Source: a candidate division CPR3 bacterium GWF2_35_18 (lineage in GTDB: Bacteria; Patescibacteriota; CPR3; GWF2-35-18). Taken from it: a stretch of 64,000 nucleotides of DNA. Both the position numbers and the translations under genes were made by a program. Below are positions 1-64,000 of this stretch, one piece after another. Numbering within the stretch: position 1 is the stretch's first letter; every line of letters starts with the position of its first letter. The DNA lies in contig MESW01000006.1 of NCBI GenBank assembly GCA_001771135.1, positions 4,870-68,869 on the forward strand. The letters are read 5' to 3'. Under the pieces are notes generated by a model. The model saw nothing but the letters and a program-made list of their open reading frames with translations, was not told the DNA's origin and ran no database searches.

Positions 1-1099
1 AATGGACATGTTCTCCACTAGCAGCTCCTCCTAAACATGTAGCTTTTGCTTCGGAATCTGCTAAATTACCTACCTTCTCATTTCTCTTTATTTTATTATT
101 TGTATAATCCTGAATATTTTGCAAATGATAATAATAAACTTGCCATCCATCTCCATAGTCAATAGTAGCGCCACAACTTACACCTTGTTCATTTGTATGC
201 TTTGTTATTGTTCCAGGAAATGCGGCTACAGCCCATGAATTACTTGTACTTGTACCCCAAGATGGAAAAGTAGAACTTGTTGAAAAATCAATAGAAGATC
301 TATCGCTACCTCCTATACTATAGCTATGAACTCCATTATAATACCAGCTTTCCCCAATAGGATAAGGAAACTGCAACAAGTCTGCTGAAGGTGGCGTAAC
401 AGTATCTAGCATATTTTGTTGACTAAAAGGATCACTTTCTGGAAACAATGATATATATGTGTTATAGAAACTTTTGTTATCTAAATTACTATTGAATATT
501 TCTAATTCTTCTTTACCCATTAAATCACTAAAAGTAGCTAATAATGCATATGTTCCTGCATTAATATTTTTAGAAAGTAAAATCGTATTCCCATCATTAA
601 GGTTTAGTTTAAGATCCTCACGTTTTTCTAAGGAAGTTTTATAATATTTATTTAAAATATAATAGAAAAATCCATTAAGCTTAGTAGTAACTAGATCTAA
701 TTCTTTCTCAAAACCACTATTGTCAATTCTTAATGGATCTTTCAATCTTTCTTCTATATCAGTAGTACTCGAGATAATACTATTTCTTAGTTCTAGTAAA
801 GTAAGAATTACACGAGGGTTAATACTTGGAGAAAGTGAATAATAATATAAATTGTTGTAGTAAGGTAAAAGATGAGGGGCTTTTTCTTTTAAATATTTAT
901 ATAAATCAAAATCATTTACATTAGGACCATAAACAAATTGCCCATCTGATAACATAGTTTTCTCATTTATTGTTTCAACCTTAACATCTGTGGCTTTTAC
1001 GGAAGAAAATGATAATGAGTTAAATGGGGTAATTGTTATTTCACCTAATAAAAGACAAATAAAGATAGTTTTTCCTATTCTATATAATAATTTTTTCAT
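1..1099 (-). CDS. M23/LytM-family metallopeptidase, secreted; partial, C-terminus lies beyond the window start
   Basis: Not in the ORF track because it is partial. Reverse-strand ATG at 1099 has a GGAGG RBS 4-8 nt upstream (plus-strand cctcc 1103-1107). N-terminal signal peptide MKKLLYRIGKTIFICLLLG. Own translation of the 3' part gives ...HSYSIGGSDRSSIDF...WAVAAFPGTI...GWQVYYYHL...CLGGAASGEHVH, matching the HxxxD / HxH zinc-binding motifs of M23 peptidases. Starts 10 nt after the stop of the upstream tail-fibre-like gene, so likely one operon. Confidence 0.6.
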   Translation of the reverse strand, partial: MKKLLYRIGKTIFICLLLGEITITPFNSLSFSSVKATDVKVETINEKTMLSDGQFVYGPNVNDFDLYKYLKEKAPHLLPYYNNLYYYSLSPSINPRVILTLLELRNSIISSTTDIEERLKDPLRIDNSGFEKELDLVTTKLNGFFYYILNKYYKTSLEKREDLKLNLNDGNTILLSKNINAGTYALLATFSDLMGKEELEIFNSNLDNKSFYNTYISLFPESDPFSQQNMLDTVTPPSADLLQFPYPIGESWYYNGVHSYSIGGSDRSSIDFSTSSTFPSWGTSTSNSWAVAAFPGTITKHTNEQGVSCGATIDYGDGWQVYYYHLQNIQDYTNNKIKRNEKVGNLADSEAKATCLGGAASGEHVH

Positions 1100-1108
1100 C
1101 TTCCTCCT

Positions 1109-2407
1109 TTATTTCTGCTCAAGTAAGTCTAATCTGTTTTTCAAATCTTCGTTTTCTTTTTTCAAGTCAATAGTGTAGAGAGTCAGTTCTTCAATCTTCT
1201 GTAGTAACTTAGCATCCATACCTCCTAAACTGATTCCGTTTTCTTCGACTTCTTGCGCTGAAGGTATATCAGGAAGGTGTTTATTCTCATCAATATATTG
1301 CTCAACTTCAGTAAGTGATTTTAACTGATAATTACTATCGAAGACAAAATCTGACCAACCTGTATCGACCACTATTTCTTTTGCACGGATTTTGCCATTA
1401 ACTAGTAAATTATAATTAACATTATCCGTAGTAGTATTAATACCTACTCTCCCTGCAAAGGTATGAAAACCAGCATCAGTAGCATGAATCCATTGGGCTT
1501 TAAAATCACCATTAACTTGAAGCTTAGAAGTTGGATTAGTTGTTCCTATCCCAACATTTCCATCTTCAGGATCAGGATTGATTGCCAAATCTGACCAAGT
1601 AGATAAGGTATCATCATGACCTCCAATTGTAGCTATCCCACCACCTTCACCTAGAACTACGGCATTTATTGGTCCAGAAAAAACACCTCTTCCTTTCCAC
1701 CCATCAACTGCTGTTGTGGAATAAACATGCAGTTTACCTTCAGGAGCGGTTAATCCAACTCCCACATTTCCGGTATTTTGATTGATTATCGTGTTTGCGG
1801 AAGTACTTAAAGCTTGAATGTATAAAGGGGAAGAGGCCTCGCCATTTCGAGCGGAAAGTTCATTAGCATCCAAGACAATGTTGTAGCTAGTATGATCTCC
1901 GAGAATCAGATATCCTCCTCCGGTTAGACCAGCCGAAGATCCACTAAAGACATGTAGCGTTGCATCAGGGTCGTTGATTCCGAGACCAACATCACCATTA
2001 CTCTTAAATGCGATATTATCTGTTCCTCTATAATTAAACTTCAGCGTTGGATTATTTGCCGATTCTTTAATGTTCCAGTCGGGTGTTGCAATTGATCCGG
2101 TACCCACTATCTGAATACCTGTTTCTTTGGTACCAGAGTTTGTTGTTTTTATTTGAAGGTAAGCATGATCTGCTGCTCCAACTATAAGAAGCTGACCTTG
2201 ATTATCGGCTGTCTTTCTTACCCCATTTATTTGTAATACTCCTGTTGGACTAGTTGTTCCAATTCCCACATTCTGTGTTGAATAGTTTACATCCCAAGTA
2301 TTGCTACCACTCCCAGTCCACCAAGTATCAGCAAATACGGTATTAAGTGGAAAAAGTAATGAAAGAAAGGGTATAAAAAACGATAAGATAACAGCTTTTT
2401 TCTTCAT
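1109..2407 (-). CDS. secreted tail-fibre-like protein with Gly-rich beta repeats and a C-terminal coiled coil
   Basis: Signal peptide MKKKAVILSFFIPFLSLLFPLNTVFA. Repeated motifs GNVGIGTTSPTGVLQINGV / GNVGVGLTAPEGKLHVYS / GNVGIGTTNPTSKLQVNG are typical of phage tail-fibre and cell-surface fibre proteins. The C-terminal SDFVFDSNYQLKSLTEVEQYIDENKHLPDIPSAQEVEENGISLGGMDAKLLQKIEELTLYTIDL segment matches the conserved C-terminal module of tail-fibre-domain proteins as I remember it. Confidence 0.55.
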   Translation of the reverse strand: MKKKAVILSFFIPFLSLLFPLNTVFADTWWTGSGSNTWDVNYSTQNVGIGTTSPTGVLQINGVRKTADNQGQLLIVGAADHAYLQIKTTNSGTKETGIQIVGTGSIATPDWNIKESANNPTLKFNYRGTDNIAFKSNGDVGLGINDPDATLHVFSGSSAGLTGGGYLILGDHTSYNIVLDANELSARNGEASSPLYIQALSTSANTIINQNTGNVGVGLTAPEGKLHVYSTTAVDGWKGRGVFSGPINAVVLGEGGGIATIGGHDDTLSTWSDLAINPDPEDGNVGIGTTNPTSKLQVNGDFKAQWIHATDAGFHTFAGRVGINTTTDNVNYNLLVNGKIRAKEIVVDTGWSDFVFDSNYQLKSLTEVEQYIDENKHLPDIPSAQEVEENGISLGGMDAKLLQKIEELTLYTIDLKKENEDLKNRLDLLEQK

Positions 2408-2660
2408 AGAAATCCTCCTTAAACTTATAAAACTAAAAAAGCCAATCCTCCCAATGGATTGGCGTATACTTACTGACTATTTTCAGAATATTACTATTTC
2501 TCATAGTAATTTACTATTTAATTATTAGTCATCATATATCACAATAAAATATGATTGTCTATGTATTGCAATACAAATTTAGAGAAAATAATAGAAATGA
2601 AGTGTGAATAAAGGCTCTATAAAGGCAAAAACTCCGCGTGATAGAGGATGTTAGAACCTG

Positions 2661-3535
2661 CTACTCTCTTATCAACTGAATAGAGTCTAATAAGTTAAAT
2701 AGCTCTTGATTCTCTAGGTCAGTAAGTTTTCTGTTCTCTATACCACTATATTTTACTGATATCCAAACTCTTCCTTCATTCTCATCATAATTTTTCCTAA
2801 TTGTTCCGAATATTTCTTCATCCTTACCATTATAGCTAAAAAGATTCATTGTTATTAAATCGTTCGAATAGTAGTTCTCAACATGACATAAATTATCTTG
2901 TCCAGTATCACCACAATACGGACCCCTTCCAGCATTACTTATATCTATCGTAAAAATATTAGAAGTCAAAGTCATCCACCCAAATACATCTTCTTTGTTT
3001 TTAATTTTCCATCCAAAAAATAATGGCACTTTTATTCCTAACAGATAATTCTGTTGGAAATAAAAAAAAGATAAGTTTTTAACAAACTCATCACACACTG
3101 TTATACTATCATTTGAGTTATCTAAGCAATATATTGCAAAATTTATACCATTAATATTAATTTCCTCATTCCCACAAGAAATATTTTTAAGAGTTGAATT
3201 GCAATCATCTCCAATTCTAAAATCATCAGTATAGTAGTAGAAATCTCTTCCTATATAGTCTTCAAGATTATCGTGAAAATGTAACTTACTCAGATTCTCT
3301 TTTACTCTGAAAATATTGGGTTTTAATGTAAATGAAGTTATTTTTTGGTATTCAGGAATAATATAGTTATTTAATCCACCACTTTCTCCTAATCCCGCAG
3401 AAACTATAATAACATTATTTCCATCATCTAGTTCTACCTGACTATTATTTAATTTAGTTATTGAAAAATTATTTGATGCTTTACTTTCGAAATGAAGAAT
3501 ATTGGGAGTATTACAACTGATGAATATGACAAAAT
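2661..3535 (-). pseudogene. 5'-truncated ORF of unknown function (no start codon upstream of the annotated Met)
   Basis: The 145-aa ORF 2661..3098 continues in frame upstream for about 145 more codons (…HFVIFISCNTPNILHFESKASNNFSITKLNNSQVELDDGNNVIIVSAGLGESGGLNNYIIPEYQKITSF…NSNDSITVCDEF) up to a TAA near 3536. There is no ATG/GTG/TTG in that extension. Its 5' end runs into the recombinase fragment on the opposite strand. Looks like a gene remnant. Confidence 0.35.
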
Positions 3536-3800
3536 GTTAGATAATTTCAAGAATGAACAGGCAGATATACTAAGTAAAATAGACGATTATGATAACTATG
3601 ACAGGAAGTATTATATGACCGCTTCTCGGCTTCTGGAACTGCTTTCTAAGGCTAAACTGATATTTGAGAGTTCTGAAGTCATGGAAAAACGGCAATTATT
3701 GAACTACCTACTTCAGAACTTATCACTCGAAGGGGAAAAACTGCACTACGATTTGAAAAAACCGTATAGTATGATCGCTTCTTACATCAAACGTCAAGAC
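3492..3800 (+). pseudogene. fragment of a large serine recombinase (C-terminal region only)
   Basis: The 112-aa ORF has no resolvase catalytic domain. The segment RLLELLSKAKLIFESSEVMEKRQLLNYLLQNLSLEGEKLHYDLKKPY resembles the conserved C-terminal stretch of large serine recombinases. The last 9 codons (WLRGQDSNL) are read from the tRNA-Asn gene on the other strand, so the true coding remnant ends before about 3800. Confidence 0.5.
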
Positions 3801-3876
3801 TGGCTCCGCGGACAGGACTCGAACCTGTAACCTTATCCTTAACAGGGATCTGCTCTACCATTGAGCTACCGCGGAA
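3801..3876 (-). tRNA. tRNA-Asn (anticodon GUU)
   Basis: Reverse complement folds as a cloverleaf: acceptor UCCGCGG/CCGCGGA, D-arm GCUC..GAGC, anticodon loop CUGUUAA, T-arm ACAGG-UUCGAGU-CCUGU, discriminator G, encoded CCA. U1 and G73 are the same as in E. coli tRNA-Asn. Confidence 0.85.
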
Positions 3877-4001
3877 CGATAAGACAATAAAAAGACAAAG
3901 AGAATATACCAGTTTTACCTAAAGATTTCAACAATAGACTAGCTTTAAACATAAAAATCTCTTAAAATATAATTAAGATTAATTCTTTCAAAGGGCCGTC
4001 T

Positions 4002-4715
4002 ATGAAAAATCTTTTTAAATCCACAATCTCTTTATTCTGGTTATCAATTACCTTAATGGCAACAACCATTCTCTGGTCAATAATTGAAAACAAACTAATA
4101 AATGGAGTCATTGACTTCATTTTAATTCTTGTCATGATGGTGATTAATTGGAAGGCAAACTTTAAACTCATGCTAAAATGGCTAATGTTTGCTCTTTTCT
4201 TTGGAGTCACAATCACCATTGCTTTTTTTATTCCCAGAATCGAGATTGGAAGTAATAAGGCCAACAACTCTGAAAATAACTCTCAAACTGAAACGAATAT
4301 CGAACCAACAGGTACAGGAGAGATCGTGGTTGAAGGAGAAACCGGAGTGCTTACAAATGGCAGCACTTGGTCATATATAGGTGAATCTGCCCGTGGCGGA
4401 GAAGCTTATCTTGGAGATGACAAAGCTACAGCAACATACGAAGTCACCGCCAAAAACGCTGGAAAATATAATCTTTATGTAAAATTAAGTGATGATGCAA
4501 TGCATATGGATGGCGCTAGAAGTGTAACTATCACAGTAAATACAACTCAAACGTTAAAATATACCCACGTTTCTGAAGATACTCAAGGTTGGAAATGGTA
4601 TAAAATTGGCACCGCTACTTTAAAAGCAGGAAAAAATACGATTGCATTTGTGAAAGATGAAAGTACTGGCGCGGCTTATGTAATGGACACTTTTAAACTA
4701 ATTCCAGAGAATTAA
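4002..4715 (+). CDS. membrane-anchored protein with a C-terminal CBM6/CBM35-like carbohydrate-binding domain
   Basis: Two or three N-terminal TM helices and a Ser/Asn/Thr-rich linker. The C-terminal 130 aa (GEAYLGDDKATATYEVTAKNAGKYNLYVKLSDD…ARSVTITVN…GWKWYKIGTATLKAGKNTIAFVKDESTGAAYVMDTFKLIP) follow the beta-sandwich CBM6/35 pattern. Confidence 0.4.
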   Translation: MKNLFKSTISLFWLSITLMATTILWSIIENKLINGVIDFILILVMMVINWKANFKLMLKWLMFALFFGVTITIAFFIPRIEIGSNKANNSENNSQTETNIEPTGTGEIVVEGETGVLTNGSTWSYIGESARGGEAYLGDDKATATYEVTAKNAGKYNLYVKLSDDAMHMDGARSVTITVNTTQTLKYTHVSEDTQGWKWYKIGTATLKAGKNTIAFVKDESTGAAYVMDTFKLIPEN

Positions 4716-4724
4716 TAATTTAGT

Positions 4725-5642
4725 ATGGACATACCCACAAAGCAATATATTAGGCAGATACAATCAATATTCAAAGAAGTAATCAAGCATTATAAATCAA
4801 ACGTAAGAACTAATAAAGAAATTAATCCCGAAGAGATCAAAAAACTTGAGCAATTAACTGATTATAATTTTCCTCCAGATTTAAAATGTTTTCTAGAATG
4901 GTCAGGAGTTATGCCTATCTGGAAGGCTCCCTTTATGCCATTTATTAATAGTGGAAAAGATTTCTATCTATGGAGTAATCAGCTTAGTATTGTTAAAGTA
5001 AAATTAACATCTCCCCATTACCATAAAAAAATGGAGTTAATGTTTGGAGACTTTTTTGATCAAAATAATGAAAAGTATGCTTTTCACCTTTGTTTTGACT
5101 ATAACGGAGAAGTCACAGGGAAAAAGTATGCAATTTTTATTGAATATGGAAAAGAAAAAATTAAACATAAATGGGTAATTGAAGATAAAAGTGACATTTT
5201 CATTTTAGCCGAAAACATTAATCAATTCTTAATTAAATATTTAACTTATTTAAAATCCCTCCCTATTCCAAACCCTAAATATCCCAAGATCGACAAGCTA
5301 CTCAACAATCATAAGAAACTCTACGACTATGTGGCAAAATACAACTGGGATGATGGAATCGAGGAGATGGAATATATTGTAAAAAATAACAATTGTGATA
5401 AAGCAACGGCACTTCTTATCTATTGGCTATGTATTCCCTACTATTTCGATGATAGGACTGGAAAAGAATTAAAACTGCTTCCATACATTATTGAAGAAAA
5501 CTTCACTAATAATTATTATCAAAATTCTGAGAATAAATTTGATCCTGAGAATAATCAACTTGAAAACTTTATCAAATCTTATAAACAAAGCAAAGATTGC
5601 GTAAGGACGCTCCCAAACCACATGGTAAAAATGAAAGTTTAA
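4725..5642 (+). CDS. hypothetical protein, possibly SUKH (Smi1/Knr4)-type immunity-like
   Basis: N-terminal KKLEQLTDYNFPPDLKCFLEWSGV resembles the LP-x-D/Y-x-x-F-L motif of SUKH domains. Otherwise no recognisable motif. Confidence 0.25.
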   Translation: MDIPTKQYIRQIQSIFKEVIKHYKSNVRTNKEINPEEIKKLEQLTDYNFPPDLKCFLEWSGVMPIWKAPFMPFINSGKDFYLWSNQLSIVKVKLTSPHYHKKMELMFGDFFDQNNEKYAFHLCFDYNGEVTGKKYAIFIEYGKEKIKHKWVIEDKSDIFILAENINQFLIKYLTYLKSLPIPNPKYPKIDKLLNNHKKLYDYVAKYNWDDGIEEMEYIVKNNNCDKATALLIYWLCIPYYFDDRTGKELKLLPYIIEENFTNNYYQNSENKFDPENNQLENFIKSYKQSKDCVRTLPNHMVKMKV

Positions 5643-5655
5643 TTGAGTTTAACAC

Positions 5656-6507
5656 TCAAATATCGATATGTAGGAATTTACGGATTAAAAATCCTAGTCC
5701 GAAGCTTAGAGTTGCAACTCCTAGGCTAATTGAAACCATTTGTAAAAATCTCTTTTTAAAATCATAATCTTTGGCAACAGAAATATAAAAAGTAAAAAGA
5801 AAGATTATCGTAACCGCATTAAACAGCGAAACTCCCAAACAGACGAAAATATTTGTAAAAAGGAAAAACGGAAAGATTAAGTAAATAACTGTAAAAATGT
5901 AAGCAATTCCGGTATAGGTCGCGGATTTCTTCGCATCAATTTCTCCTTCTCCAGAAACGTTAGATAGATACTCTGAAGCCGCCATAGAAAGAGATGCCGC
6001 TAATCCTGTAATAAGCCCTGCCATCGCTACCAAGTTTCGATTTTGCAGAGCTAAAGTAAAACCGGCTAAAGCCCCAGTAAGCTCCACTAAAGCATCATTA
6101 AGACCTAACACTACCGAACCGATATACAAAAGCTTTTCCTCATCAATCATGTTTATTAGTTTTTTCTCATGTTCATCTTCATCTTCCAGAATTTTCTTGG
6201 CTTCCGGATATTTGGTAATTAGTTTGGCATAGACTTTTTGCGCTTGTCCCTCACCTTTCTCCATTAGTTTTGAACCAAAAGTCAAACCAAAAACCCGAAT
6301 AATAAAATAATAAAGGTTAAAACGGAATTTATTGATAGGAACGTCTTTTCCAGTTTGTTTTTTCCAAAACTGGTAATGTGAAAACTCTTCAGCTGCAATC
6401 TGTTCAAATACTTTTTGATTAGATCCTTTGGAAATCTGAGCTAATCTTTTATAAACTTCACCTTCGGTGATTTCGTTTTGTTGTAAACGTAAAATTAATT
6501 TATCCAT
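5656..6507 (-). CDS. membrane-bound ferritin-like / VIT1-CCC1 family protein (MbfA-like)
   Basis: N-terminal ferritin/erythrin-like helices (EGEVYKRLAQ…EQIAAEEFSHYQFW…EDEDEHEKKL). C-terminal VIT1/CCC1-type membrane domain (GSVVLGLNDALVELTGALAGFT…), followed by further TM helices. Confidence 0.65.
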   Translation of the reverse strand: MDKLILRLQQNEITEGEVYKRLAQISKGSNQKVFEQIAAEEFSHYQFWKKQTGKDVPINKFRFNLYYFIIRVFGLTFGSKLMEKGEGQAQKVYAKLITKYPEAKKILEDEDEHEKKLINMIDEEKLLYIGSVVLGLNDALVELTGALAGFTLALQNRNLVAMAGLITGLAASLSMAASEYLSNVSGEGEIDAKKSATYTGIAYIFTVIYLIFPFFLFTNIFVCLGVSLFNAVTIIFLFTFYISVAKDYDFKKRFLQMVSISLGVATLSFGLGFLIRKFLHIDI

Positions 6508-6516
6508 AACGACTCT

Positions 6517-7590
6517 TTATGAAAGATAATCGCGTAGTTTTTTGTTTTTGGAAGGGTGTTTCAGCTTTTTTAAGGCTTTAGCTTCTATCTGTCTAATACG
6601 TTCACGGGTAACCCCAAACTCTTTTCCCACTTCTTCCAGCGTCCGCTGTCGGTCATCTTCAAGACCAAAACGAAGCTCAAGAACCTTTCGCTCGCGTGGG
6701 GTTAATGAGTCTAAAATATCGCGAACATGACCTTTAAGAAGCTCTTGGCTTGCTGTTTCATCAGGAGCCATAATTAAATCATCGGCAATAAATTCTCCAA
6801 GACGTGAATCTTCCTCTTCACCCACTGAAGCTTCAAGAGAGGTTGGTTCCTGAGAAACTTTGATAATCTCACGGGCTTTAGCCACATCAATTCCTATTTC
6901 TTTGGCCACTTCCGCGGGTTTTGGCTCACGGCCTAAAGTTTGAGAAAGTCGGCGGGAAGCACGAATAAAGCGGTTAATGACCTCAACCATATGGACTGGA
7001 ATACGAATAGTACGCGCCTGATCCGCTATAGCACGAGTGATCGCCTGGCGAATCCACCAAGTCGCATAGGTCGAGAATTTGAAACCTCTTTTCCATTCAA
7101 ACTTCTCTACCGCCTTCATCAACCCCATGTTTCCTTCTTGAATAAGATCGAGTAAAGAAAGTCCTCGACCTACGTATTTCTTGGCGATCGAAACGACCAA
7201 ACGAAGGTTCGCGGCAATGAGTTTAGCTTTGGCCTTTCCATCACCTTTTTCAATTCGTTTGGCAAGTGAAACTTCTTCTTCAAAGGTAAGAAGTTTGATC
7301 TTACCAATCTCACTTAAATACATGCGAACTGGATCAGTCGACTTTTTATCTTTTGTCGCCTGCATCAACCTTTTCAACATATCCTCATCAGATTCCTGTT
7401 TTTCTTCCGGCATTTCAAAAACATCAATACCTTCGTTTAAAAGGGTAGCGTAAAGATCATCGAGCTCATCAAGATTTTCTTCAACCTCAGGATAGAATTC
7501 CAAGATATCATCTTGAGTAATAAATCCTTGTTCTCGACCTCTTTTGATGATTTTTTTTGTAGCGATACTTTTGGCGTTAGAATCTTTCAT
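6517..7590 (-). CDS. rpoD: RNA polymerase sigma factor RpoD (sigma-70)
   Basis: Region 1.2 [16 protein letters not shown]. Region 2 [29 protein letters not shown]. Region 4 [29 protein letters not shown]. Classic dnaG-rpoD arrangement. Confidence 0.95.
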
Positions 7591-7607
7591 AATGGATTAT
7601 TTAAATA

Positions 7608-9407
7608 TTATATAATGAAGTGGCGAGGATCACGACTTTGATCAAGTTCATGTAACTTTTGGGAAATATCCCGAAACTCCTCACTCATTTTTTTTAATTG
7701 TGATTCCAGACCTCCTTCTTCCGCTTTGACAATCTCCTCCTGTAAGCTCTTTTGCTTTCTTCTTAGGAATAACTCTTTTATCTTTTTAATACAATCTTCT
7801 TCCTCACGTTCTTTCTCAATCTCAGTCAGATAACTTAGATCAAGCAGGAAAAATTCATCGGCAAATTTTACTTCTTCGGGCTCTAGTGTAGCATAAAATT
7901 CAGAAATTAAGAACTGCTTATTATTTTTTAAGTAATCCACTAACTTAGTCCACAATAAAATGACTTTTTCCCCTTCTAGATACTTAATGTCTATACTCTT
8001 TACGTCAACCAAAGTCAAATCTTCCTTTTGAAGATTTAAGGTCAGTAAATACTCTGATAATCTTTCGAGCAAATCTTTCTCTGATGATTTGCTCAAAACC
8101 TGCATTGAGAATTTTGGCGTTATTATCCTGTTTTGGTATTTATCCGCTTCTTTAAAAATAGTCTCCTCTTCAATTTCTAGAGTTGTCGCTAGCTTTTGCA
8201 GGTAATGAGCTCTAATAATCGGATTAATAATTTTGGCAAAAAGAGGCAATAGCTCTTGGGCGATCTTTTTTTTGGCAAAAGGATCAGCTGCAGAATATCT
8301 ATTTAAAGCTGATTTTAAATAGAAATCGTAAATGGAAATGGCTTTTGAAACTGCATTATTCAAGGCATCTTTATTAATTTGTAAAGCTTCATCGAGATCT
8401 TTTCCTTTTTCAAATTCCAACACTTTGATATTTAAACCTTCGTTTTCTAGTATTTCTATACCGCGACGGGAAGCTTTGTCTCCGGCAATATCAATATCAA
8501 AAGAGAGTAACACATTTTCAACATAGCGTTTAATGAGACGCGCCTGATCAGGTGTTAAAGCTGTTCCCAAAGGCGCTACAATATTGGGAAATCCGGCTTG
8601 ATGACTGGAAATTATATCGATATTTCCTTCGGTTAAGATGATTTCGTTTTTTTGCCGGAGAGATTCTTTGGCTTGAAAAAGACCAAAGAGTAGTCTCCCT
8701 TTGTTATAAATCGGCGTTTCTGGAGTGTTTAGATATTTGGGTGCGTCTTTAATTTTGGAATTTAAAATTCGGCCGGAAAATCCCACCATATTACCCTGCA
8801 GATCAAAAATCGGGAACATTAATCTCTGCCGAAAACGATCATAATAACCACGACCACTGGTTTTCTGGACGATTAAACCGCATTTTTCAATTTGTGGTAA
8901 TGTATAACCTTTTTTCTGCAAAAAGCGGCCCAAAAGGTCCCAAGAATCAGCTGCATAACCAAGGTTAAATTCTTTTACTGAAGTTTCTTTGATATTCCGC
9001 TCTTTCAAATAATCTCGTGCTTTCTGTCCAATTTTATCCTTCGCAAGAAGGTAGTGGAAAAATTCGGCAGCGAGGAAGTTAATTTTATAGTAAAGATCTT
9101 TATCAGAAGTGGCTTGCTTTTTATATTCTTGTTTAAGCTTCACGCCCGCTTTTTCAGCTAAGAATTTTAGAGCTTCTCCAAATTCTAAATGCTCATATTT
9201 CATGATAAAACCAAAGATGTCGCCGCCTTCACCACAGCCAAAACATTTGAATATCTGACGTTCCGGAGAAACCATAAAAGAGGGTGTTTCTTCAGAATGG
9301 AAAGGACAACGCGCTTTGAAATTTCGGCCCGCTTTTTTGAGGGTAATTCGTTCCCCTATTATTGTGACAATATCCAGTTTGCTTTTTATTTCTTCAAGCT
9401 GATCCAT
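7608..9407 (-). CDS. dnaG: DNA primase DnaG
   Basis: CHC2 zinc finger CPFHSEETPSFMVSPERQIFKCFGCGEGGD. TOPRIM region (ILTEGNIDIIS…). Lies immediately upstream of rpoD. Confidence 0.95.
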   Translation of the reverse strand: MDQLEEIKSKLDIVTIIGERITLKKAGRNFKARCPFHSEETPSFMVSPERQIFKCFGCGEGGDIFGFIMKYEHLEFGEALKFLAEKAGVKLKQEYKKQATSDKDLYYKINFLAAEFFHYLLAKDKIGQKARDYLKERNIKETSVKEFNLGYAADSWDLLGRFLQKKGYTLPQIEKCGLIVQKTSGRGYYDRFRQRLMFPIFDLQGNMVGFSGRILNSKIKDAPKYLNTPETPIYNKGRLLFGLFQAKESLRQKNEIILTEGNIDIISSHQAGFPNIVAPLGTALTPDQARLIKRYVENVLLSFDIDIAGDKASRRGIEILENEGLNIKVLEFEKGKDLDEALQINKDALNNAVSKAISIYDFYLKSALNRYSAADPFAKKKIAQELLPLFAKIINPIIRAHYLQKLATTLEIEEETIFKEADKYQNRIITPKFSMQVLSKSSEKDLLERLSEYLLTLNLQKEDLTLVDVKSIDIKYLEGEKVILLWTKLVDYLKNNKQFLISEFYATLEPEEVKFADEFFLLDLSYLTEIEKEREEEDCIKKIKELFLRRKQKSLQEEIVKAEEGGLESQLKKMSEEFRDISQKLHELDQSRDPRHFII

Positions 9408-9480
9408 GGTTAATTCGGTAAACTACTAATTTACCTGTAGTATATCATTTTGGAAAATAATCCGTGAAAAAATATACAGA

Positions 9481-9987
9481 TTATAATTTATAGGATTTTT
9501 TGATGATCTCAACACTATTTATCGTATTGTAATACCTTATATCTTCAACTTTTTCGAGATCAATCCACTCTGCGAGAGAAAGAACCCCAATTTCGTTTTC
9601 GACAAAGTTTTTGGTGGTTAATTTTCCACCCGTAACTTCGGCAGTATAATAAAAAAGAATAGAATGCACGAATTTCTCAGAATCCGGAAGTTTGAAAAAA
9701 GAGGTGTGACAAGAGATAAATTTACCGACTTTAACATTGTATCCTGTCTCTTCAAAAACCTCGCGAATTAAGGCTGCTTCGATTGTTTCTCCAAGCTCAA
9801 TAGCGCCGCCGGGAAAGTCATAACCATCCCACTGCTTTGAGAGTAAAACTTGCCCGTTTTTGATAATTACGGCATAAACTGAAGGCCGGAATGTTAACTT
9901 ATTTACCTCAATTTCATATTTCTTCCCTTGTAGATCAACACAGATCACTTTATTATTCATGAATTTATCCTCCCGATAAATAAACAA
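9481..9987 (-). CDS. NUDIX hydrolase
   Basis: Nudix box GGAIELGETIEAALIREVFEETG. The start may be the internal MNNKV (9 codons downstream). Confidence 0.85.
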   Translation of the reverse strand: MFIYREDKFMNNKVICVDLQGKKYEIEVNKLTFRPSVYAVIIKNGQVLLSKQWDGYDFPGGAIELGETIEAALIREVFEETGYNVKVGKFISCHTSFFKLPDSEKFVHSILFYYTAEVTGGKLTTKNFVENEIGVLSLAEWIDLEKVEDIRYYNTINSVEIIKKSYKL

Positions 9988-10017
9988 CCACCTTATTATC
10001 TATTCTTAATATCAAAG

Positions 10018-11811
10018 TTAACGAAACAGATCGAAACTTTTTAACAACTTTTTATTCCCTTCGATTTGATATTTCAAAAGCTCTGAATAAACTCCTTCTT
10101 TCTTGGCGAGGATAGAAGGATCTCCAGAGTCAACCAATCTTCCCTCATCAATCACTAATATGCGATTCACATTCTGAATCGTAGAGAAACGATGTGCAAT
10201 AATAATTACCAGTTTATCTTTCATGAGATAATTCAAAGCATCCTGAATCTCCTTTTCGCTTTTACTGTCCAGACTGCTGGTGGCTTCGTCAAGAATCAAA
10301 ATCGGCGCGTCATGCAGAATTGCTCGAGCAATCTGAATTCGTTGCTTCTGTCCTCCGGAAAGTCTGACGCCACGCTCCCCAACTTCGGACTCTAATCCGT
10401 GTGGAAGAGCCATGACAAATTCATAAGCATTAGCTTTTTTTAAAGCCTCAATTATTTCCGGCTCCGTTGAATGCCTACCATAAGAAACGTTTTCCCTAAT
10501 CGAAAGCGAAAAAAGCTCACTTTCCTGCATTACAAAAGCGATATTCCGACGAATCTGAGCATGAGAATATTTCGCATATGATTTTTTACCCAGCAAAATC
10601 TCTCCGGAATTTGGTCGATATAGTTTCATCATCAGACTCACGATCGTTGATTTCCCGGCTCCAGAATGACCCACTAAAGCTACCTTCTCTTTATTTTTTA
10701 TTTCGAAGCTGACATCCTCAAGCACTTTTTGTTTATTATCCGAATAAGCAAAACTCACGTTTTTAAAAACAATCGCCGGGGTTTTGACAATATCTTTGCT
10801 TGTCACTTTTACTTCATAATTTTCCTCTGATTTCTGGTCTAGAATTTCAAAGAATTCCTTCGATCCGCTTTCCGCCTGTTGAATGGAAGTCATAATAAAG
10901 CTCATCGCAAAAAGCGGTCGATGCACCATTCCAATAAGCTGAATAATAAGAACCATCTCTCCAATTGAAAGAGTCCCTTTAAAAGCGCTGTAAAAAATAA
11001 TGACAGATACAAGGGTCAAAATAATCTGTAGGGATAAATTACGCAAGAAATCAATAGCGTGAAAGGTGTTGCTTTGTTTCGCATAAAGACCGTCATATTT
11101 ATGTAACCGAGAAGAAACATACTCATACTCATGAGTTTCCGAAAGGAAACTTTTTACAACCTTCATATTGGCAACGACTTCTTGAGCCCGACCGCGAATT
11201 TGATCTTCCAGTTTGTTTTTTTCAGTCTCATATTTTCCCCATTTTTTAGTCGAAAGGCTGGTTAGATAAAGATAAATAGGAAAAAGTAATGCCATAAAAA
11301 TGGCCGTATATATATTGTAATAAGCGAGAATCCCAATGGTAATAATCGTTTGAATAATGGCTGGCAGGATAAAGTTGGATGAAGTATTTAAAAACTGACG
11401 AATCGTGAAAATTCCGCGTCCGAGTTTGCTCAAAACCTGACCGGAAAGTTCATTATCAAAATAGGTTAAAGGTAAACGTAAAATTTTGTCGTAAAATTTA
11501 TTGGTAAGATACAGATACATCTTCCCAGAAACATGATCTCCCATCCGATCGCTGACAGAAGTAAGCAGAGTGGCTAAAAAACTGATCCCAAAAGTCAAAG
11601 CAATTAGAATGACTAGTTTATTCATGTTTCCGCTCTGACTCTGAACCTGCAGCATAATTTCATCAACAATAAATTTTGATAATACCGGAGCTACCTGTTG
11701 CAAAGTTGAAGAAACTAATATTAGAAAAACTAATATTAAAAACACCTTGTGTAACGGTTTGGCAATTTTAATGATTCTTGTAATATTTTTCATATAATAT
11801 GCTATTAACAA
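10018..11811 (-). CDS. ABC transporter, fused permease/ATPase (MsbA-like exporter)
   Basis: Six N-terminal TM helices. Walker A GHSGAGKST. ABC signature LSGGQKQRIQIARAIL. Walker B LILDEATSSLD. Confidence 0.9.
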   Translation of the reverse strand: MLIAYYMKNITRIIKIAKPLHKVFLILVFLILVSSTLQQVAPVLSKFIVDEIMLQVQSQSGNMNKLVILIALTFGISFLATLLTSVSDRMGDHVSGKMYLYLTNKFYDKILRLPLTYFDNELSGQVLSKLGRGIFTIRQFLNTSSNFILPAIIQTIITIGILAYYNIYTAIFMALLFPIYLYLTSLSTKKWGKYETEKNKLEDQIRGRAQEVVANMKVVKSFLSETHEYEYVSSRLHKYDGLYAKQSNTFHAIDFLRNLSLQIILTLVSVIIFYSAFKGTLSIGEMVLIIQLIGMVHRPLFAMSFIMTSIQQAESGSKEFFEILDQKSEENYEVKVTSKDIVKTPAIVFKNVSFAYSDNKQKVLEDVSFEIKNKEKVALVGHSGAGKSTIVSLMMKLYRPNSGEILLGKKSYAKYSHAQIRRNIAFVMQESELFSLSIRENVSYGRHSTEPEIIEALKKANAYEFVMALPHGLESEVGERGVRLSGGQKQRIQIARAILHDAPILILDEATSSLDSKSEKEIQDALNYLMKDKLVIIIAHRFSTIQNVNRILVIDEGRLVDSGDPSILAKKEGVYSELLKYQIEGNKKLLKSFDLFR

Positions 11812-11933
11812 ATACCTATACAGTATAAGTATCTTAACAAAAAAATGTAAGAAATAAAAGGATTATGACATCATCAAGATATGTCTAAATAAAATAGATG
11901 ATATTCCAATTCCAGGAAATTTCTTCTCAAAGG

Positions 11934-12254
11934 TTATTTTTTAGGGCTATCTAGTTTATCTAGTTTAAGTTTTTTCACCCCAAAATATACAACTAAAGCC
12001 ACCACGATAAAATCAATAATCACGTTAATAAAACTTCCATACATTATTTTTGATTTACCCAAGGCAATATAAGCGCTAGAAAGATCCCCTGCCGCCCCTA
12101 AGGCTAAACCCAAAATAGGATTAATAATATCATTAACAAATGAGGAGACGACCTTTGAAACTGCTCCTCCAAGGATAAACGCAATGGCGAAACCAAAAAC
12201 TCCTTGTTCACGGATAAAAGTTAAAAAGTTTTTCAATTTTTTCACCCCCTTCAA
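11934..12254 (-). CDS. mscL: large-conductance mechanosensitive channel MscL
   Basis: FKNFLTFIREQGVFGFAIAFILGGAVSKVVSSFVNDIINPILGL matches the MscL N-terminal/TM1 consensus. About 100 aa, two TM helices. Confidence 0.85.
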   Translation of the reverse strand: MKGVKKLKNFLTFIREQGVFGFAIAFILGGAVSKVVSSFVNDIINPILGLALGAAGDLSSAYIALGKSKIMYGSFINVIIDFIVVALVVYFGVKKLKLDKLDSPKK

Positions 12255-12255
12255 A

Positions 12256-12945
12256 TTATTTTTGCAATCTATTTTGAATCGTTTTACTATCTAACTCTCG
12301 AATTGTATCTGATGCCACCCACTTAGCAGCTTTGGAATCGATCTTTTGAATCTCTTTGGCCAGGTTGATCGCTTCTTTATTTAGATTAATATTTCTTTTC
12401 CCGATATTTCGCAACGCCCAATTTACCGCTTTTTTCACAAAATTCCGCTCATCAGTCGCTCCAGATTTTATGATTGGAAAGAGTTTGATAAAAAATTCGT
12501 CAGAAGCATTTTTATCATGCCAAGCAAGACAAGCAATTAACGCATAAGACATTCTTTTGGTAAATTCGATATCTGACTTGCTCCACTCTACTATTTTCTT
12601 TGATACAAAGGGTAGCTTCTCAAAAAGATTCATCGCTGTCTGATCACAGAGATCCCAAAAGGCAATGTCTTTCACCCAAGCATCTGCCTGTTTTTCTGTA
12701 ACTTCAAGAGGAACTCCAATCATTGAAGCAACAATCATTGCTTCGGGAATTCCGGTTTTCCAAAGCTCTAAAGAAAGTTTCTGGTCTTTTCCAATTTCTT
12801 TGGCTAATCTGCGCATGTCGGGCACGGCAACTCCTAATCTTTTGTCTCCACCGATGGCAAATTTTGCCATTCCAATCAAGTTTTCGGGCTTCGCTTTGGA
12901 TTTTAACTTTTTTAGAATTTCATCTAAATTATATTGTTTATTCAC
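12256..12945 (-). CDS. DNA alkylation repair protein (AlkD/AlkC-like HEAT-repeat glycosylase family)
   Basis: ENLIGMAKFAIGGDKRLGVAVPDMRRLAKEIGKDQKLSLELWKTGIPEAMIVASMIG is typical of the 'DNA alkylation repair enzyme' family. All alpha-helical, about 230 aa. Confidence 0.65.
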   Translation of the reverse strand: MNKQYNLDEILKKLKSKAKPENLIGMAKFAIGGDKRLGVAVPDMRRLAKEIGKDQKLSLELWKTGIPEAMIVASMIGVPLEVTEKQADAWVKDIAFWDLCDQTAMNLFEKLPFVSKKIVEWSKSDIEFTKRMSYALIACLAWHDKNASDEFFIKLFPIIKSGATDERNFVKKAVNWALRNIGKRNINLNKEAINLAKEIQKIDSKAAKWVASDTIRELDSKTIQNRLQK

Positions 12946-13010
12946 CTTACCTCCTTTAGTTCAGTTAAATTATACGTTAACTAAAATTAAAAACATATAT
13001 TCATAGATAA

Positions 13011-14021
13011 ATGTATAATATAGTCATGAATAACCGGATCTTCTTGGGAACTTCATTTTCTCCTGAACAAGCTGAAAGTATTGGATGTAATAAACCCATT
13101 CAGCTACTTAAAATTATTCTCAAAGATCTTGGAATAAAAGAAATCCGGCTTGGGCTAAGATGGAATCAGATTGATCATGGAGATAAAAAGATATCGATTG
13201 TTTACTACAAACCCTATCTTAATTATTTAATCCAAAATGACTGCCCAATTTGTTTAAATATCGGACCGATAAAAACATTCCGTTGGCCGGAAGAACATCT
13301 TCCAGAATATCTACAAAAATATGCATCTAAAAAAATAGATGTAAAATCTGAATTGTCTCAAAGAGCTTACGACTATCTGCATCAACTTTTAGATCAATTA
13401 AGTAAAGAGTATCCTTATAAACTTCAAAATATTACCTTCCAACTTGATAACGAAGCTTTTAATAAATTCGGACAGTTTAAAATGGAAATTTCTGAAAATC
13501 ATGTGCTCAAAACAATTGAAATACTACACAATCATTTTCCTCAAGCAAAATTAATGTTAAATAGCGCCGGAAGAATGGACCTAAATCAGATTGTCAAAAT
13601 CTTTCAACAATTAATCAAAATACAATTATATAAACCACAATATCTTACGGCTGGATTCAATTATTATTTTAAAATTCCCCAGACTCTTCCCTTTTTTAAG
13701 ATCCTTAATCCTCTTAAAATTTCTTATCCGTTTAACATGACTATTTCATCTTTTCAAAAGAACCAACAAAAGATTGGTTTTGAGCTGGAAGTTTCTGAAG
13801 GACAATTTGAACCCTGGGGAATACAAACTTCTCCTGGAAATTCGTTTCCCGATTTCGAATATATGATTCAAAAAAGTACTGAAATCTTTCCAATAAATTA
13901 TCCGCATAAATTAATTCGCCTTTGGGGAACAGAGCTATTTGCATGGAAGTTTTTAAATAAAACAGATACTGAAGAACATCAAAAAATATTGGAAGAGATC
14001 AGAAAGATAAATCGTAATTAA
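13011..14021 (+). CDS. hypothetical TIM-barrel glycoside-hydrolase-like protein
   Basis: Alternating beta/alpha pattern. FQLDNEAFNKFG resembles the strand-4 NE(P) acid/base motif of clan GH-A hydrolases. No signal peptide. Weak assignment. Confidence 0.3.
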   Translation: MYNIVMNNRIFLGTSFSPEQAESIGCNKPIQLLKIILKDLGIKEIRLGLRWNQIDHGDKKISIVYYKPYLNYLIQNDCPICLNIGPIKTFRWPEEHLPEYLQKYASKKIDVKSELSQRAYDYLHQLLDQLSKEYPYKLQNITFQLDNEAFNKFGQFKMEISENHVLKTIEILHNHFPQAKLMLNSAGRMDLNQIVKIFQQLIKIQLYKPQYLTAGFNYYFKIPQTLPFFKILNPLKISYPFNMTISSFQKNQQKIGFELEVSEGQFEPWGIQTSPGNSFPDFEYMIQKSTEIFPINYPHKLIRLWGTELFAWKFLNKTDTEEHQKILEEIRKINRN

Positions 14022-14478
14022 TACTTCATCATAAGCTCTATTAAATGTTGATACTGCCACTCTCGTTCTTTAACTACAGCATCATCGGAATTTGTGGCTC
14101 GACAAATTGCCTGTTGAGCATAAATTGCAGCACCAAGAGCAGTGTCTTCACATGAGCGGTTGCCACCGCTTGACCAGCAGATCGAGCTGATGATCTCGCT
14201 GGATTATCTTCTCCGACATCACGAGCCGCTGCGTGAGAATCAAGTGAGGCTTTACGAATCACCGCCATTTTAAATACCCCTATATCAATCCATGCTTAAA
14301 GGGTCTTAATAGCTTGTCGAGGACGATGATCTTTGAGAAATTTTTTCTCAAAGTAAGGCAAAACCCGATCTACACAATCTCTTACCCAAACGGCTAAAGT
14401 TTTATGATCAGTTTTAGAAACAAGTTCTACTATTCTCTCTCCTTTGTAGTATGTAAGTGAAAATTCGGATTTTTTCAT
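14022..14478 (-). pseudogene. disrupted gene of a conserved Ala-rich small-protein family (predicted immunity-protein-like; in-frame TAA plus a frameshift)
   Basis: ORF 14296..14478 (…LAVWVRDCVDRVLPYFEKKFLKDHRPRQAIKTL*) and ORF 14074..14268 (MAVIRKASLDSHAAARDVGEDNPARSSARSAGQAVATAHV…) are in the same frame, separated by a single TAA. A further frame then continues as …EDTALGAAIYAQQAICRATNSDDAVVKEREWQYQHLIELMMKY*. Joined, the pattern (ADCAERVLP.FE…PRPR.AIE…AAHAAAR…AAR.AGQA…AH…ALGAA.YA…W..EHL) matches from memory a widespread actinobacterial/firmicute family that is often mis-annotated 'exonuclease SbcC' and predicted to be immunity proteins. The local GC spike follows from the Ala/Arg/Gly codon content. 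Confidence 0.55.
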
Positions 14479-14482
14479 ATTC

Positions 14483-14571
14483 TGGCGGAGAGGGCGGGAT
14501 TCGAACCCGCGAAGGTGTGACCCTTACGCGCTTTCCAAGCGCGCGCACTAGACCAACTATGCGACCTCTCC
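14483..14571 (-). tRNA. tRNA-Ser (anticodon GGA), type II with long variable arm
   Basis: Revcomp GGAGAGG-UC-GCAUAGUUGGUCUAGUGCG-CGCGC-UUGGAAA-GCGCG-long variable arm-CGGGUUCGAAUCCCG-CCCUCUCC-G-CCA. Anticodon loop UUGGAAA. 89 nt. Confidence 0.85.
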
Positions 14572-14634
14572 AGAAACTGTCATATTTTAACACATCTTCG
14601 ATTTTGTTCCCAGATATTCTTTTTTGGGAAAACT

Positions 14635-14706
14635 TGCCCTTGGCGGGAATCGAACCCACATCACCGGCTTCGGAGGCCAGCACTCTATCCTTTAAGCTAC
14701 AAGGGC
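14635..14706 (-). tRNA. tRNA-Arg (anticodon CCG)
   Basis: Revcomp GCCCUUG…CUGGC-CUCCGAA-GCCGG…GUGGG-UUCGAUU-CCCGC-CAAGGGC-A. Anticodon loop CUCCGAA. CCA not encoded. Confidence 0.8.
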
Positions 14707-14722
14707 TTATAATTTTATAATC

Positions 14723-17700
14723 TTAAAGCAATAAATTGTTTGAAGGCATAAATCCTCTGAAACCACTTCCACCAACACCTCCCGACGATATATTTCGAAT
14801 CATCTTTGACCGATGAATGATTAATCTTATAACATCCTCAATTAATTTATCAGCGTATGCTTCCTCTTTCTGCTTCCTTTCTAGATTTTCTTCTCCCTTC
14901 ATTACTGAGTCATGAATGGCGTCCCATAAACGGTCTTCATTTGTTTTTAATCCCTGTTCAATACTATCCCCCAAATCAATTCCGTATTCTGCAGCAGAAG
15001 CTCGAAGATCTTCTTCTAGCCTCTGAATCTCCTCATCTTCAATCTGATAATCATATTGAATCGAGCGTAGCTTTTCACTAAAATTCATAACCGAAAAAGC
15101 ATCTTGCAACTTCTCGGAATCTCTTTGCAATTCAGTAAGTTGCATCTGATTTTCTTCTGAAGGACTTCCCTCATAACGATGCTGCATATCTGCAACTTTG
15201 ATTTCTAAATTACTTTTATGAGTATTTTTGATTGTATCTAATTTTGTATTAACTTCAATCCAATAACGCCGTAAGTTGTCAAAATCTTCAGGTAAATCAA
15301 CGTTATTAACAAGATCTTGTTCTTTTAACAAACTAAAAGCCTCCAATATCCCTTTCATCCCTAACCCAGATAAGGCTTTTCCCGAATAAGGAAGAATTGA
15401 TTCAAATTTTTTCATCTCTAGCTCCCTCTGCCCGTCCGGAAGCTGTTGAATTCTATCCCACGCAGTAACGACACTCGTCAATCTAGAAACCTCCTTTTGG
15501 TTTTCTAGCTGAGCATCCGCAATCTGATTTATTAATCTTGCTAAAACAGCTGCATGGAAATTAGGATCATAATTTTCATGTCCTACAATTAATCTTTCCT
15601 GATCTCCTACACTAAAGTGTTTTTCAGCAAGTAGTCGATCTAGAACTTCTTGGGCAACGGTTGTATCTGAAATTCCAAAATCAATTCTTAGAAGCTGGGG
15701 TTCATAATCAACGCCACTATTTTCCATCATAATCCTGCCACAAGAGCTCCTCAAATCTGCAATTGCCTGTTCAAAAACTTCCTTTGCACTCATTTTTGTC
15801 CCATCATAGGCTGTGATCTCTCCTTCTTCAAACATAATGACAAATTCATCTCCTCCGTAACGATAAGCTTTTGCTTTCAATCCGAACTCGTTATTCAACA
15901 TTTCGGCAACATACTCAAAAATAACAGCAGCTTCGCTGATAGCTTTATCTCCCAATGCTCTTCCCCCAACTCGGTTGAAATATTTCAAAAATCCCAGATC
16001 AACAAAGGCTAGGTTTAAATTCTGTCCTTTTTCCAAAGATTCACGAATCCAAGCTCGATCATCTTTTAAATACTCTTCTCTAGTGGGAAGCCCCGTCAAA
16101 TCATCAAAACGATAATCAAAAAGCTCCATTTTACAACGAATAACTTCCGAAAGTGACGCCAGAACTCTCAACTCTACATCACTAATGCTACCGCTTTTTA
16201 CCTTCTCTAACACTGCCAAAATTTGATCATGGTATTCTGGATTATCAAATAATTTACATTCATTTCTAAAACCTTGTTCTAATAAAGTCGCATGATCCCG
16301 AACTTGATAAACACCGTTTCTAAAGATTGTGACTGGTTTTTCAAAATGAACTTCCGCAGATTTATGAGGGTAATCAAAGTCGAGAAGATTTTCAATTGTT
16401 TCTATTGCCTGAGGATCGGTAATGGATCTACTTTCAAGTATTTCACTAAGAACGGCTTGAGCAATTCCGACTTTTTCCTTTAAAGAACTCAAATACTCTT
16501 TCCTTTGGGTTTGAGTATCAGACTCTGTTAAAGATGATCCTTCTGTCCAACCTTTAAAAATCGGAACTCTCTCTGATTGATAAATATTTCTTAAATAATC
16601 TGCAAAAGGTCCGTTGGTAGTCCTGCTATATTCTTCGTTCCCAAACTTCAGAGCTCCTTGATACACAATCATAGCCGTAACAATCTGATCTTCCACACAC
16701 TCTAATTCCACTGAGTCAAAAAATCTTTTAGCAACAGCTTTAAAGGCATGTTCTTTTAGAATTTCTGGATCAAAAGTTCCGTCTGCGATTAATGAATTGA
16801 ACGAATCGAAATCTTTAAAAGGCGAATCTTCTAACCCTCCGAATTCGTTTTTGACATAATTTTCATAATATTGACGTGCGGCTTCTGTTTCTTTGATAAG
16901 AGACATTCTTGCAGCCATTTTAGTCGCAATATTATTAAGTTTGTCTACTTCTTTTACAAAATCAACCGTTCCCAGCATTAATCTCTTTACCACAATTTCT
17001 GACTCCTGTTCACTAATAGTAGAAATTCCCTGAACTAATTCTCCAATCTCTCCTTGCAATTCAGGATCATTTTTCATTTGGGAAAGCTTCTCCTGAAGTT
17101 CATTAAACATCCTTATTCCATCTTGAAGGGTCACTTCCGCCCTACTTAGCGATGTAGCTGAAGACATATTTCCCGGAAGTCCTTCGCCGGCAATTTTTAG
17201 TCCGTCAATATCTGTGAGCACATCTTCAATGTCACCGATAAATAGCTCTTTATGTGTCGTATCAACTGCAATCATAAAATCAGCCCCTCTAATATGGTAT
17301 ACCCCAAAAGGCAGATTTTCTGGATCACGAGGAACGTCTTCAGCTAGAATAGATTCGACGAAAGAATTTAAGGAAGTTACGGTTTGCGTCATCACCGCAT
17401 CACCAATTGTATGACCACCTTCCTTATTAACAATCTGTAAATCATCAATGGTGACAGCGATAAAATGAAGATTCCGATCTTGAGAATGAATTGTTAGTTT
17501 TCCCTCAGCATCCATTAGGGGTAAACTACTTTCATTTGACAAATTGGTTCTTCTTACATCAAGAGTTTTCTTTAAATAACGGTATAAAACACCTTTTTTT
17601 AAAGCTCCGGTGTCATCATTTTTATCCCTTCTTAACTCATAAAGAACTCCTCCCACATCAGAATCTCCTAGATATGCTTCTAAAAATTCTGCAGTTTGAG

Positions 17701-17743
17701 TAGGATCGTAATGGCTAATTTCCGAAGAAGTCCTTCTTTGCAT
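14723..17743 (-). CDS. large protein with two GGDEF-type domains (N-terminal degenerate 'RGADF', central canonical 'GGDEF' diguanylate cyclase)
   Basis: Residues about 85-170: IAVTIDDLQIVNKEGGHTIGDAVMTQT…FGVYHIRGADFMIAV (degenerate GGDEF). Residues about 555-650: LAFVDLGFLKYFNRVGGRALGDKAISEAAVIFEYV…AYRYGGDEFVIMFEEGE (canonical). A helical linker of about 400 aa separates them and a long acidic, coiled-coil-rich C-terminal region follows. Confidence 0.7.
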   Translation of the reverse strand: MQRRTSSEISHYDPTQTAEFLEAYLGDSDVGGVLYELRRDKNDDTGALKKGVLYRYLKKTLDVRRTNLSNESSLPLMDAEGKLTIHSQDRNLHFIAVTIDDLQIVNKEGGHTIGDAVMTQTVTSLNSFVESILAEDVPRDPENLPFGVYHIRGADFMIAVDTTHKELFIGDIEDVLTDIDGLKIAGEGLPGNMSSATSLSRAEVTLQDGIRMFNELQEKLSQMKNDPELQGEIGELVQGISTISEQESEIVVKRLMLGTVDFVKEVDKLNNIATKMAARMSLIKETEAARQYYENYVKNEFGGLEDSPFKDFDSFNSLIADGTFDPEILKEHAFKAVAKRFFDSVELECVEDQIVTAMIVYQGALKFGNEEYSRTTNGPFADYLRNIYQSERVPIFKGWTEGSSLTESDTQTQRKEYLSSLKEKVGIAQAVLSEILESRSITDPQAIETIENLLDFDYPHKSAEVHFEKPVTIFRNGVYQVRDHATLLEQGFRNECKLFDNPEYHDQILAVLEKVKSGSISDVELRVLASLSEVIRCKMELFDYRFDDLTGLPTREEYLKDDRAWIRESLEKGQNLNLAFVDLGFLKYFNRVGGRALGDKAISEAAVIFEYVAEMLNNEFGLKAKAYRYGGDEFVIMFEEGEITAYDGTKMSAKEVFEQAIADLRSSCGRIMMENSGVDYEPQLLRIDFGISDTTVAQEVLDRLLAEKHFSVGDQERLIVGHENYDPNFHAAVLARLINQIADAQLENQKEVSRLTSVVTAWDRIQQLPDGQRELEMKKFESILPYSGKALSGLGMKGILEAFSLLKEQDLVNNVDLPEDFDNLRRYWIEVNTKLDTIKNTHKSNLEIKVADMQHRYEGSPSEENQMQLTELQRDSEKLQDAFSVMNFSEKLRSIQYDYQIEDEEIQRLEEDLRASAAEYGIDLGDSIEQGLKTNEDRLWDAIHDSVMKGEENLERKQKEEAYADKLIEDVIRLIIHRSKMIRNISSGGVGGSGFRGFMPSNNLLL

Positions 17744-17984
17744 AAGCTAATATTAACACAAAAAAACTAGGATAGTAATTTCTAACGAGAGTGTAGGATT
17801 TCCTTATTGTACTGAGGATAAACGAACAAAATCCTTCGAATGATTCTCATCCACAACATATCAATTAGAAAAATGACAACAAGAATGCTGTCATTCTTTC
17901 TACGGAGGGGGTGGGAACCATTACAAAATTTCCTCAAAGAAAATTTTCCGAACCCTTAACCAATTTCTTATCAGTCACCATCTA

Positions 17985-18022
17985 CAGAGATTTGTTCTGT
18001 AAAAATTCAGAACAAATCTCTG
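17985..18022. repeat. perfect 15-bp inverted repeat (hairpin) abutting the 3' end of tRNA-Ser(CGA)
   Basis: cagagatttgttctg-taaaaatt-cagaacaaatctctg. The right arm overlaps the encoded CCA of the tRNA. Confidence 0.8.
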
Positions 18023-18112
18023 GCGGAGGGGGTGGGATTCGAACCCACGATAGCCCAAAGGACCATATCGCTTTTCGAGAGCGACGCCTTCAACCAACTC
18101 AGCCACCCCTCC
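18021..18112 (-). tRNA. tRNA-Ser (anticodon CGA), type II
   Basis: Revcomp GGAGGGG-UG-GCU…UCGCU-CUCGAAA-AGCGA-long variable arm-GUGGGUUCGAAUCCCAC-CCCCUCC-G-CCA. 92 nt. Confidence 0.85.
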
Positions 18113-18178
18113 AGAAATATTAAGAGTTACAATTTGTTATTCTAACACGTTTAACAGGAAATTTGGATATTAAGGATA

Positions 18179-18255
18179 TGGTGCGCCCGGCAGGATTTGA
18201 ACCTGCAACCCCCAGCTCCGCAAGCTAGTGCTCTATCCAGTTGAGCTACGAGCGC
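18179..18255 (-). tRNA. tRNA-Arg (anticodon GCG as read)
   Basis: Revcomp GCGCUCG-UA-GCUC-AACUGGAUA-GAGC-A-CUAGC-UUGCGGA-GCUGG-GGGUU-GCAGG-UUCAAAU-CCUGC-CGGGCGC-A-CCA. U33 and G37 are present. Anticodon is GCG rather than the usual ACG. Confidence 0.75.
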
Positions 18256-18353
18256 ATAAAAAAACCTCAGTTTCGGATTGATATGTTCGGCAAGCTATTA
18301 TACCTGAATTAATTTACTTTGCAAAAAATGAGTTAAAAGAATAATCAGAAACA

Positions 18354-18962
18354 TTACTTCTTATGTGGTTTTAAGGCGTTAACCTTCTTGGAAAAGTCTT
18401 TCAAATTAGGTTCAACTGTCAAAGTCTGCTCCGGTTTTTTTACGAATTTCTTAGTCAATTTATGGGGTATTTTTTCGGAAAACTTATTCACAAATCCATC
18501 TAAAACTGCCAGATAATCCGTCCTTTTATTTTCAATATAAGGTAGTCTTTCTAAAAGAAAATCAGTAATATCCTGCTCTTTACCGTTTTCTAAATATATT
18601 GATAACTCATTGGGAAATGAAAGATTAGTTTTTAAAAATAAAACATTTTCCTCTGGATCAATAAAAAAAGAGTTTAAATCATCCCAAAGATAGATTTTGC
18701 TTCCAAACTGAACACCATTGGTATGAATAGAATAATTAGCCAGTGGTGGTTTGACTGCAGAAATTATAAAAAATAAAAAAGCGAGGGAAACAACAAGTAG
18801 TCCAAAAAGTAACTCATTAACTAATACAAGCAGTAGAAAAACAATAGCCGTAATTACAAATAGTCCAAAAAACCATAATTTACTCTTTGGCTGAAATCTT
18901 CTTGTGGGAGCAGTCCAGGATATTAAGATTTGGGGAATTTCAAATCGAGTATGGGCAGGCAT
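18354..18962 (-). CDS. hypothetical membrane protein (2 TM)
   Basis: Two adjacent hydrophobic helices (FFGLFVITAIVFLLLVLVNELLFGLLVVSLAFLFFII) followed by a soluble domain. No recognisable motif. Confidence 0.4.
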   Translation of the reverse strand: MPAHTRFEIPQILISWTAPTRRFQPKSKLWFFGLFVITAIVFLLLVLVNELLFGLLVVSLAFLFFIISAVKPPLANYSIHTNGVQFGSKIYLWDDLNSFFIDPEENVLFLKTNLSFPNELSIYLENGKEQDITDFLLERLPYIENKRTDYLAVLDGFVNKFSEKIPHKLTKKFVKKPEQTLTVEPNLKDFSKKVNALKPHKK

Positions 18963-19206
18963 AAAAGGCTCCTTTGTTTTACGTAGCTAACAATATATCT
19001 TTCTTTTTTCATTCTATCACAACTAACATCTGAATATGCAAATCTGGCGGAGAGGCGTCCTTAATTAAAACTTCGGTATGCTAAAGCAGGGATTTACTTC
19101 GTTAACAAAAATTATTTTGTAACACTCAGTATCTTGATTTTGTATCTGTTCATTAAATTCACAGACAAAATCTAAGTCGAACCGTCGGTTCTTATCGATT
19201 CCTTAG

Positions 19207-19245
19207 CCAGAGACAAAAACATCCAAAGGATGTTCTTGTCTCTGG
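19207..19245. repeat. near-perfect 18-bp inverted repeat (hairpin) abutting the 3' end of tRNA-Ser(GCU)
   Basis: ccagagacaaaaacatcc-aaa-ggatgttcttgtctctgg. The right arm overlaps the tRNA CCA end. Confidence 0.8.
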
Positions 19246-19336
19246 CGGAGAGGCAGGGATTCGAACCCTGGATACCAGTTTTAACCAGTATAACGGTTTA
19301 GCAAACCGCCGCTTTCGGCCACTCAGCCACCTCTCC
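19243..19336 (-). tRNA. tRNA-Ser (anticodon GCU), type II
   Basis: Revcomp GGAGAGG-UG-GCU-GAGUGGCCGAA-AGC…GCGGU-UUGCUAA-ACCGU-long variable arm-CAGGGUUCGAAUCCCUG-CCUCUCC-G-CCA. 94 nt. Confidence 0.85.
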
Positions 19337-19385
19337 AGAACAACGTCGAGTATATCAGAACAAGGCTAAACCGGCAATTAGTAGA

Positions 19386-20069
19386 CTATTTTCCATGCGC
19401 CAGCGTAAATCCCCAGACTTTTTGCACTCCGGCCTTTTTCAAAATCTTGGCACATTCATTCAAAGTTGCTCCAGAGGTAAATATATCGTCAACGAGTAAC
19501 GCTTTCATATTCTTAAATTTAACTTTTGAATTAACGGTAAAAGCATCTTTGATGTTTTCTTCCCGTGCTTTTTTATTCAACTTTACCTGACTCGAAGTAT
19601 CTTTGACTCTTTTTAAAATATCCGTTCTTAATTGAATATTTAGCTTACCGGATAAAACTTTTCCAATTATCTCTGCTTGGTTAAAACCTCGAGACTTTAG
19701 CCGTTTCTCATGTAGTGGCACCGGAATAATCATAAAGTCTTTGAACTGCTCAAGATCCAATTTACTAATTCCCCTGGCAACAAGTTCGTCGACATAGGAA
19801 AATAGATTCCGATACTTAATCTTTTTAATCGCTTCTTTGATTTTATCGTCGTAATAAAAACAGAAAGTTAATCCATCCAAGTTGTAACGTTTTTGGCAGA
19901 AATCATGCGTTTTCCCGATTAAGGAAGGATTGTAACAAATCGGACAAATTTGGGTTTTGGGAAAAGGAAGTTGGGAGACGCAATTTTGGCAGACTACAGA
20001 ACCAACTTGACCACAATACAAACATTTTTGGGGGAAGAGAAAATCGAGGATTGAATCAAGTATTTTCAT
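19386..20069 (-). CDS. comFC: ComF family protein (competence; phosphoribosyltransferase domain)
   Basis: N-terminal 4-Cys zinc finger (CLYCGQ…CQNC…CPIC…C). C-terminal PRTase motif ALLVDDIFTSGATLNE. Confidence 0.8.
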   Translation of the reverse strand: MKILDSILDFLFPQKCLYCGQVGSVVCQNCVSQLPFPKTQICPICYNPSLIGKTHDFCQKRYNLDGLTFCFYYDDKIKEAIKKIKYRNLFSYVDELVARGISKLDLEQFKDFMIIPVPLHEKRLKSRGFNQAEIIGKVLSGKLNIQLRTDILKRVKDTSSQVKLNKKAREENIKDAFTVNSKVKFKNMKALLVDDIFTSGATLNECAKILKKAGVQKVWGFTLAHGK

Positions 20070-20178
20070 ACGCTTTTCTTGTCATCCTGAGTCCGCCAGA
20101 TGGCGGATCGAAGGATCTAGACACAAAGTGTCGCCAAAAACACTTTGTTAGATTCTTCACTACGTTCAGAATGACAGT

Positions 20179-20421
20179 TTACTTCTTTTCTATTAATGTT
20201 AACTTTTTCTCCCTGGACATCTGTTTAATTTCAAATTCCCGCTTACACGCTTCTTCCTTCGTCTTATATTTTTCCTGGTAAACAATCTTTATGGGCAAGT
20301 GACTGCGCACGTATTTCGACCCTTTTCCCTCTCGATGTACGGTTAGACGTTTTTCAATGTCATTGGTAATTCCAGTATAGAGAGAATCATCGCCGCATTT
20401 AAGAATATATAAATAATACAT
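20179..20421 (-). CDS. GIY-YIG nuclease family protein (UPF0213/YhbQ-like)
   Basis: MYYLYILKCGDDSLYTGITNDIEKRLTVHREGKG… is the canonical GIY-YIG domain. 80 aa. Confidence 0.85.
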   Translation of the reverse strand: MYYLYILKCGDDSLYTGITNDIEKRLTVHREGKGSKYVRSHLPIKIVYQEKYKTKEEACKREFEIKQMSREKKLTLIEKK

Positions 20422-20445
20422 GGATAAAAATTTGTCTAACGGGAT

Positions 20446-20838
20446 TTAAAGACGATTACCTTTAATCAAAAACGCTTTAACCTTTTTAGACAAATCCGGA
20501 AGATTAGTATCAGACTTTATAATATAACCAACAGCTCCATAGCCGATTGCTTGTTTGATAATTGGTTCATTTGATAGTTGGGAAAGCATCACGATCGGAC
20601 CGTTACGAGATTTATCAGTATCGGTCAGTGCCTGAAGGACTTGGAGTCCATCGGTCATTGGCATCATGATGTCGAGAAGGATAAGATCAAATTCACCGTT
20701 TTTGATCTCCGTAATACCCTGGTCTCCATTTTTGGCAATAGTAATGGAATAACCTTCTTCGCAAAGATACTCCTCATACATCTCAGATAAATATTCTTCA
20801 TCTTCTACTAAGAGAATCTTTTTCTTTTCGTCTGGCAT
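20446..20838 (-). CDS. single-domain response regulator (CheY-like receiver)
   Basis: KILLVEDEE…DLILLDIMMPMTDGLQVLQAL…PIVMLS…: acidic pocket, phospho-acceptor Asp, and the T/S and K signature positions. No output domain. Confidence 0.85.
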   Translation of the reverse strand: MPDEKKKILLVEDEEYLSEMYEEYLCEEGYSITIAKNGDQGITEIKNGEFDLILLDIMMPMTDGLQVLQALTDTDKSRNGPIVMLSQLSNEPIIKQAIGYGAVGYIIKSDTNLPDLSKKVKAFLIKGNRL

Positions 20839-20924
20839 CTGACCTCCTTATTTTAGAGATTAAGATAATTATAGCAAATAGTTATAGCTTGAAGTAAATA
20901 GAATATAAAGATAATACATAAAAA

Positions 20925-21614
20925 CTAGTTATTAGATATACTAACTTCTATATGTTCAGAAATATCTAAATTATCAATAAGAGATTTTTCGTTAAAAGAT
21001 ATGTTAGATTTAATATACTTTTTCTCATGTATTTCCCTACTTAATTGATCTAGAATGTCGTCCCAATTATAAAGTTTAATATTATTATGCTTATAAAAAT
21101 ATTCACTTCTTATAGCTTTGTATATATTATAGTTTCCCTTCACATCTTGCATGTTGTGCTTATTAGATACTAATTTATCTCTCCTCCCAATTATTATTCC
21201 CCCAAATTTCACGTTGTAACGACTTGTTTTTAATCTGTCCCTAAATGTTTCATCATTAATAATATTGCTATAATAATTAATAAGTTGATTTTCAGCTTCA
21301 TACAAATGATTAGTAGGACGTATCCTGTGTTTCGTTTCCGTCTGAAAAATAGGTAACTGAGGAGATTTTATTTCCCAAAGATAGGCAATTTTTTCAGGTT
21401 GTTCATGATCGTCTTTTCCGTCTACCTTTATCAATAAATCAGAATTTCCACAATAAGATGGAGTTTCTGTTTCAAAGGAAATATTATCAAAGATTTTTAA
21501 ATCTACAAGAATATCTGGAACATTCTTAAGACAATCTCTACACTTTAATTCATTAAAAGTGCTTTCATTCATTAATTTCTTTAATTCTTTAAAAATAATT
21601 TTTCGATCATTCAT
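20925..21614 (-). CDS. hypothetical protein with a PD-(D/E)xK nuclease-like motif; AT-rich islet gene 2
   Basis: Very AT-rich. Motif …SDLLIKVDGKDDHEQPEKIAYLWEIKSPQ (a hydrophobic strand ending in D, then about 14 aa, then E-I-K) fits the restriction-endonuclease-like fold. The start is set at the internal MNDRK (21614), because the track's longer ORF would overlap the upstream gene by 137 nt. Confidence 0.35.
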   Translation of the reverse strand: MNDRKIIFKELKKLMNESTFNELKCRDCLKNVPDILVDLKIFDNISFETETPSYCGNSDLLIKVDGKDDHEQPEKIAYLWEIKSPQLPIFQTETKHRIRPTNHLYEAENQLINYYSNIINDETFRDRLKTSRYNVKFGGIIIGRRDKLVSNKHNMQDVKGNYNIYKAIRSEYFYKHNNIKLYNWDDILDQLSREIHEKKYIKSNISFNEKSLIDNLDISEHIEVSISNN

Positions 21615-22131
21615 TAAAATTACTCCAATGTTCGATCGAATAAACAACCAAATCATCAAAATAATTGTAAACATTTTTTTGATTAATCTCATCTCCAAAA
21701 GACAGTACATAAGCGAGATCAACTGTGTACTCATAATATCCATACTTTTTAGTATCTAAAATTTGTTTATGATTATTAAGTATTGCTGTTGAATCTTTTC
21801 CTAAGGAAAGAGAAAACATATTCTTAATAGTGCAACTGGTTATCAAAGTATTTTTATTTTCCAACCTAAAAGCAGTTTTTGAAACATTATCTTTAACTAT
21901 TAAACCTGGAAAAGACGATAGCTCTTTCCTGATTTTATCCTTTTTTCTTCTTTTTTCTTCTTCAGAATTTAGAAAAACTATTAGGATATATTTATTATTT
22001 TGTATTATTTTTACAGAAATTTTATTTTGTGAAAGAATATTGGGAAAAGATTGTTTAACTTCAGACGGCACTTTAAGTAATCGCTTCTTTATGATCTCTT
22101 TTATACGATTTTTATCTATTAATCTTGTCAT
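21607..22131 (-). CDS. hypothetical protein; AT-rich islet gene 1
   Basis: 174 aa, Lys/Asn-rich, no recognisable motif. Co-directional with the next gene and overlaps it by 8 nt. Confidence 0.35.
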   Translation of the reverse strand: MTRLIDKNRIKEIIKKRLLKVPSEVKQSFPNILSQNKISVKIIQNNKYILIVFLNSEEEKRRKKDKIRKELSSFPGLIVKDNVSKTAFRLENKNTLITSCTIKNMFSLSLGKDSTAILNNHKQILDTKKYGYYEYTVDLAYVLSFGDEINQKNVYNYFDDLVVYSIEHWSNFNE

Positions 22132-22164
22132 AATAATAAAGAAAAATTATAAGCGTAGTTTTTT

Positions 22165-22589
22165 GGTGGAGATGGGGGGATTTGCACCCCCGTCCAAAAG
22201 ATTTTCCCTAAAAAGTTCTACAGACATAGTCAGATGTTTTTACCTCCTATTCGCTTGCGCGGAGTTACTACTGGTAGATCATCTGACTTATCTATGATTC
22301 CAGTAGTAGTGTTGGGGTTTTAAAGTTCTTCATAATGCTTCCAACGGCAGCAAAACAAAGATTCTAGCTGTTTTATACTTCCAAGAATCCACTAGAAGAG
22401 ATTGCCTTGGAAATAGCTTATTTAGGCAAATGCAAAAGCATAAGAAGGAGCAGCAAAGCCGTCCTCGTTTCCTAAATCTGCATCGTTATAGTTTTTGGCA
22501 TTTAAAGCCTTATCTAGAAATTACGTGTTTACTAGAAAACCACGGTCTGCCTTTTTAAAGAGCTTCTTCTGTCAAAGCTAAACATCCCC
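22165..22589 (-). ncRNA. ssrA: tmRNA (ssrA)
   Basis: Reverse strand. 5' GGGGAUGUUUAGCUUUGACAG… 3' end …GGACGGGGGUGCAAAUCCCCCCAUCUCCACCA is a tRNA-Ala-like T-arm/acceptor (GGGGAUG pairs with CAUCUCC). Internal tag ORF GCC AAA AAC TAT AAC GAT GCA GAT TTA GGA AAC GAG GAC GGC TTT GCT GCT CCT TCT TAT GCT TTT GCA TTT GCC TAA gives (A)KNYNDADLGNEDGFAAPSYAFAFA*. smpB is adjacent. Confidence 0.8.
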
Positions 22590-22607
22590 ATAGACAAAAG
22601 TAACCGA

Positions 22608-22642
22608 ATTATACCCGAAATCACCTAATTTGTCACCTCAAA
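22608..22642 (-). promoter_or_regulatory. putative sigma-70 promoter for ssrA
   Basis: On the reverse strand, GTGACA (-35-like), a 16-17 nt spacer, then TATAAT (plus coordinates 22608-22613), about 19 nt upstream of the mature tmRNA 5' end. Confidence 0.35.
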
Positions 22643-22650
22643 TAATACAC

Positions 22651-22827
22651 TCACCATGTGAAAGAGTCTAGAAATTCACAATGAACGAAACGTATAAAAA
22701 ATGCTCCTGTTTAAGTTCGCCAAAGGCGACGAGTTAGCTTTTTAGTGGAGTGAGTTAATGAATTTCTTGACGATGAAACCTGGTGTCGTTTTTTGACTCC
22801 ATCTTTTGACGAAATAAAAGATGGAAA
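22651..22827. repeat. 175-bp direct repeat, copy A (between smpB and ssrA)
   Basis: About 90% identical to 23317..23491. Shared sub-elements: TGTGAA-N12-TTCACA palindrome, GTTCGCCAAAGGCGAC hairpin, CCATCTTTT-N8-AAAAGATGG hairpin. Confidence 0.85.
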
Positions 22828-22832
22828 CTATC

Positions 22833-23282
22833 TTACTCTCGATTTCTTTCTTTGAGCGCCACTGCAATGTCATGTTCAATGGCTTTTTTCTTCAATACTT
22901 CCCGTTTATCGTACTTCTTCCGACCTTGAGCTAGGCCAATTTCGAGCTTTATTAATCCCTTTTTTGCAAATATTTTTAGGGGGACAATCGTGAGTCCCGC
23001 CTGCAGTTTCTTCTGTAAATAATCAATCTCTCTTTTTTGTAGTAATAATTTCCTCGTTCGGGTCGTTTCTTCCTCAGCCATCGGCTTTTGATAGGAAGAG
23101 ATATGAACATTCAGCAAGATCGCCTCACCATTACGAATTCGCACAAACCCTTCTTTGAGACTCACATTTCCCTTTTTGACGCTTTTGACTTCCCAACCCA
23201 AAAGAGCGATTCCCGCGGTAAAAGTTTCGAGAATCGCATAATCAAAAGAAGCACGTTTGTTGACTTTAAATATCTGTGACAT
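22833..23282 (-). CDS. smpB: SsrA-binding protein SmpB
   Basis: NKRASFDYAILETFTAGIALLGWEVKSVKKGNVSLKEGFVRIRNGEAILLNVHISSYQ… matches the SmpB consensus. 149 aa, next to ssrA. Confidence 0.9.
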   Translation of the reverse strand: MSQIFKVNKRASFDYAILETFTAGIALLGWEVKSVKKGNVSLKEGFVRIRNGEAILLNVHISSYQKPMAEEETTRTRKLLLQKREIDYLQKKLQAGLTIVPLKIFAKKGLIKLEIGLAQGRKKYDKREVLKKKAIEHDIAVALKERNRE

Positions 23283-23316
23283 ATGGATATTTTAACATAT
23301 ATTGGATTTTTTATTC

Positions 23317-23491
23317 ACCATGTGGAAGAGTCTAGAAATTCACAATGAACGGAACGTCAAAAAAATGCTCTTGTTTGAGTTCGCCAAAGGCGACGAGTTA
23401 GCTTTTTAGTGGAGTGAATTGCTGAATTTCTTGACGATGTAACCTGGTGATGCTTTTTGACTCCATCTTTTGGCATTGCAAAAGATGGAAA
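23317..23491. repeat. 175-bp direct repeat, copy B (immediately upstream of smpB)
   Basis: See copy A. Fills the whole intergenic space between the 780-aa gene and smpB. Confidence 0.85.
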
Positions 23492-23497
23492 AAGTGT

Positions 23498-25840
23498 TTA
23501 AAGAGTGATACCTAAAATTTCTGTACCATTAATGACATAGAGATTCTTTTCGGTCGAATCAACATAAAAGGCTTTTAGATTGTTCCAAGAATCACTAAGG
23601 TATTGTTTCTGATACTTGCCGTTTTTATCAAAAACCACCACTCTCTTATTCGTTGCGTCTAAAATATAGATATTTTTAAAGTCTTCGTAGCTCTGAATCT
23701 GACTCGGATTATTAAGAGCGACATCAAGACCGGTTAGCTGAAACTCTTTTTTGGTTTGGGTCACATATTTCAGAACTTGGCCATCAGAAAGTAACACATA
23801 GATTGCACCATCAATGGAAATAGAGGTCGCTTTTTCAATATCCGCCTCCGAAGATTGCGGTAAATAAGCGTTACGATTACTGAAATTCGTAGTTCCGGCT
23901 ACATATTTCCAGATCTGTTTGGCGCCTTTATCCAGTAGGTAAAGATTGCCGTAATATTCACCCATATCCACGACATTCTGCCAAGTTTCATCCTTAGCAA
24001 TCACCTCTTCCCAGGTATTACCGCTCACATTATACTGACTAACACCGTTTCCGGAATAAGCATAAAGTTCACCTTCGCTCACCTGCAGTGATTTGATCGT
24101 GTTTTCGATCAGCGAATCTTTCACTTCTACCGCACCGGTATTTATATCCACCACAAAAAGATTATGATTATCAGAATCCAAAACAAATAAGTTTGTATCG
24201 ATAATCGTAAGATCAGTGGCTTGAACACCTTCCTTTTTCAGGTTTAGATCGGTGACAATTTTGGGATTAGAAACGCGCACGATTTTGTAAATAACTTCTT
24301 TGAGCTCTTGGAGCTTGTTTTCCAGATTTTGAATTTTATCGGAATCAAATTTCTTGTCTTTTAGTTCATTCCTAATCCCGACGCTATCATTATAAATATC
24401 CTGCCGCTGTGTATCCGAAAAGCTGACTCTTTTTGATTCTTCGATTTTGGCGATCGTCTGATCATACAAAGCGTTGTTTTGGGACTTCTGCTCATTTTCT
24501 TTTCGCAAATTACTGGTTAGAAAAATACTCACAACCAGTAAAATAACTAAAAGAATAATAAATAATAAACCTTTTTTGAGAAATAATTTGGAAAAGGCAT
24601 TCTCCTTGAGATATTGGTTGGGATCATCTTTCTTCTTTTCTCCACCTCTTCTTGATCTTGCCATTACAATCTGATCTTTAATCAGTAACCACTTTTTCTT
24701 CACTTTTAACACGAATTTCTTTATGAATTCAGGCATTTTTGAAGGTTTCTCTGGTTTATGAAAAGCTTCGCTGGCGTGCATTCTTTCCTTTTCTCTCATC
24801 GCTTCTGCTTCTGATAACTCCGAAAGATTCATCAGCGGATTATCGGCAACGATTTCCTCTTCTTCAGGATTTGTAGATTTGGATTTTTCCTCAGGAATAA
24901 AGACGGTTTCCAAACCTTCGTCCTGAATACTTTGGACGGTCGCAATATCGACTTTTTGTTTCCCTTCATTCATTGCTTTTTCCATCTTGGCATGCAGATC
25001 CTTCTCATGTTCAATCTCAATCGCTAAAGGCTTTTTCTTAAACAAAAAATGCATCTTTTGTTTGAAATTCACGGCCGTATTCGATAATCGATCAACCAGT
25101 TTGCTTTTTTCCTCCGTGGCCGGAATGGTTATCCTAATAATCTCTTCTTCCGAGGGAAAAATTCCCACGGACGACCGAATTACTAAAGCTTGTCCTAAGG
25201 TTAATTTTTTCTCTTTAAAAGATTCGTCGAGTTTTTTTATCGCTTCTTCAAAGTGGTGATTGGAAAGCCAGAGATTAACTTTTTTAAGATCAACATTTTT
25301 CCAGAAATCAGGAAGTCCTAAAATTAAGACATCATCTTTTTTGATTAAACCGCTGGCTATATGGATGGTGTTACTAAAAAGCTCTTCTTTAAGATTACTC
25401 TCCATATCCGAACCGATAAATTCGGATTCACCTTTACGAAGGAGTAAAGCTTTGGCCTTTCCGGTCTGAGCAATATATAAAACATTTCCCCAAAGTACAA
25501 AAACGACAACGTTAAATAAGGTGTCGCTATTATCTTCAGCAGAAAATTGATGGATGAGTCTGTGATGACCATACTTCACGGCTTGTTCAAGATTTTTTAG
25601 GACACTGTTTTCGGGATTTTGATAGTAAAAAGCGTTCACGTCATTCAAAAAATCTTTTAAAAATCCCCTTCCCTTTAGATTCCAACGACCTTTAAGGCAA
25701 GCTACGGCATAGATATTTCCCTTTTGTTGACGGACTTCCTGATCTTCCGGTTCAACATTCAGAAATTCTACCCATTCACCTTTACCTGCGTCTTTGACAC
25801 TGCCTATTTTTTTGAAGGTAACTTGAAGCTTTTTCTGCAT
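23498..25840 (-). CDS. membrane protein with an N-terminal PP2C-like (degenerate) phosphatase fold, one TM helix, a coiled coil and C-terminal NHL/YVTN-like beta-propeller repeats
   Basis: N-terminus …GNIYAVACLKGR…FNVVVFVLWGNVLYIAQTGKAKALLLRKG… follows the PP2C/SpoIIE strand pattern. TM helix LLFIILLVILLVVSIFL. The C-terminus repeats units of the type NLFVLDSDNHNLFVVD, GNLYLLDKGAKQIWKY, AIYVLLSDGQVLKY and KNIYILDATNKRVVVFD. Confidence 0.4.
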   Translation of the reverse strand: MQKKLQVTFKKIGSVKDAGKGEWVEFLNVEPEDQEVRQQKGNIYAVACLKGRWNLKGRGFLKDFLNDVNAFYYQNPENSVLKNLEQAVKYGHHRLIHQFSAEDNSDTLFNVVVFVLWGNVLYIAQTGKAKALLLRKGESEFIGSDMESNLKEELFSNTIHIASGLIKKDDVLILGLPDFWKNVDLKKVNLWLSNHHFEEAIKKLDESFKEKKLTLGQALVIRSSVGIFPSEEEIIRITIPATEEKSKLVDRLSNTAVNFKQKMHFLFKKKPLAIEIEHEKDLHAKMEKAMNEGKQKVDIATVQSIQDEGLETVFIPEEKSKSTNPEEEEIVADNPLMNLSELSEAEAMREKERMHASEAFHKPEKPSKMPEFIKKFVLKVKKKWLLIKDQIVMARSRRGGEKKKDDPNQYLKENAFSKLFLKKGLLFIILLVILLVVSIFLTSNLRKENEQKSQNNALYDQTIAKIEESKRVSFSDTQRQDIYNDSVGIRNELKDKKFDSDKIQNLENKLQELKEVIYKIVRVSNPKIVTDLNLKKEGVQATDLTIIDTNLFVLDSDNHNLFVVDINTGAVEVKDSLIENTIKSLQVSEGELYAYSGNGVSQYNVSGNTWEEVIAKDETWQNVVDMGEYYGNLYLLDKGAKQIWKYVAGTTNFSNRNAYLPQSSEADIEKATSISIDGAIYVLLSDGQVLKYVTQTKKEFQLTGLDVALNNPSQIQSYEDFKNIYILDATNKRVVVFDKNGKYQKQYLSDSWNNLKAFYVDSTEKNLYVINGTEILGITL

Positions 25841-25855
25841 GATAGTAATTGATAA

Positions 25856-26122
25856 TTAGGCTCTGATAGAAATCACTAAAAATAATAAACAAAGGGTATA
25901 AAGAAAATATATCCAAGCGACAATTTTAGTCCATGGAGATAGATTAGTATTTAAAAATTGGTTCATAATCTGCACCTGTCTCACAGTCAAAAAGGCGAAA
26001 AAGAGATAAAACAAAAGAAACACAATCGTTACAATTTTCATAATTCCGATAAAGGAAAAATCTCCTTGAGTAAAAAGGTGAGCGATATTGGTCCAAAATG
26101 TATCTAAAAAATCAATTTTCAT
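25856..26122 (-). CDS. small membrane protein (2 TM)
   Basis: 88 aa, two hydrophobic helices. Overlaps the upstream gene by 4 nt (ATGA). Confidence 0.3.
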   Translation of the reverse strand: MKIDFLDTFWTNIAHLFTQGDFSFIGIMKIVTIVFLLFYLFFAFLTVRQVQIMNQFLNTNLSPWTKIVAWIYFLYTLCLLFLVISIRA

Positions 26123-26718
26123 CTATTCTCCCTAATATCTTCTAATAACTTTCCGATAATCTTGTGCACTTCAGCCGGATCCGGGACCGCTTCAAATTCA
26201 AGATCAGAAAACTCCGCCGCCGTCTGCACCCGGATTAAACCAAAATTAAAAAGGAGAGCAAGTGTTCCCACGGTCTGGTGAGTAATATCCTGCACTTTGG
26301 TCAATTCCGCCTCGGAAACATTCTTGTATAAAATGCTGTGAAAATCTACATCCAAAAGCCTCTTGGTAGTAATCATATTGACGCTATAATACCAGGAAAT
26401 AAAATTGCTAAAGATATATCCGAAAATGAGTAAATACCAAACCGAATAAAGTAAGAAACTGACTGTGGGAGTAATTGAGTTTGTAATATCTTCCGGAAAA
26501 GCTAAACCTTTTAGAGAAGCTAGAATAAAGGGCACAAAAAAAAGGAAGATACTAATTATGACCCATCCCAAATTGGTAACCCAATGTCTTCGCAAAAGAA
26601 GCACCACCTTCTCTTCACTGTCTTGAGTAGCAAAATGGACTTTGGGAGGAAACCAGGCAAAAGAAGTTAGAGGATTAATTGTTGGTTTAAACTTTTCAAG
26701 TGTTTCAAGATTTGACAT
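26119..26718 (-). CDS. membrane protein, possibly bacterial PH-domain (bPH_2/YdbT-like)
   Basis: Two TM helices, then a soluble domain. The WFPPKVHFATQDSEEKVVLLLRRHW segment fits membrane-anchored bPH proteins only loosely. Confidence 0.3.
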   Translation of the reverse strand: MSNLETLEKFKPTINPLTSFAWFPPKVHFATQDSEEKVVLLLRRHWVTNLGWVIISIFLFFVPFILASLKGLAFPEDITNSITPTVSFLLYSVWYLLIFGYIFSNFISWYYSVNMITTKRLLDVDFHSILYKNVSEAELTKVQDITHQTVGTLALLFNFGLIRVQTAAEFSDLEFEAVPDPAEVHKIIGKLLEDIRENR

Positions 26719-26773
26719 ATTAAATCTTATTGTAACTCAAAAATAAAAAAGAAAAAAGGACAACTTCTTATCT

Positions 26774-28576
26774 CTAATTGCTTTGAATATCAAATCTAGA
26801 GCTCCAGATCGCATCGGTCCCCGGAGAACGAAGATTGAAAACAAAAAGAAATCTTCCGGGATCAAGATTGACGTAGGTATCGTCGTAATAAATACGCATG
26901 CTTTCAGTCTGTTTTGCTCCAACTACAACCTCAATCGATTTTATATTGGCAACAACGGTAAGATCAAGTTCGGTTAGTTTTGCTCTCACCTCTTCCGGAG
27001 TAAAACCTCCATTTGCTGAAGAGGGTAAATTATCATTATATTCCTCTGGTAAAAGTGCGGCATTTGCCATATCTGCCACCTCTTCTTTGGAAAGCCAGGG
27101 ATCGTCACCCCAAGATTTGTGATACCAGGGAGAATCTCCATAGCCCGGACCATCAAATGGTTTTCCAGTACTATCAACGTCAATAAGGCTCAAAGCATAC
27201 GGACGATATCCACCCCAAACCTCTTCAGAAGAAAGGGTTGATCCGCCGGCAGTCGAAGCATAATAAGCGGTAATCGGAACTCCGCTTGAGAGCAAGACCA
27301 TTCCTTTTGTCTCAGTCACCGCTTGTGCCCATCTCTCATCTTTGACATGTCCGATAAAGACCTGACAGGCTTGAGTAGTACAAATTGATTTGGCGTTGGG
27401 ATCATTTTTATATTCGGTATAATTTTGATAGTTGGCATAACTAATATAAGCAAGAGCATAACTTCGCGCGGCAATAGCTTGCGCTTTTAAGGCTTCCATT
27501 GACCAAGACGAAGGCATCTCCCCGATTCCTTTTAAATAGAGATCTTCAAAGGAAATCCATCCATAACCGTCAACTTTGATTTTTTCGGGAACCGGATAAG
27601 CGCTAGTTCCTGCGTCCAAACCCGTAATTGTCGTGTTGGCATAATAAGAATGCAAAATCGTTCTCACTGTCTGACCCGCCAAAGCTCTTCCATAAGCACC
27701 ATACTGATTCATTCCTACCCGATGCGGAAAACCATAACTCCAAAAGCTATAAAAATCACCACTTGTTTTCGAGGGAGTTCCTTCCGAGATTACTCCACCA
27801 TTTTGTTCTTTGGAACCAACACTGGTGGAAGCGGCTGCGGCCGCCGCTTTTGCCGCCAAAATCTGTTGTTCTTTGGCTGATAAATTGGCGATATCTTTTG
27901 TAATTCCGGTAAGCTGTGAAGCTAATTGATTTTGCGTATTTCGCGCTGAAGCAATTTGCGAATTCAAATATACTTCTTGTGCTTCCAAGTGAACTTTTTG
28001 ATTTTCCAAGTCGATTTTATCTTCAGCCATTTGGGTCTTATCTCTCTCTAGAGCCGCCCGTTCCCGATTCAAAACGTCAATTTTATCCTTAAGATCAGTA
28101 ATATTCTTTTTATCTTCGTTGATCACGTTCATGCGGTAAACATATTCTGTATTTACCTTGTTGAAATCATCGGAAAGAAATAAATAGCTTAAGGGTGGGT
28201 ATTGAGAGTTTTTATAAAGATCGCGGATTCGCGCGGAGATTAAAGAAGTTTGATAATTCACTTCTTCCTCTCGAGTTTTGATATTGGTCTCATTTTCACT
28301 AATTTCCTGCTGTTTGGCGTTCAGTTTGGCGACGGCATTCGCGTACTCACTTCGCGCTAAATAAAGATCATTGGTCATCTGCGAAAGCTGAGAGGCTAAC
28401 GTACCTTCATATTGCTTCGCTTGAAAAAGTTGACTCTCTGTTTGTTGTTTTTCCTGTTCCTTAGCTTCTTTTTCTTTGACCGTATCATCAAGCTCATCCG
28501 CAAAGGTATACGGAATAACCAGGTTTAAAAGCAAAGAGATCGCGACAAAAATGGTAAGCAGTTTTCTAGTTTTCAT
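26774..28576 (-). CDS. secreted coiled-coil protein with a C-terminal SpoIID/LytB domain (cell-wall remodelling)
   Basis: Signal peptide. About 230 aa of coiled coil, as in PcsB-type hydrolase regulators. SpoIID/LytB signature …HRVGMNQYGAYGRALAGQTVRTILHSYYANTTI…. Confidence 0.7.
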   Translation of the reverse strand: MKTRKLLTIFVAISLLLNLVIPYTFADELDDTVKEKEAKEQEKQQTESQLFQAKQYEGTLASQLSQMTNDLYLARSEYANAVAKLNAKQQEISENETNIKTREEEVNYQTSLISARIRDLYKNSQYPPLSYLFLSDDFNKVNTEYVYRMNVINEDKKNITDLKDKIDVLNRERAALERDKTQMAEDKIDLENQKVHLEAQEVYLNSQIASARNTQNQLASQLTGITKDIANLSAKEQQILAAKAAAAAASTSVGSKEQNGGVISEGTPSKTSGDFYSFWSYGFPHRVGMNQYGAYGRALAGQTVRTILHSYYANTTITGLDAGTSAYPVPEKIKVDGYGWISFEDLYLKGIGEMPSSWSMEALKAQAIAARSYALAYISYANYQNYTEYKNDPNAKSICTTQACQVFIGHVKDERWAQAVTETKGMVLLSSGVPITAYYASTAGGSTLSSEEVWGGYRPYALSLIDVDSTGKPFDGPGYGDSPWYHKSWGDDPWLSKEEVADMANAALLPEEYNDNLPSSANGGFTPEEVRAKLTELDLTVVANIKSIEVVVGAKQTESMRIYYDDTYVNLDPGRFLFVFNLRSPGTDAIWSSRFDIQSN

Positions 28577-28625
28577 AAAAAATTAATCAAACACTTAATA
28601 TCAGTTTACCAAAAATTCCACCAAG

Positions 28626-30551
28626 TTAAAAATCTTTAAATTTAAAGACAAAGATACAACCCTCTTCATTATAATTATCCAAACAGTAATCGTGAGTTAC
28701 ATAGCTTAATTCTAAAGCCTCATTTTGTTGTAATTCGGCAATTGAAAATGTATGTTCTCGCATCGGTTGCAATTTGGAATCCCAGACAAAATACTGCAGA
28801 TGGTTTTCTTTCACAATCTGCTGCAAACTGGAATCCTCTTTCAATTTATCCAGATTACTAAGGACTGTATAGCGATTTTGAAACTGATCTTCGGAAATAC
28901 TTTGCAATCCTTTATAGGGAAAGGTCAAAGGAATTTCGGTGAGAATCCCGATCCAATCGACAAAATCACTGGATCGATAATCAATTCCCCCAGAATAGAG
29001 ATAATGAATAAAAATGTCATTTAGAATCATCGTTTCAGGAAGAATCTCTTGAGATTGAAAGTAATCATAAACCGCAAAGATCTCTCTCTCCGGTGTTCGA
29101 ATAAACATCGTCGTGCGAAAAACTACCGCTTCTACAATTAGAGTTACAATCGAAAAAGTAAGAATCAGATAACTTGTCAGTGACTTCAAAAAAACACTCG
29201 GTGTTTTTTTAAACCACTCCCAGATAAAGTTCAAACCAAAAGCAGCCATCACACAGCTTGAGAAAATCATAAATTCGGTAATTCTCTGGATATCAAATAA
29301 AGGAAAGAAAAGGTTATATATTGACCCAAAAAGGTTAACAAAGACAACATCAATATAAATAAAAAGCACCAAAAGAAAACTAAAGATAACAAAAATAATT
29401 GGCTTTTTAGATGACTCCGATTGGCGATAATTTTTTTTAATCTGTGTTAACCCAGTCATAATAAAGACCGGAAAAACAATATTCACTAAAATAAAAAAAT
29501 AATTTAACCAATAAGAAAAAAAATTATTTATCTTCTCTCCGAAACCCAAGCTGGTATTGATCTGTATCTGAACTAAAGTACTTAGAACAAAATCAACTCC
29601 TCGGAACTGAATCAATCTTTGAATTACAAAAATTAAAAGTACTTGAAGTAAAAGTAAGCTTATATTTTGCCATTTGATTAACTTTTTCCCCTGGGTAAGG
29701 AAATAAATTCCCACGAAAATCAGAGTCATAAAGAATTCAGGAGAATGAATAAAAAATAAACCCAAACCTAAAAATAAAGTTAAGACTGTTAACTTTAAAC
29801 TTTTTGTATGAAGGGTTTTTATAAAAACAGCTAGATACTGCCACATAAAAGTAATCCCCCACAAAAAAGATAAACCTCCCCAAACACTTGGTCGAACTGG
29901 AAACAAAGAAAATAAGGGAGAAACAAAAGCGGTTAATAAAGAAATTCTACGATTTTTAAATACCGTGTTTGTAAGCAGATACAAAGAAATCGGCATCATA
30001 GAAACAATCAAAATGGTGGAAATATTGAGATTTTTTTCGATTGGATAATTGGTAACTTGATGAATTAAAGCTACAAAAGCATGCAATCCAAAAGGATAAA
30101 ATCTCTCAAAACCGAAACCGGTTTCAGTGATCTTTTTTACCAAACTGTAGTGAAAAGTAGTGTCATCCGCCGGAAGCGGAAAAGGATTCCCATAATATGT
30201 ATAGATCTGGACTAGCAGTAGTATTAACGTGGGAATAATTACAAAAATCCAGTCTTTGGAAAAATGAAATGAGCTGTTTTTAAGTGATTGCAACACAAAG
30301 CCTAATTGTCGATATTTAAAAAGGAGGTAAAAAACTAAAACAACGCAAAAGGAAATTAGAACTGTCTGCAATCTAAACGGGATTGCCATTTTTGAATAAA
30401 CGAAAAACAAAATTGCGTAAAAGGAAAGCGAGAGAAAAGGCACTAATGAAATTAGCAACTTATCAAATTTTTGCTTGTCTACCAAAAACCCCAATAGCAA
30501 TAGTCCTGGAAAAGTTAATAATAAAATAATAATTAAGATAGAAATAGTCAT
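28626..30551 (-). CDS. polytopic membrane protein, GT-C-fold glycosyltransferase-like (paralog 1)
   Basis: 12 or more TM helices. First extracytoplasmic loop carries PLPADDTTFHYSLVKKITETGFGFERFYPFGLHAFVALIHQ (a DD motif as in GT-C enzymes). Soluble C-terminal domain of about 150 aa. Paralogous to 30557..32191. Confidence 0.4.
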   Translation of the reverse strand: MTISILIIILLLTFPGLLLLGFLVDKQKFDKLLISLVPFLSLSFYAILFFVYSKMAIPFRLQTVLISFCVVLVFYLLFKYRQLGFVLQSLKNSSFHFSKDWIFVIIPTLILLLVQIYTYYGNPFPLPADDTTFHYSLVKKITETGFGFERFYPFGLHAFVALIHQVTNYPIEKNLNISTILIVSMMPISLYLLTNTVFKNRRISLLTAFVSPLFSLFPVRPSVWGGLSFLWGITFMWQYLAVFIKTLHTKSLKLTVLTLFLGLGLFFIHSPEFFMTLIFVGIYFLTQGKKLIKWQNISLLLLQVLLIFVIQRLIQFRGVDFVLSTLVQIQINTSLGFGEKINNFFSYWLNYFFILVNIVFPVFIMTGLTQIKKNYRQSESSKKPIIFVIFSFLLVLFIYIDVVFVNLFGSIYNLFFPLFDIQRITEFMIFSSCVMAAFGLNFIWEWFKKTPSVFLKSLTSYLILTFSIVTLIVEAVVFRTTMFIRTPEREIFAVYDYFQSQEILPETMILNDIFIHYLYSGGIDYRSSDFVDWIGILTEIPLTFPYKGLQSISEDQFQNRYTVLSNLDKLKEDSSLQQIVKENHLQYFVWDSKLQPMREHTFSIAELQQNEALELSYVTHDYCLDNYNEEGCIFVFKFKDF

Positions 30552-30556
30552 GGTAT

Positions 30557-32191
30557 TTAAAAATCACTATTTATCTGAAATATGTAAACGCAGTTTTCAA
30601 AAACTTCTTCATTACATTGAGCTGAAGAAGAGTATATTTGACTAAAGATGTCCTTTTGCTTTAAAAAATTCATGTTTAGATATTCATGATGATGATTCTG
30701 CCTTACATTTTCAGACCAATAAACATATTGAAGATTCTCTTCCTGAATATATTGTTGCACCAGCTTATCCTGCTTTATTGATTGAATATTTTCAAGAACA
30801 TAAAGTCTTTTTTGCATCTTTTCATTACTCGCAGTCTCAATATAGGGAAACGTAACTTTTGATTTTGTCAGAACATTTATCCAACTGGCTGAATCAACAG
30901 CTCTATATACTTTTTGTCCAGCACTATAACCCCAACAAATATCATTTAAAATAAGTCCCTCCTCCAAATTATTATCAATCCATTTTATCGATTCTACAAC
31001 CTCTTTGGTTGGAGAATTTTTAATGACGTTAGTTTTCAACACAATTGAAAATAAAATAATCGGAACTAAAACAAAAACAATAGTTAGATATAACCACATT
31101 GATTTTTGGAGATGGCGATCTGAATTGCGATACCAGGTAATAAAACTTTGTAGCCCGAAGCTCGCAAAATAAGCAATCGGAAAGGTAAAAAATTCAAAAA
31201 AACGAAACTGATCTGCCCAAGGAAAGGTAAATTTATACAGGAAATGGAACAAATGCAAAGTGCTTATATCTAAATATATTAATAATAGTAAAACTAAAAA
31301 AGTAAAAGTTATTTTATCGGAAGACTCCAAATTTTTTCTATGTAACCTCGTTAAGATTCCCCAAATGCAAAAAACTAGCAGTGTTAGATTCACTGAGGAA
31401 ACGAGGTAACCTGGACCCATAAGGATAAAATCCTGTAACCATTTGAAAAAAGAGGTCGGAAGATAGGACAATCCCCAAAACCCAACCGTAACTGGAAAAA
31501 TAGTATGAATCAGATAGTAAATCAAAGTAAAAACGCTCAGGTTTAAAATTATCCATAAGTATAGATTAATGTCTTTGATAGATTTTTTCCAATTAACGAT
31601 AAAGTAAATAGTTAAGAATAAAGCGGAAGTAACAAGTTCTGGACTGTGAATTAAAAATAATCCTACCGCCAAGATAACACTAATCAGAATTTTAATGATT
31701 TTTTTACTCTCCAGGGAAGAAATTGTAAATCCGAGATAAAACCATAAAAACGTAAGTCCCCACAGAAAAGGATAGCCTCCCCATCTATAAGGACTAAGTC
31801 CAAAAACACAAGCAAGGGGTGTTATTATTGCAATCAGTAAGGAAACTTTCTCGTTTTTGGTCAAAACTTTAGCTAAATAATAAAAAGAAAACGGTAAAAG
31901 AGAAACTACAAATACTGTTGTTCCAAACAAAAGATACTCTATGGGAATATTCGTAATCTGATATAAAAACGCCACAATAATATGCATCAGAAAAGGGTAA
32001 AAACCCTGCATATCAATTCTTCCTAAAGCAACGATCTCCTTTATATATTCATAATGGATAATCGTGTCATCTCCGGTTAAAGGAAAAGAGGTTACCGAAA
32101 AAGAATATAGCTGTATCGATGCTAAAAATAAAGCAATTACGGTTAAAATCAGAATATTTTTTCTTTGGTTTAAAAAAGTTATTAGATTCAT
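30557..32191 (-). CDS. polytopic membrane protein, GT-C-fold glycosyltransferase-like (paralog 2)
   Basis: Same architecture. First-loop motif FPLTGDDTIIHYEYIKEIVALGRIDMQGFYPFLMHIIVAFLYQ aligns with that of paralog 1. Confidence 0.4.
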   Translation of the reverse strand: MNLITFLNQRKNILILTVIALFLASIQLYSFSVTSFPLTGDDTIIHYEYIKEIVALGRIDMQGFYPFLMHIIVAFLYQITNIPIEYLLFGTTVFVVSLLPFSFYYLAKVLTKNEKVSLLIAIITPLACVFGLSPYRWGGYPFLWGLTFLWFYLGFTISSLESKKIIKILISVILAVGLFLIHSPELVTSALFLTIYFIVNWKKSIKDINLYLWIILNLSVFTLIYYLIHTIFPVTVGFWGLSYLPTSFFKWLQDFILMGPGYLVSSVNLTLLVFCIWGILTRLHRKNLESSDKITFTFLVLLLLIYLDISTLHLFHFLYKFTFPWADQFRFFEFFTFPIAYFASFGLQSFITWYRNSDRHLQKSMWLYLTIVFVLVPIILFSIVLKTNVIKNSPTKEVVESIKWIDNNLEEGLILNDICWGYSAGQKVYRAVDSASWINVLTKSKVTFPYIETASNEKMQKRLYVLENIQSIKQDKLVQQYIQEENLQYVYWSENVRQNHHHEYLNMNFLKQKDIFSQIYSSSAQCNEEVFENCVYIFQINSDF

Positions 32192-33063
32192 AAATCATTC
32201 TTCGTAAACACAATCTCGATACTTTCTTTATTAAAAAATATTAAGGGAATAAATAAGGGTGAGGTTAGAATAAAAGCTAATTCTCGAGCTCCAATCAGCT
32301 TTACCTTTTGATAAATATATCTTTGCATCAAATAAAGAAGATATAAATAGTCAGAAATTGGAAAGTGTTTATTGGCTGTTACTTTGAAACCCGATTTTTC
32401 AAGTAATAAAATCAGACCTCGATGGGAAAAATGGTTAAGGTGTCTCGGAATATCAGCGTTCGATGGCCATTCTGCTTTAAAAGTTCGAGACCAAAAACCA
32501 TCAAATCTCGGTAATTCTAGATACAATATCCCATCATCTTTCAAGATTCTCTTCAGCTCTTTTAATATTTGTTCAGGAATTTCTAAATGTTCTAATACAT
32601 GATTCAAAGTAATCACATCAAAAAACTGATCCGCATATTTCAACTTTTCACTCTTATAGCAATCAACTTTTAAATCTCTTTTTTTACTTAATTTATAAGC
32701 AGAAAGACTTGCATCAATACCATAACGATCCCATCGCTTTACTGAAAATGTTTCCAAAAAACTGCCGTCTCCACACCCAAAATCAAGAATTTTCCCCTGT
32801 TTTTTATACTTTGATATTTTCTTTTGTCTGGGAGTATATATAAAAAGTTTTTTGATTCTAAATAAAGTTTTTTGAATAACACCCTCCCCTTGATAGTATT
32901 GCTCTGGATAGAATTCATTATCTGGAGACTGACGGGGAAAAGTAAATCCAGAGCGACATATCGGACAGATTTGAATGCGATAAATTCCTATCGAAGCGTA
33001 CTCGCTTAAGGAATTATTACAGCATAAACATTGTCGACCTTTTTTACCATTATGTTTAACCAA
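32188..33063 (-). CDS. class I SAM-dependent methyltransferase with an N-terminal zinc ribbon
   Basis: Zn ribbon CLCCNN…CPICRSG. Motif I ILDFGCGDGSFLE. Post-I acidic residue and motif II present. Confidence 0.8.
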   Translation of the reverse strand: MVKHNGKKGRQCLCCNNSLSEYASIGIYRIQICPICRSGFTFPRQSPDNEFYPEQYYQGEGVIQKTLFRIKKLFIYTPRQKKISKYKKQGKILDFGCGDGSFLETFSVKRWDRYGIDASLSAYKLSKKRDLKVDCYKSEKLKYADQFFDVITLNHVLEHLEIPEQILKELKRILKDDGILYLELPRFDGFWSRTFKAEWPSNADIPRHLNHFSHRGLILLLEKSGFKVTANKHFPISDYLYLLYLMQRYIYQKVKLIGARELAFILTSPLFIPLIFFNKESIEIVFTKNDL

Positions 33064-33898
33064 TAGTAGTTCCTTTATAAGTGAAAAAGTTAAATAATTT
33101 AATAATAATTTTATTAGGAAGTAACAATAGTAGCATTTCTAAAAGATATCGCCAAACACCTCTAAAGCTGATAAATGGTTTTTTAAAAATCCACTTTTTC
33201 TTAATTTTTAAGGTTAAAATTAGCATTCTCTTTACTCTATTTAACTTGTAACTTTGTTCTGATATCCGGTATTGAATTAGAAAGTCAGGTAAATTTACAA
33301 GTTGATACTTATGAAAAGCAAATTGAAACCAAAGGTCGTATTCTTCCGCTCCGGGAAAGTTGGAATCATATTTTCCGCCCAAAGTTTTCATATCTGATAC
33401 TCTAATCATCGTCGCTGGATGACAAAGTGGAGATCTAACTGGTAATTCAGATATGATTTCTTTTGAACTGACTTTGTAATTTCTGACTGTAAGTAATTCT
33501 CCTGTTTCGTTAATAATCTGAACCTGTCCCCCAACAGCCGCATAATCTGGGTTAGATTCTAAAAAAGCCACCTGTTTTTCAATTCGTTGTTTTATACAAA
33601 TATCATCCTGATCTATAACCATATAATATTTACCCCGAAGATGAGACAAGCCTACATTGCGGTTTTTGGCAATTCCGAGGTTAACGGGGTTTTGATAAGA
33701 CTTAATTCTTTTATCTCCACCTGCATATTTTTGAATAATTTGGAGACTGGAATCAGTAGAGCAATCATCGATAACAATAAATTCAAAGTTAGAATAGGAT
33801 TGAGACAAAATACTCTCAATCGTAAATTGAAGATATTTTTCGCCGTTATATACCGGCATGACAATTGAAACTAAAGGTTTATTGAAATCATTTTTCAT
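33056..33898 (-). CDS. glycosyltransferase family 2
   Basis: VSIVMPVYNGEKYLQFTIESILSQSYSNFEFIVIDDCSTDSS and a DxD-type motif downstream. Confidence 0.85.
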   Translation of the reverse strand: MKNDFNKPLVSIVMPVYNGEKYLQFTIESILSQSYSNFEFIVIDDCSTDSSLQIIQKYAGGDKRIKSYQNPVNLGIAKNRNVGLSHLRGKYYMVIDQDDICIKQRIEKQVAFLESNPDYAAVGGQVQIINETGELLTVRNYKVSSKEIISELPVRSPLCHPATMIRVSDMKTLGGKYDSNFPGAEEYDLWFQFAFHKYQLVNLPDFLIQYRISEQSYKLNRVKRMLILTLKIKKKWIFKKPFISFRGVWRYLLEMLLLLLPNKIIIKLFNFFTYKGTTIG

Positions 33899-34208
33899 GC
33901 AAAGCCTTCTTCCTAACGACCGTTTCTATTCTTTTTTCAATCTTCTCCAATTTCAAAATTATTCGGAAAACCAAATAGAATAAAACTACGATTGATAAAT
34001 AAACAACCGAATCAATTCCTCGTTGAATGTTTATCAAGTTAGCAATCAATACCGTTACGTCTGCGAACCAAACTACCAAAACAACGGCACTCCAAATACA
34101 TGACCAAAATATGAATGACAGAATTGAAAGCTGATGTTTTTTATAATTCACCCAAATTTCGAGTAGCACGGCGGCTACAAAAATGGAAACAACAATTTGT
34201 AGAAACAT
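33888..34208 (-). CDS. small 3-TM membrane protein (DUF2304-like partner of polyprenyl-phosphate GT2 enzymes)
   Basis: 106 aa, three TM helices. Sits between two GT2 genes, an arrangement commonly seen downstream of DPM1-like synthases. Confidence 0.35.
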   Translation of the reverse strand: MFLQIVVSIFVAAVLLEIWVNYKKHQLSILSFIFWSCIWSAVVLVVWFADVTVLIANLINIQRGIDSVVYLSIVVLFYLVFRIILKLEKIEKRIETVVRKKALHEK

Positions 34209-34209
34209 T

Positions 34210-34893
34210 TTATAACTCCTTAATTAAAAGTTTATATATAGTTTCAAAGCCTTTGATAAGTCCTTGTCCTTTAGACATTGAATATTTCGTATATACAGGA
34301 ACGATTATGACTTCTTGATATTTCAGCTTGTTTTTCTTCATCTCTTTCAAAATCTCCAAACTGATTTCCATATCGCGGGAAAGTAGCTTCATTTTTGATA
34401 AAGCCTCTTTTTTGTAACCGCGTAATCCGCATTGAGAATCACGAGTCGTGACTCCAGACAAAAAAGTATTTAAGATGTTTGCGACAGTCACAAATTTTTT
34501 CCGTAAAAAAGGAGTCTTATGTTTATTTGTATCTACTCGAATTCCAAGTACGACTTCACATTTTTCTTGATGAAGCCTTTGATTAACTTTTATAATATCA
34601 CTAGTGAGATGCTGACTATCAGCATCACAAGTAATCACATGTTTATAGTTGTGATCTAAAGCATATTGAAATCCAGTCCTCAAGGCCGCTCCATATCCAA
34701 GATTAACTAGGTGTCTCACATATTGAATTTTATAATTTTTGAGAACATTATTTGTCCGATCAGTACTACCATCATCAACGACAAGAATACTTCTAAAACC
34801 ACCATTTTGGAGATCTTTCACGACATCGCCAATAGTTTTCTCCTCATTAAAAGCGGGAATAATAATTAAAGTATCTTGATTCATTGTTTGCAT
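34210..34893 (-). CDS. GT2 polyprenyl-phosphate sugar synthase (DPM1/GtrB-like, e.g. dolichyl/undecaprenyl-phosphate mannose or glucose synthase)
   Basis: LIIIPAFNEEKTIGDVVKDL…ILVVDDGSTDRT…YGAALRTGF…CDADSQH. About 227 aa, typical of DPM1-like enzymes. Confidence 0.85.
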   Translation of the reverse strand: MQTMNQDTLIIIPAFNEEKTIGDVVKDLQNGGFRSILVVDDGSTDRTNNVLKNYKIQYVRHLVNLGYGAALRTGFQYALDHNYKHVITCDADSQHLTSDIIKVNQRLHQEKCEVVLGIRVDTNKHKTPFLRKKFVTVANILNTFLSGVTTRDSQCGLRGYKKEALSKMKLLSRDMEISLEILKEMKKNKLKYQEVIIVPVYTKYSMSKGQGLIKGFETIYKLLIKEL

Positions 34894-35071
34894 TTTACAT
34901 GAAAAAGTATCTTTTTGGAAAATTTAAAGCTTTAGATATGAAATCACTATTATATTTGATCGTTTCGGCTCCATCCCAAAATTCTTGACAAAATTATAAC
35001 AATACTTTAACCTATCTATAGAGTTTATCTTTAATTCAGCTATAAAATAACTAATTCAGAGGGGGGTGAGA

Positions 35072-35473
35072 ATGAACTCTATGAAAAACTTAAGTAAAAA
35101 GGCTGGTCTCATTCTTGCTCAGGTAGTTACTGTTTTTTCAATTGCAGCCACTCAAATTTATGCCGCTACTATCTCTCAACCTATTTCTTCAGCAACACTT
35201 ACCGTCGGTGGTGTTGTTAACTTAATTGTAAAAATAGTTTTTGGAGTCGGTATTTTAATTTGTGTCATCTTCCTCGTTTTCTATGGTATTAAATATATTA
35301 CCGCCGGTGATGATGTAAAAGCCATTGAAGGGGCTAGAAAAGGAATCACAGGAGCAATTATTGGTTTAATTGTTATCCTATTAACCTTTGCAATTATTAA
35401 GTTAGTTGCAACTTTCTTGGGTGTTAATGGAGGAGATATCTTTAGTATTCTTCCTGACAGCTATAGCTTCTAA
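35072..35473 (+). CDS. small secreted 'pilin-like' protein, paralog 1 (signal peptide plus two-helix hairpin with the conserved YITAGDD…K…AIIGLIV motif)
   Basis: GGGGGG RBS 5 nt upstream of the ATG. Signal peptide …AATQIYA. Mature part: hydrophobic helix (NLIVKIVFGVGILICVIFLVFYGIKYITAGDDVKAIEGARKGITGAIIGLIVILLTFAIIKLV). The topology is as in TrbC/VirB2-type pilins. Paralogous to 37292..37930 and 37940..38479. Confidence 0.5.
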   Translation: MNSMKNLSKKAGLILAQVVTVFSIAATQIYAATISQPISSATLTVGGVVNLIVKIVFGVGILICVIFLVFYGIKYITAGDDVKAIEGARKGITGAIIGLIVILLTFAIIKLVATFLGVNGGDIFSILPDSYSF

Positions 35474-35496
35474 CAAATTTTGTACTTGTCGAAAAA

Positions 35497-35527
35497 CCCC
35501 GGTCAAACCCGGGGTTTTTCTTTTTAG
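35497..35527 (+). terminator. rho-independent terminator
   Basis: AAAACCCCGGgtcaaaCCCGGGGTTTTTCTTTTT directly after the paralog-1 stop. Confidence 0.7.
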
Positions 35528-35750
35528 ACCACATTTTATACCTATACAACTCCAATTTGCAATTCAATTTGTTGTTATATGGGTTAATACTCAACTACTT
35601 TTGTTACAAATTAGAGTTAGTTGAGTATATAATAATCTTAACCTCTTTTTCTTGACGGAACTACTCTTCCCTGCTAAAACTTATTTACAGACATCACACT
35701 TCAAATCAAACCATAAAAGTTGCTAGTGATATCTTAATAGACAAACATTT

Positions 35751-37187
35751 ATGCTGAAGAAATATTTACCCTACTTTTTATTGACAATTATTGTCCTTAC
35801 TTTTTCTTTGACACTTCTGTTGAACCTACAGTATCCACGCGAAATCTGTAATGATGAGTTTTATTATGTACCAGCCGGTCAAACGATCTGGCAAACCCCA
35901 AACGAACCGAACCTTGAACATCATCCTCCTCTCGCAAAATATCTAATCGGTTTTGGAATTATGACTGTAGGAAATTATTCAATTGGTTGGAGACTGATTC
36001 CGGCTTTATTTGGAATTATCGGTTTAATCCTAGTCTTTTTTCTTACTAAAGAAGTTTTATCTCTATCAGCAAATGGAGATCGAAAGGTAACGATTTTTTT
36101 CTCCCTCTTTGCTCCATTTTTACTTGCTTTTGATTTTCTCTATTTCACGATGTCTCGACAGGCGATGCTGGATATCTTTGTTACAACATTTTTAATCGCA
36201 ACCTCTTTATTCATTTGGAAATATATTCAGACGCAACGTAAAATCTTTATTATCTTACTGGCAATATTTTTTGGTTTAGCTCTCGCTTCCAAGTGGACGA
36301 CTATTCTTTTTGCGCCTTTATTTCTATTTTTAACTCTTAAATATACTAAAACCAGAAAAATTCAAAAGAAAAGCTTTAAGATAGTGATGTTTGAATATCT
36401 GCTGATTGGATTAATTGGTGCGACTGTTTATCTTTGTACTTATATCCCCTATCTCCTAAAAAATAATGCTGGTGAATTTATGATTCTGCAAAAAGATATT
36501 TTGGTAAGAATGTTATATACAAAAGAGACAAACGGAGGAGGAACTTCACCATTTAATACAATCTTCTGGCCTTTCTTTCCTAGCAACACCCTCTCCTGCT
36601 ATTTTGACTATGAAGATAATGTTAATCCTCACAGCTTATCGATTATCAGTAATCCTCTAATAATCTGGTTCTTTTGGCCAGTTTTGATCTACAGTTTCTA
36701 TCAAGCTTTCAAGAAAAAAGAGATAAAGCGCTTTTTTATCCCGATAATTATTATTTGTCTCTATCTTCCCTGGCTTGCGGTTGAACGAGAAAAATATTTT
36801 TATTACATGACCCCTGTTATCCCTTTTTTATGTATTTTGATTGCTCAAATGGTCTTTGATTTTATTACAACAAAAGGAAAAAGTGGTTTGAACAACATAA
36901 AACCTCAAAACCCTATTTTTCTCCCAAATAAAGACCTCTTAGATAAAATCATCATCTTTCTTTATAAATTACAGGAAAAAACCCATAAAGGTAAACTCTT
37001 CCAAAAACTTTCGAAAAAAGCAGATACTCTGATTGCAAATAAATTACTAATATATATATTAGTAATTTGTTATCTACTATTAGTTATTTTATTATTCATC
37101 CTCTATTATCCTCTTTTAAATGGTTTACCCGTTTCCGAAAGCTATCGAAATACAGTTACTTTTTTTTGGCCGTTTTTATTTAAATAA
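35751..37187 (+). CDS. GT-C glycosyltransferase of the PMT/ArnT type (GT39/GT83; dolichyl/undecaprenyl-phosphate-sugar : protein or lipid transferase)
   Basis: First-loop motif DEFYYVPAGQTIWQT…LEHHPPLAKYLIGFGI (DE…HPPL.K is diagnostic of the PMT_2/ArnT families). 11 or more TM helices. Confidence 0.75.
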   Translation: MLKKYLPYFLLTIIVLTFSLTLLLNLQYPREICNDEFYYVPAGQTIWQTPNEPNLEHHPPLAKYLIGFGIMTVGNYSIGWRLIPALFGIIGLILVFFLTKEVLSLSANGDRKVTIFFSLFAPFLLAFDFLYFTMSRQAMLDIFVTTFLIATSLFIWKYIQTQRKIFIILLAIFFGLALASKWTTILFAPLFLFLTLKYTKTRKIQKKSFKIVMFEYLLIGLIGATVYLCTYIPYLLKNNAGEFMILQKDILVRMLYTKETNGGGTSPFNTIFWPFFPSNTLSCYFDYEDNVNPHSLSIISNPLIIWFFWPVLIYSFYQAFKKKEIKRFFIPIIIICLYLPWLAVEREKYFYYMTPVIPFLCILIAQMVFDFITTKGKSGLNNIKPQNPIFLPNKDLLDKIIIFLYKLQEKTHKGKLFQKLSKKADTLIANKLLIYILVICYLLLVILLFILYYPLLNGLPVSESYRNTVTFFWPFLFK

Positions 37188-37291
37188 CTTTTTAAAGAAA
37201 GATCGCATTTCCACTTGCCCCCTAATGTTTCCTATGCTAATATTCTTTTGTAAGGGAATTCCATACTTTTGAACTCAAACAAATTGAGCAT

Positions 37292-37930
37292 ATGAATAAT
37301 AAACTACCACTGAAACTCGCTGTAAATATTGTTATTACAATTGTTTCTTTATTATTCTTTTTTACCTTTATCCCTATCAACAACACTGCTTCCGCTGATG
37401 GCCCCTGTTTATGCGTTTCCGGAAAATGTGCTGGTTGTTCTGCGGCGGTAAATGATCTTGCGTGTGGACTAAATACAGATATCTGTGACAATGCGCAGAA
37501 AAGATACTCCTGTGAACATACTTTATTATACCAATCTCCTAGCAACCCAACCTTTGCCGCTCCAGGAAGATATCTTTGCAGTATCAGCTCTGATCCTGCT
37601 GATCGATATCCAACCACTTTAAATATGGCTTTAAAGGGTTCCTGGTCAGAGGTTTTCAAAACCTGCTTCTGCTCCGCCGGTCAAATGATTCAAAAGGTTA
37701 TTGATATCGCGATCTATTCGATCTCCGGTATTGCCCTAATAGTTTTAGCTTTGGGTGCGATTAAATATATTACCGCTCAAAACAATCCCGATAAAATCAT
37801 CGAGGCTAAAGACACAATTTTGGCTGGAATTGTAGGCCTTATTTTAGTTCTTTTCAGCCTAGCAATTATCAATCTTTTTCAGGGACAGCTTCCAGGTAGC
37901 TGGGGAATAAACTTTTTAAATATACCTTAA
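37292..37930 (+). CDS. small secreted 'pilin-like' protein, paralog 2, with a Cys-rich N-terminal domain
   Basis: Signal/TM MNNKLPLKLAVNIVITIVSLLFFFTFIPI. Cys-rich module DGPCLCVSGKCAGCSAAVNDLACGLNTDICDNAQKRYSCEH. C-terminal conserved IKYITAQNNPDKIIEAKDTILAGIVGLILVLFSLAII. Confidence 0.5.
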   Translation: MNNKLPLKLAVNIVITIVSLLFFFTFIPINNTASADGPCLCVSGKCAGCSAAVNDLACGLNTDICDNAQKRYSCEHTLLYQSPSNPTFAAPGRYLCSISSDPADRYPTTLNMALKGSWSEVFKTCFCSAGQMIQKVIDIAIYSISGIALIVLALGAIKYITAQNNPDKIIEAKDTILAGIVGLILVLFSLAIINLFQGQLPGSWGINFLNIP

Positions 37931-37939
37931 GCATAAAAT

Positions 37940-38479
37940 ATGAAACGTTTTACCATTAAAATCACTAAAATAATCTTAATGCTTTCATTACTCATTATTC
38001 CTCTGAGTAGCATTCTACAAAATCCGACACTGGCTGCCTGTACCTGTATAAATGATTTATGTGTTGCTGGAGCAGCCGGAGATTGTATCGCTTCTCGTGC
38101 TGGTGCTCCTTGTAAATATGACAATGACTGTTCAGTTCTTTCTGATGTTAACTGTACTGCTTGCAGTATTATTACCTTTGTTTTTAAAGTTATTCTTCCT
38201 TGGACTTTTGGTATTGGAATTTTAGCCGCGGTTGTTTTTCTAGTCATTGGCGGTATCCGTTACATAACAGCCGGTGATGATCCCAAAAAAATATCTGATG
38301 CTAAAGGGACTGTTACCTGGGCGGTAATCGGACTTGTCATTCTCATTATAGCCGGATCGATTGTTCGTCTTATATGGTTATTCTTTGGATTTGAAGAAGG
38401 AAAAATATTCTTAATCCCCACGACAACTGCTGACATACCAGGTCAGGAACCTGTCTTAGATTGTATCTTGTGTGAATAA
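37940..38479 (+). CDS. small secreted 'pilin-like' protein, paralog 3, with a Cys-rich N-terminal domain
   Basis: Signal peptide …NPTLA. Cys-rich module ACTCINDLCVAGAAGDCIASRAGAPCKYDNDCSVLSDVNCTAC. C-terminal conserved IRYITAGDDPKKISDAKGTVTWAVIGLVILIIAGSIV. Ends in a CILCE tail. Confidence 0.5.
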   Translation: MKRFTIKITKIILMLSLLIIPLSSILQNPTLAACTCINDLCVAGAAGDCIASRAGAPCKYDNDCSVLSDVNCTACSIITFVFKVILPWTFGIGILAAVVFLVIGGIRYITAGDDPKKISDAKGTVTWAVIGLVILIIAGSIVRLIWLFFGFEEGKIFLIPTTTADIPGQEPVLDCILCE

Positions 38480-38584
38480 AGAATTTTAGAAAAATTGACA
38501 ATTAAAAACTGAAAATCTTAAAATATATATCAACCGGTTTAAAAATCTGCTTATTTTTAGATTTTTAAAGAAAAGGCCTTAATA

Positions 38585-41500
38585 ATGAAGAAAAAACTGC
38601 TTAAATTATTTCCATTCTTAGTCATTATTGCGACATTCCTTTCCCTATCGCAACCACTTTTTTCACCGGCTTTAATTGAGGCCAATCCTCCTGCAGATGT
38701 TTTTACCGGTCAAATTATCCCCGCTTTTATAGGTAACGAATATGATCCCTCTGTTGCTTTTCAGGAATTAGCCGGCTCGACAGTCTATGTTTTTGCGTAT
38801 GACAACTGGGAAGCAGCCTCTGATAGAATTGTTGTGGGAAATAAAGCAATTAAAACTCAGATAAGGGCTGATGGTTCTTTCCAGGTGATGGGACTTCCAC
38901 ATGCTTCTTATTATGGAGTATATTTTCCTTACGACCAATATGGTCCTTATGAACCACGAAATGGTAGTGGTACAGAATATTCTTATAGCTGTTCCTTTCC
39001 TTCCCCTCCACTGGGATCATGTGACGCCATTTGGGGAGGAAATGCCCCTGTTTATCCTATCCCTGGATTGGATGATTACTGCTGTGTTCCTCCGACTCGA
39101 GTAGCAAATACGATCAAAAATACTCCTTTCCGTGCTCCAGAACCAGATGATAATATTATCGATGTCTTTTCTTATGCTCAAGCTATATATAATGGAACCT
39201 CTCTTATTCCTACCCAAATAGCCGATGAATTTATCAAACCTGAAGGCAAGGCAATCTTCGTTACTTCAAATAATAAACTCGATATTGAAAACCATATCAA
39301 TGTTTTTCCCGTAGTTCCAACCTCAGTTTTAAAAATAAAAATTGATACTGAACAGTATGGAAATAGTATCGAAAATAGTGATAGAAGTCAGCTAAAACTT
39401 GGTTATGCAATCGCACACCGTCCGGTTTCAGTGACTGCAACTAGGATAGGATATTACCGTATTGAAATGTGTACTAATATCTTTGGGATACCCTGGGATT
39501 GTGGAATCGATTATGGTACAAAATATCTACCAATTGGTGGCCCAGCAATTACGGGAAGAACTGATGAAAATGGAAACTTTAAAGCCTATGCTCCTTCAGG
39601 ATATTATCATATTAAATATGTCTTTGAAGATGGAACTGAGAATATGGCTTTTCGAGAGATTGATGCCTTGGGAGAAAATCCTGAACCAGCCGACTCTAAT
39701 TTTGGAGTAACTACGGCTCTTTTAAAATCATTGTCTCAATGGAAAACTGATCCTACTGATACCTATATAGAAGACAAGCCTCAAAACGTAATAGACCCTC
39801 CTCTATACAAAGTTTATCGTAAAGGAGTAAGTATTTGGGGTTCAGTTACTAGACCATTTGTAGTTAAAGATAATAACCGCAGTCAATTCAATATACCAGT
39901 CTCTACGTTTTATACGGGAAATGATGGCTCTGATACAGGAGGACAAAGCAATACAATGCCAGATTTAGCGGTCTATACAGAAACGAACTATTCCGCGATT
40001 GATTTGGGAGTAGAGGTAAAACAAGATTTTGAAGCTGTAAATATGTTTAATAACTCCGGAGTTATTTCAGCAGACCATGATGATAACTATTGTGTAACGA
40101 ATAAAAATGCTTGTAACTTTTCCACTGTCAATAAATATGGGATTTTTTATATGCGTACCTCAGAAGCATATTCTTTTATTAATGGTAAAATAAGATTAGC
40201 CGGTTATAACTCAGCAACGAATGAAGTCTTTTTAGACAGTCTACCCCTCTATCCTGATGTTGGCAGTACTGATTATATTGAACCCCAACCACAAGCCCTA
40301 CAAGGATTAATAAGTGGACCAAATAGTTCATATAGTTATAACTTTTCCACAAAAAAACATGATAATAGAGGTATTTACGCAACTGTAAGAGATAATAGAG
40401 GACTGGCTGTACCTGGAGCTCAAGTTACTATTGCTCCTAATGAACCCGATCTAAAAAGCAGTAGTGTCGCTCAAACACAAGGAATTAGTTTATTAACTGA
40501 TGCTGATGGATCAGTGTATCTTTCTCCTCACGTCTTCTCTGAAAACGCAGAATTAATGACAGATTCGGCAACCTGTAACGGTTCTGATGATAGTGTTGCT
40601 GAAAATGGATATACCTTAATAGCTTCTCAAGGAGATACCTTTAAAGCTTCTCTTGATCTTACCAAAGATCAGATTTGTGATTCTATTGACGCGCAACAAT
40701 CTGTTGAAATTGCCAGTATTAAGGGAAAAAATGTCTACACTAACGAACCAGGAATGATTCAATTAGCCAAAGCATTACAGACAGATAATATTTTTACGGT
40801 AAGCGCCGCGGAAACCGAATCTGCTTGCCAAATATATAAACAAGATAGTAGGACGGTCGCTCCCTATGTCCCAAATGATCCAGTGGCAAACGAACAAGAA
40901 TGTGTGAATCTTTATGGATATTTTCTTTGTACACCAGACCCATTTGTTACGATACAAGGAGAATTTTTTGGCGGTGTTTCCGAAAATGTGATAGTTTTGG
41001 CTGCAGGTGATGCTTCTGGAAGCTATCGATCGACAGAAATTATTAAAGAAGAAGTTATTCCTAATCCGGAAACAACTCTTCATTCATCATCTGGATTTGG
41101 TGGTTTCTATGATACTACTAATAAAAAATTATATATTCACATTCCCTGCGCCTGGAAATCAGCTCAACTGAAAATAGAGGCTGGTGAGGAAAAAACAGAT
41201 AACTCTCAAGGAGATGTTGAACTTACAGTTATCGAACAGATCCGAGTTTATCTCATTCAATTCGGTGCAAATTTAGCCAAAGGTTTTGCTGGCGCAAGAG
41301 ATGCAGTTGACATTGGTGGGAGCTTTGATTACGACGAAGCTGTTGAAGAGATTGATGAAGTAGCAGAATCAGGTATCGACTCAATCATAAATAAAGGCCT
41401 TTCTGAGCGTCATTTTATAAAAGGTGATGCCCGAAAAGATGAAATGCAAGTCGCTATCTCAGAAACAAACGTTAGTGGTACACCCCCCAGCTATACCATA

Positions 41501-43654
41501 AATCCTCCTGCGGCCACATTCTTTTTGAAACCAGCTTGTCATGTTTTTGATTTGTTAAATTATCAAACTTGGGGTAATTTTGCTTGCAATCTCATTGAAG
41601 GTATGGGGAAATTTTTACAAGGCAGCATGGAATTTTTAGAAGATACTATTCTTCATACAAAGCCGATTTCAGAGCTATCCACAATTACTACATTATGGAA
41701 TCTTTCTCGTAATATTAGTAATGGAATAATTATTATTTTGGTTTTAATCTTTGCGGTTATGTATATGTTCCGAATGGATTCCAAAGATCTTCCTCTAAAA
41801 GAGCTTCCAATGAAAATTGTGAAGGCAGTGATCTTAATTAATCTCTCTCTCCTCTTCTGTCAGCTATTTATTGATATTTCTAATGTAGCTACAAGATCAA
41901 TATTCCTGATGGTTCAGAATGCTTTTTCACCTACTGGACAGACAGCTGTAATTAACTTTGCTTCTTTTGCAGCGATTATCACGACAATAGCTCTTTCGGC
42001 TGGAGCCTCAGGAGTGACAGCAGGCGTCGGTATAGCAACTGCAGTGGTTGCTTCTGGTGGAACAGCTTTAGTCGCTATAGGTATTGGAGTCATTGTTGCT
42101 GTCCTTGCCTTCTTTATGGCAATTATTACCTTAGCTGTAATTATTTTAATTCAATTTGTTGTTCGTTTAATGGTCATCTATCTTTGTGTTATTCTCGCTC
42201 CGCTTCGATTCCTTATGGGAATACTCCCTCAAGGCGAAAGTTTTGTAAAAATTTGGGATACAACCTTTTATAGTTTTGTTTTTATGCAGGTATTAGCGGC
42301 ATTATTTCTCAATGTCGGAATTGCTCTCATGTCTAATATCCCTAGTGGAGCTGGTTTAGAAATTGTTATTTCTCAATTGGCCGTAGGAGTAGCAATCTTT
42401 ATGGTGGCCTTGAAGTCTCCAAGCTTAATCCTACAACTTCTTGGTGGTGGTGGAATGGCTGGAAAATTAGCTGGTGGAGCTGGTGAGACTCTTACTGAAT
42501 GGAGACAGGGACAACAAGAAAAAATGGGTGCTGAAGCAGTTGCAGGTCGCGCAGGAGAATTCAAAGCTGAATCTCAAATGCATGGCGGTGGAGTAAGAGG
42601 CTTTGGAAAAGCGACCCTTTCCAGAGTGCCTATAATTTCAACTTACACAAAAGCAAAAAATGCGAACACTCAAGCTCAAGCAAATAGACTGTTCACAATG
42701 AAAAGAAACCAAGATATTCAGAAAGAAGGACAAGGATCAGTTCTAGCTCAAGGAACAAAAGGTCAAAGTGGAGATCTAACTCATATAGAACAAACCGAAG
42801 GCGGTAATGGTGTTTTACGATCGGTCAATGCTTGGGGTAGCGGTAGAAATGATCTATCTGCAGAAATTGATACCAACAGAAGTCCTACTGCTAATCAGTA
42901 TGTTCAAGATCATAATAGAGATATTGAGAATGATCAAGAGGTCAAAGATATTGACCAACAAGCAAATACTGAACAAACACAACAAATTGAAGCTATCATT
43001 AGACCTGATGTTGAAACTCAGGTAAATAATGAAATTAATGCTTCAAGCCCGACTTTAAGTCTTGATGATGCTTCTGTGACTCAAGCAGCCCAAAGTAGAA
43101 TTAACATGGGTGGAGCGGCTGGAAAGACGATTGATCAAGTGAAAGAAGACGTTAGAAGAGAAAGAACTGCAGCTAGAGCCCCAATGATGGCAGCCAAGAT
43201 GAAAGAACAACCTCGAATTGATCAAGCAATGGCAAGTCATCAAGCTGAAATCCAAAAGATTAAAGATGAAGCAAATAAAAAGAAAATGGAAGCACGCAAG
43301 AAAAAAGGTTATATCGTTACTGATCCTAATACTGGGACTGCTAAAGTCAATGGACAACAATTACTAGAGATTGCGGAACAAGAACTTAAAAATGATCCAA
43401 AACTGAAAAAAGAAGTTGAAAGACAGATAAAAGCGGCTGGACTAGCAAAGACTGTTAACGCAAAAGCTCTACACGCTGCAAAACTTGCTGAAGGAACTGA
43501 AGGTGGAGTAGAGGTTGGAACTCGACAACAAAGAAATATACAAAATCGCCGAAGACAAGCTGGAGCTGGACAAAGAGTCAATTATGCCGCCGCTGGAATG
43601 AATTATCGAACAGGAGATCTCTCTGGGCTTAATGAACCGGAAGAAAATATCTAA
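38585..43654 (+). CDS. giant (1689 aa) envelope protein: secreted N-terminal domain of about 1080 aa plus a C-terminal polytopic Gly/Ala-rich TM region (VirB6/TrbL-like) and a charged, Q-rich cytoplasmic tail
   Basis: Signal peptide MKKKLLKLFPFLVIIATFLSLSQPLFSPALIEA. About 7 TM helices between residues 1075 and 1360 (e.g. IIIILVLIFAVMYMF; ALSAGASGVTAGVGIATAVVASGGTALVAIGIGVIVAVLAFFMAIITLAVIILIQFVV; FYSFVFMQVLAALFLNVGIALMS). Then LLGGGGMAGKLAGGAGE and about 330 aa of K/E/Q-rich tail. No nucleotide-binding motif. Confidence 0.5.
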   Translation: MKKKLLKLFPFLVIIATFLSLSQPLFSPALIEANPPADVFTGQIIPAFIGNEYDPSVAFQELAGSTVYVFAYDNWEAASDRIVVGNKAIKTQIRADGSFQVMGLPHASYYGVYFPYDQYGPYEPRNGSGTEYSYSCSFPSPPLGSCDAIWGGNAPVYPIPGLDDYCCVPPTRVANTIKNTPFRAPEPDDNIIDVFSYAQAIYNGTSLIPTQIADEFIKPEGKAIFVTSNNKLDIENHINVFPVVPTSVLKIKIDTEQYGNSIENSDRSQLKLGYAIAHRPVSVTATRIGYYRIEMCTNIFGIPWDCGIDYGTKYLPIGGPAITGRTDENGNFKAYAPSGYYHIKYVFEDGTENMAFREIDALGENPEPADSNFGVTTALLKSLSQWKTDPTDTYIEDKPQNVIDPPLYKVYRKGVSIWGSVTRPFVVKDNNRSQFNIPVSTFYTGNDGSDTGGQSNTMPDLAVYTETNYSAIDLGVEVKQDFEAVNMFNNSGVISADHDDNYCVTNKNACNFSTVNKYGIFYMRTSEAYSFINGKIRLAGYNSATNEVFLDSLPLYPDVGSTDYIEPQPQALQGLISGPNSSYSYNFSTKKHDNRGIYATVRDNRGLAVPGAQVTIAPNEPDLKSSSVAQTQGISLLTDADGSVYLSPHVFSENAELMTDSATCNGSDDSVAENGYTLIASQGDTFKASLDLTKDQICDSIDAQQSVEIASIKGKNVYTNEPGMIQLAKALQTDNIFTVSAAETESACQIYKQDSRTVAPYVPNDPVANEQECVNLYGYFLCTPDPFVTIQGEFFGGVSENVIVLAAGDASGSYRSTEIIKEEVIPNPETTLHSSSGFGGFYDTTNKKLYIHIPCAWKSAQLKIEAGEEKTDNSQGDVELTVIEQIRVYLIQFGANLAKGFAGARDAVDIGGSFDYDEAVEEIDEVAESGIDSIINKGLSERHFIKGDARKDEMQVAISETNVSGTPPSYTINPPAATFFLKPACHVFDLLNYQTWGNFACNLIEGMGKFLQGSMEFLEDTILHTKPISELSTITTLWNLSRNISNGIIIILVLIFAVMYMFRMDSKDLPLKELPMKIVKAVILINLSLLFCQLFIDISNVATRSIFLMVQNAFSPTGQTAVINFASFAAIITTIALSAGASGVTAGVGIATAVVASGGTALVAIGIGVIVAVLAFFMAIITLAVIILIQFVVRLMVIYLCVILAPLRFLMGILPQGESFVKIWDTTFYSFVFMQVLAALFLNVGIALMSNIPSGAGLEIVISQLAVGVAIFMVALKSPSLILQLLGGGGMAGKLAGGAGETLTEWRQGQQEKMGAEAVAGRAGEFKAESQMHGGGVRGFGKATLSRVPIISTYTKAKNANTQAQANRLFTMKRNQDIQKEGQGSVLAQGTKGQSGDLTHIEQTEGGNGVLRSVNAWGSGRNDLSAEIDTNRSPTANQYVQDHNRDIENDQEVKDIDQQANTEQTQQIEAIIRPDVETQVNNEINASSPTLSLDDASVTQAAQSRINMGGAAGKTIDQVKEDVRRERTAARAPMMAAKMKEQPRIDQAMASHQAEIQKIKDEANKKKMEARKKKGYIVTDPNTGTAKVNGQQLLEIAEQELKNDPKLKKEVERQIKAAGLAKTVNAKALHAAKLAEGTEGGVEVGTRQQRNIQNRRRQAGAGQRVNYAAAGMNYRTGDLSGLNEPEENI

Positions 43655-43675
43655 ACGTTTTTAAAAGATTGTTTC

Positions 43676-43722
43676 TGAGCCGGCTTAAAATTATAAATTT
43701 TAAGCCGGCTCTTCTTTTTCCA
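43676..43722 (+). terminator. rho-independent terminator
   Basis: GAGCCGGCTTAAAATTataaATTTTAAGCCGGCTC followed by TTCTTTTT. Confidence 0.6.
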
Positions 43723-43837
43723 AACTCGAATAATTCCCTTCCAACATTTTGTTGATTTTGCTATTTAAAGGCTATTTATTGTATAATTTAAAGAGTTTTT
43801 AGATACATTAAGCTATAAACTATATGAAAGGAACAAC

Positions 43838-45406
43838 ATGAGCGGACCAGTGGAAGATATGGCACAACGTGCCGGCCAATATAAAGCCGAACAGGAAATA
43901 GCTCGTTTCAATCAGATGCGTGATGAATTAGACACAATTGAATCAGATCCGAATGCATCTGAAGGTAAGAAAGTCCAAGCAAGGAGGGGTTTTTTTGAAA
44001 GACTTCTGCATGCAAAGCGTGAAATCTATGATACGGGAACACTTGGTTATTTAATGGCCACACTTGGTTTTAATTGGCTACGCCAAACAATGCATCATGC
44101 TAAACATGCTTTTGTCAAAGGACAAATGGAAGTCCTAAAAACTGAAGCAGATGCAATCAAAGTAGAACACATGCAAACCGAACTTTTCAACATGCATGTA
44201 GAAGAAGGTCACACCATGCAAGTTCAGGATGCGTTTTTTGGATATACTGGAGGTGCGGTTAAGGAGCTTTCTAAACTTGCCGCGCACGCTTTCTGGGTTC
44301 GAGATGTTGATATTTATTGTCCTCTTGATCGTAAAGAGGTCGTTTCCGGACTAATCCATGGTCATGAAAATGCCTTTACCTTTCGCGAACTAGCTCGAGC
44401 CTATAACGCCCATTACGATCTTTATTATCCTATGTTGCTAGAAAAATTCGAAAAAGGCGAAATCAATGAAAAGGAGTTTCAAAAATATGGTTTTCACCGT
44501 CGCCAATCAGAAAGAATTAAAGGAATTGGAGCAATCAGAGAAGATGATGATCCCCGTAAAACTGACATGACCTTACCTGAGCTTTATTCTCTGGGAGTTT
44601 GGTTGTTTGGAGAAAAATCTAACCCCGATGAAGACAGAGTACTTGTAAAGAAAGAATCTGGGGTACTAAGAGATGAGCAACATTTAGAAATACCTGACAA
44701 TAAAAAATATATTGAAGAGTGGCAAAAAGCGACCGGATTTACCGAAGATGTGATGTATGGAGATCGAGATTATTGGACGAAGTGGATTATGTTTCAACTC
44801 AAAGCCCCAACCATGTTTAACGTTGCTTTAAGAAAAATGGGGTATAAAGTTGATTTTCATGGAGAAATTAATGATGAAAAAGCAAGAAAGAATGCCAAAT
44901 ATGGAGATGTGATTGGTAAATACTACGGACATAACAATGACTATTACCACCGATCACTCTCTATGGGTGTCGGAGGACAGATTGGACGAGCCCAAATGCG
45001 TAATCGACAAGAGGCCGAAGATCGACTAAGTGAAGTTGCGGAGCTCGTTGAATTACTTAAGAAAGAACATCCAACCACAGATGAACAAACTCGCATTGCC
45101 GAACTTGTAGATAGAGAAGATGCCCGAATGGATGCTGAAAGTATTGATCAGGGAATCTTGAATACCGTTGCAGATACTATTGTTAGGAGAAAAGCCCAAG
45201 AAGAACACTGGGAACTGGATCCACACAAACAAACAAAAGAAGAGAGAACAAAAGTTGAAAATTATCGGAAGTGGGTTCAAAAAAGACTCCAACAAAGATG
45301 GGCGGAATCTCAAGGTAAAAGAGCAACAAATGTTGGAGAAGTTCGTGACTTTGCCGATAAACAAGCTTGGGATATCTGGGATGACGCTAGTTCTGAAGAA
45401 CAATAA
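43838..45406 (+). CDS. hypothetical soluble protein (522 aa) embedded in the pilin-like/giant-protein locus
   Basis: No signal peptide, TM helix or Walker motif. His/Trp/Tyr-rich with many acidic residues. Unrecognised family. Confidence 0.4.
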   Translation: MSGPVEDMAQRAGQYKAEQEIARFNQMRDELDTIESDPNASEGKKVQARRGFFERLLHAKREIYDTGTLGYLMATLGFNWLRQTMHHAKHAFVKGQMEVLKTEADAIKVEHMQTELFNMHVEEGHTMQVQDAFFGYTGGAVKELSKLAAHAFWVRDVDIYCPLDRKEVVSGLIHGHENAFTFRELARAYNAHYDLYYPMLLEKFEKGEINEKEFQKYGFHRRQSERIKGIGAIREDDDPRKTDMTLPELYSLGVWLFGEKSNPDEDRVLVKKESGVLRDEQHLEIPDNKKYIEEWQKATGFTEDVMYGDRDYWTKWIMFQLKAPTMFNVALRKMGYKVDFHGEINDEKARKNAKYGDVIGKYYGHNNDYYHRSLSMGVGGQIGRAQMRNRQEAEDRLSEVAELVELLKKEHPTTDEQTRIAELVDREDARMDAESIDQGILNTVADTIVRRKAQEEHWELDPHKQTKEERTKVENYRKWVQKRLQQRWAESQGKRATNVGEVRDFADKQAWDIWDDASSEEQ

Positions 45407-45543
45407 AGCAAACAAGTTTCATATTTGAAAACAGTTTTCTTAATCCTGTCTATTCTGTGTTTTGCTATTTCTCTTTTATTTCTTTCTAATTTCTTGTAGA
45501 ATAATTACTGGAAGTTAGTTAATCTTCTTATTAATCCAAAATT

Positions 45544-48500
45544 ATGAAAGTGCCTTCAAAAAGGTTAAAAAAACTCATTTCACTAGGTTTGAATATCTTA
45601 CTTACTCTTTCTTTAATATTACAATCAAGCCCAGCTTTCACCACTCCAGTAAATGCTTATGACCCATTTTCATTAACTCCGGAAAAGCTAGGAATTTTTA
45701 AAGGTTTACCCGATAAATTCAAAGGGTTTTTTGATTCCGCTTCCCAAAAATTAAATGGTTTATTCAAAACGCCATCTGGAACTACAGGTGGAGCATCTGA
45801 AGGCTCACCCGCTCAACCACTTCCAGACGAAGAACACCCTATTATCCCAATCTCAGCTGATTTAATTCAAGTAGATGCTACATGGAGTGCTAGCTGTGTT
45901 CCCGATATGCCTCCTGATGAATATTTAGCATCTGGTGGTGGAGGTGGAACCTGTTATATGACTCCATATGAACCTCCGGTACCACAAAAACCAATTGAAG
46001 ATAATGGAAGTTGTGCTGAAATAAACATAATTTCTGATCGTAGTTGTGTCATTGCTCCGGGACGAAGTGTGAATTTTGTAGTTGAAATTGTCAACAATTG
46101 TGACACCACTTTTACAATTTTGAGTATTTTTGATGACCATAAAGGTCTTGTGAATATTAAAGAAACAAAAACTGTGGGTCCTGGAGAAAAAATCACCACT
46201 CTTCCCTACGATATTGTGGTTAAAGAACCACTTATAAATACCGTAACTTTAACAGCTCAATTTAGCGATTATAATCCTTTTATTATCGAAAAAATAGGGA
46301 CACTGATTACTATTGACCCTTTGGGTTGCCAGATTCATCCCGTTTGTTTAGCCCTTTCATATGAAGCTGAACCAACCTGTGTAGAAAATTCTGGCGATCC
46401 TTCTAATTTCATCGCTAGAATTAACAATAATTGCACAAATCAAATAACCAGCACCCAACTGATAACCTCTTTTAACACTCAGAATCTTGGAACTTTAGTT
46501 GCTGGGGAAACTGTTATTGAACTCGGAGAAAAAAATATCACTTCAAATATAACAGAAACGGCTAATTTAACAGCCATCATGGATACTTATTTTATTAATG
46601 TAACAGACACAGCAACTGTTTCCTTATCTCCTTTCCCTGTAGGATGTGTGACAAATCCACCTAGTACTTGTATTTCTTTTCACGAAGTTGCTATTCCTTC
46701 TTGTGTTGAAAACTCTGGAGAACAATCAACTTTTACCATTTCAGTAACAAATAACTGTACTGAGAATTTCACAATTAGCAGTATTACGGATACTTTGGCT
46801 CCTGGAGGAACAATAGATATCACAGGACACGAATCTGTCCCGGTTTCAGGAAGTCAGTCATTTAGTTACAATTTAACAATTAACAATCCTGTTTCTGGAA
46901 CTGCTAACCTGACCGGAGTTTTGGCTTCTGGAACAACAATAACAGCAACAACAACTTCTGGTGTCTCCGTTGGAAACTGTATATCCTTAAATGAATTAAA
47001 TCTTCCTCTTGGACTTCATAGTTTAAATAAAAATACAAACATTTCTAATCTAATATCTAAAATAAAAGATTTTATCCCAAATGCTGTAAATCATATTAAA
47101 GAAATCTTCACTCCAGACAATGTTACTGCAGCTACCCCAATTTGTGATACCTGTCAAACAGAGAATTACGGTTGGGATGAAAATCCTCCTGCCGGTTTTG
47201 ATGACGAATATAATGATTATTATCAAATTGAACCTGGCATTTGTATGGTCGAATGCAACCCCATGTCTGATCCTTTTGAAAGTGACTCCTGTCCGGATCC
47301 ATATCAATGTCCTGAAAGAGTAGCCTCCTATACCAATTATGGCAATTGTGATGAAGAGGTTAAGACTTGTACTGTACCAATACTGGGAACGCAATTTGAT
47401 GCTTGTTGGGGATTGTATCCTCCTGCTGCTCATACCCCTTATGATTATACTGATCCCGATGCCTCATGTACGCTAGACGACTTACCCACAACAACGCCAA
47501 CTGGTGAAACTGTTGGTGGAGACCCACAAATATATGAAGTTTTCTCGCAAAATATCACTCAATATAACTACGAAGAGTGTAATAGACATGACAGCATAAG
47601 TAAATATAATCGAGCCTGTGCCCCACAATATTCATATACCAAAGCAGATATGCCCACCTGCTATCCAACAGATCTGGGAACAAGCTATGGAGCAACTGCT
47701 CGCAAATTAAATGGTTGTAATGAACTCATTGAACCTACTGAACTTGATGATGGAACACTTGTTGGTGTTTCTCCACCCCAAAGTCCTAACAAAGCGGACG
47801 CATACGATTGTAGTGAAAAAACATGTAACGCTACAGACGGACCACGTTGTGTGCAGGGAACTGAAGCAGTCTGTCGAAAAGCAATTGAAATTAAAACCTG
47901 TGAACAGCTTATCACTACAACTTCTGAACCTCCTGCTGATAATTGGGGGGAAAACTGCGTTGTCCAAGCACTTCCAGCACAAGAGATAACTTGTGGAAAT
48001 GCAGAAGGTTGTCCTGCTGATGGCGGATCAGAATACGGATGTAGTGTTGAAAATATCTGTACTCAAGACGTAAGTTATTGGGATGGAAATTCAGAAGATC
48101 ATGATTGTGATGATGACGGAAGTGCTGATTGTTGTTCAGAATGTGAGTTTGAAGGAGGAGTTGAAGTTTGTAATGATAATCCAGGAAATAATGATTGTGG
48201 TGGAAGCTGTTGTAATTGTGATGATGGGTACGAGGGTTGTTTAAATTTTGATACCAGTAGTAATCCTGAATCAATCCCTCCTACTCCAGACGCATGCAGT
48301 GGTGGAAATTGTTCCTGCGAAGAAGGTTCTAGTGCGGGAGAATGTGCTAACGCTGATAACACTCTTTGCGCTGATAATGGAGAAACTGGCTGTGCTGATT
48401 TGGAAGATTGTTGTAAGCTCAAAGAACATTGGGAGTGGCCAATAACTTCTGATGCACTTGACTGTGCTATCTATCAATATACTGAAAGACATATGATGTA

Positions 48501-50610
48501 TCGCGTTCTTTATTATAGCAATATGATTACAATTCCCATTCGCGTCAGAAATGTAAGTGATCATGTAATTAAAGAACCCGTAACAATGACAGTAGACCTT
48601 CCTGATTTTCTTGATCTGTATGATGTTAATCCCTATCCTGAAGATTATGTGGGAACTCCTGAAGAGGATCCTGAAAATAATTGGGTGGCGGTGGAAGCTG
48701 AACTCCCAGGAATTCCTGATTTAATTAATTATATGGCTACACTACATATGAACTGGACAGATGGAACATCCGGAATTGCGAATGGTCCTCATGGAGGAAC
48801 AATCACTTGGACTTTTTGGAATGAAGATGTAGAAGTTGGTTTACCTATCGGGGCTGATTATACTTTTACTCTAAGAGTGGTTCCTGCCGACAAAAACAGT
48901 GCTGGTCTATCCTTTTATGGAAATCACCGTATTTCATATAACGGAACGCAAGACTCTGAACTCAACCACTACATAAATAATTTATATTCTGATAACCGCT
49001 TGATAAATCTAGAGTACAAAACACAGTGGTCTGATTCTGAAGTTGTAGAGCTTCAATCTTTTAGAATTGGAAGCGATGTTGTCTCTAAAGCTTCTCCTGG
49101 ATGTGGAGGTTACGATGAAGATGGTAATCCTCTTACAGACGGTTGTTCTGTAGATCCAAACTCTCGACCTTTTGGCTGGCCAGTCACTGGAACTATTGCT
49201 CAAGATTGGGGTGGTATTGAAGACTATAACACTGATTCTGATATCACCTGGAGTAATCCTTTAGCTGAAGAATGGGGTCCCAGATACGGAGAAGGTGAAA
49301 AATATCAGATTTGTGAGAATGAAAGTAATGAATACTGGTCACACCAAGGAATAGATCTTGTTCCGATTGAAGGAGAAGCCTCTGAAACTGAGATTTATTC
49401 TACTCATGCTGGAAATGTAGTAGCAGCTGAATGTTTTGAAGATGAGAGAGGTTGCAGTGTCACGGTAAGCTCAAATGTTGATGATGATTGTTGGCCGGAA
49501 TTTGTGACTACATATAATAATTTAATTCCTGAACTACTAAGAGTTTTACCCAATGAATATGTTCCCCGACATAAATTGTTGGGTCTCATGGGAGCAACGG
49601 GTAAAGGAGCTGGTGGAACTGATTATACTGGATTTACCCATACTAACTATCAAATCCGTTATCCAGTCACTGAAAAGCTAGACCTCAATAATGATAATTG
49701 TCCGGCTTATCCCCCACCTTTAGACGCAGATAATCCTGATGGGTATAATACACCAGCAACTTATTTTCCAATTGAACAGGACAACTGTCATGGATACGAG
49801 GATAATCCGGAAGATCCGGAATATGTTGACCCTATTACAAATGACTTTTACAACCTCAGAAAACCAGAAGAAGATTCTGCAGATCTAAGCAAAGACGAAG
49901 AATACGAATGTAACCTCGACCCATACATATGTGAAACCCCATTTCCTAATCGCGCCTATTCTACCTGTCAATGTGTCACTGAAGATTGTGATGTAGAAAT
50001 GATCGATTATCCTCCATACTTCTTTTGCGAAAATAAACGTCAGGATCAAGATGTTAGTAGCTGTTACTATGATAATCCTACTGGATTCCAAAAAGACTTT
50101 GGCGGTAATAGTATCCCTATGAGTTGTCCTATTCAAGAACCAGAACCATTCTGTCTTGGAATATGGAGTAGTGTAAATGTTCCGTTCAGCCATGCTGGTT
50201 TTGACTGGATAACCCATGCAGGACCGACAGTTGGAACTGAAGTTTTTTCTGTAGTTGATGGTGAAGTAATTATTAGTGGCTGTAATGACGGTTACGGAAA
50301 TATGGTTCTTATCACTGATGGTACTTATGATTATTATTACGGACATTTAGCTCCTGGTACCAATGTCGCGATGGGACCAATATCCTCGGGAACGCTAGTG
50401 GGAGCAATAGGAATGACACCTACATGCGCTGGAGAACATTCCACAGGGCCTCATCTCCACTTTGAAGTGAGAACTGCAGGAGCACACTGTGGTTATGCCA
50501 ATCCAGCCTGTACCATCGATCCCATCTCAATTGGTATTTGCGGCCCCTCGCTTGGTGCTGGTGAATATTCTGGAGTCGCTGAACATTGCGATAACTGTAG
50601 TTGTGAATAA
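45544..50610 (+). CDS. giant (1688 aa) secreted protein: three tandem Cys-bounded Ig-like repeats, a Cys-rich central region and two C-terminal M23/LytM peptidase domains
   Basis: Signal peptide …SSPAFTTPVNA. Three repeats of about 95 aa (C.E.N..S.R/D…I.V.NNC…F.I.SI.D…GC) at residues about 157-480. The central region (about 800-960) carries over 40 Cys (…CDDDGSADCCSECEFEGGVEVCNDNPGNNDCGGSCCNCDDGYEGC…). First M23-like module HQGIDLV…THAGNVV…LGLMGATGKG…THTNYQIRY (about 1290-1390). Second, with full motifs: HAGFDW…GTEVFSVVDGEVI…GYGNMVLITDG…YYYGHL…GPHLHFEV (about 1550-1640). Confidence 0.7.
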   Translation: MKVPSKRLKKLISLGLNILLTLSLILQSSPAFTTPVNAYDPFSLTPEKLGIFKGLPDKFKGFFDSASQKLNGLFKTPSGTTGGASEGSPAQPLPDEEHPIIPISADLIQVDATWSASCVPDMPPDEYLASGGGGGTCYMTPYEPPVPQKPIEDNGSCAEINIISDRSCVIAPGRSVNFVVEIVNNCDTTFTILSIFDDHKGLVNIKETKTVGPGEKITTLPYDIVVKEPLINTVTLTAQFSDYNPFIIEKIGTLITIDPLGCQIHPVCLALSYEAEPTCVENSGDPSNFIARINNNCTNQITSTQLITSFNTQNLGTLVAGETVIELGEKNITSNITETANLTAIMDTYFINVTDTATVSLSPFPVGCVTNPPSTCISFHEVAIPSCVENSGEQSTFTISVTNNCTENFTISSITDTLAPGGTIDITGHESVPVSGSQSFSYNLTINNPVSGTANLTGVLASGTTITATTTSGVSVGNCISLNELNLPLGLHSLNKNTNISNLISKIKDFIPNAVNHIKEIFTPDNVTAATPICDTCQTENYGWDENPPAGFDDEYNDYYQIEPGICMVECNPMSDPFESDSCPDPYQCPERVASYTNYGNCDEEVKTCTVPILGTQFDACWGLYPPAAHTPYDYTDPDASCTLDDLPTTTPTGETVGGDPQIYEVFSQNITQYNYEECNRHDSISKYNRACAPQYSYTKADMPTCYPTDLGTSYGATARKLNGCNELIEPTELDDGTLVGVSPPQSPNKADAYDCSEKTCNATDGPRCVQGTEAVCRKAIEIKTCEQLITTTSEPPADNWGENCVVQALPAQEITCGNAEGCPADGGSEYGCSVENICTQDVSYWDGNSEDHDCDDDGSADCCSECEFEGGVEVCNDNPGNNDCGGSCCNCDDGYEGCLNFDTSSNPESIPPTPDACSGGNCSCEEGSSAGECANADNTLCADNGETGCADLEDCCKLKEHWEWPITSDALDCAIYQYTERHMMYRVLYYSNMITIPIRVRNVSDHVIKEPVTMTVDLPDFLDLYDVNPYPEDYVGTPEEDPENNWVAVEAELPGIPDLINYMATLHMNWTDGTSGIANGPHGGTITWTFWNEDVEVGLPIGADYTFTLRVVPADKNSAGLSFYGNHRISYNGTQDSELNHYINNLYSDNRLINLEYKTQWSDSEVVELQSFRIGSDVVSKASPGCGGYDEDGNPLTDGCSVDPNSRPFGWPVTGTIAQDWGGIEDYNTDSDITWSNPLAEEWGPRYGEGEKYQICENESNEYWSHQGIDLVPIEGEASETEIYSTHAGNVVAAECFEDERGCSVTVSSNVDDDCWPEFVTTYNNLIPELLRVLPNEYVPRHKLLGLMGATGKGAGGTDYTGFTHTNYQIRYPVTEKLDLNNDNCPAYPPPLDADNPDGYNTPATYFPIEQDNCHGYEDNPEDPEYVDPITNDFYNLRKPEEDSADLSKDEEYECNLDPYICETPFPNRAYSTCQCVTEDCDVEMIDYPPYFFCENKRQDQDVSSCYYDNPTGFQKDFGGNSIPMSCPIQEPEPFCLGIWSSVNVPFSHAGFDWITHAGPTVGTEVFSVVDGEVIISGCNDGYGNMVLITDGTYDYYYGHLAPGTNVAMGPISSGTLVGAIGMTPTCAGEHSTGPHLHFEVRTAGAHCGYANPACTIDPISIGICGPSLGAGEYSGVAEHCDNCSCE

Positions 50611-50619
50611 ATCTAAAAT

Positions 50620-51744
50620 ATGAAAAGCATTTTAAATAAAATTAAATTAAATATCTCCAAATTAAAAGATAAACTCCAAGAATCTAAGCTGTTACACAAA
50701 TGGGAAGAAAACCTTTCCGATAAGGGAAAACAAATATGTAAGTATATAAAAACCCATCCAAAACAATCTTTAGTGGTGGCTTCGGTAATAGTTATAATAA
50801 TAACAATTGGAGTATATCTGGTTTCCATACTCATAAAACCAAAACCGATTACTACAACCCCCCACCCTTTTACCGAAGTTACGACCTATAAATTAAATTC
50901 CGTTCCGACCAAAATAGAATATGGTAAATTTAATTCGGAATTAAGAGAGTTTCCTTCTAATATCTCTATCTATCAAACAAAAGAAAAGCCTTTATCAGGA
51001 TTACAAGAAATCGGTAATTTACAAAGGATTCTTCAAACCTTAGGATTTACTTCTGATGCCCGAAATTATTCTAACAAAAAAGCGATTGCCTATTATGAAA
51101 AAGGTAAATCTCTAACAGTAACGTTGATCGGCGATAAAATATCTTTCAGTACAGGATTGAATGTCGAACCAGAGCTTCTACAACAAACAAACGACATTCG
51201 TTCGCTATCTGATTTACTCCAAACTGGAAAATATTTTTTTAGTGAAAATGGGTTAAATTTCGAGATACAATTTTCTGATCCAAAAACCGTATACAGTAGA
51301 ATGGGAGAGCTTGGTCTTTATGAAATTAACAATGTTGAACAGGCGGATGTTGTAACCTATATTTTACAGCCGCAAATTGAATCTTTAAATATTGCTAATA
51401 ACCAATTTCTGCCTTATATAAGCTTGACAAAAAATGGCAAAATTGTCGCCTTTTCTATTTTTAACAAAAAAATCGTTGCGGCTACTAAAAATCCGGTGAT
51501 AAGTATAAGTAAGCTGAAAAAATCGATCCAAAATAATGAAGCTGTCTCTTTAAGTAAAATTGAAACCAAATATCTAGAGCCTCAAAGTATTGTGATAAAA
51601 AGTACTCAAGTTCTTTACTATTATAATGAGGCACAGGAAGTTTTAACGCCTGTTGTTACTCTGCAAGTAACCCTTAAAAAAGATGGTGAAGAAAAAGAAG
51701 CTACGCTATATCTACCCGCTTTTGAAAACAAATATTACTATTAA
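50620..51744 (+). CDS. hypothetical single-pass membrane protein (374 aa)
   Basis: N-terminal cytoplasmic region of about 45 aa, one TM helix (LVVASVIVIIITIGVYLVSILI), then an extracytoplasmic beta-rich domain. No recognisable motif. Confidence 0.4.
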   Translation: MKSILNKIKLNISKLKDKLQESKLLHKWEENLSDKGKQICKYIKTHPKQSLVVASVIVIIITIGVYLVSILIKPKPITTTPHPFTEVTTYKLNSVPTKIEYGKFNSELREFPSNISIYQTKEKPLSGLQEIGNLQRILQTLGFTSDARNYSNKKAIAYYEKGKSLTVTLIGDKISFSTGLNVEPELLQQTNDIRSLSDLLQTGKYFFSENGLNFEIQFSDPKTVYSRMGELGLYEINNVEQADVVTYILQPQIESLNIANNQFLPYISLTKNGKIVAFSIFNKKIVAATKNPVISISKLKKSIQNNEAVSLSKIETKYLEPQSIVIKSTQVLYYYNEAQEVLTPVVTLQVTLKKDGEEKEATLYLPAFENKYYY

Positions 51745-51747
51745 ATT

Positions 51748-52641
51748 ATGAAGATAAAATTATTTAGCTTAAAATTAATCCTTATTGCTACTCTACCATT
51801 GATATTTTCGTATTCTACCCCAACGATTGCCGATGAGGAAAAAATTCTTTACTGTGAATTTATTCATTCTCCTTCTCAAGATGGTTTTATCAGAAGTGGC
51901 GGGCCTATTAATACTGATAGTGGTGCCCGTTATAGACCTTTAGCTATTCGTGACCCTGATTGTACAGATATTGTTAGAGATATCTCCTTCTATCCCGGAG
52001 AGTATAATCTTCCCCATTCTGAACCTGGAGGATTTATTCCTGGTGGACCAGGAGGAAGTTGGAATGATTGTACTGCATGTAATCCTGATCCTGCTTCTGT
52101 AGTTGCCGAACCATGGGTTGAGGCAAAATTTATCGATCTTGCAACACGTTGGTTTGGAGGAGTAGGAACTCCCAGAATAGATATGTATGATGAAGTTGTT
52201 GCTGCCGCAGAAGCGGCGGGAATGGATCCTATTTTTGCCATATCTATTTGGCTTCATGAATCTGGAGCAAGCAATTATGAGGGAATTTGTAGAGTATTAG
52301 GTCATGAAGATCCTAATTCTGGATATTGTACGCGTATTCAAGACTTTGGGGTAAATCTAGAATCAATCACAACTAAAATTGAAGCTCCGGGAGTATATCC
52401 TGACAATGTTACCGAAGATCATTTTGAAGAACAGCTCTCTCACTATGTAGATTTACCAGCATGGTATCTTACTATGTGTGACGTAAACGCAGTTTCTTGT
52501 CCTATGGAAGTATTTGGCTCGATGTTTAGATGGGGAGGTTGTCCACCTGAGACTGTAGACACATATAGCGTTGGAATCCAAGAAATATATGAAGGATTCT
52601 TTCAAGCAGGAGCATTCCCTTGCTATCCTATTAATCTTTAA
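51748..52641 (+). CDS. secreted protein with a lysozyme-like / Rpf-type transglycosylase-like segment
   Basis: Signal peptide. AISIWLHESGASNYEGICRVLGHEDPNSGYC…QDFG resembles the catalytic E-S-G…N…G region of Rpf/SLT-type transglycosylases. Several conserved Cys. Weak assignment. Confidence 0.3.
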   Translation: MKIKLFSLKLILIATLPLIFSYSTPTIADEEKILYCEFIHSPSQDGFIRSGGPINTDSGARYRPLAIRDPDCTDIVRDISFYPGEYNLPHSEPGGFIPGGPGGSWNDCTACNPDPASVVAEPWVEAKFIDLATRWFGGVGTPRIDMYDEVVAAAEAAGMDPIFAISIWLHESGASNYEGICRVLGHEDPNSGYCTRIQDFGVNLESITTKIEAPGVYPDNVTEDHFEEQLSHYVDLPAWYLTMCDVNAVSCPMEVFGSMFRWGGCPPETVDTYSVGIQEIYEGFFQAGAFPCYPINL

Positions 52642-52703
52642 GAATTAATTTCCTTAACTAAAAAAATACTGATCAAATATGTATAGTTTGATTATAAAGA
52701 AGT

Positions 52704-53345
52704 TTAACGTCGTTCTTCTAGTTCACTTCTTATCTTAGCGGCAACAGTATCTACAGCTTCGAGAGACATCTTGTTCCAAGGAATTACAATATCGGCATAT
52801 TTCATTTGCGGAACCACATATCGATAATGCATAGGATAAGCGGAGGTTAAATATTGATCTATTGATTCTTCTAATGTCGCTTCTCTATGTTCTTTAACAT
52901 CCCGAATAATACGTCGAGCTAAACGTAAATCTGGATCAACTTCTATATAAATTTTAAGATCAAAAAAGTCTCGCAAATACTTTGTAGAAAGACTCAGAAT
53001 TCCCTCAACAATAACAACACTTTTACTTTGAACCCAAACTCCTTGATGTTTACGTGTATGAGAAACAAAATCATAATCAGGAAGCTCAATAGGTTTACCC
53101 TTTTTAAGAGTCAGAAGGTCTCTAAAAAGCATCTGATTATCCAAAGCCTCGGGAACATCCATGTTTGCCTTTTTCCTCACATCTAGAGGAACATTACTTT
53201 GATCTTTATAGTACATATCGTGCGAAATTGTTAATACCTGATTGGGAAAATATTTAGTAATCATCTTCGCAAAAAGACTTTTTCCACTACCAGTACCTCC
53301 AGCAATTCCAATAAAAAATGGTGGGTTAAATTTGGATTTTTCCAT
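52704..53345 (-). CDS. udk: uridine kinase
   Basis: P-loop IGIAGGTGSGKS. PRK/uridine-kinase family layout. About 210 aa. Confidence 0.85.
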   Translation of the reverse strand: MEKSKFNPPFFIGIAGGTGSGKSLFAKMITKYFPNQVLTISHDMYYKDQSNVPLDVRKKANMDVPEALDNQMLFRDLLTLKKGKPIELPDYDFVSHTRKHQGVWVQSKSVVIVEGILSLSTKYLRDFFDLKIYIEVDPDLRLARRIIRDVKEHREATLEESIDQYLTSAYPMHYRYVVPQMKYADIVIPWNKMSLEAVDTVAAKIRSELEERR

Positions 53346-53439
53346 ATATTTATATTTCTAAAAAATTAAACTAATCTCCCCTACTTTAATATATTTAAGT
53401 TTAGCATCATCATGGAAAAAACTATTCTGAGAATAAAAA

Positions 53440-56400
53440 CTATTTCCCAAAATTTATTACTAACTTCCTGTCTGTTTTTAGCGAGTCACTGTAAGAAAAT
53501 GAGGAGTCAGTCTGTTGTCCTTGTAGTAAAGTGTCTTTTATTTTTAGGTACGCGGGATAAGCAAAATTCAAATTAAATGGATCGGCAATACTTCCTGATT
53601 GTTTTTGTACATACAAAGAATACTGTAAATTTTTATCCGTGATACTTAAAGAAACAGGGAGATCGTAGAAAATTTTTATTTCTTGTTCTGAATCTATAAC
53701 TACATTTACTAATCCACCAAAAACTGTCTTTTCAAGATCAGAAGTCGTAGTAACTTCAGAACTAAAACCTTCAGTGTCAATAATTTTTGACCCTTCGGGA
53801 ACATAAACTCTTAAATAGTTTTTATAATTTCCTCCTGGCCAAGTATCTGTCAGTCCTCGATGTTTATACGAAATAGTTAAATCTGCTCTTAAATTCCCCT
53901 CTTTATTTACATTAACACTATAATTGATATCTCGATCAATAAAATAGTTAGCCTTATTTCCCCCCACATTACTATCAATCACCCATAGAAAATCACCTTT
54001 ATCACTTACAATTTTTCCATCCAAATTTTGATTTTTTAAAATATCATTAATAACTGGTTCCTTGAATGAAAATAGGATATGTTTTTCGGTTAAGTTCCTA
54101 AAAGATGATGAAAGTAATTTCCCCAAATCATGAACAGACATCTCTTGTAATTTCTGAATAATTTCATCTGCGCAAGCACCTAAAAAATCTTTTTTTCCTG
54201 TAGAACCTGGAGTAAAACCAACTTCAGAATAATATTCAGCTTTTTCAAAAAAGTTTGAGGCTGAGATCTGTTCGTTATATCCAATTGGGTTAATTGGCCC
54301 AATCTCGGCAATAAGGTTTTCAATAGTATAAAGGTCGATAGCAATGACTCCAGAAACATCATCATTGGTAGCCTTTTCATATAATCTTTCAATGTCAGAA
54401 GCGGAAACTGAAAAATCTGGAGACCAATTTGCATCACGCATCCCCCAACTTACAACCCCAAGATACTCTTTAAGCGGGGCTGGTGGAATTTGTGTTTCCT
54501 TATCGTCTAATAAACCATCTGGGTTATAAACATCATCAACTTTAATTTCTTTAATTCTTCCCTCTGAGACAAGAACGCGTGCGTAACTTCCAATAAACCC
54601 TCCGGTGGCTCTAATCTCTGAATTATTTTGAAAAATAATTAGATACACCTGATCTTCTTCATTTCCCATTAAAGATGGCAAAATATCAACGAGATTTTCC
54701 ACTTTACTCAAAATTTCTTTTCCATCGTAAAGCTGATCTTTAAGCTCCTCTACTCTATCCCAAAAAGAGCTGGGAAAATACTTGTCTTCTAAAAAATTCA
54801 GCTTTGATTGTGCTTCTGAAAAATTTTCGCGTGCCTGAACAACGTCTGTTTTGACTATGGGAATAATTTTATCAATATTATTATCACTTTGAGTATGATC
54901 TAGAAAAATATCAAAAGAAGAAATAATTGGATCCACACTAGAAGTTAAACATTCAACACCATTGGCAATATTTTCTCCAGAATCAAGAAGGTAAACGTAT
55001 TGTTGAAATCTTTGTCGTTCATGAATTAGAGAAAAAATCCAAAGTAAATTATTTAAGCTACTTGAAGCGGCGCGAAAAGATTTTTCTGCAATCGCCGCTT
55101 GTTTATTTGCTTCGTTCAATGAAAATTCGGTAATAGCCTGTTTTGATTTCTCAATAGCAGTTATTCCTTTGAAAGTAAAAAATGCACTAAGTAAGAAAGG
55201 TGAGAAAAATCCAAAGATGATAAATATTAAACAAACAATCACAAATGAAATCTTTAATTTATTAAAATGATGGTGCACCTTAATGTCAGTATCTCCAGCC
55301 ACTAAAACTTTTTTTTGCCTTAAAGAGTTTGATTCTTTTTCTTTACGGAAAGGTTTTAGAATTGATTGGAAAAAGCCTGATTGCGATTTGTTCTCGAAAA
55401 ATACTTCTCCTTTCACAACTTCTTCTTTATTAAGGTCTTTTTCTGGGGTAAGATCTGTAGTTGATACTTGAGAAATATTTTTGTTTTCTTCTTTAGAAAC
55501 TATTTCCGTCGCTTCGTAGCTAAAATCTTTTTTGGTAAATTCTTTAGTTTCTTTAATCTCTTTAAGCCCTTTTTCGTTTTTAAGCCGCGTGTCTTTGAGA
55601 AACCAGGCGACTGTTTTTTCAAAACCCTCTTCAATAGAAATATTTGGATACCAACGTAAATCTTTTTTACTTAAACTAATATCAATTTGAGGTAAAGGTA
55701 AAGTAATTTTGTCTGAAGGAATAAAATTGATAGACCCACCTTCTTTATAAAAAGTAAGGAGTGTCTCGGAAATAGTTCTTAGAGTAAATTTTTGTGGAGA
55801 AACTAAATAATAAACTTTTCCTTCTGTGTCTTTCGAAAACATTGCCTTGATAAGACCATAAACAACATCAGAAACATAGGTGGGAAAAACCTCTTCAAGA
55901 CCATCACCAAAAAGAGAAATTTTTTGACTTTCAATAAAAGAGTTAAAAAGACAGTTAATCGGAAAAATACTATTTAAAGGCATCCGTGGTCCATAAAGAT
56001 CACGAACTCTGACTATTTTTGCTTTAACCTCATGTTCTTTTCTAAACTCTTCTACAAGCGCTTCTCCAAATCTTTTTGCTTCATATAAGGCTAAAATATC
56101 TTCTTCATGATTGTCTTTTCCAAAATAGTTTTCCAAAGATAAACGCGAAGCTACCCCACTATAAATATCCACCAAAGAAATAAACAAAAATTCTGCTTTG
56201 TCTAATAAAGCTTTTTGTAATAATATTTTGGTTCCTTGAGAATTAATAAGAAGTGAATTTAGGCTTCCTTCCTTATTTTTAGAAACAATATCTAGTCCGG
56301 AGGCGTGAAAAATATAATCAACCTTTTCTATTTCAGCGACCATTTCCGCTTTTTCTAGGGAAAATTTTACAATTTCAAAATTCTTGTTTTTTTTACAGTT

Positions 56401-56547
56401 ATTGAGATTCTTATCAGAAGTCAGTGAAAAATCATCAAGACAAATAACCTTAAAACCGTTTATCAATAAAGCTTCACAAAGATGTGAACCTAAAAAATGA
56501 GCTCCACCAGATACAAGAACTGTTTTAATTTTTTTTGGACTATTCAT
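53440..56547 (-). CDS. fusion protein: N-terminal NAD-dependent sugar epimerase/dehydratase (extended SDR) plus one TM helix plus a large C-terminal extracytoplasmic domain of unknown function
   Basis: Rossmann motif VLVSGGAHFLGSHLCEALLINGFKVICLDDF. Catalytic YEAKRFGE (YxxxK). TM helix ISFVIVCLIFIIFGFFSPFLLSAFF near residue 440. The C-terminal domain of about 570 aa has no motif I recognise (possibly DUF4012-like). Confidence 0.65.
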   Translation of the reverse strand: MNSPKKIKTVLVSGGAHFLGSHLCEALLINGFKVICLDDFSLTSDKNLNNCKKNKNFEIVKFSLEKAEMVAEIEKVDYIFHASGLDIVSKNKEGSLNSLLINSQGTKILLQKALLDKAEFLFISLVDIYSGVASRLSLENYFGKDNHEEDILALYEAKRFGEALVEEFRKEHEVKAKIVRVRDLYGPRMPLNSIFPINCLFNSFIESQKISLFGDGLEEVFPTYVSDVVYGLIKAMFSKDTEGKVYYLVSPQKFTLRTISETLLTFYKEGGSINFIPSDKITLPLPQIDISLSKKDLRWYPNISIEEGFEKTVAWFLKDTRLKNEKGLKEIKETKEFTKKDFSYEATEIVSKEENKNISQVSTTDLTPEKDLNKEEVVKGEVFFENKSQSGFFQSILKPFRKEKESNSLRQKKVLVAGDTDIKVHHHFNKLKISFVIVCLIFIIFGFFSPFLLSAFFTFKGITAIEKSKQAITEFSLNEANKQAAIAEKSFRAASSSLNNLLWIFSLIHERQRFQQYVYLLDSGENIANGVECLTSSVDPIISSFDIFLDHTQSDNNIDKIIPIVKTDVVQARENFSEAQSKLNFLEDKYFPSSFWDRVEELKDQLYDGKEILSKVENLVDILPSLMGNEEDQVYLIIFQNNSEIRATGGFIGSYARVLVSEGRIKEIKVDDVYNPDGLLDDKETQIPPAPLKEYLGVVSWGMRDANWSPDFSVSASDIERLYEKATNDDVSGVIAIDLYTIENLIAEIGPINPIGYNEQISASNFFEKAEYYSEVGFTPGSTGKKDFLGACADEIIQKLQEMSVHDLGKLLSSSFRNLTEKHILFSFKEPVINDILKNQNLDGKIVSDKGDFLWVIDSNVGGNKANYFIDRDINYSVNVNKEGNLRADLTISYKHRGLTDTWPGGNYKNYLRVYVPEGSKIIDTEGFSSEVTTTSDLEKTVFGGLVNVVIDSEQEIKIFYDLPVSLSITDKNLQYSLYVQKQSGSIADPFNLNFAYPAYLKIKDTLLQGQQTDSSFSYSDSLKTDRKLVINFGK

Positions 56548-56562
56548 GGGCAGTAAAAAATC

Positions 56563-57180
56563 TTATGCTTTTTTAAATACTTCTAAAAATAAACTTAAAA
56601 TTATCCCAAAGATAAAACCAAATAACAATCCTCCACCAACAAAAATGAATAAAGAAATGTTCTTTGTTAAAACTAAAGGTTCCGAGTCAACAACGTCTAG
56701 AGAAAGGTTGGGATCTCCAGTTTGATTTAAAAGAAGAATTCTTTCAATCCCCGCTTGTCCAACGGCTTTTATGATGGCGCTCGATTCTTCTTTGTCTTTT
56801 GTCGTAACCGAAGCTTTAATTAATTGAGGAGCTTCTTTGGTAACAATAAGCCTGGACGATAACGATTCCAAGGCGACAACATCACGAGGAATATAATTAG
56901 TAATCTCCCCTGCTCTTTTTAAAACCTCCAAGCTTTGGAAAAAGCCTATCACAGTATCCGAATATTCTTTAGAAACCTGGCTAGCATAATAACCATCATA
57001 ACTATAATATTTTTCTGAAACTGGCTCTATTTTTCTTTTCACATAAAAAAGCAGTGAAGCCTCATAACTGTCTCCCTGTTGAAAATAATAAAACATTCCT
57101 AAAAGAAGAAATATTAAAGTTGTTATTAAAATTAAGAACTTCCTTTTTTTCATTAAAGAAAACAGGTAAATAATTTCCAT
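56563..57180 (-). CDS. polysaccharide co-polymerase (Wzz/YveK-like chain-length determinant) candidate
   Basis: TM helix at each end (LILITTLIFLLLGMFYYF…; FIFVGGGLLFGFIFGIILSLFL) flanking a soluble domain of about 130 aa. This is the PCP family topology. Confidence 0.4.
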   Translation of the reverse strand: MEIIYLFSLMKKRKFLILITTLIFLLLGMFYYFQQGDSYEASLLFYVKRKIEPVSEKYYSYDGYYASQVSKEYSDTVIGFFQSLEVLKRAGEITNYIPRDVVALESLSSRLIVTKEAPQLIKASVTTKDKEESSAIIKAVGQAGIERILLLNQTGDPNLSLDVVDSEPLVLTKNISLFIFVGGGLLFGFIFGIILSLFLEVFKKA

Positions 57181-57193
57181 ATTTTTTAATCCT

Positions 57194-57796
57194 TCATTTA
57201 TTCTTGAAAACTTTTTTATCTTTTTGAAATTTATTTATATTAATAATTTTAGGGAAAAGCATTGGGGTTTTTTCTTTATATTTTTCATAGTCTTTTCCAA
57301 ACCAAAGGGAAAGTCTTCTTTCTTCTCGATTTTGAATATATTCATAAAAAACAACACTTAATATGGGTATAATCCATAAAACAGTCATTAAAGATCCATT
57401 GTAAAAACCAAAGGCTACTAAAATAAAGAGATAACCTAAAGTCATTGGATGCCTAACAATAGAATATGGTCCATAAGTTGAAAGTTTTTTTGGATTAAAC
57501 CCGGGAAGAGGAAAAAAAGAAAAGGGAAAACAATCAGAATAAAAATAAAGGGTATAAAAAGACCATAAAACTAAACCTCCCCCAAAAGAAGCAAAAACAA
57601 TAGAAATTATAATAGACCAATTAGTATAAAAGATTACAGAAGAGATATCTAATAAGTATCCAAAAACTAAAACGTCTAAATTTTTTCCAATGAGTAAAAC
57701 TAAATAAGGAACTATAACTAGATAAATAGCAATATACCACATATAGGATATTACATAAATGAAAAAGTTTTTGATAAAGATAATTATTTTTTTCAT
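57194..57796 (-). CDS. membrane methyltransferase of the ICMT/PEMT (isoprenylcysteine carboxyl methyltransferase) family
   Basis: Multi-pass. C-terminal motif YGPYSIVRHPMTLGYLFILVAFG is typical of the ICMT/PEMT family. Confidence 0.6.
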   Translation of the reverse strand: MKKIIIFIKNFFIYVISYMWYIAIYLVIVPYLVLLIGKNLDVLVFGYLLDISSVIFYTNWSIIISIVFASFGGGLVLWSFYTLYFYSDCFPFSFFPLPGFNPKKLSTYGPYSIVRHPMTLGYLFILVAFGFYNGSLMTVLWIIPILSVVFYEYIQNREERRLSLWFGKDYEKYKEKTPMLFPKIININKFQKDKKVFKNK

Positions 57797-57930
57797 GTAT
57801 ATAAAGATTTAAAAAAATACTCTTAAAATTATACCCGAATCTTTCTATATTTTAAACACTTTTTTTAAAAACGAGAATTATCTATTTATATGTTCAACTA
57901 TTAGTAAGGAAAGGGGAGAATTAAAAACGA

Positions 57931-59283
57931 TTATTCTCGATAAAGTAAGGATAGAGAAATAAAAACAGAAAATATTAAATTCCCTTGAAACAAAGAGTAA
58001 AAGTAATGATCCCAAAATGAAGCAATTATAAAAAGAATACAAAAAATTATTAAAAATAGTCGGAAAAAGTTTTTTTCTTTATCAATAAATAAATCTATTT
58101 GAAGAAATAAACCAAACAATAAAATAAAAAGAAATAATATAAAAACAATAATTCCATTTTCAGAAAGAAATAAAAGATAAAAATTATGAACAGGTTGAAC
58201 AAAAGAATAAAGATTTGAAAAATCATCTGAATTAAACTGAAAAAGAAAGCGATTTAAACCAACACCTTTAATTATATTTTTCTCAATTGAACGAATTGCA
58301 ATTTCATTTAAAAAATATCTTCTTTCTAAACTAGAATAGTCAGATAAAAGCAATGAGTTTGTTCTAATGATAAATAAAGGGGATATCATTAAAATAATTA
58401 TAATTATAAATACAGCGAAAAGCTTGTTCTTACTTTTTAAACGAGTTTCAAGTTTATCCCTATGGATGAAAGAAAGATAAATAGAGGAGATTATAATATT
58501 TATAAAAAATAATAGGTAGCCGATTTTACTAAAAAGCAAGGCAATAGCAAGGGTGTTAATTAAAAAAATAAAGAGGTATCTTTTTTGTCTTTTTATAAAT
58601 AATAAATATATATTTAAAGAACTAATTAAAGATACATAGAAGGCTATAATGTTTGGGTGGGGAAAAGTTGCCCCTGGCCTTATAATATTAAAACCGTTTA
58701 AATAGAATGTGGCTAGTCCAGAAGTATTAGAATTAAAATCCCATTCTCCTAAAAATTTAAAACCTAATGATTGTTGTAATATAAATTCTCCAATTACAAT
58801 TAAAGAAATAAGTAAAGAAGATAGACTAAAAATAATCGTGATTTTTTTAACATCTAAAAAATTTTTCTTTTGAATTAAAATCGAAACAATTAAAAATATA
58901 TATTCTATGACTCGTAAATATTTAATAATAAAGATTTTATCTTTTAAATACTGATGGTTAAAAAATAAAAGAAGGGGAATAAATAATAAAAACATAAGCG
59001 ATATTATTTTTTGATATTTAGAGATAACTTTAGAGTTTCTTTTTTTTAGAAAAGATATTAAGCTAAATAGGATGAATATTATAATTAAAAAGTCTTGGAT
59101 ATAAATTGTTGGTAAAAAATAATCAATAATTTTTCCGTTTAGAATTGATTCTGAAATAAAAAAATGCTTACTGGTTTTAAATGGAATTAAAAATAATAAA
59201 ATATAGAATGTTAAAGTTTTAATTTTTTCCACATTAAAAATTTTCTTAATCCATTTTTTTAAATATAAATAATTAGTAATCAT
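57931..59283 (-). CDS. polytopic membrane protein, O-antigen ligase/polymerase (Wzy/WaaL)-like
   Basis: About 12 TM helices, extremely AT-rich. A large loop near the C-terminal third. Assignment by topology and context only. Confidence 0.35.
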   Translation of the reverse strand: MITNYLYLKKWIKKIFNVEKIKTLTFYILLFLIPFKTSKHFFISESILNGKIIDYFLPTIYIQDFLIIIFILFSLISFLKKRNSKVISKYQKIISLMFLLFIPLLLFFNHQYLKDKIFIIKYLRVIEYIFLIVSILIQKKNFLDVKKITIIFSLSSLLISLIVIGEFILQQSLGFKFLGEWDFNSNTSGLATFYLNGFNIIRPGATFPHPNIIAFYVSLISSLNIYLLFIKRQKRYLFIFLINTLAIALLFSKIGYLLFFINIIISSIYLSFIHRDKLETRLKSKNKLFAVFIIIIILMISPLFIIRTNSLLLSDYSSLERRYFLNEIAIRSIEKNIIKGVGLNRFLFQFNSDDFSNLYSFVQPVHNFYLLFLSENGIIVFILFLFILLFGLFLQIDLFIDKEKNFFRLFLIIFCILFIIASFWDHYFYSLFQGNLIFSVFISLSLLYRE

Positions 59284-59511
59284 AATTATAATGACTAGGG
59301 ATATGTGTAGTACTTAGTAAAAAGTTGATTGTAATAACCATTATTCCGTATTATTTAATGTTGATAACTTTTAAGTTTATGTAATCAAATTTGTAGTCAA
59401 AAATATTGATATAAAGCCATAATTATCTGTGCATAAATTCAGTAAAATGTGAATAAAATTGTGGATAATTTCTGGATAACATTTTATACAAATAAACTAC
59501 AAAAACCCTCT
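59284..59511. promoter_or_regulatory. DnaA-box cluster downstream of dnaA (possible second half of a bipartite oriC)
   Basis: Perfect DnaA box TGTGGATAA at 59460..59468. A near-consensus CTGGATAAC follows 3 nt later. AT-rich surroundings. Confidence 0.45.
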
Positions 59512-60855
59512 TTAATTAAAAAGGATTTTCTTTAAAGATATAATTTCATGATACTTATTTGAATTTATGTCTTTAACCTCATTTTCTGTTTTTTCAATTG
59601 AGTACATTATTGTGGTATGATCCCGATGTCCTAAATATTCTCCGATTTGAGTAAGGGGCATATTAACCTCTTTTCTTAGTAAATACGCAAGGGTTTGTCT
59701 AGGAACAACAAAATTTGCTTTTCGACTTTTCCCTTTAAGATCTTTAATTGTAATTCCATAAAATTCTGAGACAGTGGTTGTAATTACTTCAGGGGTTATT
59801 CTTTTTTGGTTTTTTTCCACTCTTTTTCCTAGTAATTTTTGAGCATCTTCAATCGTAACCTCTTTTCTTTGAAAAAGAGCGATTGTTGTAAGTTGACTCA
59901 AAACACCCTCAAGCTTGCGAACATTTTCAGTAACATTTTCAGCAATATATTGGACAACAACCTGATTGAGATGAATATTTTTCTCTTCACATTTAGCGTT
60001 TAAAATTGCCATTCGAGTTTCATAGTCTGGGGGTTGAACATCAACAGTTAGTCCTCCTTCAAAACGGGAAACAAGTCTCTCTTCCAGTTTATTTATTTCG
60101 CGAGGGGGTTTATCTGAAGTTAAAATGATCTGCTTATTTTCACTATAAAGAGTGTTAAAGGTGTGAAAAAACTCTTCCTGTGAAGCCTCTTTTCCTGCAA
60201 AAAACTGAATATCATCAATTATTAAAACATCTGCCTGTCGGTATTTTTCTCTAAAGACACTGGTTTGATTTTTTTGGATCGCAATAATAAGTTCGTTAGT
60301 AAATTTTTCTGAGGATAAATAGAATATTTTTTTCTGGGGATCATTTTTTAAAATCTCATTTCCAATTGAGCATATTAGATGGGTTTTTCCAAGTCCAACC
60401 CCACCATAAATAAAAAATGGATTATAAACACGACCTGGATTTTCGGTAATTGCTTTTGCTGCAGCTACTGCTAAATTGTTTGAAGGGCCAATAACAAAAG
60501 TAGAGAAAAAGTATTTTTGGTTTATCAGAGGTTTTTCTTTATAGAGAAAATTAGAAGGTTCATAGGTATTGTTGAAAAAAGGTGTTTTTACCTGAGTTTG
60601 TTTTATTTCCTCTTTGACTTCAAGTAAAACATGAAGATCTTTTTCAAATGAGGTAATACAAACATCCTCTAAGATTTCGAGGTAATTATTTTTTTCCAAA
60701 ACTTCTTTAGTGTAGTGATTTGGACAGTAAATGTAAACATTTGAATTTACAATCTCTTTTAAACGTAAATCTTTAAACCAGGTTTTATAAATAGCTGGAG
60801 AGATGCTTATCTTGAGATCAGAAAGTATCTTTTGCCAGATCTTTTGTGTGTTCAT
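59512..60855 (-). CDS. dnaA: chromosomal replication initiator DnaA
   Basis: Walker A GGVGLGKTHL. Walker B LIIDDIQF. Sensor/box VII. C-terminal DnaA-box-binding helix-turn-helix (…VVPRQTLAYLLRKEVNMPLTQIGEYLGHRDHTTIMYSIEK). Confidence 0.95.
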   Translation of the reverse strand: MNTQKIWQKILSDLKISISPAIYKTWFKDLRLKEIVNSNVYIYCPNHYTKEVLEKNNYLEILEDVCITSFEKDLHVLLEVKEEIKQTQVKTPFFNNTYEPSNFLYKEKPLINQKYFFSTFVIGPSNNLAVAAAKAITENPGRVYNPFFIYGGVGLGKTHLICSIGNEILKNDPQKKIFYLSSEKFTNELIIAIQKNQTSVFREKYRQADVLIIDDIQFFAGKEASQEEFFHTFNTLYSENKQIILTSDKPPREINKLEERLVSRFEGGLTVDVQPPDYETRMAILNAKCEEKNIHLNQVVVQYIAENVTENVRKLEGVLSQLTTIALFQRKEVTIEDAQKLLGKRVEKNQKRITPEVITTTVSEFYGITIKDLKGKSRKANFVVPRQTLAYLLRKEVNMPLTQIGEYLGHRDHTTIMYSIEKTENEVKDINSNKYHEIISLKKILFN

Positions 60856-61224
60856 GTTTACAAAAAATATTAATGAAGGATAAATTTAGTATATATTGGT
60901 AAAGATATTTGTAGAGGCAGTAATTAGAAATTTTTATTGTGTGGAAAAATATATCACACCTGTGGATAACTAACAAGATATAAAAACAGTAATCAGATAA
61001 AATATTAAGATATCAACCATAATAAGGGTCTTGAATAAAAAAATTGTTATCAGTAATTTCATTAATTGTATTTCTGGAAATAGGTTCTTTTGACAATCAA
61101 GATGAAGGTTTGGTATATTAGAGCAGCAAAAAACTTATTTATTCAACTAATTTAAGAATAAAAATAGAGCTCATATAAAGAAAAAGAACCAAATTTTTAC
61201 ACATATAAGATTTTAAGGAAAATT
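60856..61224. promoter_or_regulatory. oriC-like region / dnaA-rpmH divergent promoter region
   Basis: Perfect DnaA box TGTGGATAA at 60961..60969. Degenerate TGTGGAAAA about 20 nt upstream of it. Long AT tracts at 61120-61220. Confidence 0.55.
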
Positions 61225-61362
61225 ATGACGAAAAGAACTTACCAACCAAAAAAGAAAAAAAGACAGACTACACACGGTTTCCGTTCTCGAATGGCTTCTT
61301 CTACAGGTAAAAATGTTTTAAAAAGAAGAAGATTAAAAAAAAGAAAATCACTAACCGTTTAA
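61225..61362 (+). CDS. rpmH: 50S ribosomal protein L34
   Basis: [45 protein letters not shown]. Too short for the ORF track. Canonical position upstream of rnpA. Confidence 0.9.
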
Positions 61363-61570
61363 TATACCCGAATTCACCTAAATTGCAATTTAAAATGGCG
61401 GTAATTCAGGTCTACTTAACTACATTTTTGCAAAACTATGGAAGTTGAGTATATTAAGATTTTGTTTGTTATTTAGGGAAGCTTATTTCTGATAGTAATC
61501 TAACTTCCTCTTTAATCTTAATTTTTGGTATAGCGAGGCTGTTCTTTAGTTATTAATAAAACTTTAGTAT

Positions 61571-61924
61571 ATGTATCCTTATCAAAATAGGGTAGTTAGT
61601 GAAAAAGATTTTTATTTTGTTAGAAACAAAGGTAAGCGTTTTCACTGTTCATTTTTTTCAATTTTTTTAATAGAAAATCCTTCTTTTAAAATAAATAAAA
61701 TTGGTTTCATTGTTTCTAATAAAGAAGGAAAGGCCGTTTTTAGAAACCGGATTAAACGCAAACTGCGAGATTTATTTTACTCATGGCTGAATATTGAAAA
61801 TAGATTTATGATGGTAGTTATTGGAAGAGAAAAATGTTTAAAAGCTTCCACTCAGGATTTGTTGATGTTTAAAGATAAAGCCGAAAAATATTTTGAGTTC
61901 AAAAAAATAAAAGAGACAGCGTGA
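61571..61924 (+). CDS. rnpA: ribonuclease P protein component
   Basis: [16 protein letters not shown] is the RNR motif. 117 aa. rpmH-rnpA-yidD-yidC synteny. Confidence 0.9.
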
Positions 61925-62169
61925 AAAAAATCATTATTAAATTAATTAAACTTTATCAGGAATATTTATCTCTAGATCAAGGATTTTTACGGAATTTAGT
62001 TCTTGGGAAGAATTCTCAGATTGTCATTTGTCGGTATCAACCTACCTGTTCCGATTATACCTATCAGGCGGTTGAAAAGTATGGTGTTATTAAAGGTTTA
62101 TTTTTAGGTTCTAAAAGGGTGCTTAGATGTCATCCGCTTGCCAAAGGAGGCTATGATCCACTTCCATGA
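61921..62169 (+). CDS. yidD: membrane protein insertion efficiency factor YidD
   Basis: [46 protein letters not shown] is the YidD signature. Confidence 0.9.
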
Positions 62170-62882
62170 GTAATTTTTTTCATACTATATTTTATGTTCC
62201 AATAGAAACGTCGTTAATGTTTTTTTACCACTTAACTGGCGATAATTTAGGATATGCCGTTATTTTACTGACAATCACCATTCGTTTAATTTTAATTCCA
62301 CTTACAATACCATCACTTCGTTCTGCTCAAAAAATGCAGGTGATTAAACCGGAACTTGATGAACTTAAAAGAAGACATGGAAAAGATCCCCAAAGAATGC
62401 AAAAAGAGCAGCTGGATCTTTACAAAAAACACGGAATTAATCCCGCAACCGGTTGCTTACCGATTTTACTACAACTGCCAATTTTAATTTTTCTTTATAA
62501 TGTTTTAACCAACGTTTTAAAAAGCGACGTTGTAAATCCGATGTTTTTTATTTTTAATCTTAGAGAACCAGATCAGTATTTTATTCTTCCTGTTCTGGCT
62601 GCTGTGTCTCAATTTATTCTTTCTTTTATGATGTCTCCAGTTCCTGGAAAAAAAGATGTTCAAAAAGAGAAAAAGGAAGCGGATTTTGCCGATTCTCTTA
62701 CTGGAGCGTTGCAAACCCAGAATTTATATGTGATGCCCTTGCTTTGGTTTTTTATGCTTTTAAAGCTTCCTTCCGGAATTGGTATTTATTGGGTGTTTTC
62801 AACAATTTTCAGTTTTGTACAACAATGGATTTTTATTGGTCCAGGAAGACTGACCACAATTTTTAACCGAAAAAAATCTTAA
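62166..62882 (+). CDS. yidC: YidC/Oxa1 family membrane protein insertase (short, monoderm type)
   Basis: …[28 protein letters not shown]… is conserved YidC TM2/TM3 sequence. 238 aa. Confidence 0.9.
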
Positions 62883-62897
62883 TTAAAGGAGTTTTTT

Positions 62898-63401
62898 ATG
62901 GATAATACTGAAGCTTTTCTACAGGAATTAACCGAAAAGGTTGTTTCCCTTTTTGGTTTTACCAAAGAGAGTTTTTCAATTTCAAAAGGTGAGGAAGATA
63001 ATTTTAACATTACAATTCAAGAAAGCGAAGACTCTGGGTTCTTGATTGGTTATCATGGTAAAACGTTAGAAGCGATTCAATTTATTCTAACCTTAATACT
63101 GTTTTATAAAAATGATAAATGGCAAAGAGTTTCTTTAGAAGTGGGGGATTATAAAAAGAAAAAGATTGTATATCTTGAAAGTTTGGCGGAAAAAGCCATT
63201 GAAAAAGCTAAATTTTTAAAAGAAACAGTTTCTCTGTCTCCAATGACTCCTGCTGAAAGAAGAATTGTACATCTTTATCTTAAAAGTCGAAATGATATTT
63301 CTTCCTCTTCCGAAGGGGAAGGTTTTGATCGACATATAGTCATCTCTCCCAAAAAAGAGAATGAAGAACTTTTATCAGAAGAAACAATAGCATCAAACTA
63401 A
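62898..63401 (+). CDS. jag: Jag/KhpB-type RNA-binding protein (KH plus R3H domains)
   Basis: KH-like GYHGKTLEAIQFIL. R3H SPMTPAERRIVHLYLK. Follows yidC, as SpoIIIJ-associated Jag does. Confidence 0.85.
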   Translation: MDNTEAFLQELTEKVVSLFGFTKESFSISKGEEDNFNITIQESEDSGFLIGYHGKTLEAIQFILTLILFYKNDKWQRVSLEVGDYKKKKIVYLESLAEKAIEKAKFLKETVSLSPMTPAERRIVHLYLKSRNDISSSSEGEGFDRHIVISPKKENEELLSEETIASN

Positions 63402-63413
63402 AAAGGGAGGATT

Positions 63414-64000
63414 ATGAAAGTCCAAGTATTACAAGATTCTCTAAGTAAAGCTTTATCCCTAGCTTCTCACGTGGTTTCAAGCAAACCAAACTTGCCAATT
63501 TTGGGAAATATTTATTTAGAAGCCGAAAAAGACAAACTGATTATTTCAGGAACAGACCTAGATGTTGGAATAAAGCTATCGATTAAAGCTGAAGTTTCGG
63601 AATCGGGTTCAATTGCAGTTCCATCTAGACTGTTTGTGGATTTTATCTCCTCAATTACCTCAGGGAAAATTAGTCTTGAAACTGAAGGTTTGGTTTTAAA
63701 GGTTCAAAGTGGAATATATAGTTCGAGCTTCAACTGTCTAGATGGAGATGAATTTCCTGCTTTTCCGGAAAAGGGTAAAGAAATAGAAGTGGATTTTGAG
63801 TCAAAGACTTTTAAAGAGGCTTTAGGCAAGATTCTTTTTTCCGCTTCAACCGATCTTTCCCGGCAAGTTTTGACTGGAGTTTTATTTGAATTTCAAAAGA
63901 AGCAGGTTACGCTAGTCACCACTGACGGATTTCGATTATCTTCATACCTATTAGTCGGAGATTATGATAAAATCGACAATTTTATTATTCCAGCCCGGGG
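63414..64000 (+). CDS. dnaN: DNA polymerase III beta sliding clamp, 5' portion (continues beyond window end)
   Basis: MKVQVLQDSLSKALSLASHVVSSKPNLPILGNIYLEAEKDKLIISGTDLDVGIKLSIKAEVSESGSIAVPSRLF… matches DnaN domain I. RBS GGGAGG 6 nt upstream. Absent from the ORF track because no stop falls inside the window. Confidence 0.9.
   Translation, partial: MKVQVLQDSLSKALSLASHVVSSKPNLPILGNIYLEAEKDKLIISGTDLDVGIKLSIKAEVSESGSIAVPSRLFVDFISSITSGKISLETEGLVLKVQSGIYSSSFNCLDGDEFPAFPEKGKEIEVDFESKTFKEALGKILFSASTDLSRQVLTGVLFEFQKKQVTLVTTDGFRLSSYLLVGDYDKIDNFIIPAR

Follow-up and report, generated by a model that had tools for sequence, protein, structure and literature searches.

Gene content and organization of the locus

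The window, the whole 64,000-nucleotide stretch of DNA analysed here, originates from the candidate division CPR3 bacterium GWF2_35_18, an uncultured groundwater member of the CPR. A first-pass annotation had described a glycosylation cluster interleaved with pilin-like genes. All the open reading frames it named were found where it had placed them, and independent gene callers had predicted the same genes on the public contigs. The polyprenyl-phosphate sugar synthase and the GT-C transferases it had proposed were borne out by family and fold matches (NCBIfam PpgS; Pfam PMT and PMT_2; Foldseek). One gene of the cluster, encoding a small DUF2304 protein, had been missed.

The cluster consisted of two modules (Table 1). 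Module B (28626-34893, reverse strand) was a single, tightly packed operon, with gene junctions of -11 to +5 bp. Module A (35072-38479, forward strand) comprised three VirB2/TrbC-type pilin genes with a GT-C enzyme gene among them; as annotated before, this PMT-like gene lay between pilin 1 and pilins 2 and 3. Promoter scans of the intergenic region separating the modules gave no signal above chance. The SpoIID gene next to module B served as flanking anchor in the synteny comparison. No flippase gene, including the Wzx-like (GacK-type) kind, was found at the locus, and no VirB4 gene within the 64-kb window.

Table 1 Features of the locus, with positions in the window, strand and main supporting evidence.
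Feature	Position	Strand	Evidence
SpoIID-domain protein, N-terminal coiled coil	26774..28576	-	Pfam SpoIID 3.1e-17
DUF6541 paralog A, 641 aa, predicted GT-C_A-fold membrane glycosyltransferase	28626..30551	-	PF20176 3.5e-27
DUF6541 paralog B, 544 aa, short form	30557..32191	-	PF20176 2.2e-22
SAM-dependent methyltransferase	32188..33063	-	Methyltransf_23 1.6e-26
Leloir-type GT2, EpsE/TuaG/chondroitin-synthase-like, C-terminal hydrophobic helix	33056..33898	-	Glycos_transf_2 1.1e-37
DUF2304 small protein, 3 TM, 106 aa, GacJ/Rv3632 family	33888..34208	-	PF10066 2.8e-18, full length
GT2 polyprenyl-phosphate sugar synthase, GacI/PpgS type, 227 aa	34210..34893	-	NCBIfam PpgS
Divergent intergenic region, module B/pilin 1, 178 bp	34894..35071		Gene coordinates, sequence
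Pilin 1, VirB2/TrbC-type T4SS pilin, 133 aa	35072..35473	+	PF18895 9.3e-8, 32.5 bits (GA 26.6)
Strong intrinsic-terminator-like hairpin directly 3' of pilin 1	35491..35520	+	12-bp stem, 7 GC pairs, T-run
GT39/PMT-family GT-C glycosyltransferase, 478 aa	35751..37187	+	PMT_2 46.3 bits, PMT 35 bits, both above GA
Pilin 2, T4SS pilin, 212 aa, 10 Cys, Cys-rich N-terminal extension of ~100 aa	37292..37930	+	PF18895 27.5 bits
Pilin 3, T4SS pilin, 179 aa, 10 Cys, Cys-rich extension	37940..38479	+	PF18895 44.5 bits, TrbC 0.003
Giant protein, 1689 aa	38585..43654	+	TM prediction

Synthase, DUF2304 protein, Leloir GT2 and methyltransferase of module B

Among NCBIfam families, the 227-aa synthase matched PpgS (polyprenyl-P-GalNAc synthase) best, over its full length (3.2e-43, 147.8 bits, below the cut-off of 370), followed by AglJ (88 bits). 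Its best solved relatives in the PDB were the Pyrococcus Dol-P-Man synthase (DPMS, 6.1e-8) and then ArnC (1e-6). No TM helix was predicted for it. The neighbouring DUF2304 protein belongs to the family of GacJ and Rv3632, which bind and stimulate GacI and PpgS (Rush et al., bioRxiv 10.1101/180810), and by analogy would serve to activate the synthase here. Mannose had been suggested as the sugar, but the closest characterised synthases make HexNAc-P-polyprenol; judged from these nearest relatives, the sugar loaded is probably a HexNAc.

The 280-aa Leloir GT2 was most similar to EpsE in NCBIfam (8.9e-41, under the cut-off of that family) and to chondroitin synthase in the PDB (3.6e-20), with AglG-type and PglI-type NCBIfam matches as well. 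The methyltransferase had an N-terminal Cys4 zinc ribbon and a single C-terminal hydrophobic TM helix (residues 259-277). In a population variant of the locus, ~40 bp were missing from the methyltransferase gene.

The DUF6541 membrane proteins

The two DUF6541 proteins shared 33% identity over ~550 residues (E = 2e-79). Paralog A carried a C-terminal extracytoplasmic alpha/beta domain, and paralog B was devoid of the first three TM helices of paralog A. In both, a DD motif directly followed a TM helix (residues 129-130 in A, 41-42 in B), and D130, H134, Y152 and H157 of paralog A did not vary among 44 homologs. At the sequence level, the DUF6541 profile showed no link to solved GT-Cs. An AF2 model of paralog A, of medium confidence and built from a 14-sequence alignment (pLDDT 72.6, pTM 0.79), had STT3 as its top Foldseek match in the PDB (6.6e-8, TM-score 0.50), and AglB, PglB, DPY19, AftA and ArnT were also matched. 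Every significant match (E<=0.001) was a GT-C enzyme and none a Wzy-type polymerase, in keeping with the earlier suggestion that these proteins are further GT-C enzymes. From this model, and for paralog B by homology to A, the DUF6541 proteins are predicted to be GT-C glycosyltransferases.

They had been ascribed to a tandem duplication. They are true paralogs, but the duplication is old rather than recent, since long-form homologs from other organisms grouped with paralog A and short-form homologs (e.g. P0017) with paralog B, and since a relative with 60% PMT identity (L007) had a single DUF6541 copy.

The presence of OST catalytic subunits (STT3, AglB, PglB; 570-740 aligned columns) at the top of the Foldseek matches would fit an Agl-like pathway. 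In such a pathway, the synthase would start a glycan on polyprenyl monophosphate like AglJ, its second-best family, the Leloir GT2 would extend it like AglG, the methyltransferase of the operon would modify it like AglP, and the DUF6541 enzymes would transfer it en bloc to surface proteins as oligosaccharyltransferases. We regard this as very unlikely. Both paralogs lacked the WWDxG motif, the TM-scores were only ~0.5 and other GT-C_A enzymes (DPY19, AftA, ArnT) matched too, no significant match to the isolated C-terminal domain of AglB was obtained (E 2.1), and the pilins contained few N-x-S/T sequons. In addition, an independent locus (L014) combined a GT2 (35% identical), a DUF2304 protein, an EamA-like small transporter and a GT-C related to DUF6541 (hhalign 98.5%) inside a polysaccharide cluster, in a Gtr-like layout.

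With synthase, DUF2304 protein and DUF6541 GT-Cs in one operon, module B has the make-up of a GacI/GacJ/GacL- or PpgS/Rv3632/Rv3779-type module. These systems attach the GlcNAc side chain of the group A carbohydrate in Streptococcus pyogenes and GalN to arabinogalactan in Mycobacterium tuberculosis, respectively. They share with module B a ~230-aa GT2 without TM helices, which probably makes polyprenyl-P-HexNAc here too, an adjacent small DUF2304 membrane protein as its predicted stimulator and a GT-C for the predicted transfer outside the membrane. Module B differs in that its GT-C is of the DUF6541 family and present as two paralogs, and in the Leloir GT2 and methyltransferase of the operon; the missing GacK-type flippase and the CPR host further set it apart. 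The succession of lipid-phosphate sugar synthesis, membrane flip and GT-C transfer to a surface glycan is also that of Gtr-type systems (GtrA/GtrB/Gtr*, CsbB/GtcA/YfhO), and the GT136 pentofuranose systems follow the same three-component logic (Kelly et al. 2024, PMC11127046). Unlike in those, no flippase was found in the window, although the related L014 has its EamA-like candidate; unlike GtrB, the synthase has no C-terminal TM helices and has a DUF2304 partner instead.

The PMT-family enzyme and the pilins of module A

The PMT-like protein had no MIR domain, which bacterial Pmt is not known to have either, and carried an HPPL motif as well as a DE motif in loop 1 (D35 E36); D35, E36 and H58-P60 were invariant among its homologs. 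Its top NCBIfam match was Pmt (76.9 bits, far under the equivalog cut-off of 800), and the PMT_4TMC match was under the gathering score. Its family profile matched Pmt1 (5.4e-30), Pmt4 (1.2e-29) and Pmt2 in the PDB, in a range of 5e-30 to 5e-17, versus only 1.5e-3 for ArnT, so that a clustering with lipid-A-modifying ArnT, which had been named as a possible objection, was not observed. Foldseek with its AF2 model found AglB (1.5e-6) and gave the best TM-score with CtPmt4 (0.58), all indicating a GT-C fold. The fold and the loop-1 DE motif are shared with yeast Pmt1/2/4 and actinobacterial Pmt (Rv1002c), and the alignment with Pmt1 and Pmt4 extended over the N-terminal PMT half as well as the C-terminal 4TM half. 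Compared with solved PMTs, identity was ~15%, and the CPR3 proteins had a ~60-aa insert before the last TM helices. Another difference from the yeast and actinobacterial enzymes is the location of the gene inside a VirB2-type pilin array.

The neighbouring genes had been called pilin-like. They do encode pilins, but of the VirB2/TrbC-type T4SS family (PF18895) and not of type IV pili; pilins 1-3 had no type IV prepilin motif. In pilin 1, a signal peptide was followed by a short mature N-terminal tail rich in S/T (ATISQPISSATLTVGG) and by two TM helices. The giant protein downstream, previously labelled a giant adhesin, had a signal/TM helix, a ~1000-aa ectodomain, then 6-8 TM helices in a block and a charged tail at the C-terminus, a topology that, as predicted from the sequence, resembles that of extended VirB6; Pfam and NCBIfam gave no VirB6/TrbL match for it.

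Pilins and giant protein had also been described as Ser/Thr-rich. The S+T content was 12.3-13.3% in the pilins and 14.9% in the giant-protein ectodomain, compared with 11.6 +/- 2.6% in 45 window proteins, and neither contained mucin-like tracts. The description holds only for the mature tail of pilin 1 (6 of 16 residues S/T), which was alike in three lineages.

Gene order in related lineages

Four related lineages were identified, namely the window, L007, L011/L012 and the WWE3 locus L020, and in each of them the PMT gene had pilin genes as neighbours. This adjacency, for which a check in relatives had been proposed, was kept at 60% (L007), 43% (L011/L012) and 34% (L020) PMT identity to the window protein. 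Pilin 1 orthologs were found in L007 and L020 (59% identity) and a pilin 3 ortholog in L007 (59%). Downstream of PMT, L007 and L011 each had a pilin 2 ortholog (spacing in the window, 104 bp). The gene of the giant protein was kept downstream of the pilins in L007. The SpoIID ortholog adjoined DUF6541 in L007 and was 48% identical in L020. The surroundings varied: module B was present or absent, and a GIY-YIG insertion, a transposase fragment and AbiE-like genes occurred.

The earlier interpretation was a single pathway, in which the synthase makes polyprenyl-P-mannose, the PMT-like enzyme O-mannosylates the pilins and the giant adhesin with it, and the DUF6541 proteins are extra GT-Cs of the same route. 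In both CPR3 lineages, only 178 bp lay between the synthase operon and the divergently oriented pilin/PMT unit, and no further polyprenyl-P-sugar synthase was found within the 64-kb window. Among solved structures, a Dol-P-Man synthase comes closest to the module B synthase, and Dol-P-Man or polyprenyl-P-Man is the donor in the PMT family. Such a two-step route is possible, but the PMT gene is on the opposite strand, within the pilin unit, and the gene arrangement does not indicate it: on the 6.5-kb WWE3 contig, SpoIID was directly divergent from pilin1-PMT, and module B was absent. The two modules are therefore separable. PpgS as nearest characterised family and the DUF2304 partner suggest the GacI/PpgS HexNAc class for the synthase, which shares its operon with the DUF6541 GT-Cs, and the supposed substrates are not Ser/Thr-rich. 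Overall, we consider the single pathway unlikely.

With four lineages available, the SpoIID-pilin1-PMT order common to CPR3 and WWE3 may be ancestral and could represent an inherited block. The position of the PMT gene among the pilins would then reflect inherited order only, with the enzyme acting as a general O-glycosyltransferase of secreted proteins or a modifier of non-protein envelope components. Actinobacterial Pmt, for instance, modifies many Sec substrates. More distant PMT homologs (25-30% identity) were not beside T4SS pilins but in cell-wall (LytR-CpsA-Psr, FemAB) or unrelated contexts. The terminator-like hairpin, found at the same position in the window, L007 and L020, lies between pilin 1 and the PMT gene, so that their co-transcription is not evident. 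We nevertheless find this explanation doubtful. Both flanks were rearranged, with a 6.3-kb operon gained or lost upstream and other genes or the retained pilins 2/3 downstream, yet in four lineages a pilin gene remained the neighbour of the PMT gene, even at 34% identity, and in three of them a pilin 2 ortholog lay on its 3' side. This persistence through changed surroundings hints at a role in pilin glycosylation.

Proposed model and comparison with pilin glycosylation systems

With moderate confidence, we propose that exposed parts of the pilins are O-glycosylated by the PMT-like enzyme, and that module B is a separate extracytoplasmic glycosylation system of the Gtr/GacIJL type. In module A, a flipped polyprenyl-phosphate-sugar would serve the enzyme as donor, and Ser/Thr residues in these parts of the pilins would receive the sugar as they emerge from the membrane. 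As acceptor sites, we suggest the conserved tail of pilin 1 and the Cys-rich extensions of pilins 2 and 3; neighbouring giant surface proteins may be further targets. In module B, polyprenyl phosphate would be charged with a sugar by the DUF2304-activated synthase on the cytoplasmic side; this lipid-linked sugar, or its acceptor, may be extended or modified by the Leloir GT2 and methyltransferase. Once flipped, the sugar would be passed on by the two DUF6541 GT-Cs to a wall glycopolymer or to proteins at the cell surface. The donor used in module A may come from module B as well.

A membrane glycosyltransferase gene beside a pilin gene is known from TfpW (a GT-C for D-arabinofuranose) and from PilO/TfpO/PglL in Pseudomonas and Neisseria, which modify the adjoining pilin from lipid-linked donors on the outside of the membrane. 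Those enzymes act on type IV (PilA-type) pilins, whereas the pilins here are of the VirB2/TrbC type and the enzyme is GT39-like. No description of glycosylation of bacterial conjugative (VirB2/TrbC-type T4SS) pili was found in the literature; if the model is correct, sugar-coated VirB2-type pilins would be new for bacterial pili of that kind. VirB2-like pilin arrays have been described in Patescibacteria (PMC12102498), and the passages searched do not name the interrupting genes as glycosyltransferases. The three pilins of the window, ~21-24 kb from dnaA, resemble these arrays.

Gene content of the locus

All of the open reading frames named in the first-pass annotation were present at the positions assigned to them, and the proteins of the region have identical copies on public contigs of CPR3 bacterium GWF2_35_18 from Rifle groundwater. 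The window is chromosomal, and the region is flanked by housekeeping genes, on one hand sigma-70, dnaG, smpB and tmRNA, on the other dnaA-rnpA-yidC-jag. The genes of interest form a minus-strand operon (module B) of six genes, running from 34893 down to 28626 with junctions of -11 to +5 bp, and a plus-strand unit (module A) of three pilin genes and a PMT-like gene. One member of module B, the small DUF2304 gene, was absent from the first-pass list.

Genes of modules A and B and neighbouring features (window coordinates)
Feature	Position	Strand	Family evidence
Protein with GGDEF domain, 1006 aa	14723-17743	-	
Protein with C-terminal Shedu SduA nuclease domain, 272 aa	20925-21743	-	PF14082 1.7e-7
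Genes downstream of SpoIID	23498-26718	-	
DUF6541 paralog A, 641 aa (module B)	28626-30551	-	PF20176 3.5e-27
DUF6541 paralog B, 544 aa (module B)	30557-32191	-	PF20176 2.2e-22
SAM methyltransferase (module B)	32188-33063	-	Methyltransf_23
Leloir-type GT2 (module B)	33056-33898	-	GT2 1.1e-37; best solved relatives chondroitin synthase and GalT1
DUF2304 protein, 106 aa (module B)	33888-34208	-	PF10066 2.8e-18
GT2 synthase, 227 aa (module B)	34210-34893	-	NCBIfam PpgS as best curated match
Pilin 1 (module A)	35072-35473	+	PF18895, above gathering score
PMT-like GT-C protein, 478 aa (module A)	35751-37187	+	PMT_2 and PMT, above gathering scores
Pilin 2 (module A)	37292-37930	+	PF18895, above gathering score
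Pilin 3 (module A)	37940-38479	+	PF18895, above gathering score
Giant protein, 1689 aa	38585-43654	+	No Pfam or NCBIfam match
Protein of 522 aa	43838-45406	+	No family match
Secreted protein, 1688 aa	45544-50610	+	M23 peptidase domain, C-terminal
Second surface-glycan cluster	53440-59283	-	

Gene order in relatives

Comparison of gene order across related loci showed that the two modules are separable. In the closest relative (L007, PMT 60% identical), the order SpoIID - DUF6541 (one copy) - methyltransferase - GT2 - GT2 - DUF2304 - GT2 is followed on the divergent arm by pilin 1, a GIY-YIG ORF, PMT, pilin 2, pilin 3, proteins of 1741 and 520 aa, and the M23 giant. In a locus of a candidate division WWE3 bacterium (L020; PMT 34% identical, E 1e-58), a SpoIID ortholog (48%) is directly divergent from the pilin 1 ortholog (59%), which is followed by the PMT ortholog and then by unrelated genes. 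Module B is absent from between SpoIID and pilin 1 there, pointing either to a lineage-specific insertion in CPR3 or to a loss in WWE3. In L011/L012 (PMT 43% identical), the PMT gene lies between a transposase-like fragment and the pilin 2 ortholog. The conserved synteny that the first-pass annotation proposed to look for was thus found for pilin and PMT genes, whose adjacency, seen in four lineages only, was kept at 60%, 43% and 34% PMT identity despite rearrangements on both sides.

Distant PMT homologs (25-30% identity) were not adjacent to T4SS pilins, and the gene contexts of P0123, P0120, P0114, P0006 and P0008 were uninformative. By eye, the neighbours of two distant PMT homologs (26-29% identity) were suggestive. 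At L021 (62-1075) the gene upstream directly adjoins the PMT gene, and its product has a hydrophobic segment at the N-terminus that recalls type IV pseudopilins; at L022 (2238-2513) the gene downstream codes for a secreted protein whose N-terminus is rich in Thr, Ser, Pro and Ala. In L007, the ORF between pilin 1 and PMT (8278-8553) encodes a 91-aa GIY-YIG nuclease-domain protein, and two of the GT2 genes are of the Leloir type.

The PMT-like enzyme

Judged by its sequence, the PMT-like protein is a distant member of the GT39/PMT family, not an equivalog. It scored 46.3 bits against PMT_2 (gathering score 26.1) and 35 bits against PMT (22.7), and 76.9 bits against the NCBIfam Pmt equivalog model, the cut-off of which is 800. 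The loop-1 DE motif (D35-E36) was invariant in 11 homologs and aligned to the DE of yeast Pmt1; H58-P59-P60 was also invariant across homologs. The family profile matched yeast Pmt1 (5.4e-30), Pmt4 (1.2e-29), Chaetomium Pmt4 (6.1e-29) and Pmt2 (4.7e-17), with both N-terminal and C-terminal halves aligning to PMTs. For the C-terminal PMT_4TMC domain (PF16192) the window protein reached 18.6 bits against a gathering score of 32.4, and homologs P0005-P0011 carry this domain. An AlphaFold2 model (pLDDT 73.6), like that of the DUF6541 protein of medium confidence and built from a shallow alignment, matched GT-C structures, Pmt4 giving the highest TM-score (0.58/0.56).

Affiliation with ArnT (GT83), which would have set the protein apart from PMTs, was rejected: the family profile matched ArnT at 1.5e-3, compared with 5.4e-30 for Pmt1, and the best NCBIfam match was a protein O-mannosyltransferase, with no ArnT model among the matches. 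The kinship with PMTs proposed in the first-pass annotation was thereby upheld. With close PMT orthologs as queries, a scan of genome contigs found nothing and a metagenome scan returned one locus that was already known; relatives are sparse in the public collections searched.

Pilins and large neighbouring proteins

The three pilins scored 32.5, 27.5 and 44.5 bits against PF18895 (gathering score 26.6), and each has a signal peptide and two transmembrane (TM) helices, features by which they classify as VirB2/TrbC-type T4SS pilins. A type IV pilus (PilA-type) identity was rejected, as the class III prepilin peptidase site of the G↓F-T-L-I-E type is absent from all three. Pilin 1 is followed by a strong terminator-like hairpin (35491-35520), and L007 and L020 also have hairpins at this position; the gene thus appears to encode a major pilin that is expressed separately and at a high level. 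The PMT gene ends 104 bp before pilin 2. Matches to sigma-70-type promoters were not above chance.

The expectation that the acceptors would be Ser/Thr-rich was not borne out. Ser and Thr make up 12.3-13.3% of the pilins and 14.9% of the ectodomain of the giant protein, previously called a giant adhesin, compared with 11.6 ± 2.6% in 45 window proteins. No 30-residue stretch exceeded 0.47 S/T/P. The predicted mature N-terminal tail of pilin 1, ATISQPISSATLTVGG, has Ser or Thr at 6 of its 16 positions, and L007 and L020 have tails resembling it. Judging by what is generally known of VirB2-type pili, it would be surface-exposed.

Among the scanned ORFs of the window there were no matches to VirB4, AAA_10 or TrbL. 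Assignment of the large neighbouring proteins to VirB6 or VirB4 was rejected; the 1689-aa protein resembles VirB6 in topology only. The scanned ORFs include no VirB4 and no recognisable VirB6, so "T4SS" is used here for an array of VirB2-type pilins and the large surface proteins that go with it.

The 1689-aa protein combines a large ectodomain with a block of 6-8 TM helices and a tail that is long and charged, a topology like that of an extended VirB6. Both this protein and the 522-aa product of the following gene are conserved in L007. So is the 1688-aa secreted protein, again downstream of the pilin array; it has 82 cysteines and 16.1% S+T, and its peptidase domain may serve a cell-wall-cutting (VirB1-like) role for the pilin/T4SS apparatus.

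DUF6541 proteins as predicted GT-C transferases

The two DUF6541 paralogs are 33% identical over ~550 residues (E = 2e-79). Their DD motif (residues 129-130 in A, 41-42 in B), first noted from the sequence, proved real and conserved: D130, H134, Y152 and H157 were invariant in 44 DUF6541 homologs, D129-D130 was invariant within the close family, and D130 sits in a loop after a TM helix in the AlphaFold2 model of paralog A. The family is sparsely represented, and its homologs are remote. Paralog A was matched by 102 of 1.84 billion representatives at E<=1e-3, a word-indexed homolog search recovered only paralog A itself, and a search with the 44-sequence profile returned 14 proteins. Neither sequence search nor profile comparison against the PDB gave a matching solved structure, and we found no literature on DUF6541.

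Structural evidence placed the family among GT-C enzymes. The model of paralog A (pLDDT 72.6, pTM 0.79) gave 18 Foldseek matches at E<=0.001, all of them GT-C enzymes. They were led by STT3 (6.6e-8, TM ~0.5), followed by AglB, PglB and DPY19; AftA and ArnT came lower (5e-3 to 7e-3). These matches argue against a non-glycosyltransferase class for the paralogs and for their earlier designation as GT-C enzymes. Both are thus predicted to be GT-C fold transferases encoded with the synthase, paralog A from its model and paralog B from its 33% identity to A in the same operon. The UniRef name of the DUF6541 protein is "Glycosyltransferase RgtA/B/C/D-like domain-containing", and a single protein annotated PMT_2 (P0120) matched the DUF6541 profile at 2.9e-14. 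The hhalign comparison of DUF6541 with the PMT-like family was not significant (4% probability), and we claim no sequence-level homology between them. An oligosaccharyltransferase identity (STT3/AglB/PglB) was rejected, the W[WYF]DxG and WW[DE] motifs being absent from both paralogs; in these enzymes, a WWDxG motif is expected where the extracytoplasmic C-terminal domain begins.

A recent tandem duplication does not fit the grouping of the paralogs: among proteins of other organisms, paralog A groups with long-form homologs and paralog B with a short-form homolog, by which the duplication is judged to be old. L007, the 60%-identity relative, has one copy only.

Independent support came from an unrelated metagenomic locus (L014), where four consecutive genes within a polysaccharide biosynthesis cluster encode a GT2 (35% identical to the window synthase), a DUF2304 protein, a small EamA-like transporter and a GT-C protein related to DUF6541 (hhalign 98.5%, E 2e-15, 595 columns). 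This gene set suggests that DUF6541-type enzymes are GT-C partners of GacI/GacJ-type synthases.

The putative polyprenyl-phosphate sugar synthase

The 227-aa synthase matched Pfam GT2 (2.3e-25) and NCBIfam PpgS (3.2e-43; residues 7-224 on positions 1-221 of the 226 of the model). Its PpgS score of 147.8 bits is below the equivalog cut-off (370), so it is a relative and not an equivalog, and GalNAc specificity cannot be assumed. Its best solved relatives were the Pyrococcus Dol-P-Man synthase DPMS (6.1e-8) and ArnC (1e-6), and its catalytic domain is homologous over the full length to DPMS, GtrB, ArnC and PpgS. The synthase has no TM helix, and the DUF2304 gene begins 1 bp after it. PpgS is the mycobacterial polyprenyl-P-GalNAc synthase and GacI a GlcNAc-P-undecaprenol synthase; the small membrane proteins GacJ and Rv3632, which belong to the DUF2304 family, bind to GacI and PpgS and raise their activity (Rush et al., bioRxiv 10.1101/180810). 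The label "DPM1-like" thus named the correct kind of enzyme; its particular architecture is that of GacI/PpgS, whose characterised members yield HexNAc donors; by analogy, the sugar is probably a HexNAc.

No dedicated flippase family (GtrA, Wzx, MATE, SMR/EamA) was detected among the ORFs of 23.5-52.6 kb, and the flippase may be encoded elsewhere. A suspected second GacI/GacJ-like pair at 11934-12945 was rejected, these genes encoding MscL and a DNA alkylation repair protein.

Downstream of SpoIID and on the same strand lie genes for a 199-aa protein with two TM helices, a DUF5657 protein and a 780-aa protein with weak Kelch/NHL beta-propeller signals; given gaps of 15-55 bp, they may be co-transcribed with module B. 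In L006 (6478-7313), from one metagenome assembly (JGI 3300025081), a deletion of ~40 bp splits the methyltransferase gene into two ORFs between flanks of 99-100% identical DNA, which reflects a strain whose methyltransferase is inactivated or else an error of assembly.

Proposed mechanism and relation to known systems

The first-pass interpretation is upheld in part: its GT-C enzymes and synthase stand, its Ser/Thr-rich substrates do not, and its single pathway is less likely than two separable modules. We infer that, on the cytoplasmic side, the 227-aa GT2 and the DUF2304 protein attach a sugar, probably HexNAc, to polyprenyl phosphate. The Leloir GT2 and the methyltransferase would elongate or alter either the lipid-linked sugar or its acceptor, and the DUF6541 enzymes would, once the sugar has been flipped, pass it to a glycopolymer or protein at the surface. 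The PMT-family enzyme would O-glycosylate Ser/Thr residues exposed on the pilins, and perhaps on nearby surface proteins, using a polyprenyl-P-sugar donor that module B may or may not supply.

Module B resembles GacI/GacJ/GacL, PpgS/Rv3632/Rv3779 and other three-component systems in its working. It differs from GacI/GacJ/GacL and PpgS/Rv3632/Rv3779 in using another GT-C family, in its additional GT2 and methyltransferase, and in the flippase missing from the locus. Module A resembles TfpW of type IV pili in that a glycosyltransferase adjoins a pilin gene, but its enzyme is GT39-like and its pilins are VirB2-like. According to Beltran et al. (PMC9905601), glycosylation of bacterial conjugation pili had not been described before, and on archaeal conjugation pili they saw diffuse density only. 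The paper on the cyanobacterial pilin glycosyltransferase Ogt does not mention PMT or GT-C. According to passages of PMC12102498, T4SS components, among them VirB2-like pilin arrays, occur widely in CPR/Patescibacteria, and the only strain tested could not grow as an epibiont without them; these passages do not mention glycosyltransferases.

The locus would thus be a new variant on known kinds of system, with pilin O-glycosylation, if true, as the new element. That VirB2-type pilins of CPR3/WWE3 are O-glycosylated by a dedicated, pilin-linked GT39/PMT enzyme, and secondarily that DUF6541 is a new GT-C family working with GacI/GacJ-type synthases, is a tentative proposal that we consider rather unlikely to hold in full. 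Glycosylated VirB2-type pilins are nevertheless an interesting, testable implication of the locus. Decoration by the PMT-family enzyme would extend protein O-glycosylation to conjugative-type pili, for which none has been described in bacteria so far, and would offer a concrete target for structural work (extra pilus density) and heterologous reconstitution. It could also tune host recognition or the evasion of phages or host in putative epibionts. The predicted GT-C fold of DUF6541 and its probable tie to GacI/GacJ-type synthases give a family of unknown function a testable one. Separating a conserved pilin-PMT pair from an operon for lipid-linked sugars that is lineage-specific amends the natural reading of the locus as "one pathway".

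Wider setting of the window

The genes dnaA-rnpA-yidC-jag lie at 59.5-63.4 kb, placing the pilin genes ~21-24 kb from dnaA. This agrees with passages of PMC12102498 that describe T4SS components near the replication origin in some Patescibacteria. Beside dnaA, the G+C content falls to 23.7% (58001-60000), compared with ~35% for the window, and this stretch may be the replication origin. The second surface-glycan cluster, near dnaA, encodes a 1035-aa fusion of NAD-dependent epimerase/dehydratase and DUF4012, a Wzz-like chain-length protein, a PEMT-like methyltransferase and a Wzy_C/O-antigen-ligase-family protein, the last of these being a candidate polymerase or PglL-like O-oligosaccharyltransferase.

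Structured RNAs were looked for in the glycosylation/pilin region, and the idea was rejected. Six tRNA genes were found in the window, three for Ser and two for Arg within 14483-19336 and one for Asn at 3801, and the GGDEF-domain gene lies in the same part of the window. The Shedu-domain gene, which adjoins the tmRNA/smpB region, is a possible anti-phage defence gene.

Follow-up and report, generated by a model that had tools for sequence, protein, structure and literature searches.

Type IV secretion systems of monoderm bacteria and the CPR3 locus

The conjugative type IV secretion systems (T4SSs) of monoderm bacteria, grouped as MPF-FATA and represented by pCF10 Prg, pIP501 Tra, ICEBs1 Con/CwlT and Tn916 Orf14-17, encode a relaxase and a coupling protein (T4CP), reside on mobile elements and include adhesins such as PrgB. 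To our knowledge, they have no VirB2 pilin.

T4SSs are also widespread in the phylum Patescibacteria (Quiñonero-Coronel et al. 2025, PMC12102498). In these bacteria, T4SS clusters lie near dnaA, dnaN, rnpA and rpmH, relaxases are rare, and pilin arrays comprise 2–11 genes, sometimes broken by a non-pilin gene (PMC12102498). VirB6 homologs were scarce or absent in some classes of that survey, which was attributed to sequence divergence. The T4SS of Southlakia epibionticum ML1 (SEML1_0006-0019; Wang et al. 2023, PMC10633639) lies beside the chromosome origin and comprises a lysozyme-like protein, a 1113-aa peptidase, VirB4, PrgI, a 1088-aa TrbL/VirB6-like protein and six PF18895 pilins. Epibiotic growth requires almost all of its genes (PMC10633639). 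Few other machines have been shown to be indispensable to Patescibacteria living as epibionts.

The locus described here comes from a candidate division CPR3 bacterium of Rifle groundwater, a source that fits an earlier guess of a reduced-genome host-dweller. Within the window, by which we mean the whole 64-kb stretch of DNA analysed, nine plus-strand genes (35066–52641) form a block, one more than the eight counted in the initial annotation. Identical genes are called on at least 18 public contigs, and related CPR3 and WWE3 genomes retain orthologs of the block with gene order unchanged; hence, these ORFs are not a product of chance. Flanking genes (SpoIID, DUF6541, GT2 and DUF2304) are common to the block in two other species.

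We consider it likely that this block represents the extracytoplasmic half of a Patescibacteria-type T4SS, that is, a monoderm system derived from MPF-FATA. The locus agrees with the published Patescibacteria T4SS in its parts, in its site close to dnaA and in having no visible relaxase; it is a further example of that known system rather than a new apparatus. The initial annotation had noted a resemblance to Gram-positive-type T4SSs, which is borne out by the presence of VirB2-like pilins, a VirB6-like channel protein and wall hydrolases; its other proposal, an undescribed surface system lacking an ATPase, is not supported. The locus provides a well-resolved T4SS example from a little-studied lineage, and it does not overturn current views.

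The CPR3 and Southlakia loci have in common an array of PF18895 pilins, an extended TrbL/VirB6-like protein, VirB4, PrgI/VirB3, a peptidase protein of >1000 aa, a lysozyme-like protein (tentatively so in CPR3) and an origin-adjacent position, and neither has a recognisable coupling protein or relaxase nearby. They also differ in several respects. The CPR3 genes form two divergent modules, one on each side of dnaA and separated by 12 kb; the pilins number three rather than six; a GT-C glycosyltransferase lies within the array; and the VirB6-like protein is longer (1689 aa), with a conserved N-terminal ectodomain. The CPR3 peptidase carries an M23 pair, whereas that of Southlakia has an M15B/Hedgehog-type domain, and a PepSY/YycI-like protein takes the place of Southlakia's NTF2-like (VirB8-like) protein. 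With the surveyed Patescibacteria clusters, the locus shares VirB4 together with TrsD-like and PrgI proteins, an interrupted VirB2-like array, M23-containing hydrolases and the lack of a relaxase. The main text of the survey (PMC12102498) makes no mention of glycosyltransferases or extended VirB6. Set against the monoderm conjugative systems, the CPR3 locus has pilins, and no DNA-processing genes were seen.

Pilin array and extended VirB6-like protein

Three small proteins of the block had been described as pilin-like paralogs, and this proved correct: each has a signal peptide and two hydrophobic helices, and all exceed the Pfam gathering cut-off (26.6 bits) for PF18895 (T4SS_pilin, VirB2-like). 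Thus, the statement that no product belongs to a nameable family was wrong for the pilins. Pilin A (135 aa; 35066..35473, + strand) scores 32.5 bits and also matches NCBIfam NF045849 (Mycoplasma ICE pilin-like protein) weakly. Pilin B (212 aa; 37292..37930, + strand) scores 27.5 bits and carries a Cys-rich insert of ∼100 aa between signal peptide and pilin core. Pilin C (179 aa; 37940..38479, + strand), with the highest score (44.5 bits) and a weak match to TrbC besides, carries a shorter insert of this Cys-rich kind, plus a Cys pair at the C terminus. We also considered type IV pili of the T4P/T2SS type. This candidate was rejected, as the small proteins combine a Sec-type signal with a two-helix hairpin and match PF18895/TrbC, not the T4P pilin families; neither PilB nor PilT is in view in the window.

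Each pilin paralog has its own ortholog in related genomes. Pilin A is 84% identical to its ortholog in locus L028, compared to 47% for the VirB6-like protein of the same locus, and it is a candidate for the major pilin, a VirB2-like T4SS pilin by its sequence. Pilin B pairs one-to-one with orthologs in L028 (51% identity) and L029, both of which retain its Cys pattern, and pilin C is 64% identical to its L028 ortholog. That the paralogs are orthologous across genomes, and not freely varying, points to division of labour rather than antigenic variation.

Directly 3' of pilin A lies a terminator-like hairpin (35491..35520, + strand; 12-bp stem with 7 GC pairs, followed by a T-run), to which a role is assigned from position only, the count of terminator-like sites across the region being not above chance. 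The next gene (35751..37187, + strand) encodes the interleaved glycosyltransferase seen earlier, a 478-aa GT-C membrane protein (PMT_2/ArnT-like) with scores of 46.3 bits for PMT_2 and 35 bits for PMT. L028 (60% identity) and L029 each encode a counterpart at the equivalent place among their pilin genes, and the retention of this gene inside the pilin array is a lead towards pilin glycosylation.

Downstream of the pilins, a 1689-aa protein (38585..43654, + strand) starts with an N-terminal signal/anchor and an ectodomain of ∼1000 aa; a polytopic membrane module comes next, and a charged tail of ∼400 aa closes the protein. The earlier description of a VirB6-like polytopic protein with a large ectodomain is supported, albeit indirectly, and is refined by these dimensions and by the tail that follows the membrane block. 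We found 22 homologs of 980–1740 aa in CPR3, WWE3 and related MAGs. Two modules are conserved in this family (residues 39–350 and about 1000–1330). The first (38699..39634, + strand) lies in the ectodomain and includes the motifs VFTGQIIPAF, RTQIRADGSFQ and YGVYFPF; its first 92 residues contain 21 invariant columns among 18 homologs, and neither Pfam nor PDB yielded a match to it. The second includes the hydrophobic segments of the polytopic membrane module (residues about 1040–1290; 41702..42454, + strand).

Relatives of the protein carry PF04610/PF19590 by precomputed annotation. For the relative P0007, the membrane module reaches 28.6 bits against Pfam TrbL, above the cut-off of 25.9. That of P0003, which is 48% identical to the membrane module of the 1689-aa protein, scores 19.7 bits over model positions 2–210 of 215. 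The module of the 1689-aa protein itself gave no direct match to Pfam TrbL/VirB6, and the family profile found no solved VirB6 in the PDB. When this profile was aligned with a Streptomyces plasmid TrbL using hhalign, the E value was 3.8e-4 with a probability of only 36%. Hence, VirB6 membership rests on transitive homology, and the placement of the protein in a family whose relatives match TrbL/VirB6 is supported only indirectly by these sequence comparisons. Gene position was also consistent, with pilin genes directly upstream of the VirB6-like gene in 18 of 18 relative loci having enough upstream DNA.

Extended VirB6 proteins, such as those of the Rickettsiales (concept reviewed in PMC12857230), have a polytopic core fused to large hydrophilic domains, as does the CPR3 protein. 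In the described cases, these domains are central or C-proximal, whereas the largest domain of the CPR3 protein is N-terminal and extracytoplasmic, and a C-terminal tail of ∼400 aa is present in addition. Compared to the Patescibacteria survey, the CPR3 family stands out as one that is missed by direct profile search and whose ectodomain is both large and conserved. Where standard profiles fail, the conserved N-terminal ectodomain and a gene position directly after the pilins can reveal a divergent, extended VirB6-like family.

Predicted wall hydrolases and neighbouring proteins

Between the VirB6-like gene and the hydrolase genes is a gene (43838..45406, + strand) for a soluble, charged, lineage-specific protein of 522 aa with no TM segment. 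It has no match in Pfam, NCBIfam, PHROG or PDB, its sole database match being identical; L028 has an ortholog at the corresponding position (27% identity), and more distant loci lack it.

The gene that follows (45544..50610, + strand) encodes a giant secreted, wall-associated protein of 1688 aa, in which Peptidase_M23 matches two stretches (69.5 bits). The protein has a signal peptide, three repeats of ∼110 aa (motif C.EN..F..NNC at residues 157, 279 and 387), a Cys-rich core (82 Cys in total) and two M23 domains, and it is 69% identical to its L028 ortholog. Both M23 domains had been noted before and are indeed present, the first being weak (20.3 bits, below the cut-off) and devoid of the HxH motif. 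In this degenerate domain (residues about 1267–1356; 49342..49611, + strand), HQGID is kept, with YNNL for YxHL and HTN for HxH. The L028 ortholog shows the same changes in its first domain, and HxH is also lost in L012. Domain 2 (residues 1561–1647; 50224..50484, + strand) is canonical, with HAGFD, YGHL and HLH all present and scores of 55–69 bits.

Two further genes complete the block. The first (50620..51744, + strand) encodes a bitopic membrane protein of 374 aa with a YycI/YycH/YpeB-like ectodomain (tandem PepSY-like). We considered this protein as a VirB8/TcpC/PrgL counterpart and rejected the assignment, given that the ectodomain resembles YycI/YpeB rather than the NTF2-like fold; no VirB8-like protein was found here. 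The second (51748..52641, + strand) encodes a secreted protein of 297 aa, tentatively a lysozyme- or lytic-transglycosylase-like wall hydrolase and VirB1 analogue.

Do the giant M23, PepSY-like and lysozyme-like proteins belong to the T4SS, or do they form a separate module for own-wall remodelling or host-wall attack that merely adjoins it? M23 proteins are common in the genome, with another encoded just left of the window, and the PepSY/YycI/YpeB fold is known from wall-hydrolase regulators, not from T4SSs. Promoter-like sites and a terminator-like hairpin (43677..43711, + strand; a 16-pair stem and then a T-run, its role inferred from position) separate the VirB6-like gene from those downstream. 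Yet an M23 gene and then a g8-like gene come right after the VirB6-like gene in L028 and in two distant loci, L012 and L021, and smaller M23 proteins are encoded downstream of the VirB6-like gene in L012, L021 and L022. In Southlakia, the peptidase and the lysozyme-like protein encoded next to VirB4 are essential along with the T4SS, and a dedicated wall hydrolase is usual in monoderm T4SSs (PMC12102498). These data make a merely adjacent module unlikely. The conserved pairing of a degenerate M23 domain with a PepSY-like protein near VirB6 offers a testable lead.

VirB4 module and proposed role

No T4SS ATPase is encoded within the 64-kb window, as had been stated. This absence is explained by the window boundary, and the statement fails beyond it: a public contig (locus L006) that overlaps positions 52898–64000 with 0 mismatches in 11,103 nt continues past the right end, where a virB4 gene starts 595 nt outside the window. 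The encoded protein (619 aa; window-equivalent 64595-66454, – strand) scores 100.9 bits for P-loop_TraG, matches the solved VirB4 domain in PDB 4AG5 with an E value of 2.6e-50, and retains both Walker motifs intact (A, AKSGGGKS; B, ILIVDEAW). Beside it are genes for a TraC/TrsD-like protein (224 aa; window-equivalent 66494-67168, – strand), which is PF26593 TraC-like by precomputed annotation and gave no match in a separate Pfam search, and for a PrgI/VirB3-like protein (window-equivalent 67178-68896, – strand; PrgI 34.8 bits versus a cut-off of 27). A practical lesson here is that "no ATPase" can be an effect of the window edge.

The VirB4 module lies ∼12 kb from the block, across dnaA. With 17 CDS between the last pilin gene and virB4, the latter falls inside the ±20-CDS neighbourhood that defines Patescibacteria T4SS clusters (PMC12102498). 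Co-regulation with the block is only presumptive, because virB4 is on the opposite strand and 12 housekeeping or polysaccharide genes intervene.

These findings bear on the possibility, raised by the initial annotation, of an autonomous surface-filament or adhesion system that works without a T4SS ATPase. Such a system would account for the lack of an ATPase in the window and for the 16 more distant loci, where the 10 kb around the pilin and VirB6 genes hold no VirB4. However, the contig also carries VirB4, TraC-like and PrgI genes, VirB2-type pilins and VirB6 are not known to work without VirB4 (PMC12857230), and in Saccharibacteria these parts are contiguous with VirB4. We regard an ATPase-free system as extremely improbable.

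Might the block instead be left over from, or carried by, an integrated conjugative element, that is, a T4SS for DNA conjugation whose relaxase and coupling protein have been lost from view? The Patescibacteria VirB4 lineage is nested in the conjugative MPF-FATA class (PMC12102498), the weak pilin match is to a Mycoplasma ICE family, and a Streptomyces conjugative plasmid has a comparable set of TrbL, DD-metalloendopeptidase and T4CP. Against this, no relaxase or T4CP was detected in ∼73 kb (ORFs ≥120 aa in the window plus a 9.4-kb extension), nor were an integrase or repeat boundaries; the genes around the block, by dnaA, have housekeeping and envelope functions, and its flanks are the same in two other species; and relaxases occur in only 103 of 3,035 Patescibacteria genomes (PMC12102498). 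A conjugative element of this kind is thus very unlikely. Since neither a relaxase nor a coupling protein can be seen, the locus more likely serves to contact a host and to pass proteins or other molecules than to conjugate, as proposed for Saccharibacteria.

For the Patescibacteria-type T4SS that we favour, the following picture can be drawn. By analogy to other T4SSs, VirB4, its TraC/TrsD-like partner and the VirB3-like PrgI would energise assembly at the membrane, where the extended VirB6-like protein may serve as platform or channel. Its ectodomain of ∼1000 aa could span the wall and take over the part of the outer core, which is missing from monoderm systems. Conservation and the known architecture of VirB2 pili suggest that pilin A polymerises as the main subunit, and that pilins B and C are minor or tip subunits with their Cys-rich N-terminal inserts facing outward. 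The GT-C glycosyltransferase probably O-glycosylates the pilins or Ser/Thr-rich ectodomains. The giant M23 and lysozyme-like proteins are predicted to cut peptidoglycan, either in the cell's own wall for assembly or in that of the host at contact, and the PepSY/YycI-like membrane protein, encoded right after the M23 gene, may be a partner or regulator of the M23 protein.

A more specific reading, speculative and in our estimation rather doubtful, is that the CPR3/WWE3 T4SS has been rebuilt as a wall-spanning, host-engaging device. Here, the VirB6 ectodomain would replace the outer core, the pilus would be glycosylated and built from one major and two Cys-rich tip or minor pilins, and the protein with one degenerate and one active M23 domain, checked by its PepSY-like partner, would breach the peptidoglycan of the host and not that of the cell itself. 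If true, the T4SS superfamily would gain a defined structural variant whose subunits include new classes.

Landmarks of the replication origin region lie between the two modules and at the window edge. GC content drops to 0.24 at 58–60 kb. The dnaA gene (59512..60855, – strand; Bac_DnaA 235.8 bits) is followed by rpmH, rnpA, yidD, yidC, jag and dnaN, the last represented by its 5' part (63414..64000, + strand).

Gene content and conservation of the block

The block at 35066–52641 consists of nine co-directional plus-strand ORFs, g1–g9; the initial annotation had the shared direction and the interleaved glycosyltransferase right but counted eight genes. In order, these encode pilin A (g1, 135 aa), a GT-C glycosyltransferase (g2, 478 aa), pilin B (g3, 212 aa), pilin C (g4, 179 aa), a VirB6-like protein (g5, 1689 aa), a 522-aa protein (g6), a giant M23 protein (g7, 1688 aa), a bitopic PepSY/YycI-like protein (g8, 374 aa) and a tentatively lysozyme-like protein (g9, 297 aa). 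Because gene calls for g1–g9 are identical on at least 18 public contigs, we regard all nine as real genes. The DNA derives from a bacterium of candidate division CPR3, recovered in groundwater metagenomes of the Rifle aquifer, and the nearest named proteins belong to CPR3 bacteria GW2011_GWE2_35_7 and GWF2_35_18. Gaps are short at g3–g4 (9 nt), g7–g8 (9 nt) and g8–g9 (3 nt), and wider after g1, g5 and g6. Immediately 3' of g1 (35491–35520) and of g5 (43677–43711) stand strong terminator-like hairpins; in region-wide counts, promoter-like and terminator-like sites showed no excess over chance. When the nine proteins were searched directly against Pfam, NCBIfam and PHROGs, no match was obtained for those of 1689, 522, 374 and 297 aa.

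To compare gene order in relatives, one genome per species was scanned with the N-terminal domain of g5, which yielded 16 loci, and two closer relatives, L028 and L029, were added by protein identity; the membrane-module alignments contained no stretch of sufficient conservation for such a scan. Wherever a locus includes enough DNA on the 5' side, the VirB6-like gene is immediately preceded by PF18895-like genes, one to six in number. The order in L028 (pilin, GIY-YIG, GT-C, pilin, pilin, VirB6-like, 520 aa, M23 giant, g8-like) matches that of the window gene for gene, the GIY-YIG ORF aside. In two distant loci, L012 and L021, the gene 3' of the VirB6-like one encodes an M23 protein of 720–760 aa, and the next a g8-like protein. 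Given the same order in L028, L012 and L021, the conserved core comprises four parts: pilins, extended VirB6, M23 and the g8-like protein. The block is thus kept in related CPR3 and WWE3 genomes.

Upstream of the pilins, the minus strand (26774–34893) carries an envelope/glycan gene set: SpoIID, a methyltransferase, GT2 genes, DUF2304 and a tandem pair of DUF6541 paralogs of 641 and 544 aa that share 33% identity. L028 has much of this set upstream of its own pilins and L029 has part of it, so synteny reaches past the block itself.

Pilins, VirB6-like protein and hydrolases

The three small proteins score above the Pfam gathering cut-off (26.6 bits) for PF18895 (T4SS_pilin), at 32.5 (g1), 27.5 (g3) and 44.5 bits (g4). 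In each, the signal peptide precedes a pair of hydrophobic helices with a short charged loop between them, which is the VirB2 topology. These data bear out the proposal of three pilin-like paralogs, and we found no further pilin genes in the window. All three also give weak TrbC/VirB2 matches, and their matches to the Mycoplasma ICE "pilin-like conjugal transfer protein" family fall below threshold. A T4P-type pilin identity was rejected, as the PF18895/TrbC matches and the two-helix hairpin point elsewhere.

Core identity among the paralogs is 33–43%, and related genomes contain a separate ortholog of each. The "plain" pilin g1 is 84% identical to its L028 ortholog, compared to 47% for the VirB6-like protein of the same genome. 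Both g3 and g4 (51 and 64% identical to their L028 orthologs) carry Cys-rich inserts between signal peptide and pilin core, and the inserts are kept in orthologs. The separate orthologs, the conservation of g1 and the conserved inserts suggest one major pilin and two specialised subunits, rather than freely varying copies.

The interleaved gene g2 encodes a GT-C enzyme (PMT_2, 46 bits), and its position between pilin genes is kept in two other species, represented by L028 and L029. Its product may glycosylate the pilins or Ser/Thr-rich ectodomains, a candidate role; glycosyltransferases are absent from the main text of a 2025 survey of Patescibacteria T4SSs (PMC12102498). In L028, the first pilin gene is separated from the glycosyltransferase gene by the GIY-YIG nuclease ORF (91 aa; L028 6535–6810, plus strand), which the window lacks.

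A database search recovered 22 homologs of g5 (980–1740 aa) from CPR3, WWE3 and related MAGs. The family has two conserved modules and a variable middle: an N-terminal ectodomain (residues 39–350 of g5), with 21 invariant columns in its first 92 residues, and a polytopic membrane module (residues about 1000–1330). After the membrane block comes a charged, K/R/E/Q-rich tail of ∼400 aa (42455–43651, plus strand), for which no family match was found; long tails also occur in the homologs P0002 and P0003. Although Pfam returned nothing for g5 itself, P0003, which covers 93% of g5 at 33% identity (48% in the membrane modules), matches TrbL/VirB6 at 19.7 bits across model positions 2–210 of 215, and another homolog, P0007, does so at 28.6 bits (cut-off 25.9). 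Precomputed PF19590 and/or PF04610 annotations exist for both. A g5 family profile aligned with TrbL of a Streptomyces conjugative plasmid at a pairwise E of 3.8e-4, with a probability of only 36%. Searches of PDB sequences with the VirB6 membrane-module profile and with the P0007 module reached no solved VirB6 and gave no meaningful match, nor did a search with the profile of the N-terminal domain; tblastn of a TrbL-positive module against plasmids gave marginal matches only (E 0.06–0.6). On the basis of transitive homology and context, g5 is probably a divergent, extended VirB6; it is no more than probable because of the missing Pfam match of its own, the 36% probability and the failure to reach a solved VirB6. 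Weak CarboxypepD_reg-like matches were also seen in its ectodomain.

The giant protein g7 is secreted, with a signal peptide only. Its core is very Cys-rich and acidic (82 Cys in the whole protein), and a common Cys motif marks three repeats of ∼110 aa, which are visible solely through that motif; BLAST self-comparison detected no internal repeats. Two M23 domains had been predicted and two were found. The C-terminal one is canonical (HAGFD, YGHL, HLH), but the upstream one keeps HQGID and has YNNL and HTN, so that the second His of HxH is missing. The same upstream motifs occur in the L028 ortholog, and the homologous L012 domain lacks HxH entirely. Given these losses, and what is known of the LytM family, the M23 domain conserved beside VirB6 is probably non-catalytic.

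For the 297-, 374- and 522-aa proteins, searching PDB sequences gave no meaningful match. An identification of g8 as VirB8 was rejected on fold grounds, as g8 is PepSY/YycI-like instead. For g9, Foldseek with a predicted model gave nothing significant, and Pfam on its whole family found nothing. The orphan cytoplasmic protein g6 is fast-evolving (27% identity with its L028 ortholog) and confined to the CPR3 lineage; a homolog search recovered only g6 itself.

A VirB4 module across the replication origin

We found no T4SS ATPase, relaxase or coupling protein within the window. The statement that no ATPase is in view therefore holds for the window but not for its surroundings. An 86.5-kb ENA contig carries g5 and runs past the window, and locus L006, which extends beyond the right end, matches window 52898–64000 with zero mismatches in 11,103 nt. 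Rightward, the gene order is dnaA (minus strand), then plus-strand rpmH, rnpA, yidD, yidC, jag and dnaN, then three minus-strand genes. On this contig, a 619-aa minus-strand VirB4 starts 595 nt past the window end; it matches P-loop_TraG (100.9 bits), AAA_10 and DUF87, aligns with the solved VirB4 ATPase domain 4AG5 (E 2.6e-50), and has a Walker A (AKSGGGKS) and a Walker B (ILIVDEAW). Also beyond the right end, on the same strand, are a 224-aa TraC-like (TrsD-like) protein and a 572-aa PrgI/VirB3-like protein (L006 14281–15999, window-equivalent 67178–68896). The latter is unusually long, and a CarboxypepD_reg-like beta-sandwich near its C-terminus, the same family as in the g5 ectodomain, just misses the cut-off (30.6 versus 32.3 bits).

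Between VirB4 and the last pilin gene there are 17 genes, and its distance to the end of g9 is ∼12 kb. These data argue against a filament system that operates without an ATPase, a reading that the window on its own had invited and that we rejected; the suggestion of a novel ATPase-less apparatus is left unsupported by the VirB4, TraC-like and PrgI genes just past the window end. An ICE was also rejected, as relaxase and coupling protein are absent from the window. The resemblance to a T4SS noted initially was correct. The block is likely the part of a Patescibacteria-type T4SS that provides pilus, channel and hydrolases, working with this VirB4 module.

The origin region has an unusual layout (window 58000–62000 and L006): minus-strand dnaA is divergent from rpmH-rnpA-yidD-yidC-jag, dnaN is placed after jag instead of after dnaA, and GC falls to 0.24 at 58–60 kb. 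Between the T4SS block and dnaA is a polysaccharide locus. It includes a 1035-aa fusion (53440–56547, minus strand) of an N-terminal NAD-dependent sugar epimerase/dehydratase and DUF4012 (residues 631–768), followed by Wzz-like, PEMT-like and Wzy_C (O-antigen ligase-like) genes.

Relation to known systems and neighbouring genes

Wang et al. 2023 described an origin-proximal T4SS cluster in Southlakia epibionticum (SEML1_0006-0019), nearly all genes of which are essential for epibiotic growth (PMC10633639). The cluster includes a run of pilins, and neither a relaxase nor a coupling protein could be recognised in it. According to the published tables, it encodes VirB4, PrgI, a TrbL/VirB6-like protein of 1088 aa and six PF18895 pilins, together with a lysozyme-like protein, an NTF2-like protein and a peptidase of 1113 aa (PMC10633639). 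Quiñonero-Coronel et al. 2025 found a Patescibacteria VirB4 clade, nested in the monoderm MPF-FATA class, in ∼80% of 3,035 genomes (PMC12102498). In their survey, VirB2-like arrays hold 2–11 genes, at times split by a non-pilin gene, and clusters lie near dnaA, dnaN, rnpA and rpmH; M23-containing hydrolases are present, relaxases are rare, and the scarcity of VirB6 in some classes is attributed to sequence divergence (PMC12102498). In a 2025 review, Patescibacteria T4SSs form a new branch within the superfamily, and the term "extended VirB6" is defined (PMC12857230).

The locus shares both inventory and position with these systems (PMC10633639, PMC12102498) and is a member of the known Patescibacteria T4SS. 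Unlike those described, it is split into two divergent modules flanking the origin, it has a longer VirB6 whose N-terminal ectodomain is conserved, and a GT-C gene lies within the pilin array. It also differs in an M23 architecture that, judged from motifs, would combine a degenerate domain with an active one, in a PepSY/YycI-like protein where a VirB8-like one might be expected, and in the orphan g6. These differences are variations on a theme and make no new kind of system; the value of the locus lies in leads on VirB6 divergence, pilin specialisation and glycosylation, rather than in a new class of machine.

Several other genes in the window deserve mention. A second surface-protein cluster begins with a 432-aa protein without matches (1109–2407, minus strand) and continues past the left end (L009 11309–15100) with a 519-aa M23 peptidase, a 191-aa protein and a Big_5/Laminin_G_3 protein; no similarity to g7 was detectable. 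A 1006-aa protein (14723–17743, minus strand) has a GGDEF domain at residues 546–643 (51 bits) and is otherwise unannotated. A sign of natural-competence machinery nearby is the ComFC-like protein at 19386–20069 (minus strand), which combines a double zinc ribbon with a phosphoribosyltransferase domain. Finally, a candidate for anti-phage defence in this reduced CPR genome adjoins a response-regulator receiver gene (20446–20838): the 272-aa protein encoded at 20925–21743 (minus strand) carries a Shedu SduA C-terminal nuclease domain (32 bits, cut-off 27).

Follow-up and report, generated by a model that had tools for sequence, protein, structure and literature searches.

A probable VirB2-like pilin array with cysteine-rich heads in a CPR3 bacterium

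Introduction

In 383 Patescibacteria assemblies, VirB2-like genes occur as arrays of 2–11 pilins, in tandem or with one gene in between (PMC12102498). The T4SS of these bacteria often lies near dnaA (PMC12102498), and the pilin array is essential in Southlakia epibionticum (PMC10633639, PMC12857230). Pili have not been observed for Patescibacteria or, more broadly, for monoderm T4SSs (PMC12102498, PMC12857230); for the Patescibacteria T4SS, a pilus is called a possibility (PMC12857230). The pilin-array arrangement is therefore already known for Patescibacteria; Cys-rich heads on the pilins are a feature that we did not find mentioned in the literature. Here, we describe three genes, p1, p2, and p3, in a chromosomal window (i.e., the whole stretch of DNA analyzed, 64,000 nt) from the candidate division CPR3 bacterium GWF2_35_18 (Patescibacteria). 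The host is an ultra-small bacterium from groundwater.

The locus shares many features with described Patescibacteria arrays, such as that of S. epibionticum ML1 (SEML1_0006-0019; Quinonero-Coronel et al. 2025, PMC12102498). Divergent PF18895 genes stand in a row, with 27–40% identity between hairpins (local pairwise comparisons) versus a published average of 25% for Patescibacteria arrays (PMC12102498). As in those arrays, there is one non-pilin interrupter, VirB6 adjoins, dnaA is close, neither a relaxase nor a coupling protein is nearby, and the system is a monoderm-type T4SS with PrgI, a TrsD/TraC-like protein, and VirB4. There are also differences: the host is of the CPR3 lineage; the T4SS is in two modules that flank oriC, ~26 kb apart; the interrupter is a GT-C glycosyltransferase; and two of the three pilins are Cys-headed and adjoin VirB6, with the headless pilin forming its own transcription unit. 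Taken together, p1–p3 are very probably a VirB2-like pilin array of a Patescibacteria-type (monoderm, MPF_FATA-related) T4SS.

Three hairpin proteins of the T4SS pilin family

The original prediction placed three paralogous ORFs between 35072 and 38479, and all three are present there on the + strand. The C-terminal segments quoted for them are exact, and their position-by-position alignment is borne out, with I-x-Y-I-T-A and G-L invariant. Each begins with a hydrophobic signal segment at the N-terminus, followed by two hydrophobic helices with a short charged loop between them. p1 (133 aa; 35072..35473), p2 (212 aa; 37292..37930), and p3 (179 aa; 37940..38479) match Pfam PF18895 (T4SS_pilin) with 32.5, 27.5, and 44.5 bits, respectively (E 9e-8 to 2e-11), all above the gathering score of 26.6 bits. 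Judged from their sequences, the resemblance among the three is well above chance level. The match covers the helix-loop-helix core, since the Pfam model is a 71-residue hairpin only; the 45–95-aa Cys-rich heads and the tail are outside it. A family search returned 8973 representatives at E<=1e-3, and many family members are concatemers of 2–16 hairpins per polypeptide.

The likeness to classical TrbC/VirB2 pilins is more distant. Matches to PF04956 are sub-threshold for p3 (E 0.003; 18.2 bits) and p1 (E 0.07; 13.7 bits) against a cut-off of 27.9 bits, and when profiles are compared with those of genuine MPF_T VirB2 proteins, the helix-loop-helix aligns in register, if weakly (hhalign Prob 42.5%, E 2.6e-4). 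Like the diderm MPF_T proteins (e.g., A. tumefaciens VirB2), p1–p3 have a long signal peptide, two hydrophobic helices, a short polar loop, and adjoining T4SS core genes; unlike them, they belong to a monoderm host and are without VirB5, VirB7, VirB9, and VirB10 partners, and p2 and p3 carry N-terminal ectodomain heads foreign to classical VirB2. NCBIfam NF045849, the Mbov_0395-family pilin-like proteins of Mycoplasma ICEs, is likewise made up of small two-helix proteins of a monoderm MPF_FATA-type system, and p1–p3 match it below threshold (24.6–30.1 bits versus a 40-bit cut-off; E 3e-7 to 1.5e-5). That family is ICE-borne and conjugative; the system described here is chromosomal, and neither a relaxase nor a coupling protein turned up across the ~84 kb searched. 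Thus, the predicted assignment to VirB2/TrbC-like pilins with a two-helix hairpin is supported by the PF18895 membership of all three proteins and by their T4SS gene context, although not at the level of the classical TrbC family. The label “conjugative” is unsupported, and the literature view is that such systems are non-conjugative (PMC12102498). We are highly confident that p1–p3 are T4SS pilins.

Secretion-system neighbors

The trio lies directly upstream of an extended VirB6/TrbL-like gene (1689 aa; 38585..43654, + strand), followed by genes for an M23 peptidase rich in Cys and another hydrolase-like protein. A promoter-like site upstream of the VirB6-like gene (TTGACA-18-TAAAAT; 38495..38524, + strand) is a consensus match only, at 11/12 positions. 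The VirB6-like protein has a signal peptide, a ~1000-aa ectodomain, a TrbL-like polytopic domain (aa 1029–1284; nt 41669–42436), and a ~400-aa charged tail, assigned from a TM map and from TrbL_4 and profile matches. It has no Pfam match itself; Pfam TrbL is matched by 3/21 of its homologs. The protein matches the TrbL_4 protein P0156 by phmmer and by BLASTP (7e-13), and the family profile matches P0156 with Prob 98.4% and E 4.6e-15. In 21 Saccharibacteria or other loci, it also matches the VirB6-like genes that neighbor VirB4. Among the lineages sampled, the VirB6-like family is confined to CPR3, WWE3, and Microgenomates-type lineages. The layout resembles that of extended VirB6 proteins (Rickettsiales RvhB6 and MPF_FA VirB6 homologs; PMC12857230) in combining a TrbL-like polytopic core with very large hydrophilic domains, and differs in having the ~1000-aa N-terminal ectodomain and the ~400-aa charged C-terminal tail.

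Further downstream, all on the + strand, are four more genes. A conserved 522-aa soluble protein (43838..45406) has no Pfam or NCBIfam match and is syntenic in CPR3 relatives, with its L001 ortholog at the same position (33% identity). The M23 protein (1688 aa; 45544..50610) has a signal peptide, 82 Cys, and a C-terminal M23 domain (nt 50224–50484; Peptidase_M23 69.5 bits); L009 and L010 have matching genes at the corresponding position, and the protein is a candidate VirB1-type cell-wall hydrolase of the T4SS. A 374-aa bitopic membrane protein (50620..51744), with one N-terminal TM segment on the TM map, gave no match in family searches, and a VirB8-like role for it is only a guess. Lastly, the C-terminal domain of the L009 M23 protein has a homolog in a 297-aa secreted protein with 10 Cys (51748..52641), which also matches L017 (tblastn and phmmer) and by this homology is probably a second wall-hydrolase module.

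The original prediction proposed checking whether homologs in other genomes flank VirB4 or VirB6 genes, and the outcome was positive. In addition to the adjoining VirB6/TrbL-like gene, a VirB3(PrgI)/TrsD-like/VirB4 module lies on the same contig ~26 kb from the trio, just past the end of the window (window-equivalent 64595–68896); the VirB4 protein matches P-loop_TraG (100.9 bits), AAA_10, and DUF87. The two modules are divided by the origin, marked by dnaA (59512..60855, − strand) with rnpA, yidC, jag, and dnaN (63414 to beyond 64000). Synteny of the neighborhood is kept in a diverged CPR3 relative, and Microgenomates relatives have the same genes in one contiguous cluster. In L009 and L010, three pilins, the extended VirB6, M23, PrgI, a TraC-like gene, and VirB4 are contiguous. 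Linkage of the pilin family to VirB6 and VirB4 is tight and widespread.

The headless paralog

As predicted, p1 lacks a head; its single Cys is within helix 1. An alternative GTG start is at 35066, the signal peptide ends at IYA|AT, the mature N-terminus is rich in Ser/Thr, and the hairpin spans nt 35207–35398. p1 is 85% identical to its L001 ortholog, the highest conservation in the neighborhood (neighbors, 33–62%). Its Shine-Dalgarno match, scored with a generic anti-SD sequence, is the best among 44 window genes; p2 and p3 have none. Directly 3′ of p1, a terminator scan found an intrinsic terminator-like hairpin (12-bp stem with 7 G-C pairs, and a T run; 35491..35520, + strand), and p1 is a separate transcription unit. 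Because of its conservation, its strongest SD match, and its own terminator, p1 may be the major subunit and p2 and p3 minor ones, a proposal for which we put the chances at even. The major/minor split has three bases: conservation, the generic anti-SD sequence, and the terminator scan. We found no earlier description of signs that a headless paralog is the major subunit.

Cysteine-rich heads

p2 has a signal peptide ending at ASA|DG, a mature head of ~95 aa with 10 Cys (residues 39–127; nt 37400–37684), and a hairpin at nt 37706–37879. The L001 ortholog has every one of the 10 Cys, with 51% identity in the head and 72% in the hairpin. p3 starts 9 nt past the p2 stop codon, and its signal peptide ends at TLA|A. 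Its head has 8 Cys in 42 aa (residues 34–75; nt 38036–38170), its hairpin is at nt 38198–38374, and a C-terminal D-C-x-x-C tail (nt 38462–38473) holds two more Cys at positions 175 and 178 (CxxC). An AF2 model of p3 has helices at 70–110 and 115–148 with pLDDT above 90. Thus, the predicted 9–10 Cys in 40-aa heads holds for the Cys-rich character of both proteins and for the head length of p3, but the 10 Cys of p2 span ~95 aa, and two of the p3 Cys are in the tail rather than the head.

The p3 head and CxxC tail are kept in P0002-4, P0007, and P0010. Cys totals are even in 8/8 clade members, one of which has seven before and one after the hairpin. First genes that encode headed proteins with Cys are also a recurring feature of arrays in Microgenomates and Saccharibacteria. 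Because the Cys counts are even, we favor disulfide bonding and consider that the p2 and p3 heads are probably disulfide-bonded. We found no mention in the literature of N-terminal heads that are conserved, Cys-rich, and even in Cys count, together with a C-terminal CxxC tail.

Alternative explanations

The heads could instead be metal-binding modules of Zn or Fe-S type. The spacing of their Cys (CxC, CxxC, and CxxxC) is reminiscent of metal-binding motifs, the organism derives from anoxic groundwater, and the window showed neither a Dsb nor a VKOR gene. However, the heads come after the signal peptide and face outward, the Cys totals are even with one 7+1 split across the hairpin, no Zn-ribbon-type pattern of His, Asp, or Cys is conserved across lineages, and other secreted proteins of the cluster, such as the M23 protein, are also very Cys-rich; we regard metal binding as unlikely. 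We rejected a lipoprotein identity, with processing by signal peptidase II, which the original prediction had named, together with the lack of a relationship to any pilin family, as grounds for refutation. The L-A-A-C at the end of the p3 signal peptide fits a lipobox, but p1 and p2 have none, the p3 orthologs (AYAFC, THAAC, TQAAC, VWGAC, and VFASRPPGC) keep the AxA signal-peptidase-I site and not the lipobox, and p1–p3 all belong to PF18895 and have another two TM helices. That they are ordinary lipoproteins is hardly credible. Equally slight is the chance that p1–p3 are small membrane peptides of a holin-, bacteriocin-, or immunity-like kind with no link to secretion: they are small two-TM proteins with generic fold matches, but no phage or bacteriocin genes are nearby, all three pass the Pfam pilin model, and the linkage to VirB6 and VirB4 holds at family level, making this explanation already very unlikely.

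Alternatively, the hairpins may be permanent membrane anchors that do not polymerize, in a family that only accompanies the T4SS (e.g., as stator, adhesin, or channel-lining components); p2 and p3 would then be cell-surface display proteins with Cys-rich ectodomains on a two-helix anchor. Proteins with 2–16 hairpin repeats resemble polytopic membrane proteins and fit poorly with simple subunit polymerization, fold searches do not tell the hairpin apart from ATP-synthase c-subunit-like anchors, and the failure to observe a pilus in any Patescibacteria T4SS (PMC12857230), or in monoderm T4SSs generally (PMC12102498, PMC12857230), counts against the pilin explanation. The sub-threshold TrbC/VirB2 scores, the weak profile-profile match (Prob 42.5%), and the non-adjacent VirB4 in GWF2_35_18 also count against it. 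Set against anchoring are the pilin-family profile membership, with sub-threshold TrbC matches and in-register alignment to genuine VirB2 in the same direction; the widely conserved, tight linkage to VirB6 and VirB4; and the very high conservation of headless p1, which suits a self-assembling subunit. Overall, permanent anchoring seems distinctly improbable.

Possible mechanism

If p1–p3 are pilins, each precursor would enter the membrane through Sec, and signal peptidase I would cleave it at AxA, leaving a membrane hairpin whose charged loop (ITAGDDxKxI) faces the cytoplasm, with both termini on the outside. VirB4 would then pull subunits from the membrane for polymerization on a VirB6 platform, yielding a short pilus or conduit that crosses a wall opening created by the M23 and hydrolase proteins. 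We lean slightly toward a real extracellular filament. p1 would be the abundant major subunit, and p2 and p3 low-abundance subunits displaying Cys-rich, probably disulfide-bonded heads outside, with the p3 head stapled to its C-terminal CxxC tail. The heads may act as tip or host-contact modules. As proposed low-copy, surface-exposed contact modules on the pilus, the headed pilins would be analogous, in function only, to the VirB5 tip adhesin of diderm T4SSs: there is no sequence or fold relationship, and here the putative contact domain would be fused to the pilin hairpin.

A glycosyltransferase within the array

Between p1 and p2, the array is interrupted by a gene for a polytopic GT-C fold, PMT/ArnT-type glycosyltransferase (478 aa; 35751..37187, + strand), in agreement with the predicted PMT-type gene between paralog 1 and paralogs 2–3. 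PMT_2 (46.3 bits) and PMT (35.0 bits) scores are both above threshold, that for NCBIfam PrMnsylTfPmt is sub-threshold, and a D-E motif (…CNDEFYY…) follows TM1. The gene has the same position in L001, with 62% identity to its ortholog. The link between PMT and pilins is one of adjacency, in the CPR3 lineage and in L009, where PMT genes are upstream; no PMT gene was seen by the pilins in Saccharibacteria loci. The enzyme may O-glycosylate exposed Ser/Thr-rich segments, although we consider pilin glycosylation by PMT doubtful. We found no earlier description of a GT-C (PMT-type) glycosyltransferase within a pilin array. Divergent from p1, on the − strand (33888..34893), are genes for a GT2 protein (227 aa; Glycos_transf_2 89.9 bits) and a small DUF2304 membrane protein (106 aa; from precomputed Pfam), plausibly a polyprenyl-phosphate-sugar synthase pair whose product could supply the GT-C enzyme.

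The Pilin Genes

The array consists of three paralogous genes on the forward strand, p1 (133 aa; 35072–35473, with an alternative GTG start at 35066), p2 (212 aa; 37292–37930), and p3 (179 aa; 37940–38479), which are the only pilin-domain ORFs in the window. The spacing between p2 and p3 is 9 nt, and a PMT-type glycosyltransferase gene (35751–37187) parts both from p1. The positions and the intervening gene agree with the original prediction, which quoted the C-terminal segments exactly; these can be aligned column for column. Mutual identity among the three proteins is 27–40%. In hydropathy profiles, each has an N-terminal hydrophobic signal segment followed by two long hydrophobic helices, with a short, charged loop between them (Y-I-T-A-G/Q-D/N-D/N-x-K/D-x-I). 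An AF2 model of p3 places the helices at residues 70–110 and 115–148, on either side of a GDDP loop, with pLDDT above 90.

This combination of signal peptide, two hydrophobic helices, and short charged loop is one of two traits linking the proteins to the Pfam family PF18895 (T4SS_pilin), titled “Type IV secretion system pilin”. The other is the profile score, which for p1 (32.5 bits), p2 (27.5 bits), and p3 (44.5 bits) lies above the gathering score of 26.6 bits. When phmmer was run exhaustively over 1.84 billion cluster representatives, 8973 relatives were returned at E ≤ 1e-3, and the family is therefore very large. Many PF18895 proteins have 2–16 tandem hairpins per chain, separated by short CxC-containing linkers (P0008, P0015, P0024, P0025, P0049, and P0056), and some of these concatemers terminate in a large Cys-rich domain. 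One six-repeat concatemer has an array of ordinary single pilins around it (L097:1777–3435).

Classical TrbC/VirB2 proteins form an extracellular pilus by polymerization, and the mature pilin is processed and sometimes cyclized. Matches to the corresponding family, PF04956, fall below its gathering score of 27.9 bits for p3 (18.2 bits; E 0.003) and p1 (13.7 bits; E 0.07), and p2 has no match to it. Sub-threshold matches to NF045849, a Mycoplasma-ICE pilin-like family, were obtained from all three proteins. When an alignment of the window's pilin family (A3) was compared by hhalign with one of genuine MPF_T VirB2 sequences (A7; the Ti plasmid protein and five plasmid homologs), the match was weak (Prob 42.5%, E 2.6e-4), with the helix-loop-helix cores in register over 60 columns. 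A search of PDB chains with the three-paralog profile gave no match, and searching by fold yields no useful information on a helical hairpin of this type.

The original prediction named ordinary lipoproteins as part of what would refute it. A search for the lipobox pattern [LVI][ASTVI][GAS]C at the end of the signal peptide found a candidate (LAAC) in p3 that p3 orthologs do not conserve, and none in p1 or p2; the lipoprotein reading is therefore rejected. Sequence comparison thus supports the identification of p1–p3 as pilins of a type IV secretion system (T4SS), with the two-helix hairpin that was first proposed for them. The qualifier “conjugative” is not retained, since neither a relaxase nor a type IV coupling protein was found among the window ORFs or in the 10-kb flanks.

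An Extended VirB6 and Candidate Wall-Hydrolase Genes

Five genes follow p3 on the same strand, encoding, in order, proteins of 1689, 522, 1688, 374, and 297 aa. The 1689-aa protein has a signal peptide, an ectodomain of ~1000 aa, 6–7 transmembrane (TM) segments at residues 1040–1287, and a charged tail. We use “VirB6/TrbL” for proteins with a polytopic core of at least five TM helices and a TrbL-family profile match, the latter found here by a transitive and profile route. The TM core matches P0156, a TrbL_4/TrbL protein, by phmmer (E 8.5e-5 in a search of 5.8 billion sequences) and pairwise BLASTP (7e-13), and a 21-member family profile matches the same protein with Prob 98.4% and E 4.6e-15. 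Pfam TrbL (PF04610) is matched directly by 3 of these 21 homologs. The core also matches large VirB6-like genes adjoining VirB4 in 21 loci, from Saccharibacteria or other lineages. These comparisons show the 1689-aa protein to be an extended VirB6.

The 522-aa protein is soluble and conserved. Its neighbor, the 1688-aa protein (45544–50610, +), is secreted; it contains 82 Cys and long stretches rich in Cys, Asp, and Asn, and has an M23 peptidase domain at its C-terminus. In L009 and L010, the loci of two Microgenomates-type relatives, parts of it are matched by separate genes (749/765 aa and an M23 protein), which suggests that it is a fusion. The 374-aa protein is bitopic, and the secreted 297-aa protein is homologous to the C-terminal domain of a relative's M23 protein. 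The 1689-, 522-, 374-, and 297-aa proteins have no direct Pfam or NCBIfam match, and PDB sequence searches with the 1689- and 297-aa proteins gave nothing useful.

A Secretion System Split Around the Replication Origin

The original prediction had proposed checking whether homologs in other genomes flank VirB4 or VirB6 genes, and homologs of the pilin genes are contiguous with both in L009 and L010; in the window, the VirB6-like gene lies directly 3′ of the array. In L009 and L010, PMT genes and DUF2298 come first, then three pilins (the first with 8 Cys) and the extended VirB6; next are two unknown genes, M23, and a 186-aa gene, and last PrgI, a CarboxypepD_reg protein, TraC-like, and VirB4. 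No VirB4, PrgI, or TraC-like gene was found in the window by tblastn with the L009/L010 copies, the pilin/VirB6 cluster lacks a Walker A motif, and a scan of genome contigs with a Microgenomates VirB4 returned 80 loci and no CPR3 genome.

The flank past the right end of the window, reached with the Jag protein, lies on the same contig (86.5 kb). After dnaN, this flank carries a VirB4, TraC-like, and PrgI module on the reverse strand (L098:11698–15999, equivalent to window positions 64595–68896). The VirB4-type ATPase (619 aa) matches P-loop_TraG (100.9 bits), AAA_10, and DUF87, and is 62% identical to a Microgenomates VirB4. The TraC-like/TrsD-like protein has 224 aa. PrgI (VirB3) and CarboxypepD_reg domains are fused in one 572-aa protein, whereas L009 and L010 have two separate genes. 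The T4SS is therefore complete, in two modules that flank dnaA/oriC and are about 26 kb apart.

An AT-rich stretch at 58000–61500 (GC 0.24–0.29), around dnaA and rpmH/rnpA, is consistent with oriC; measured from it, the pilin/VirB6 module is 7–25 kb away on one side and the VirB4 module about 4 kb on the other. The window is chromosomal, with rpoD, dnaG, smpB, tmRNA, dnaA, rnpA, yidC, and jag. Its p3 is 100% identical to a hypothetical protein from candidate division CPR3 bacterium GWF2_35_18, which comes from Rifle groundwater. In L001, a locus of a diverged CPR3 relative whose p3 is 64% identical, the exact gene order is kept; the sole change is a 91-aa GIY-YIG nuclease gene (L001:7278–7553, +) between p1 and the PMT gene, which is absent from the window.

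Relation to Known Pilin Arrays

Using PF18895 and related profiles, Quinonero-Coronel et al. (PMC12102498) described VirB2-like pilins in 1948 VirB4-containing Patescibacteria assemblies. The genes form arrays of 2–11, in tandem or with one non-pilin gene between them and with low mutual identity; they are particularly frequent in Microgenomatia and Saccharimonadia. The T4SS is often close to dnaA and dnaN, and relaxases are absent. The window's array is alike in its three pilins, single PMT interruption, level of identity, and VirB4/VirB6/VirB3 association. The overall arrangement is thus already published, and the system at this locus is not of a new type. CPR3 assemblies were not found in the supplementary tables of that study. 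Wang et al. (PMC10633639) showed a pilin series and T4SS to be essential in Southlakia epibionticum; the T4SS and pilin array are essential to epibiotic growth of the sole genetically tractable Patescibacterium. A 2025 review (PMC12857230) considers a pilus possible and also gives an account of extended VirB6 proteins.

In these three papers, no mention was found of Cys-rich heads, of signs of a major subunit like those of p1, or of a GT-C enzyme in the array. Specifically, the text of PMC12102498 has no mention of glycosyl, mannosyl, PMT, or disulfide, and that of PMC10633639 none of cysteine. The locus offers testable hints: a putative body pilin, two headed pilins, an embedded glycosyltransferase, and a machinery whose two parts lie on opposite sides of the replication origin.

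A Candidate Major Subunit

Several features set p1 apart. It lacks a head, has its single Cys within helix 1, and shares 85% identity with the L001 ortholog, the figure for every neighboring gene being 33–62%. Among 44 window genes, p1 has the strongest predicted Shine-Dalgarno pairing (−15.7 kcal/mol), calculated with a generic anti-Shine-Dalgarno sequence; with the same sequence, no pairing is predicted for p2 or p3. A strong intrinsic terminator is predicted directly 3′ of p1. Rfam and tRNA scans of 34.8–38.7 kb found nothing. Headless, highly conserved, and with predicted strong translation, p1 looks like the major subunit and is a candidate for the filament body.

Cysteine-Rich Heads

The original prediction was right that p2 and p3 carry Cys-rich heads; its count of 9–10 Cys within 40 aa does not hold. 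The 10 Cys of p2 are spread over a mature head of ~95 residues, and p3 has 8 in a 42-residue head and two more in a C-terminal D-C-I-L-C-E tail. All 10 Cys of p2 are invariant in an ortholog of 54% identity, and p3 orthologs of 41–61% identity retain the head motif as well as the (I/L)-D-C-x-x-C tail at the C-terminus. Each of the eight members of the p3 clade has an even total of Cys; in one of them, 7 precede the hairpin and 1 follows it, implying a disulfide between head and tail; under the hairpin topology, both are on the same (outer) side. In p3, the predicted partners are Cys72/75 of the head and Cys175/178 of the tail. The heads evolve faster than the hairpins, with 51% identity to orthologs versus 72–75%.

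Arrays linked to VirB4 in Saccharibacteria (L049, L058, L064, L074, L076, and L085) and Microgenomates (L009, L010, and L042) usually begin with a larger pilin of 190–300 aa with 6–12 Cys in an N-terminal ectodomain, and the remaining pilins mostly have 0 or 2 Cys. The head sequences of these first-gene pilins are unrelated. Given such Cys-bearing first pilins in both lineages, headed pilins look like a general and so far unremarked feature.

With rapidly diverging sequence and invariant Cys, p2 and p3 are candidate host-contact modules. A bolder proposal, which we consider rather unlikely, is that they represent an unrecognized “adhesin-on-a-pilin” class, i.e., a disulfide-stapled, fast-evolving contact domain fused to a VirB2-like hairpin. 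As caps or decorations on the T4SS filament of epibiotic Patescibacteria, such subunits would choose the host cell in place of the missing VirB5, and the array's GT-C enzyme would be dedicated to modifying the filament. If true, the headed first genes of Microgenomates and Saccharibacteria would turn it into a design principle of the whole phylum. Should headed pilins prove to recognize hosts, they would lend themselves as markers from which to predict host range in uncultured CPR bacteria.

The Glycosyltransferase in the Array

The protein encoded between p1 and p2 scores above threshold for PMT_2 (46.3 bits) and PMT (35.0 bits), and has a D-E motif (NDEFYY) after TM1, in the first outer loop. 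Its score against the NCBIfam PMT equivalog is 76.9, far under the cut-off of 800, and the enzyme is therefore PMT-like rather than an ortholog. The position of the gene within the array is conserved in L001, and in L009 PMT-type genes lie 5′ of the pilins. There are no PMT-type genes ahead of the pilins in the Saccharibacteria loci compared. A general PMT–pilin association was also considered and rejected: phmmer with the window's protein found no homolog in the 80 VirB4-centered loci, and the link is therefore lineage-restricted. Judging from adjacency and from exposed Ser/Thr-rich segments in p1 (ATISQPISSATLT) and p3 (PTTTAD), the pilins are possibly the acceptors of this enzyme. A divergent GT2/DUF2304 pair facing the PMT gene could make a polyprenyl-phosphate sugar. 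A surface-glycan cluster, with two DUF6541 polytopic proteins, a methyltransferase, two GT2, and DUF2304 (28626–32191 and 32188–34893, −), stands back-to-back with the pilin array and is syntenic in L001.

A Possible Mechanism

Each pilin precursor would be inserted by Sec and cleaved by signal peptidase I at an AxA site, leaving a protein with both ends outside the membrane and the K/D-rich loop inside. VirB4 may then pull the pilins out for assembly on VirB6, giving a filament or conduit; the M23 and hydrolase proteins would cut the hole that it passes through. In such a structure, p1 would form the body, and p2 and p3 would expose disulfide-stabilized heads, perhaps as tip or host-contact elements; the PMT-like enzyme might O-glycosylate the exposed Ser/Thr-rich stretches. 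What speaks mainly against the filament, tip, and glycosylation steps is the lack of any observed pilus of this kind. PF18895 hairpin proteins might instead be membrane residents rather than filament subunits, and many members of the family, as concatemers of 2–16 hairpins in one chain, fit that explanation at least as well.

Other Genes in the Window

A 272-aa protein (20925–21743, −) has a Shedu SduA C-terminal nuclease domain, a domain associated with anti-phage defense, in an ultra-small CPR genome. The tmRNA gene (tag AKNYNDADLGNEDGFAAPSYAFAFA) adjoins smpB (22164–22589 and 22833–23282, −). A 1006-aa GGDEF-domain protein (14723–17743, −) hints at c-di-GMP signaling in a CPR bacterium, and a stand-alone response regulator (20446–20838) is encoded near it. 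Lastly, the gene for a secreted, Golvesin_C/CBM-like protein precedes that for a SUKH-1 (SMI1_KNR4) and DUF4274 protein (4002–5642, +), a pairing that recalls toxin-immunity loci.
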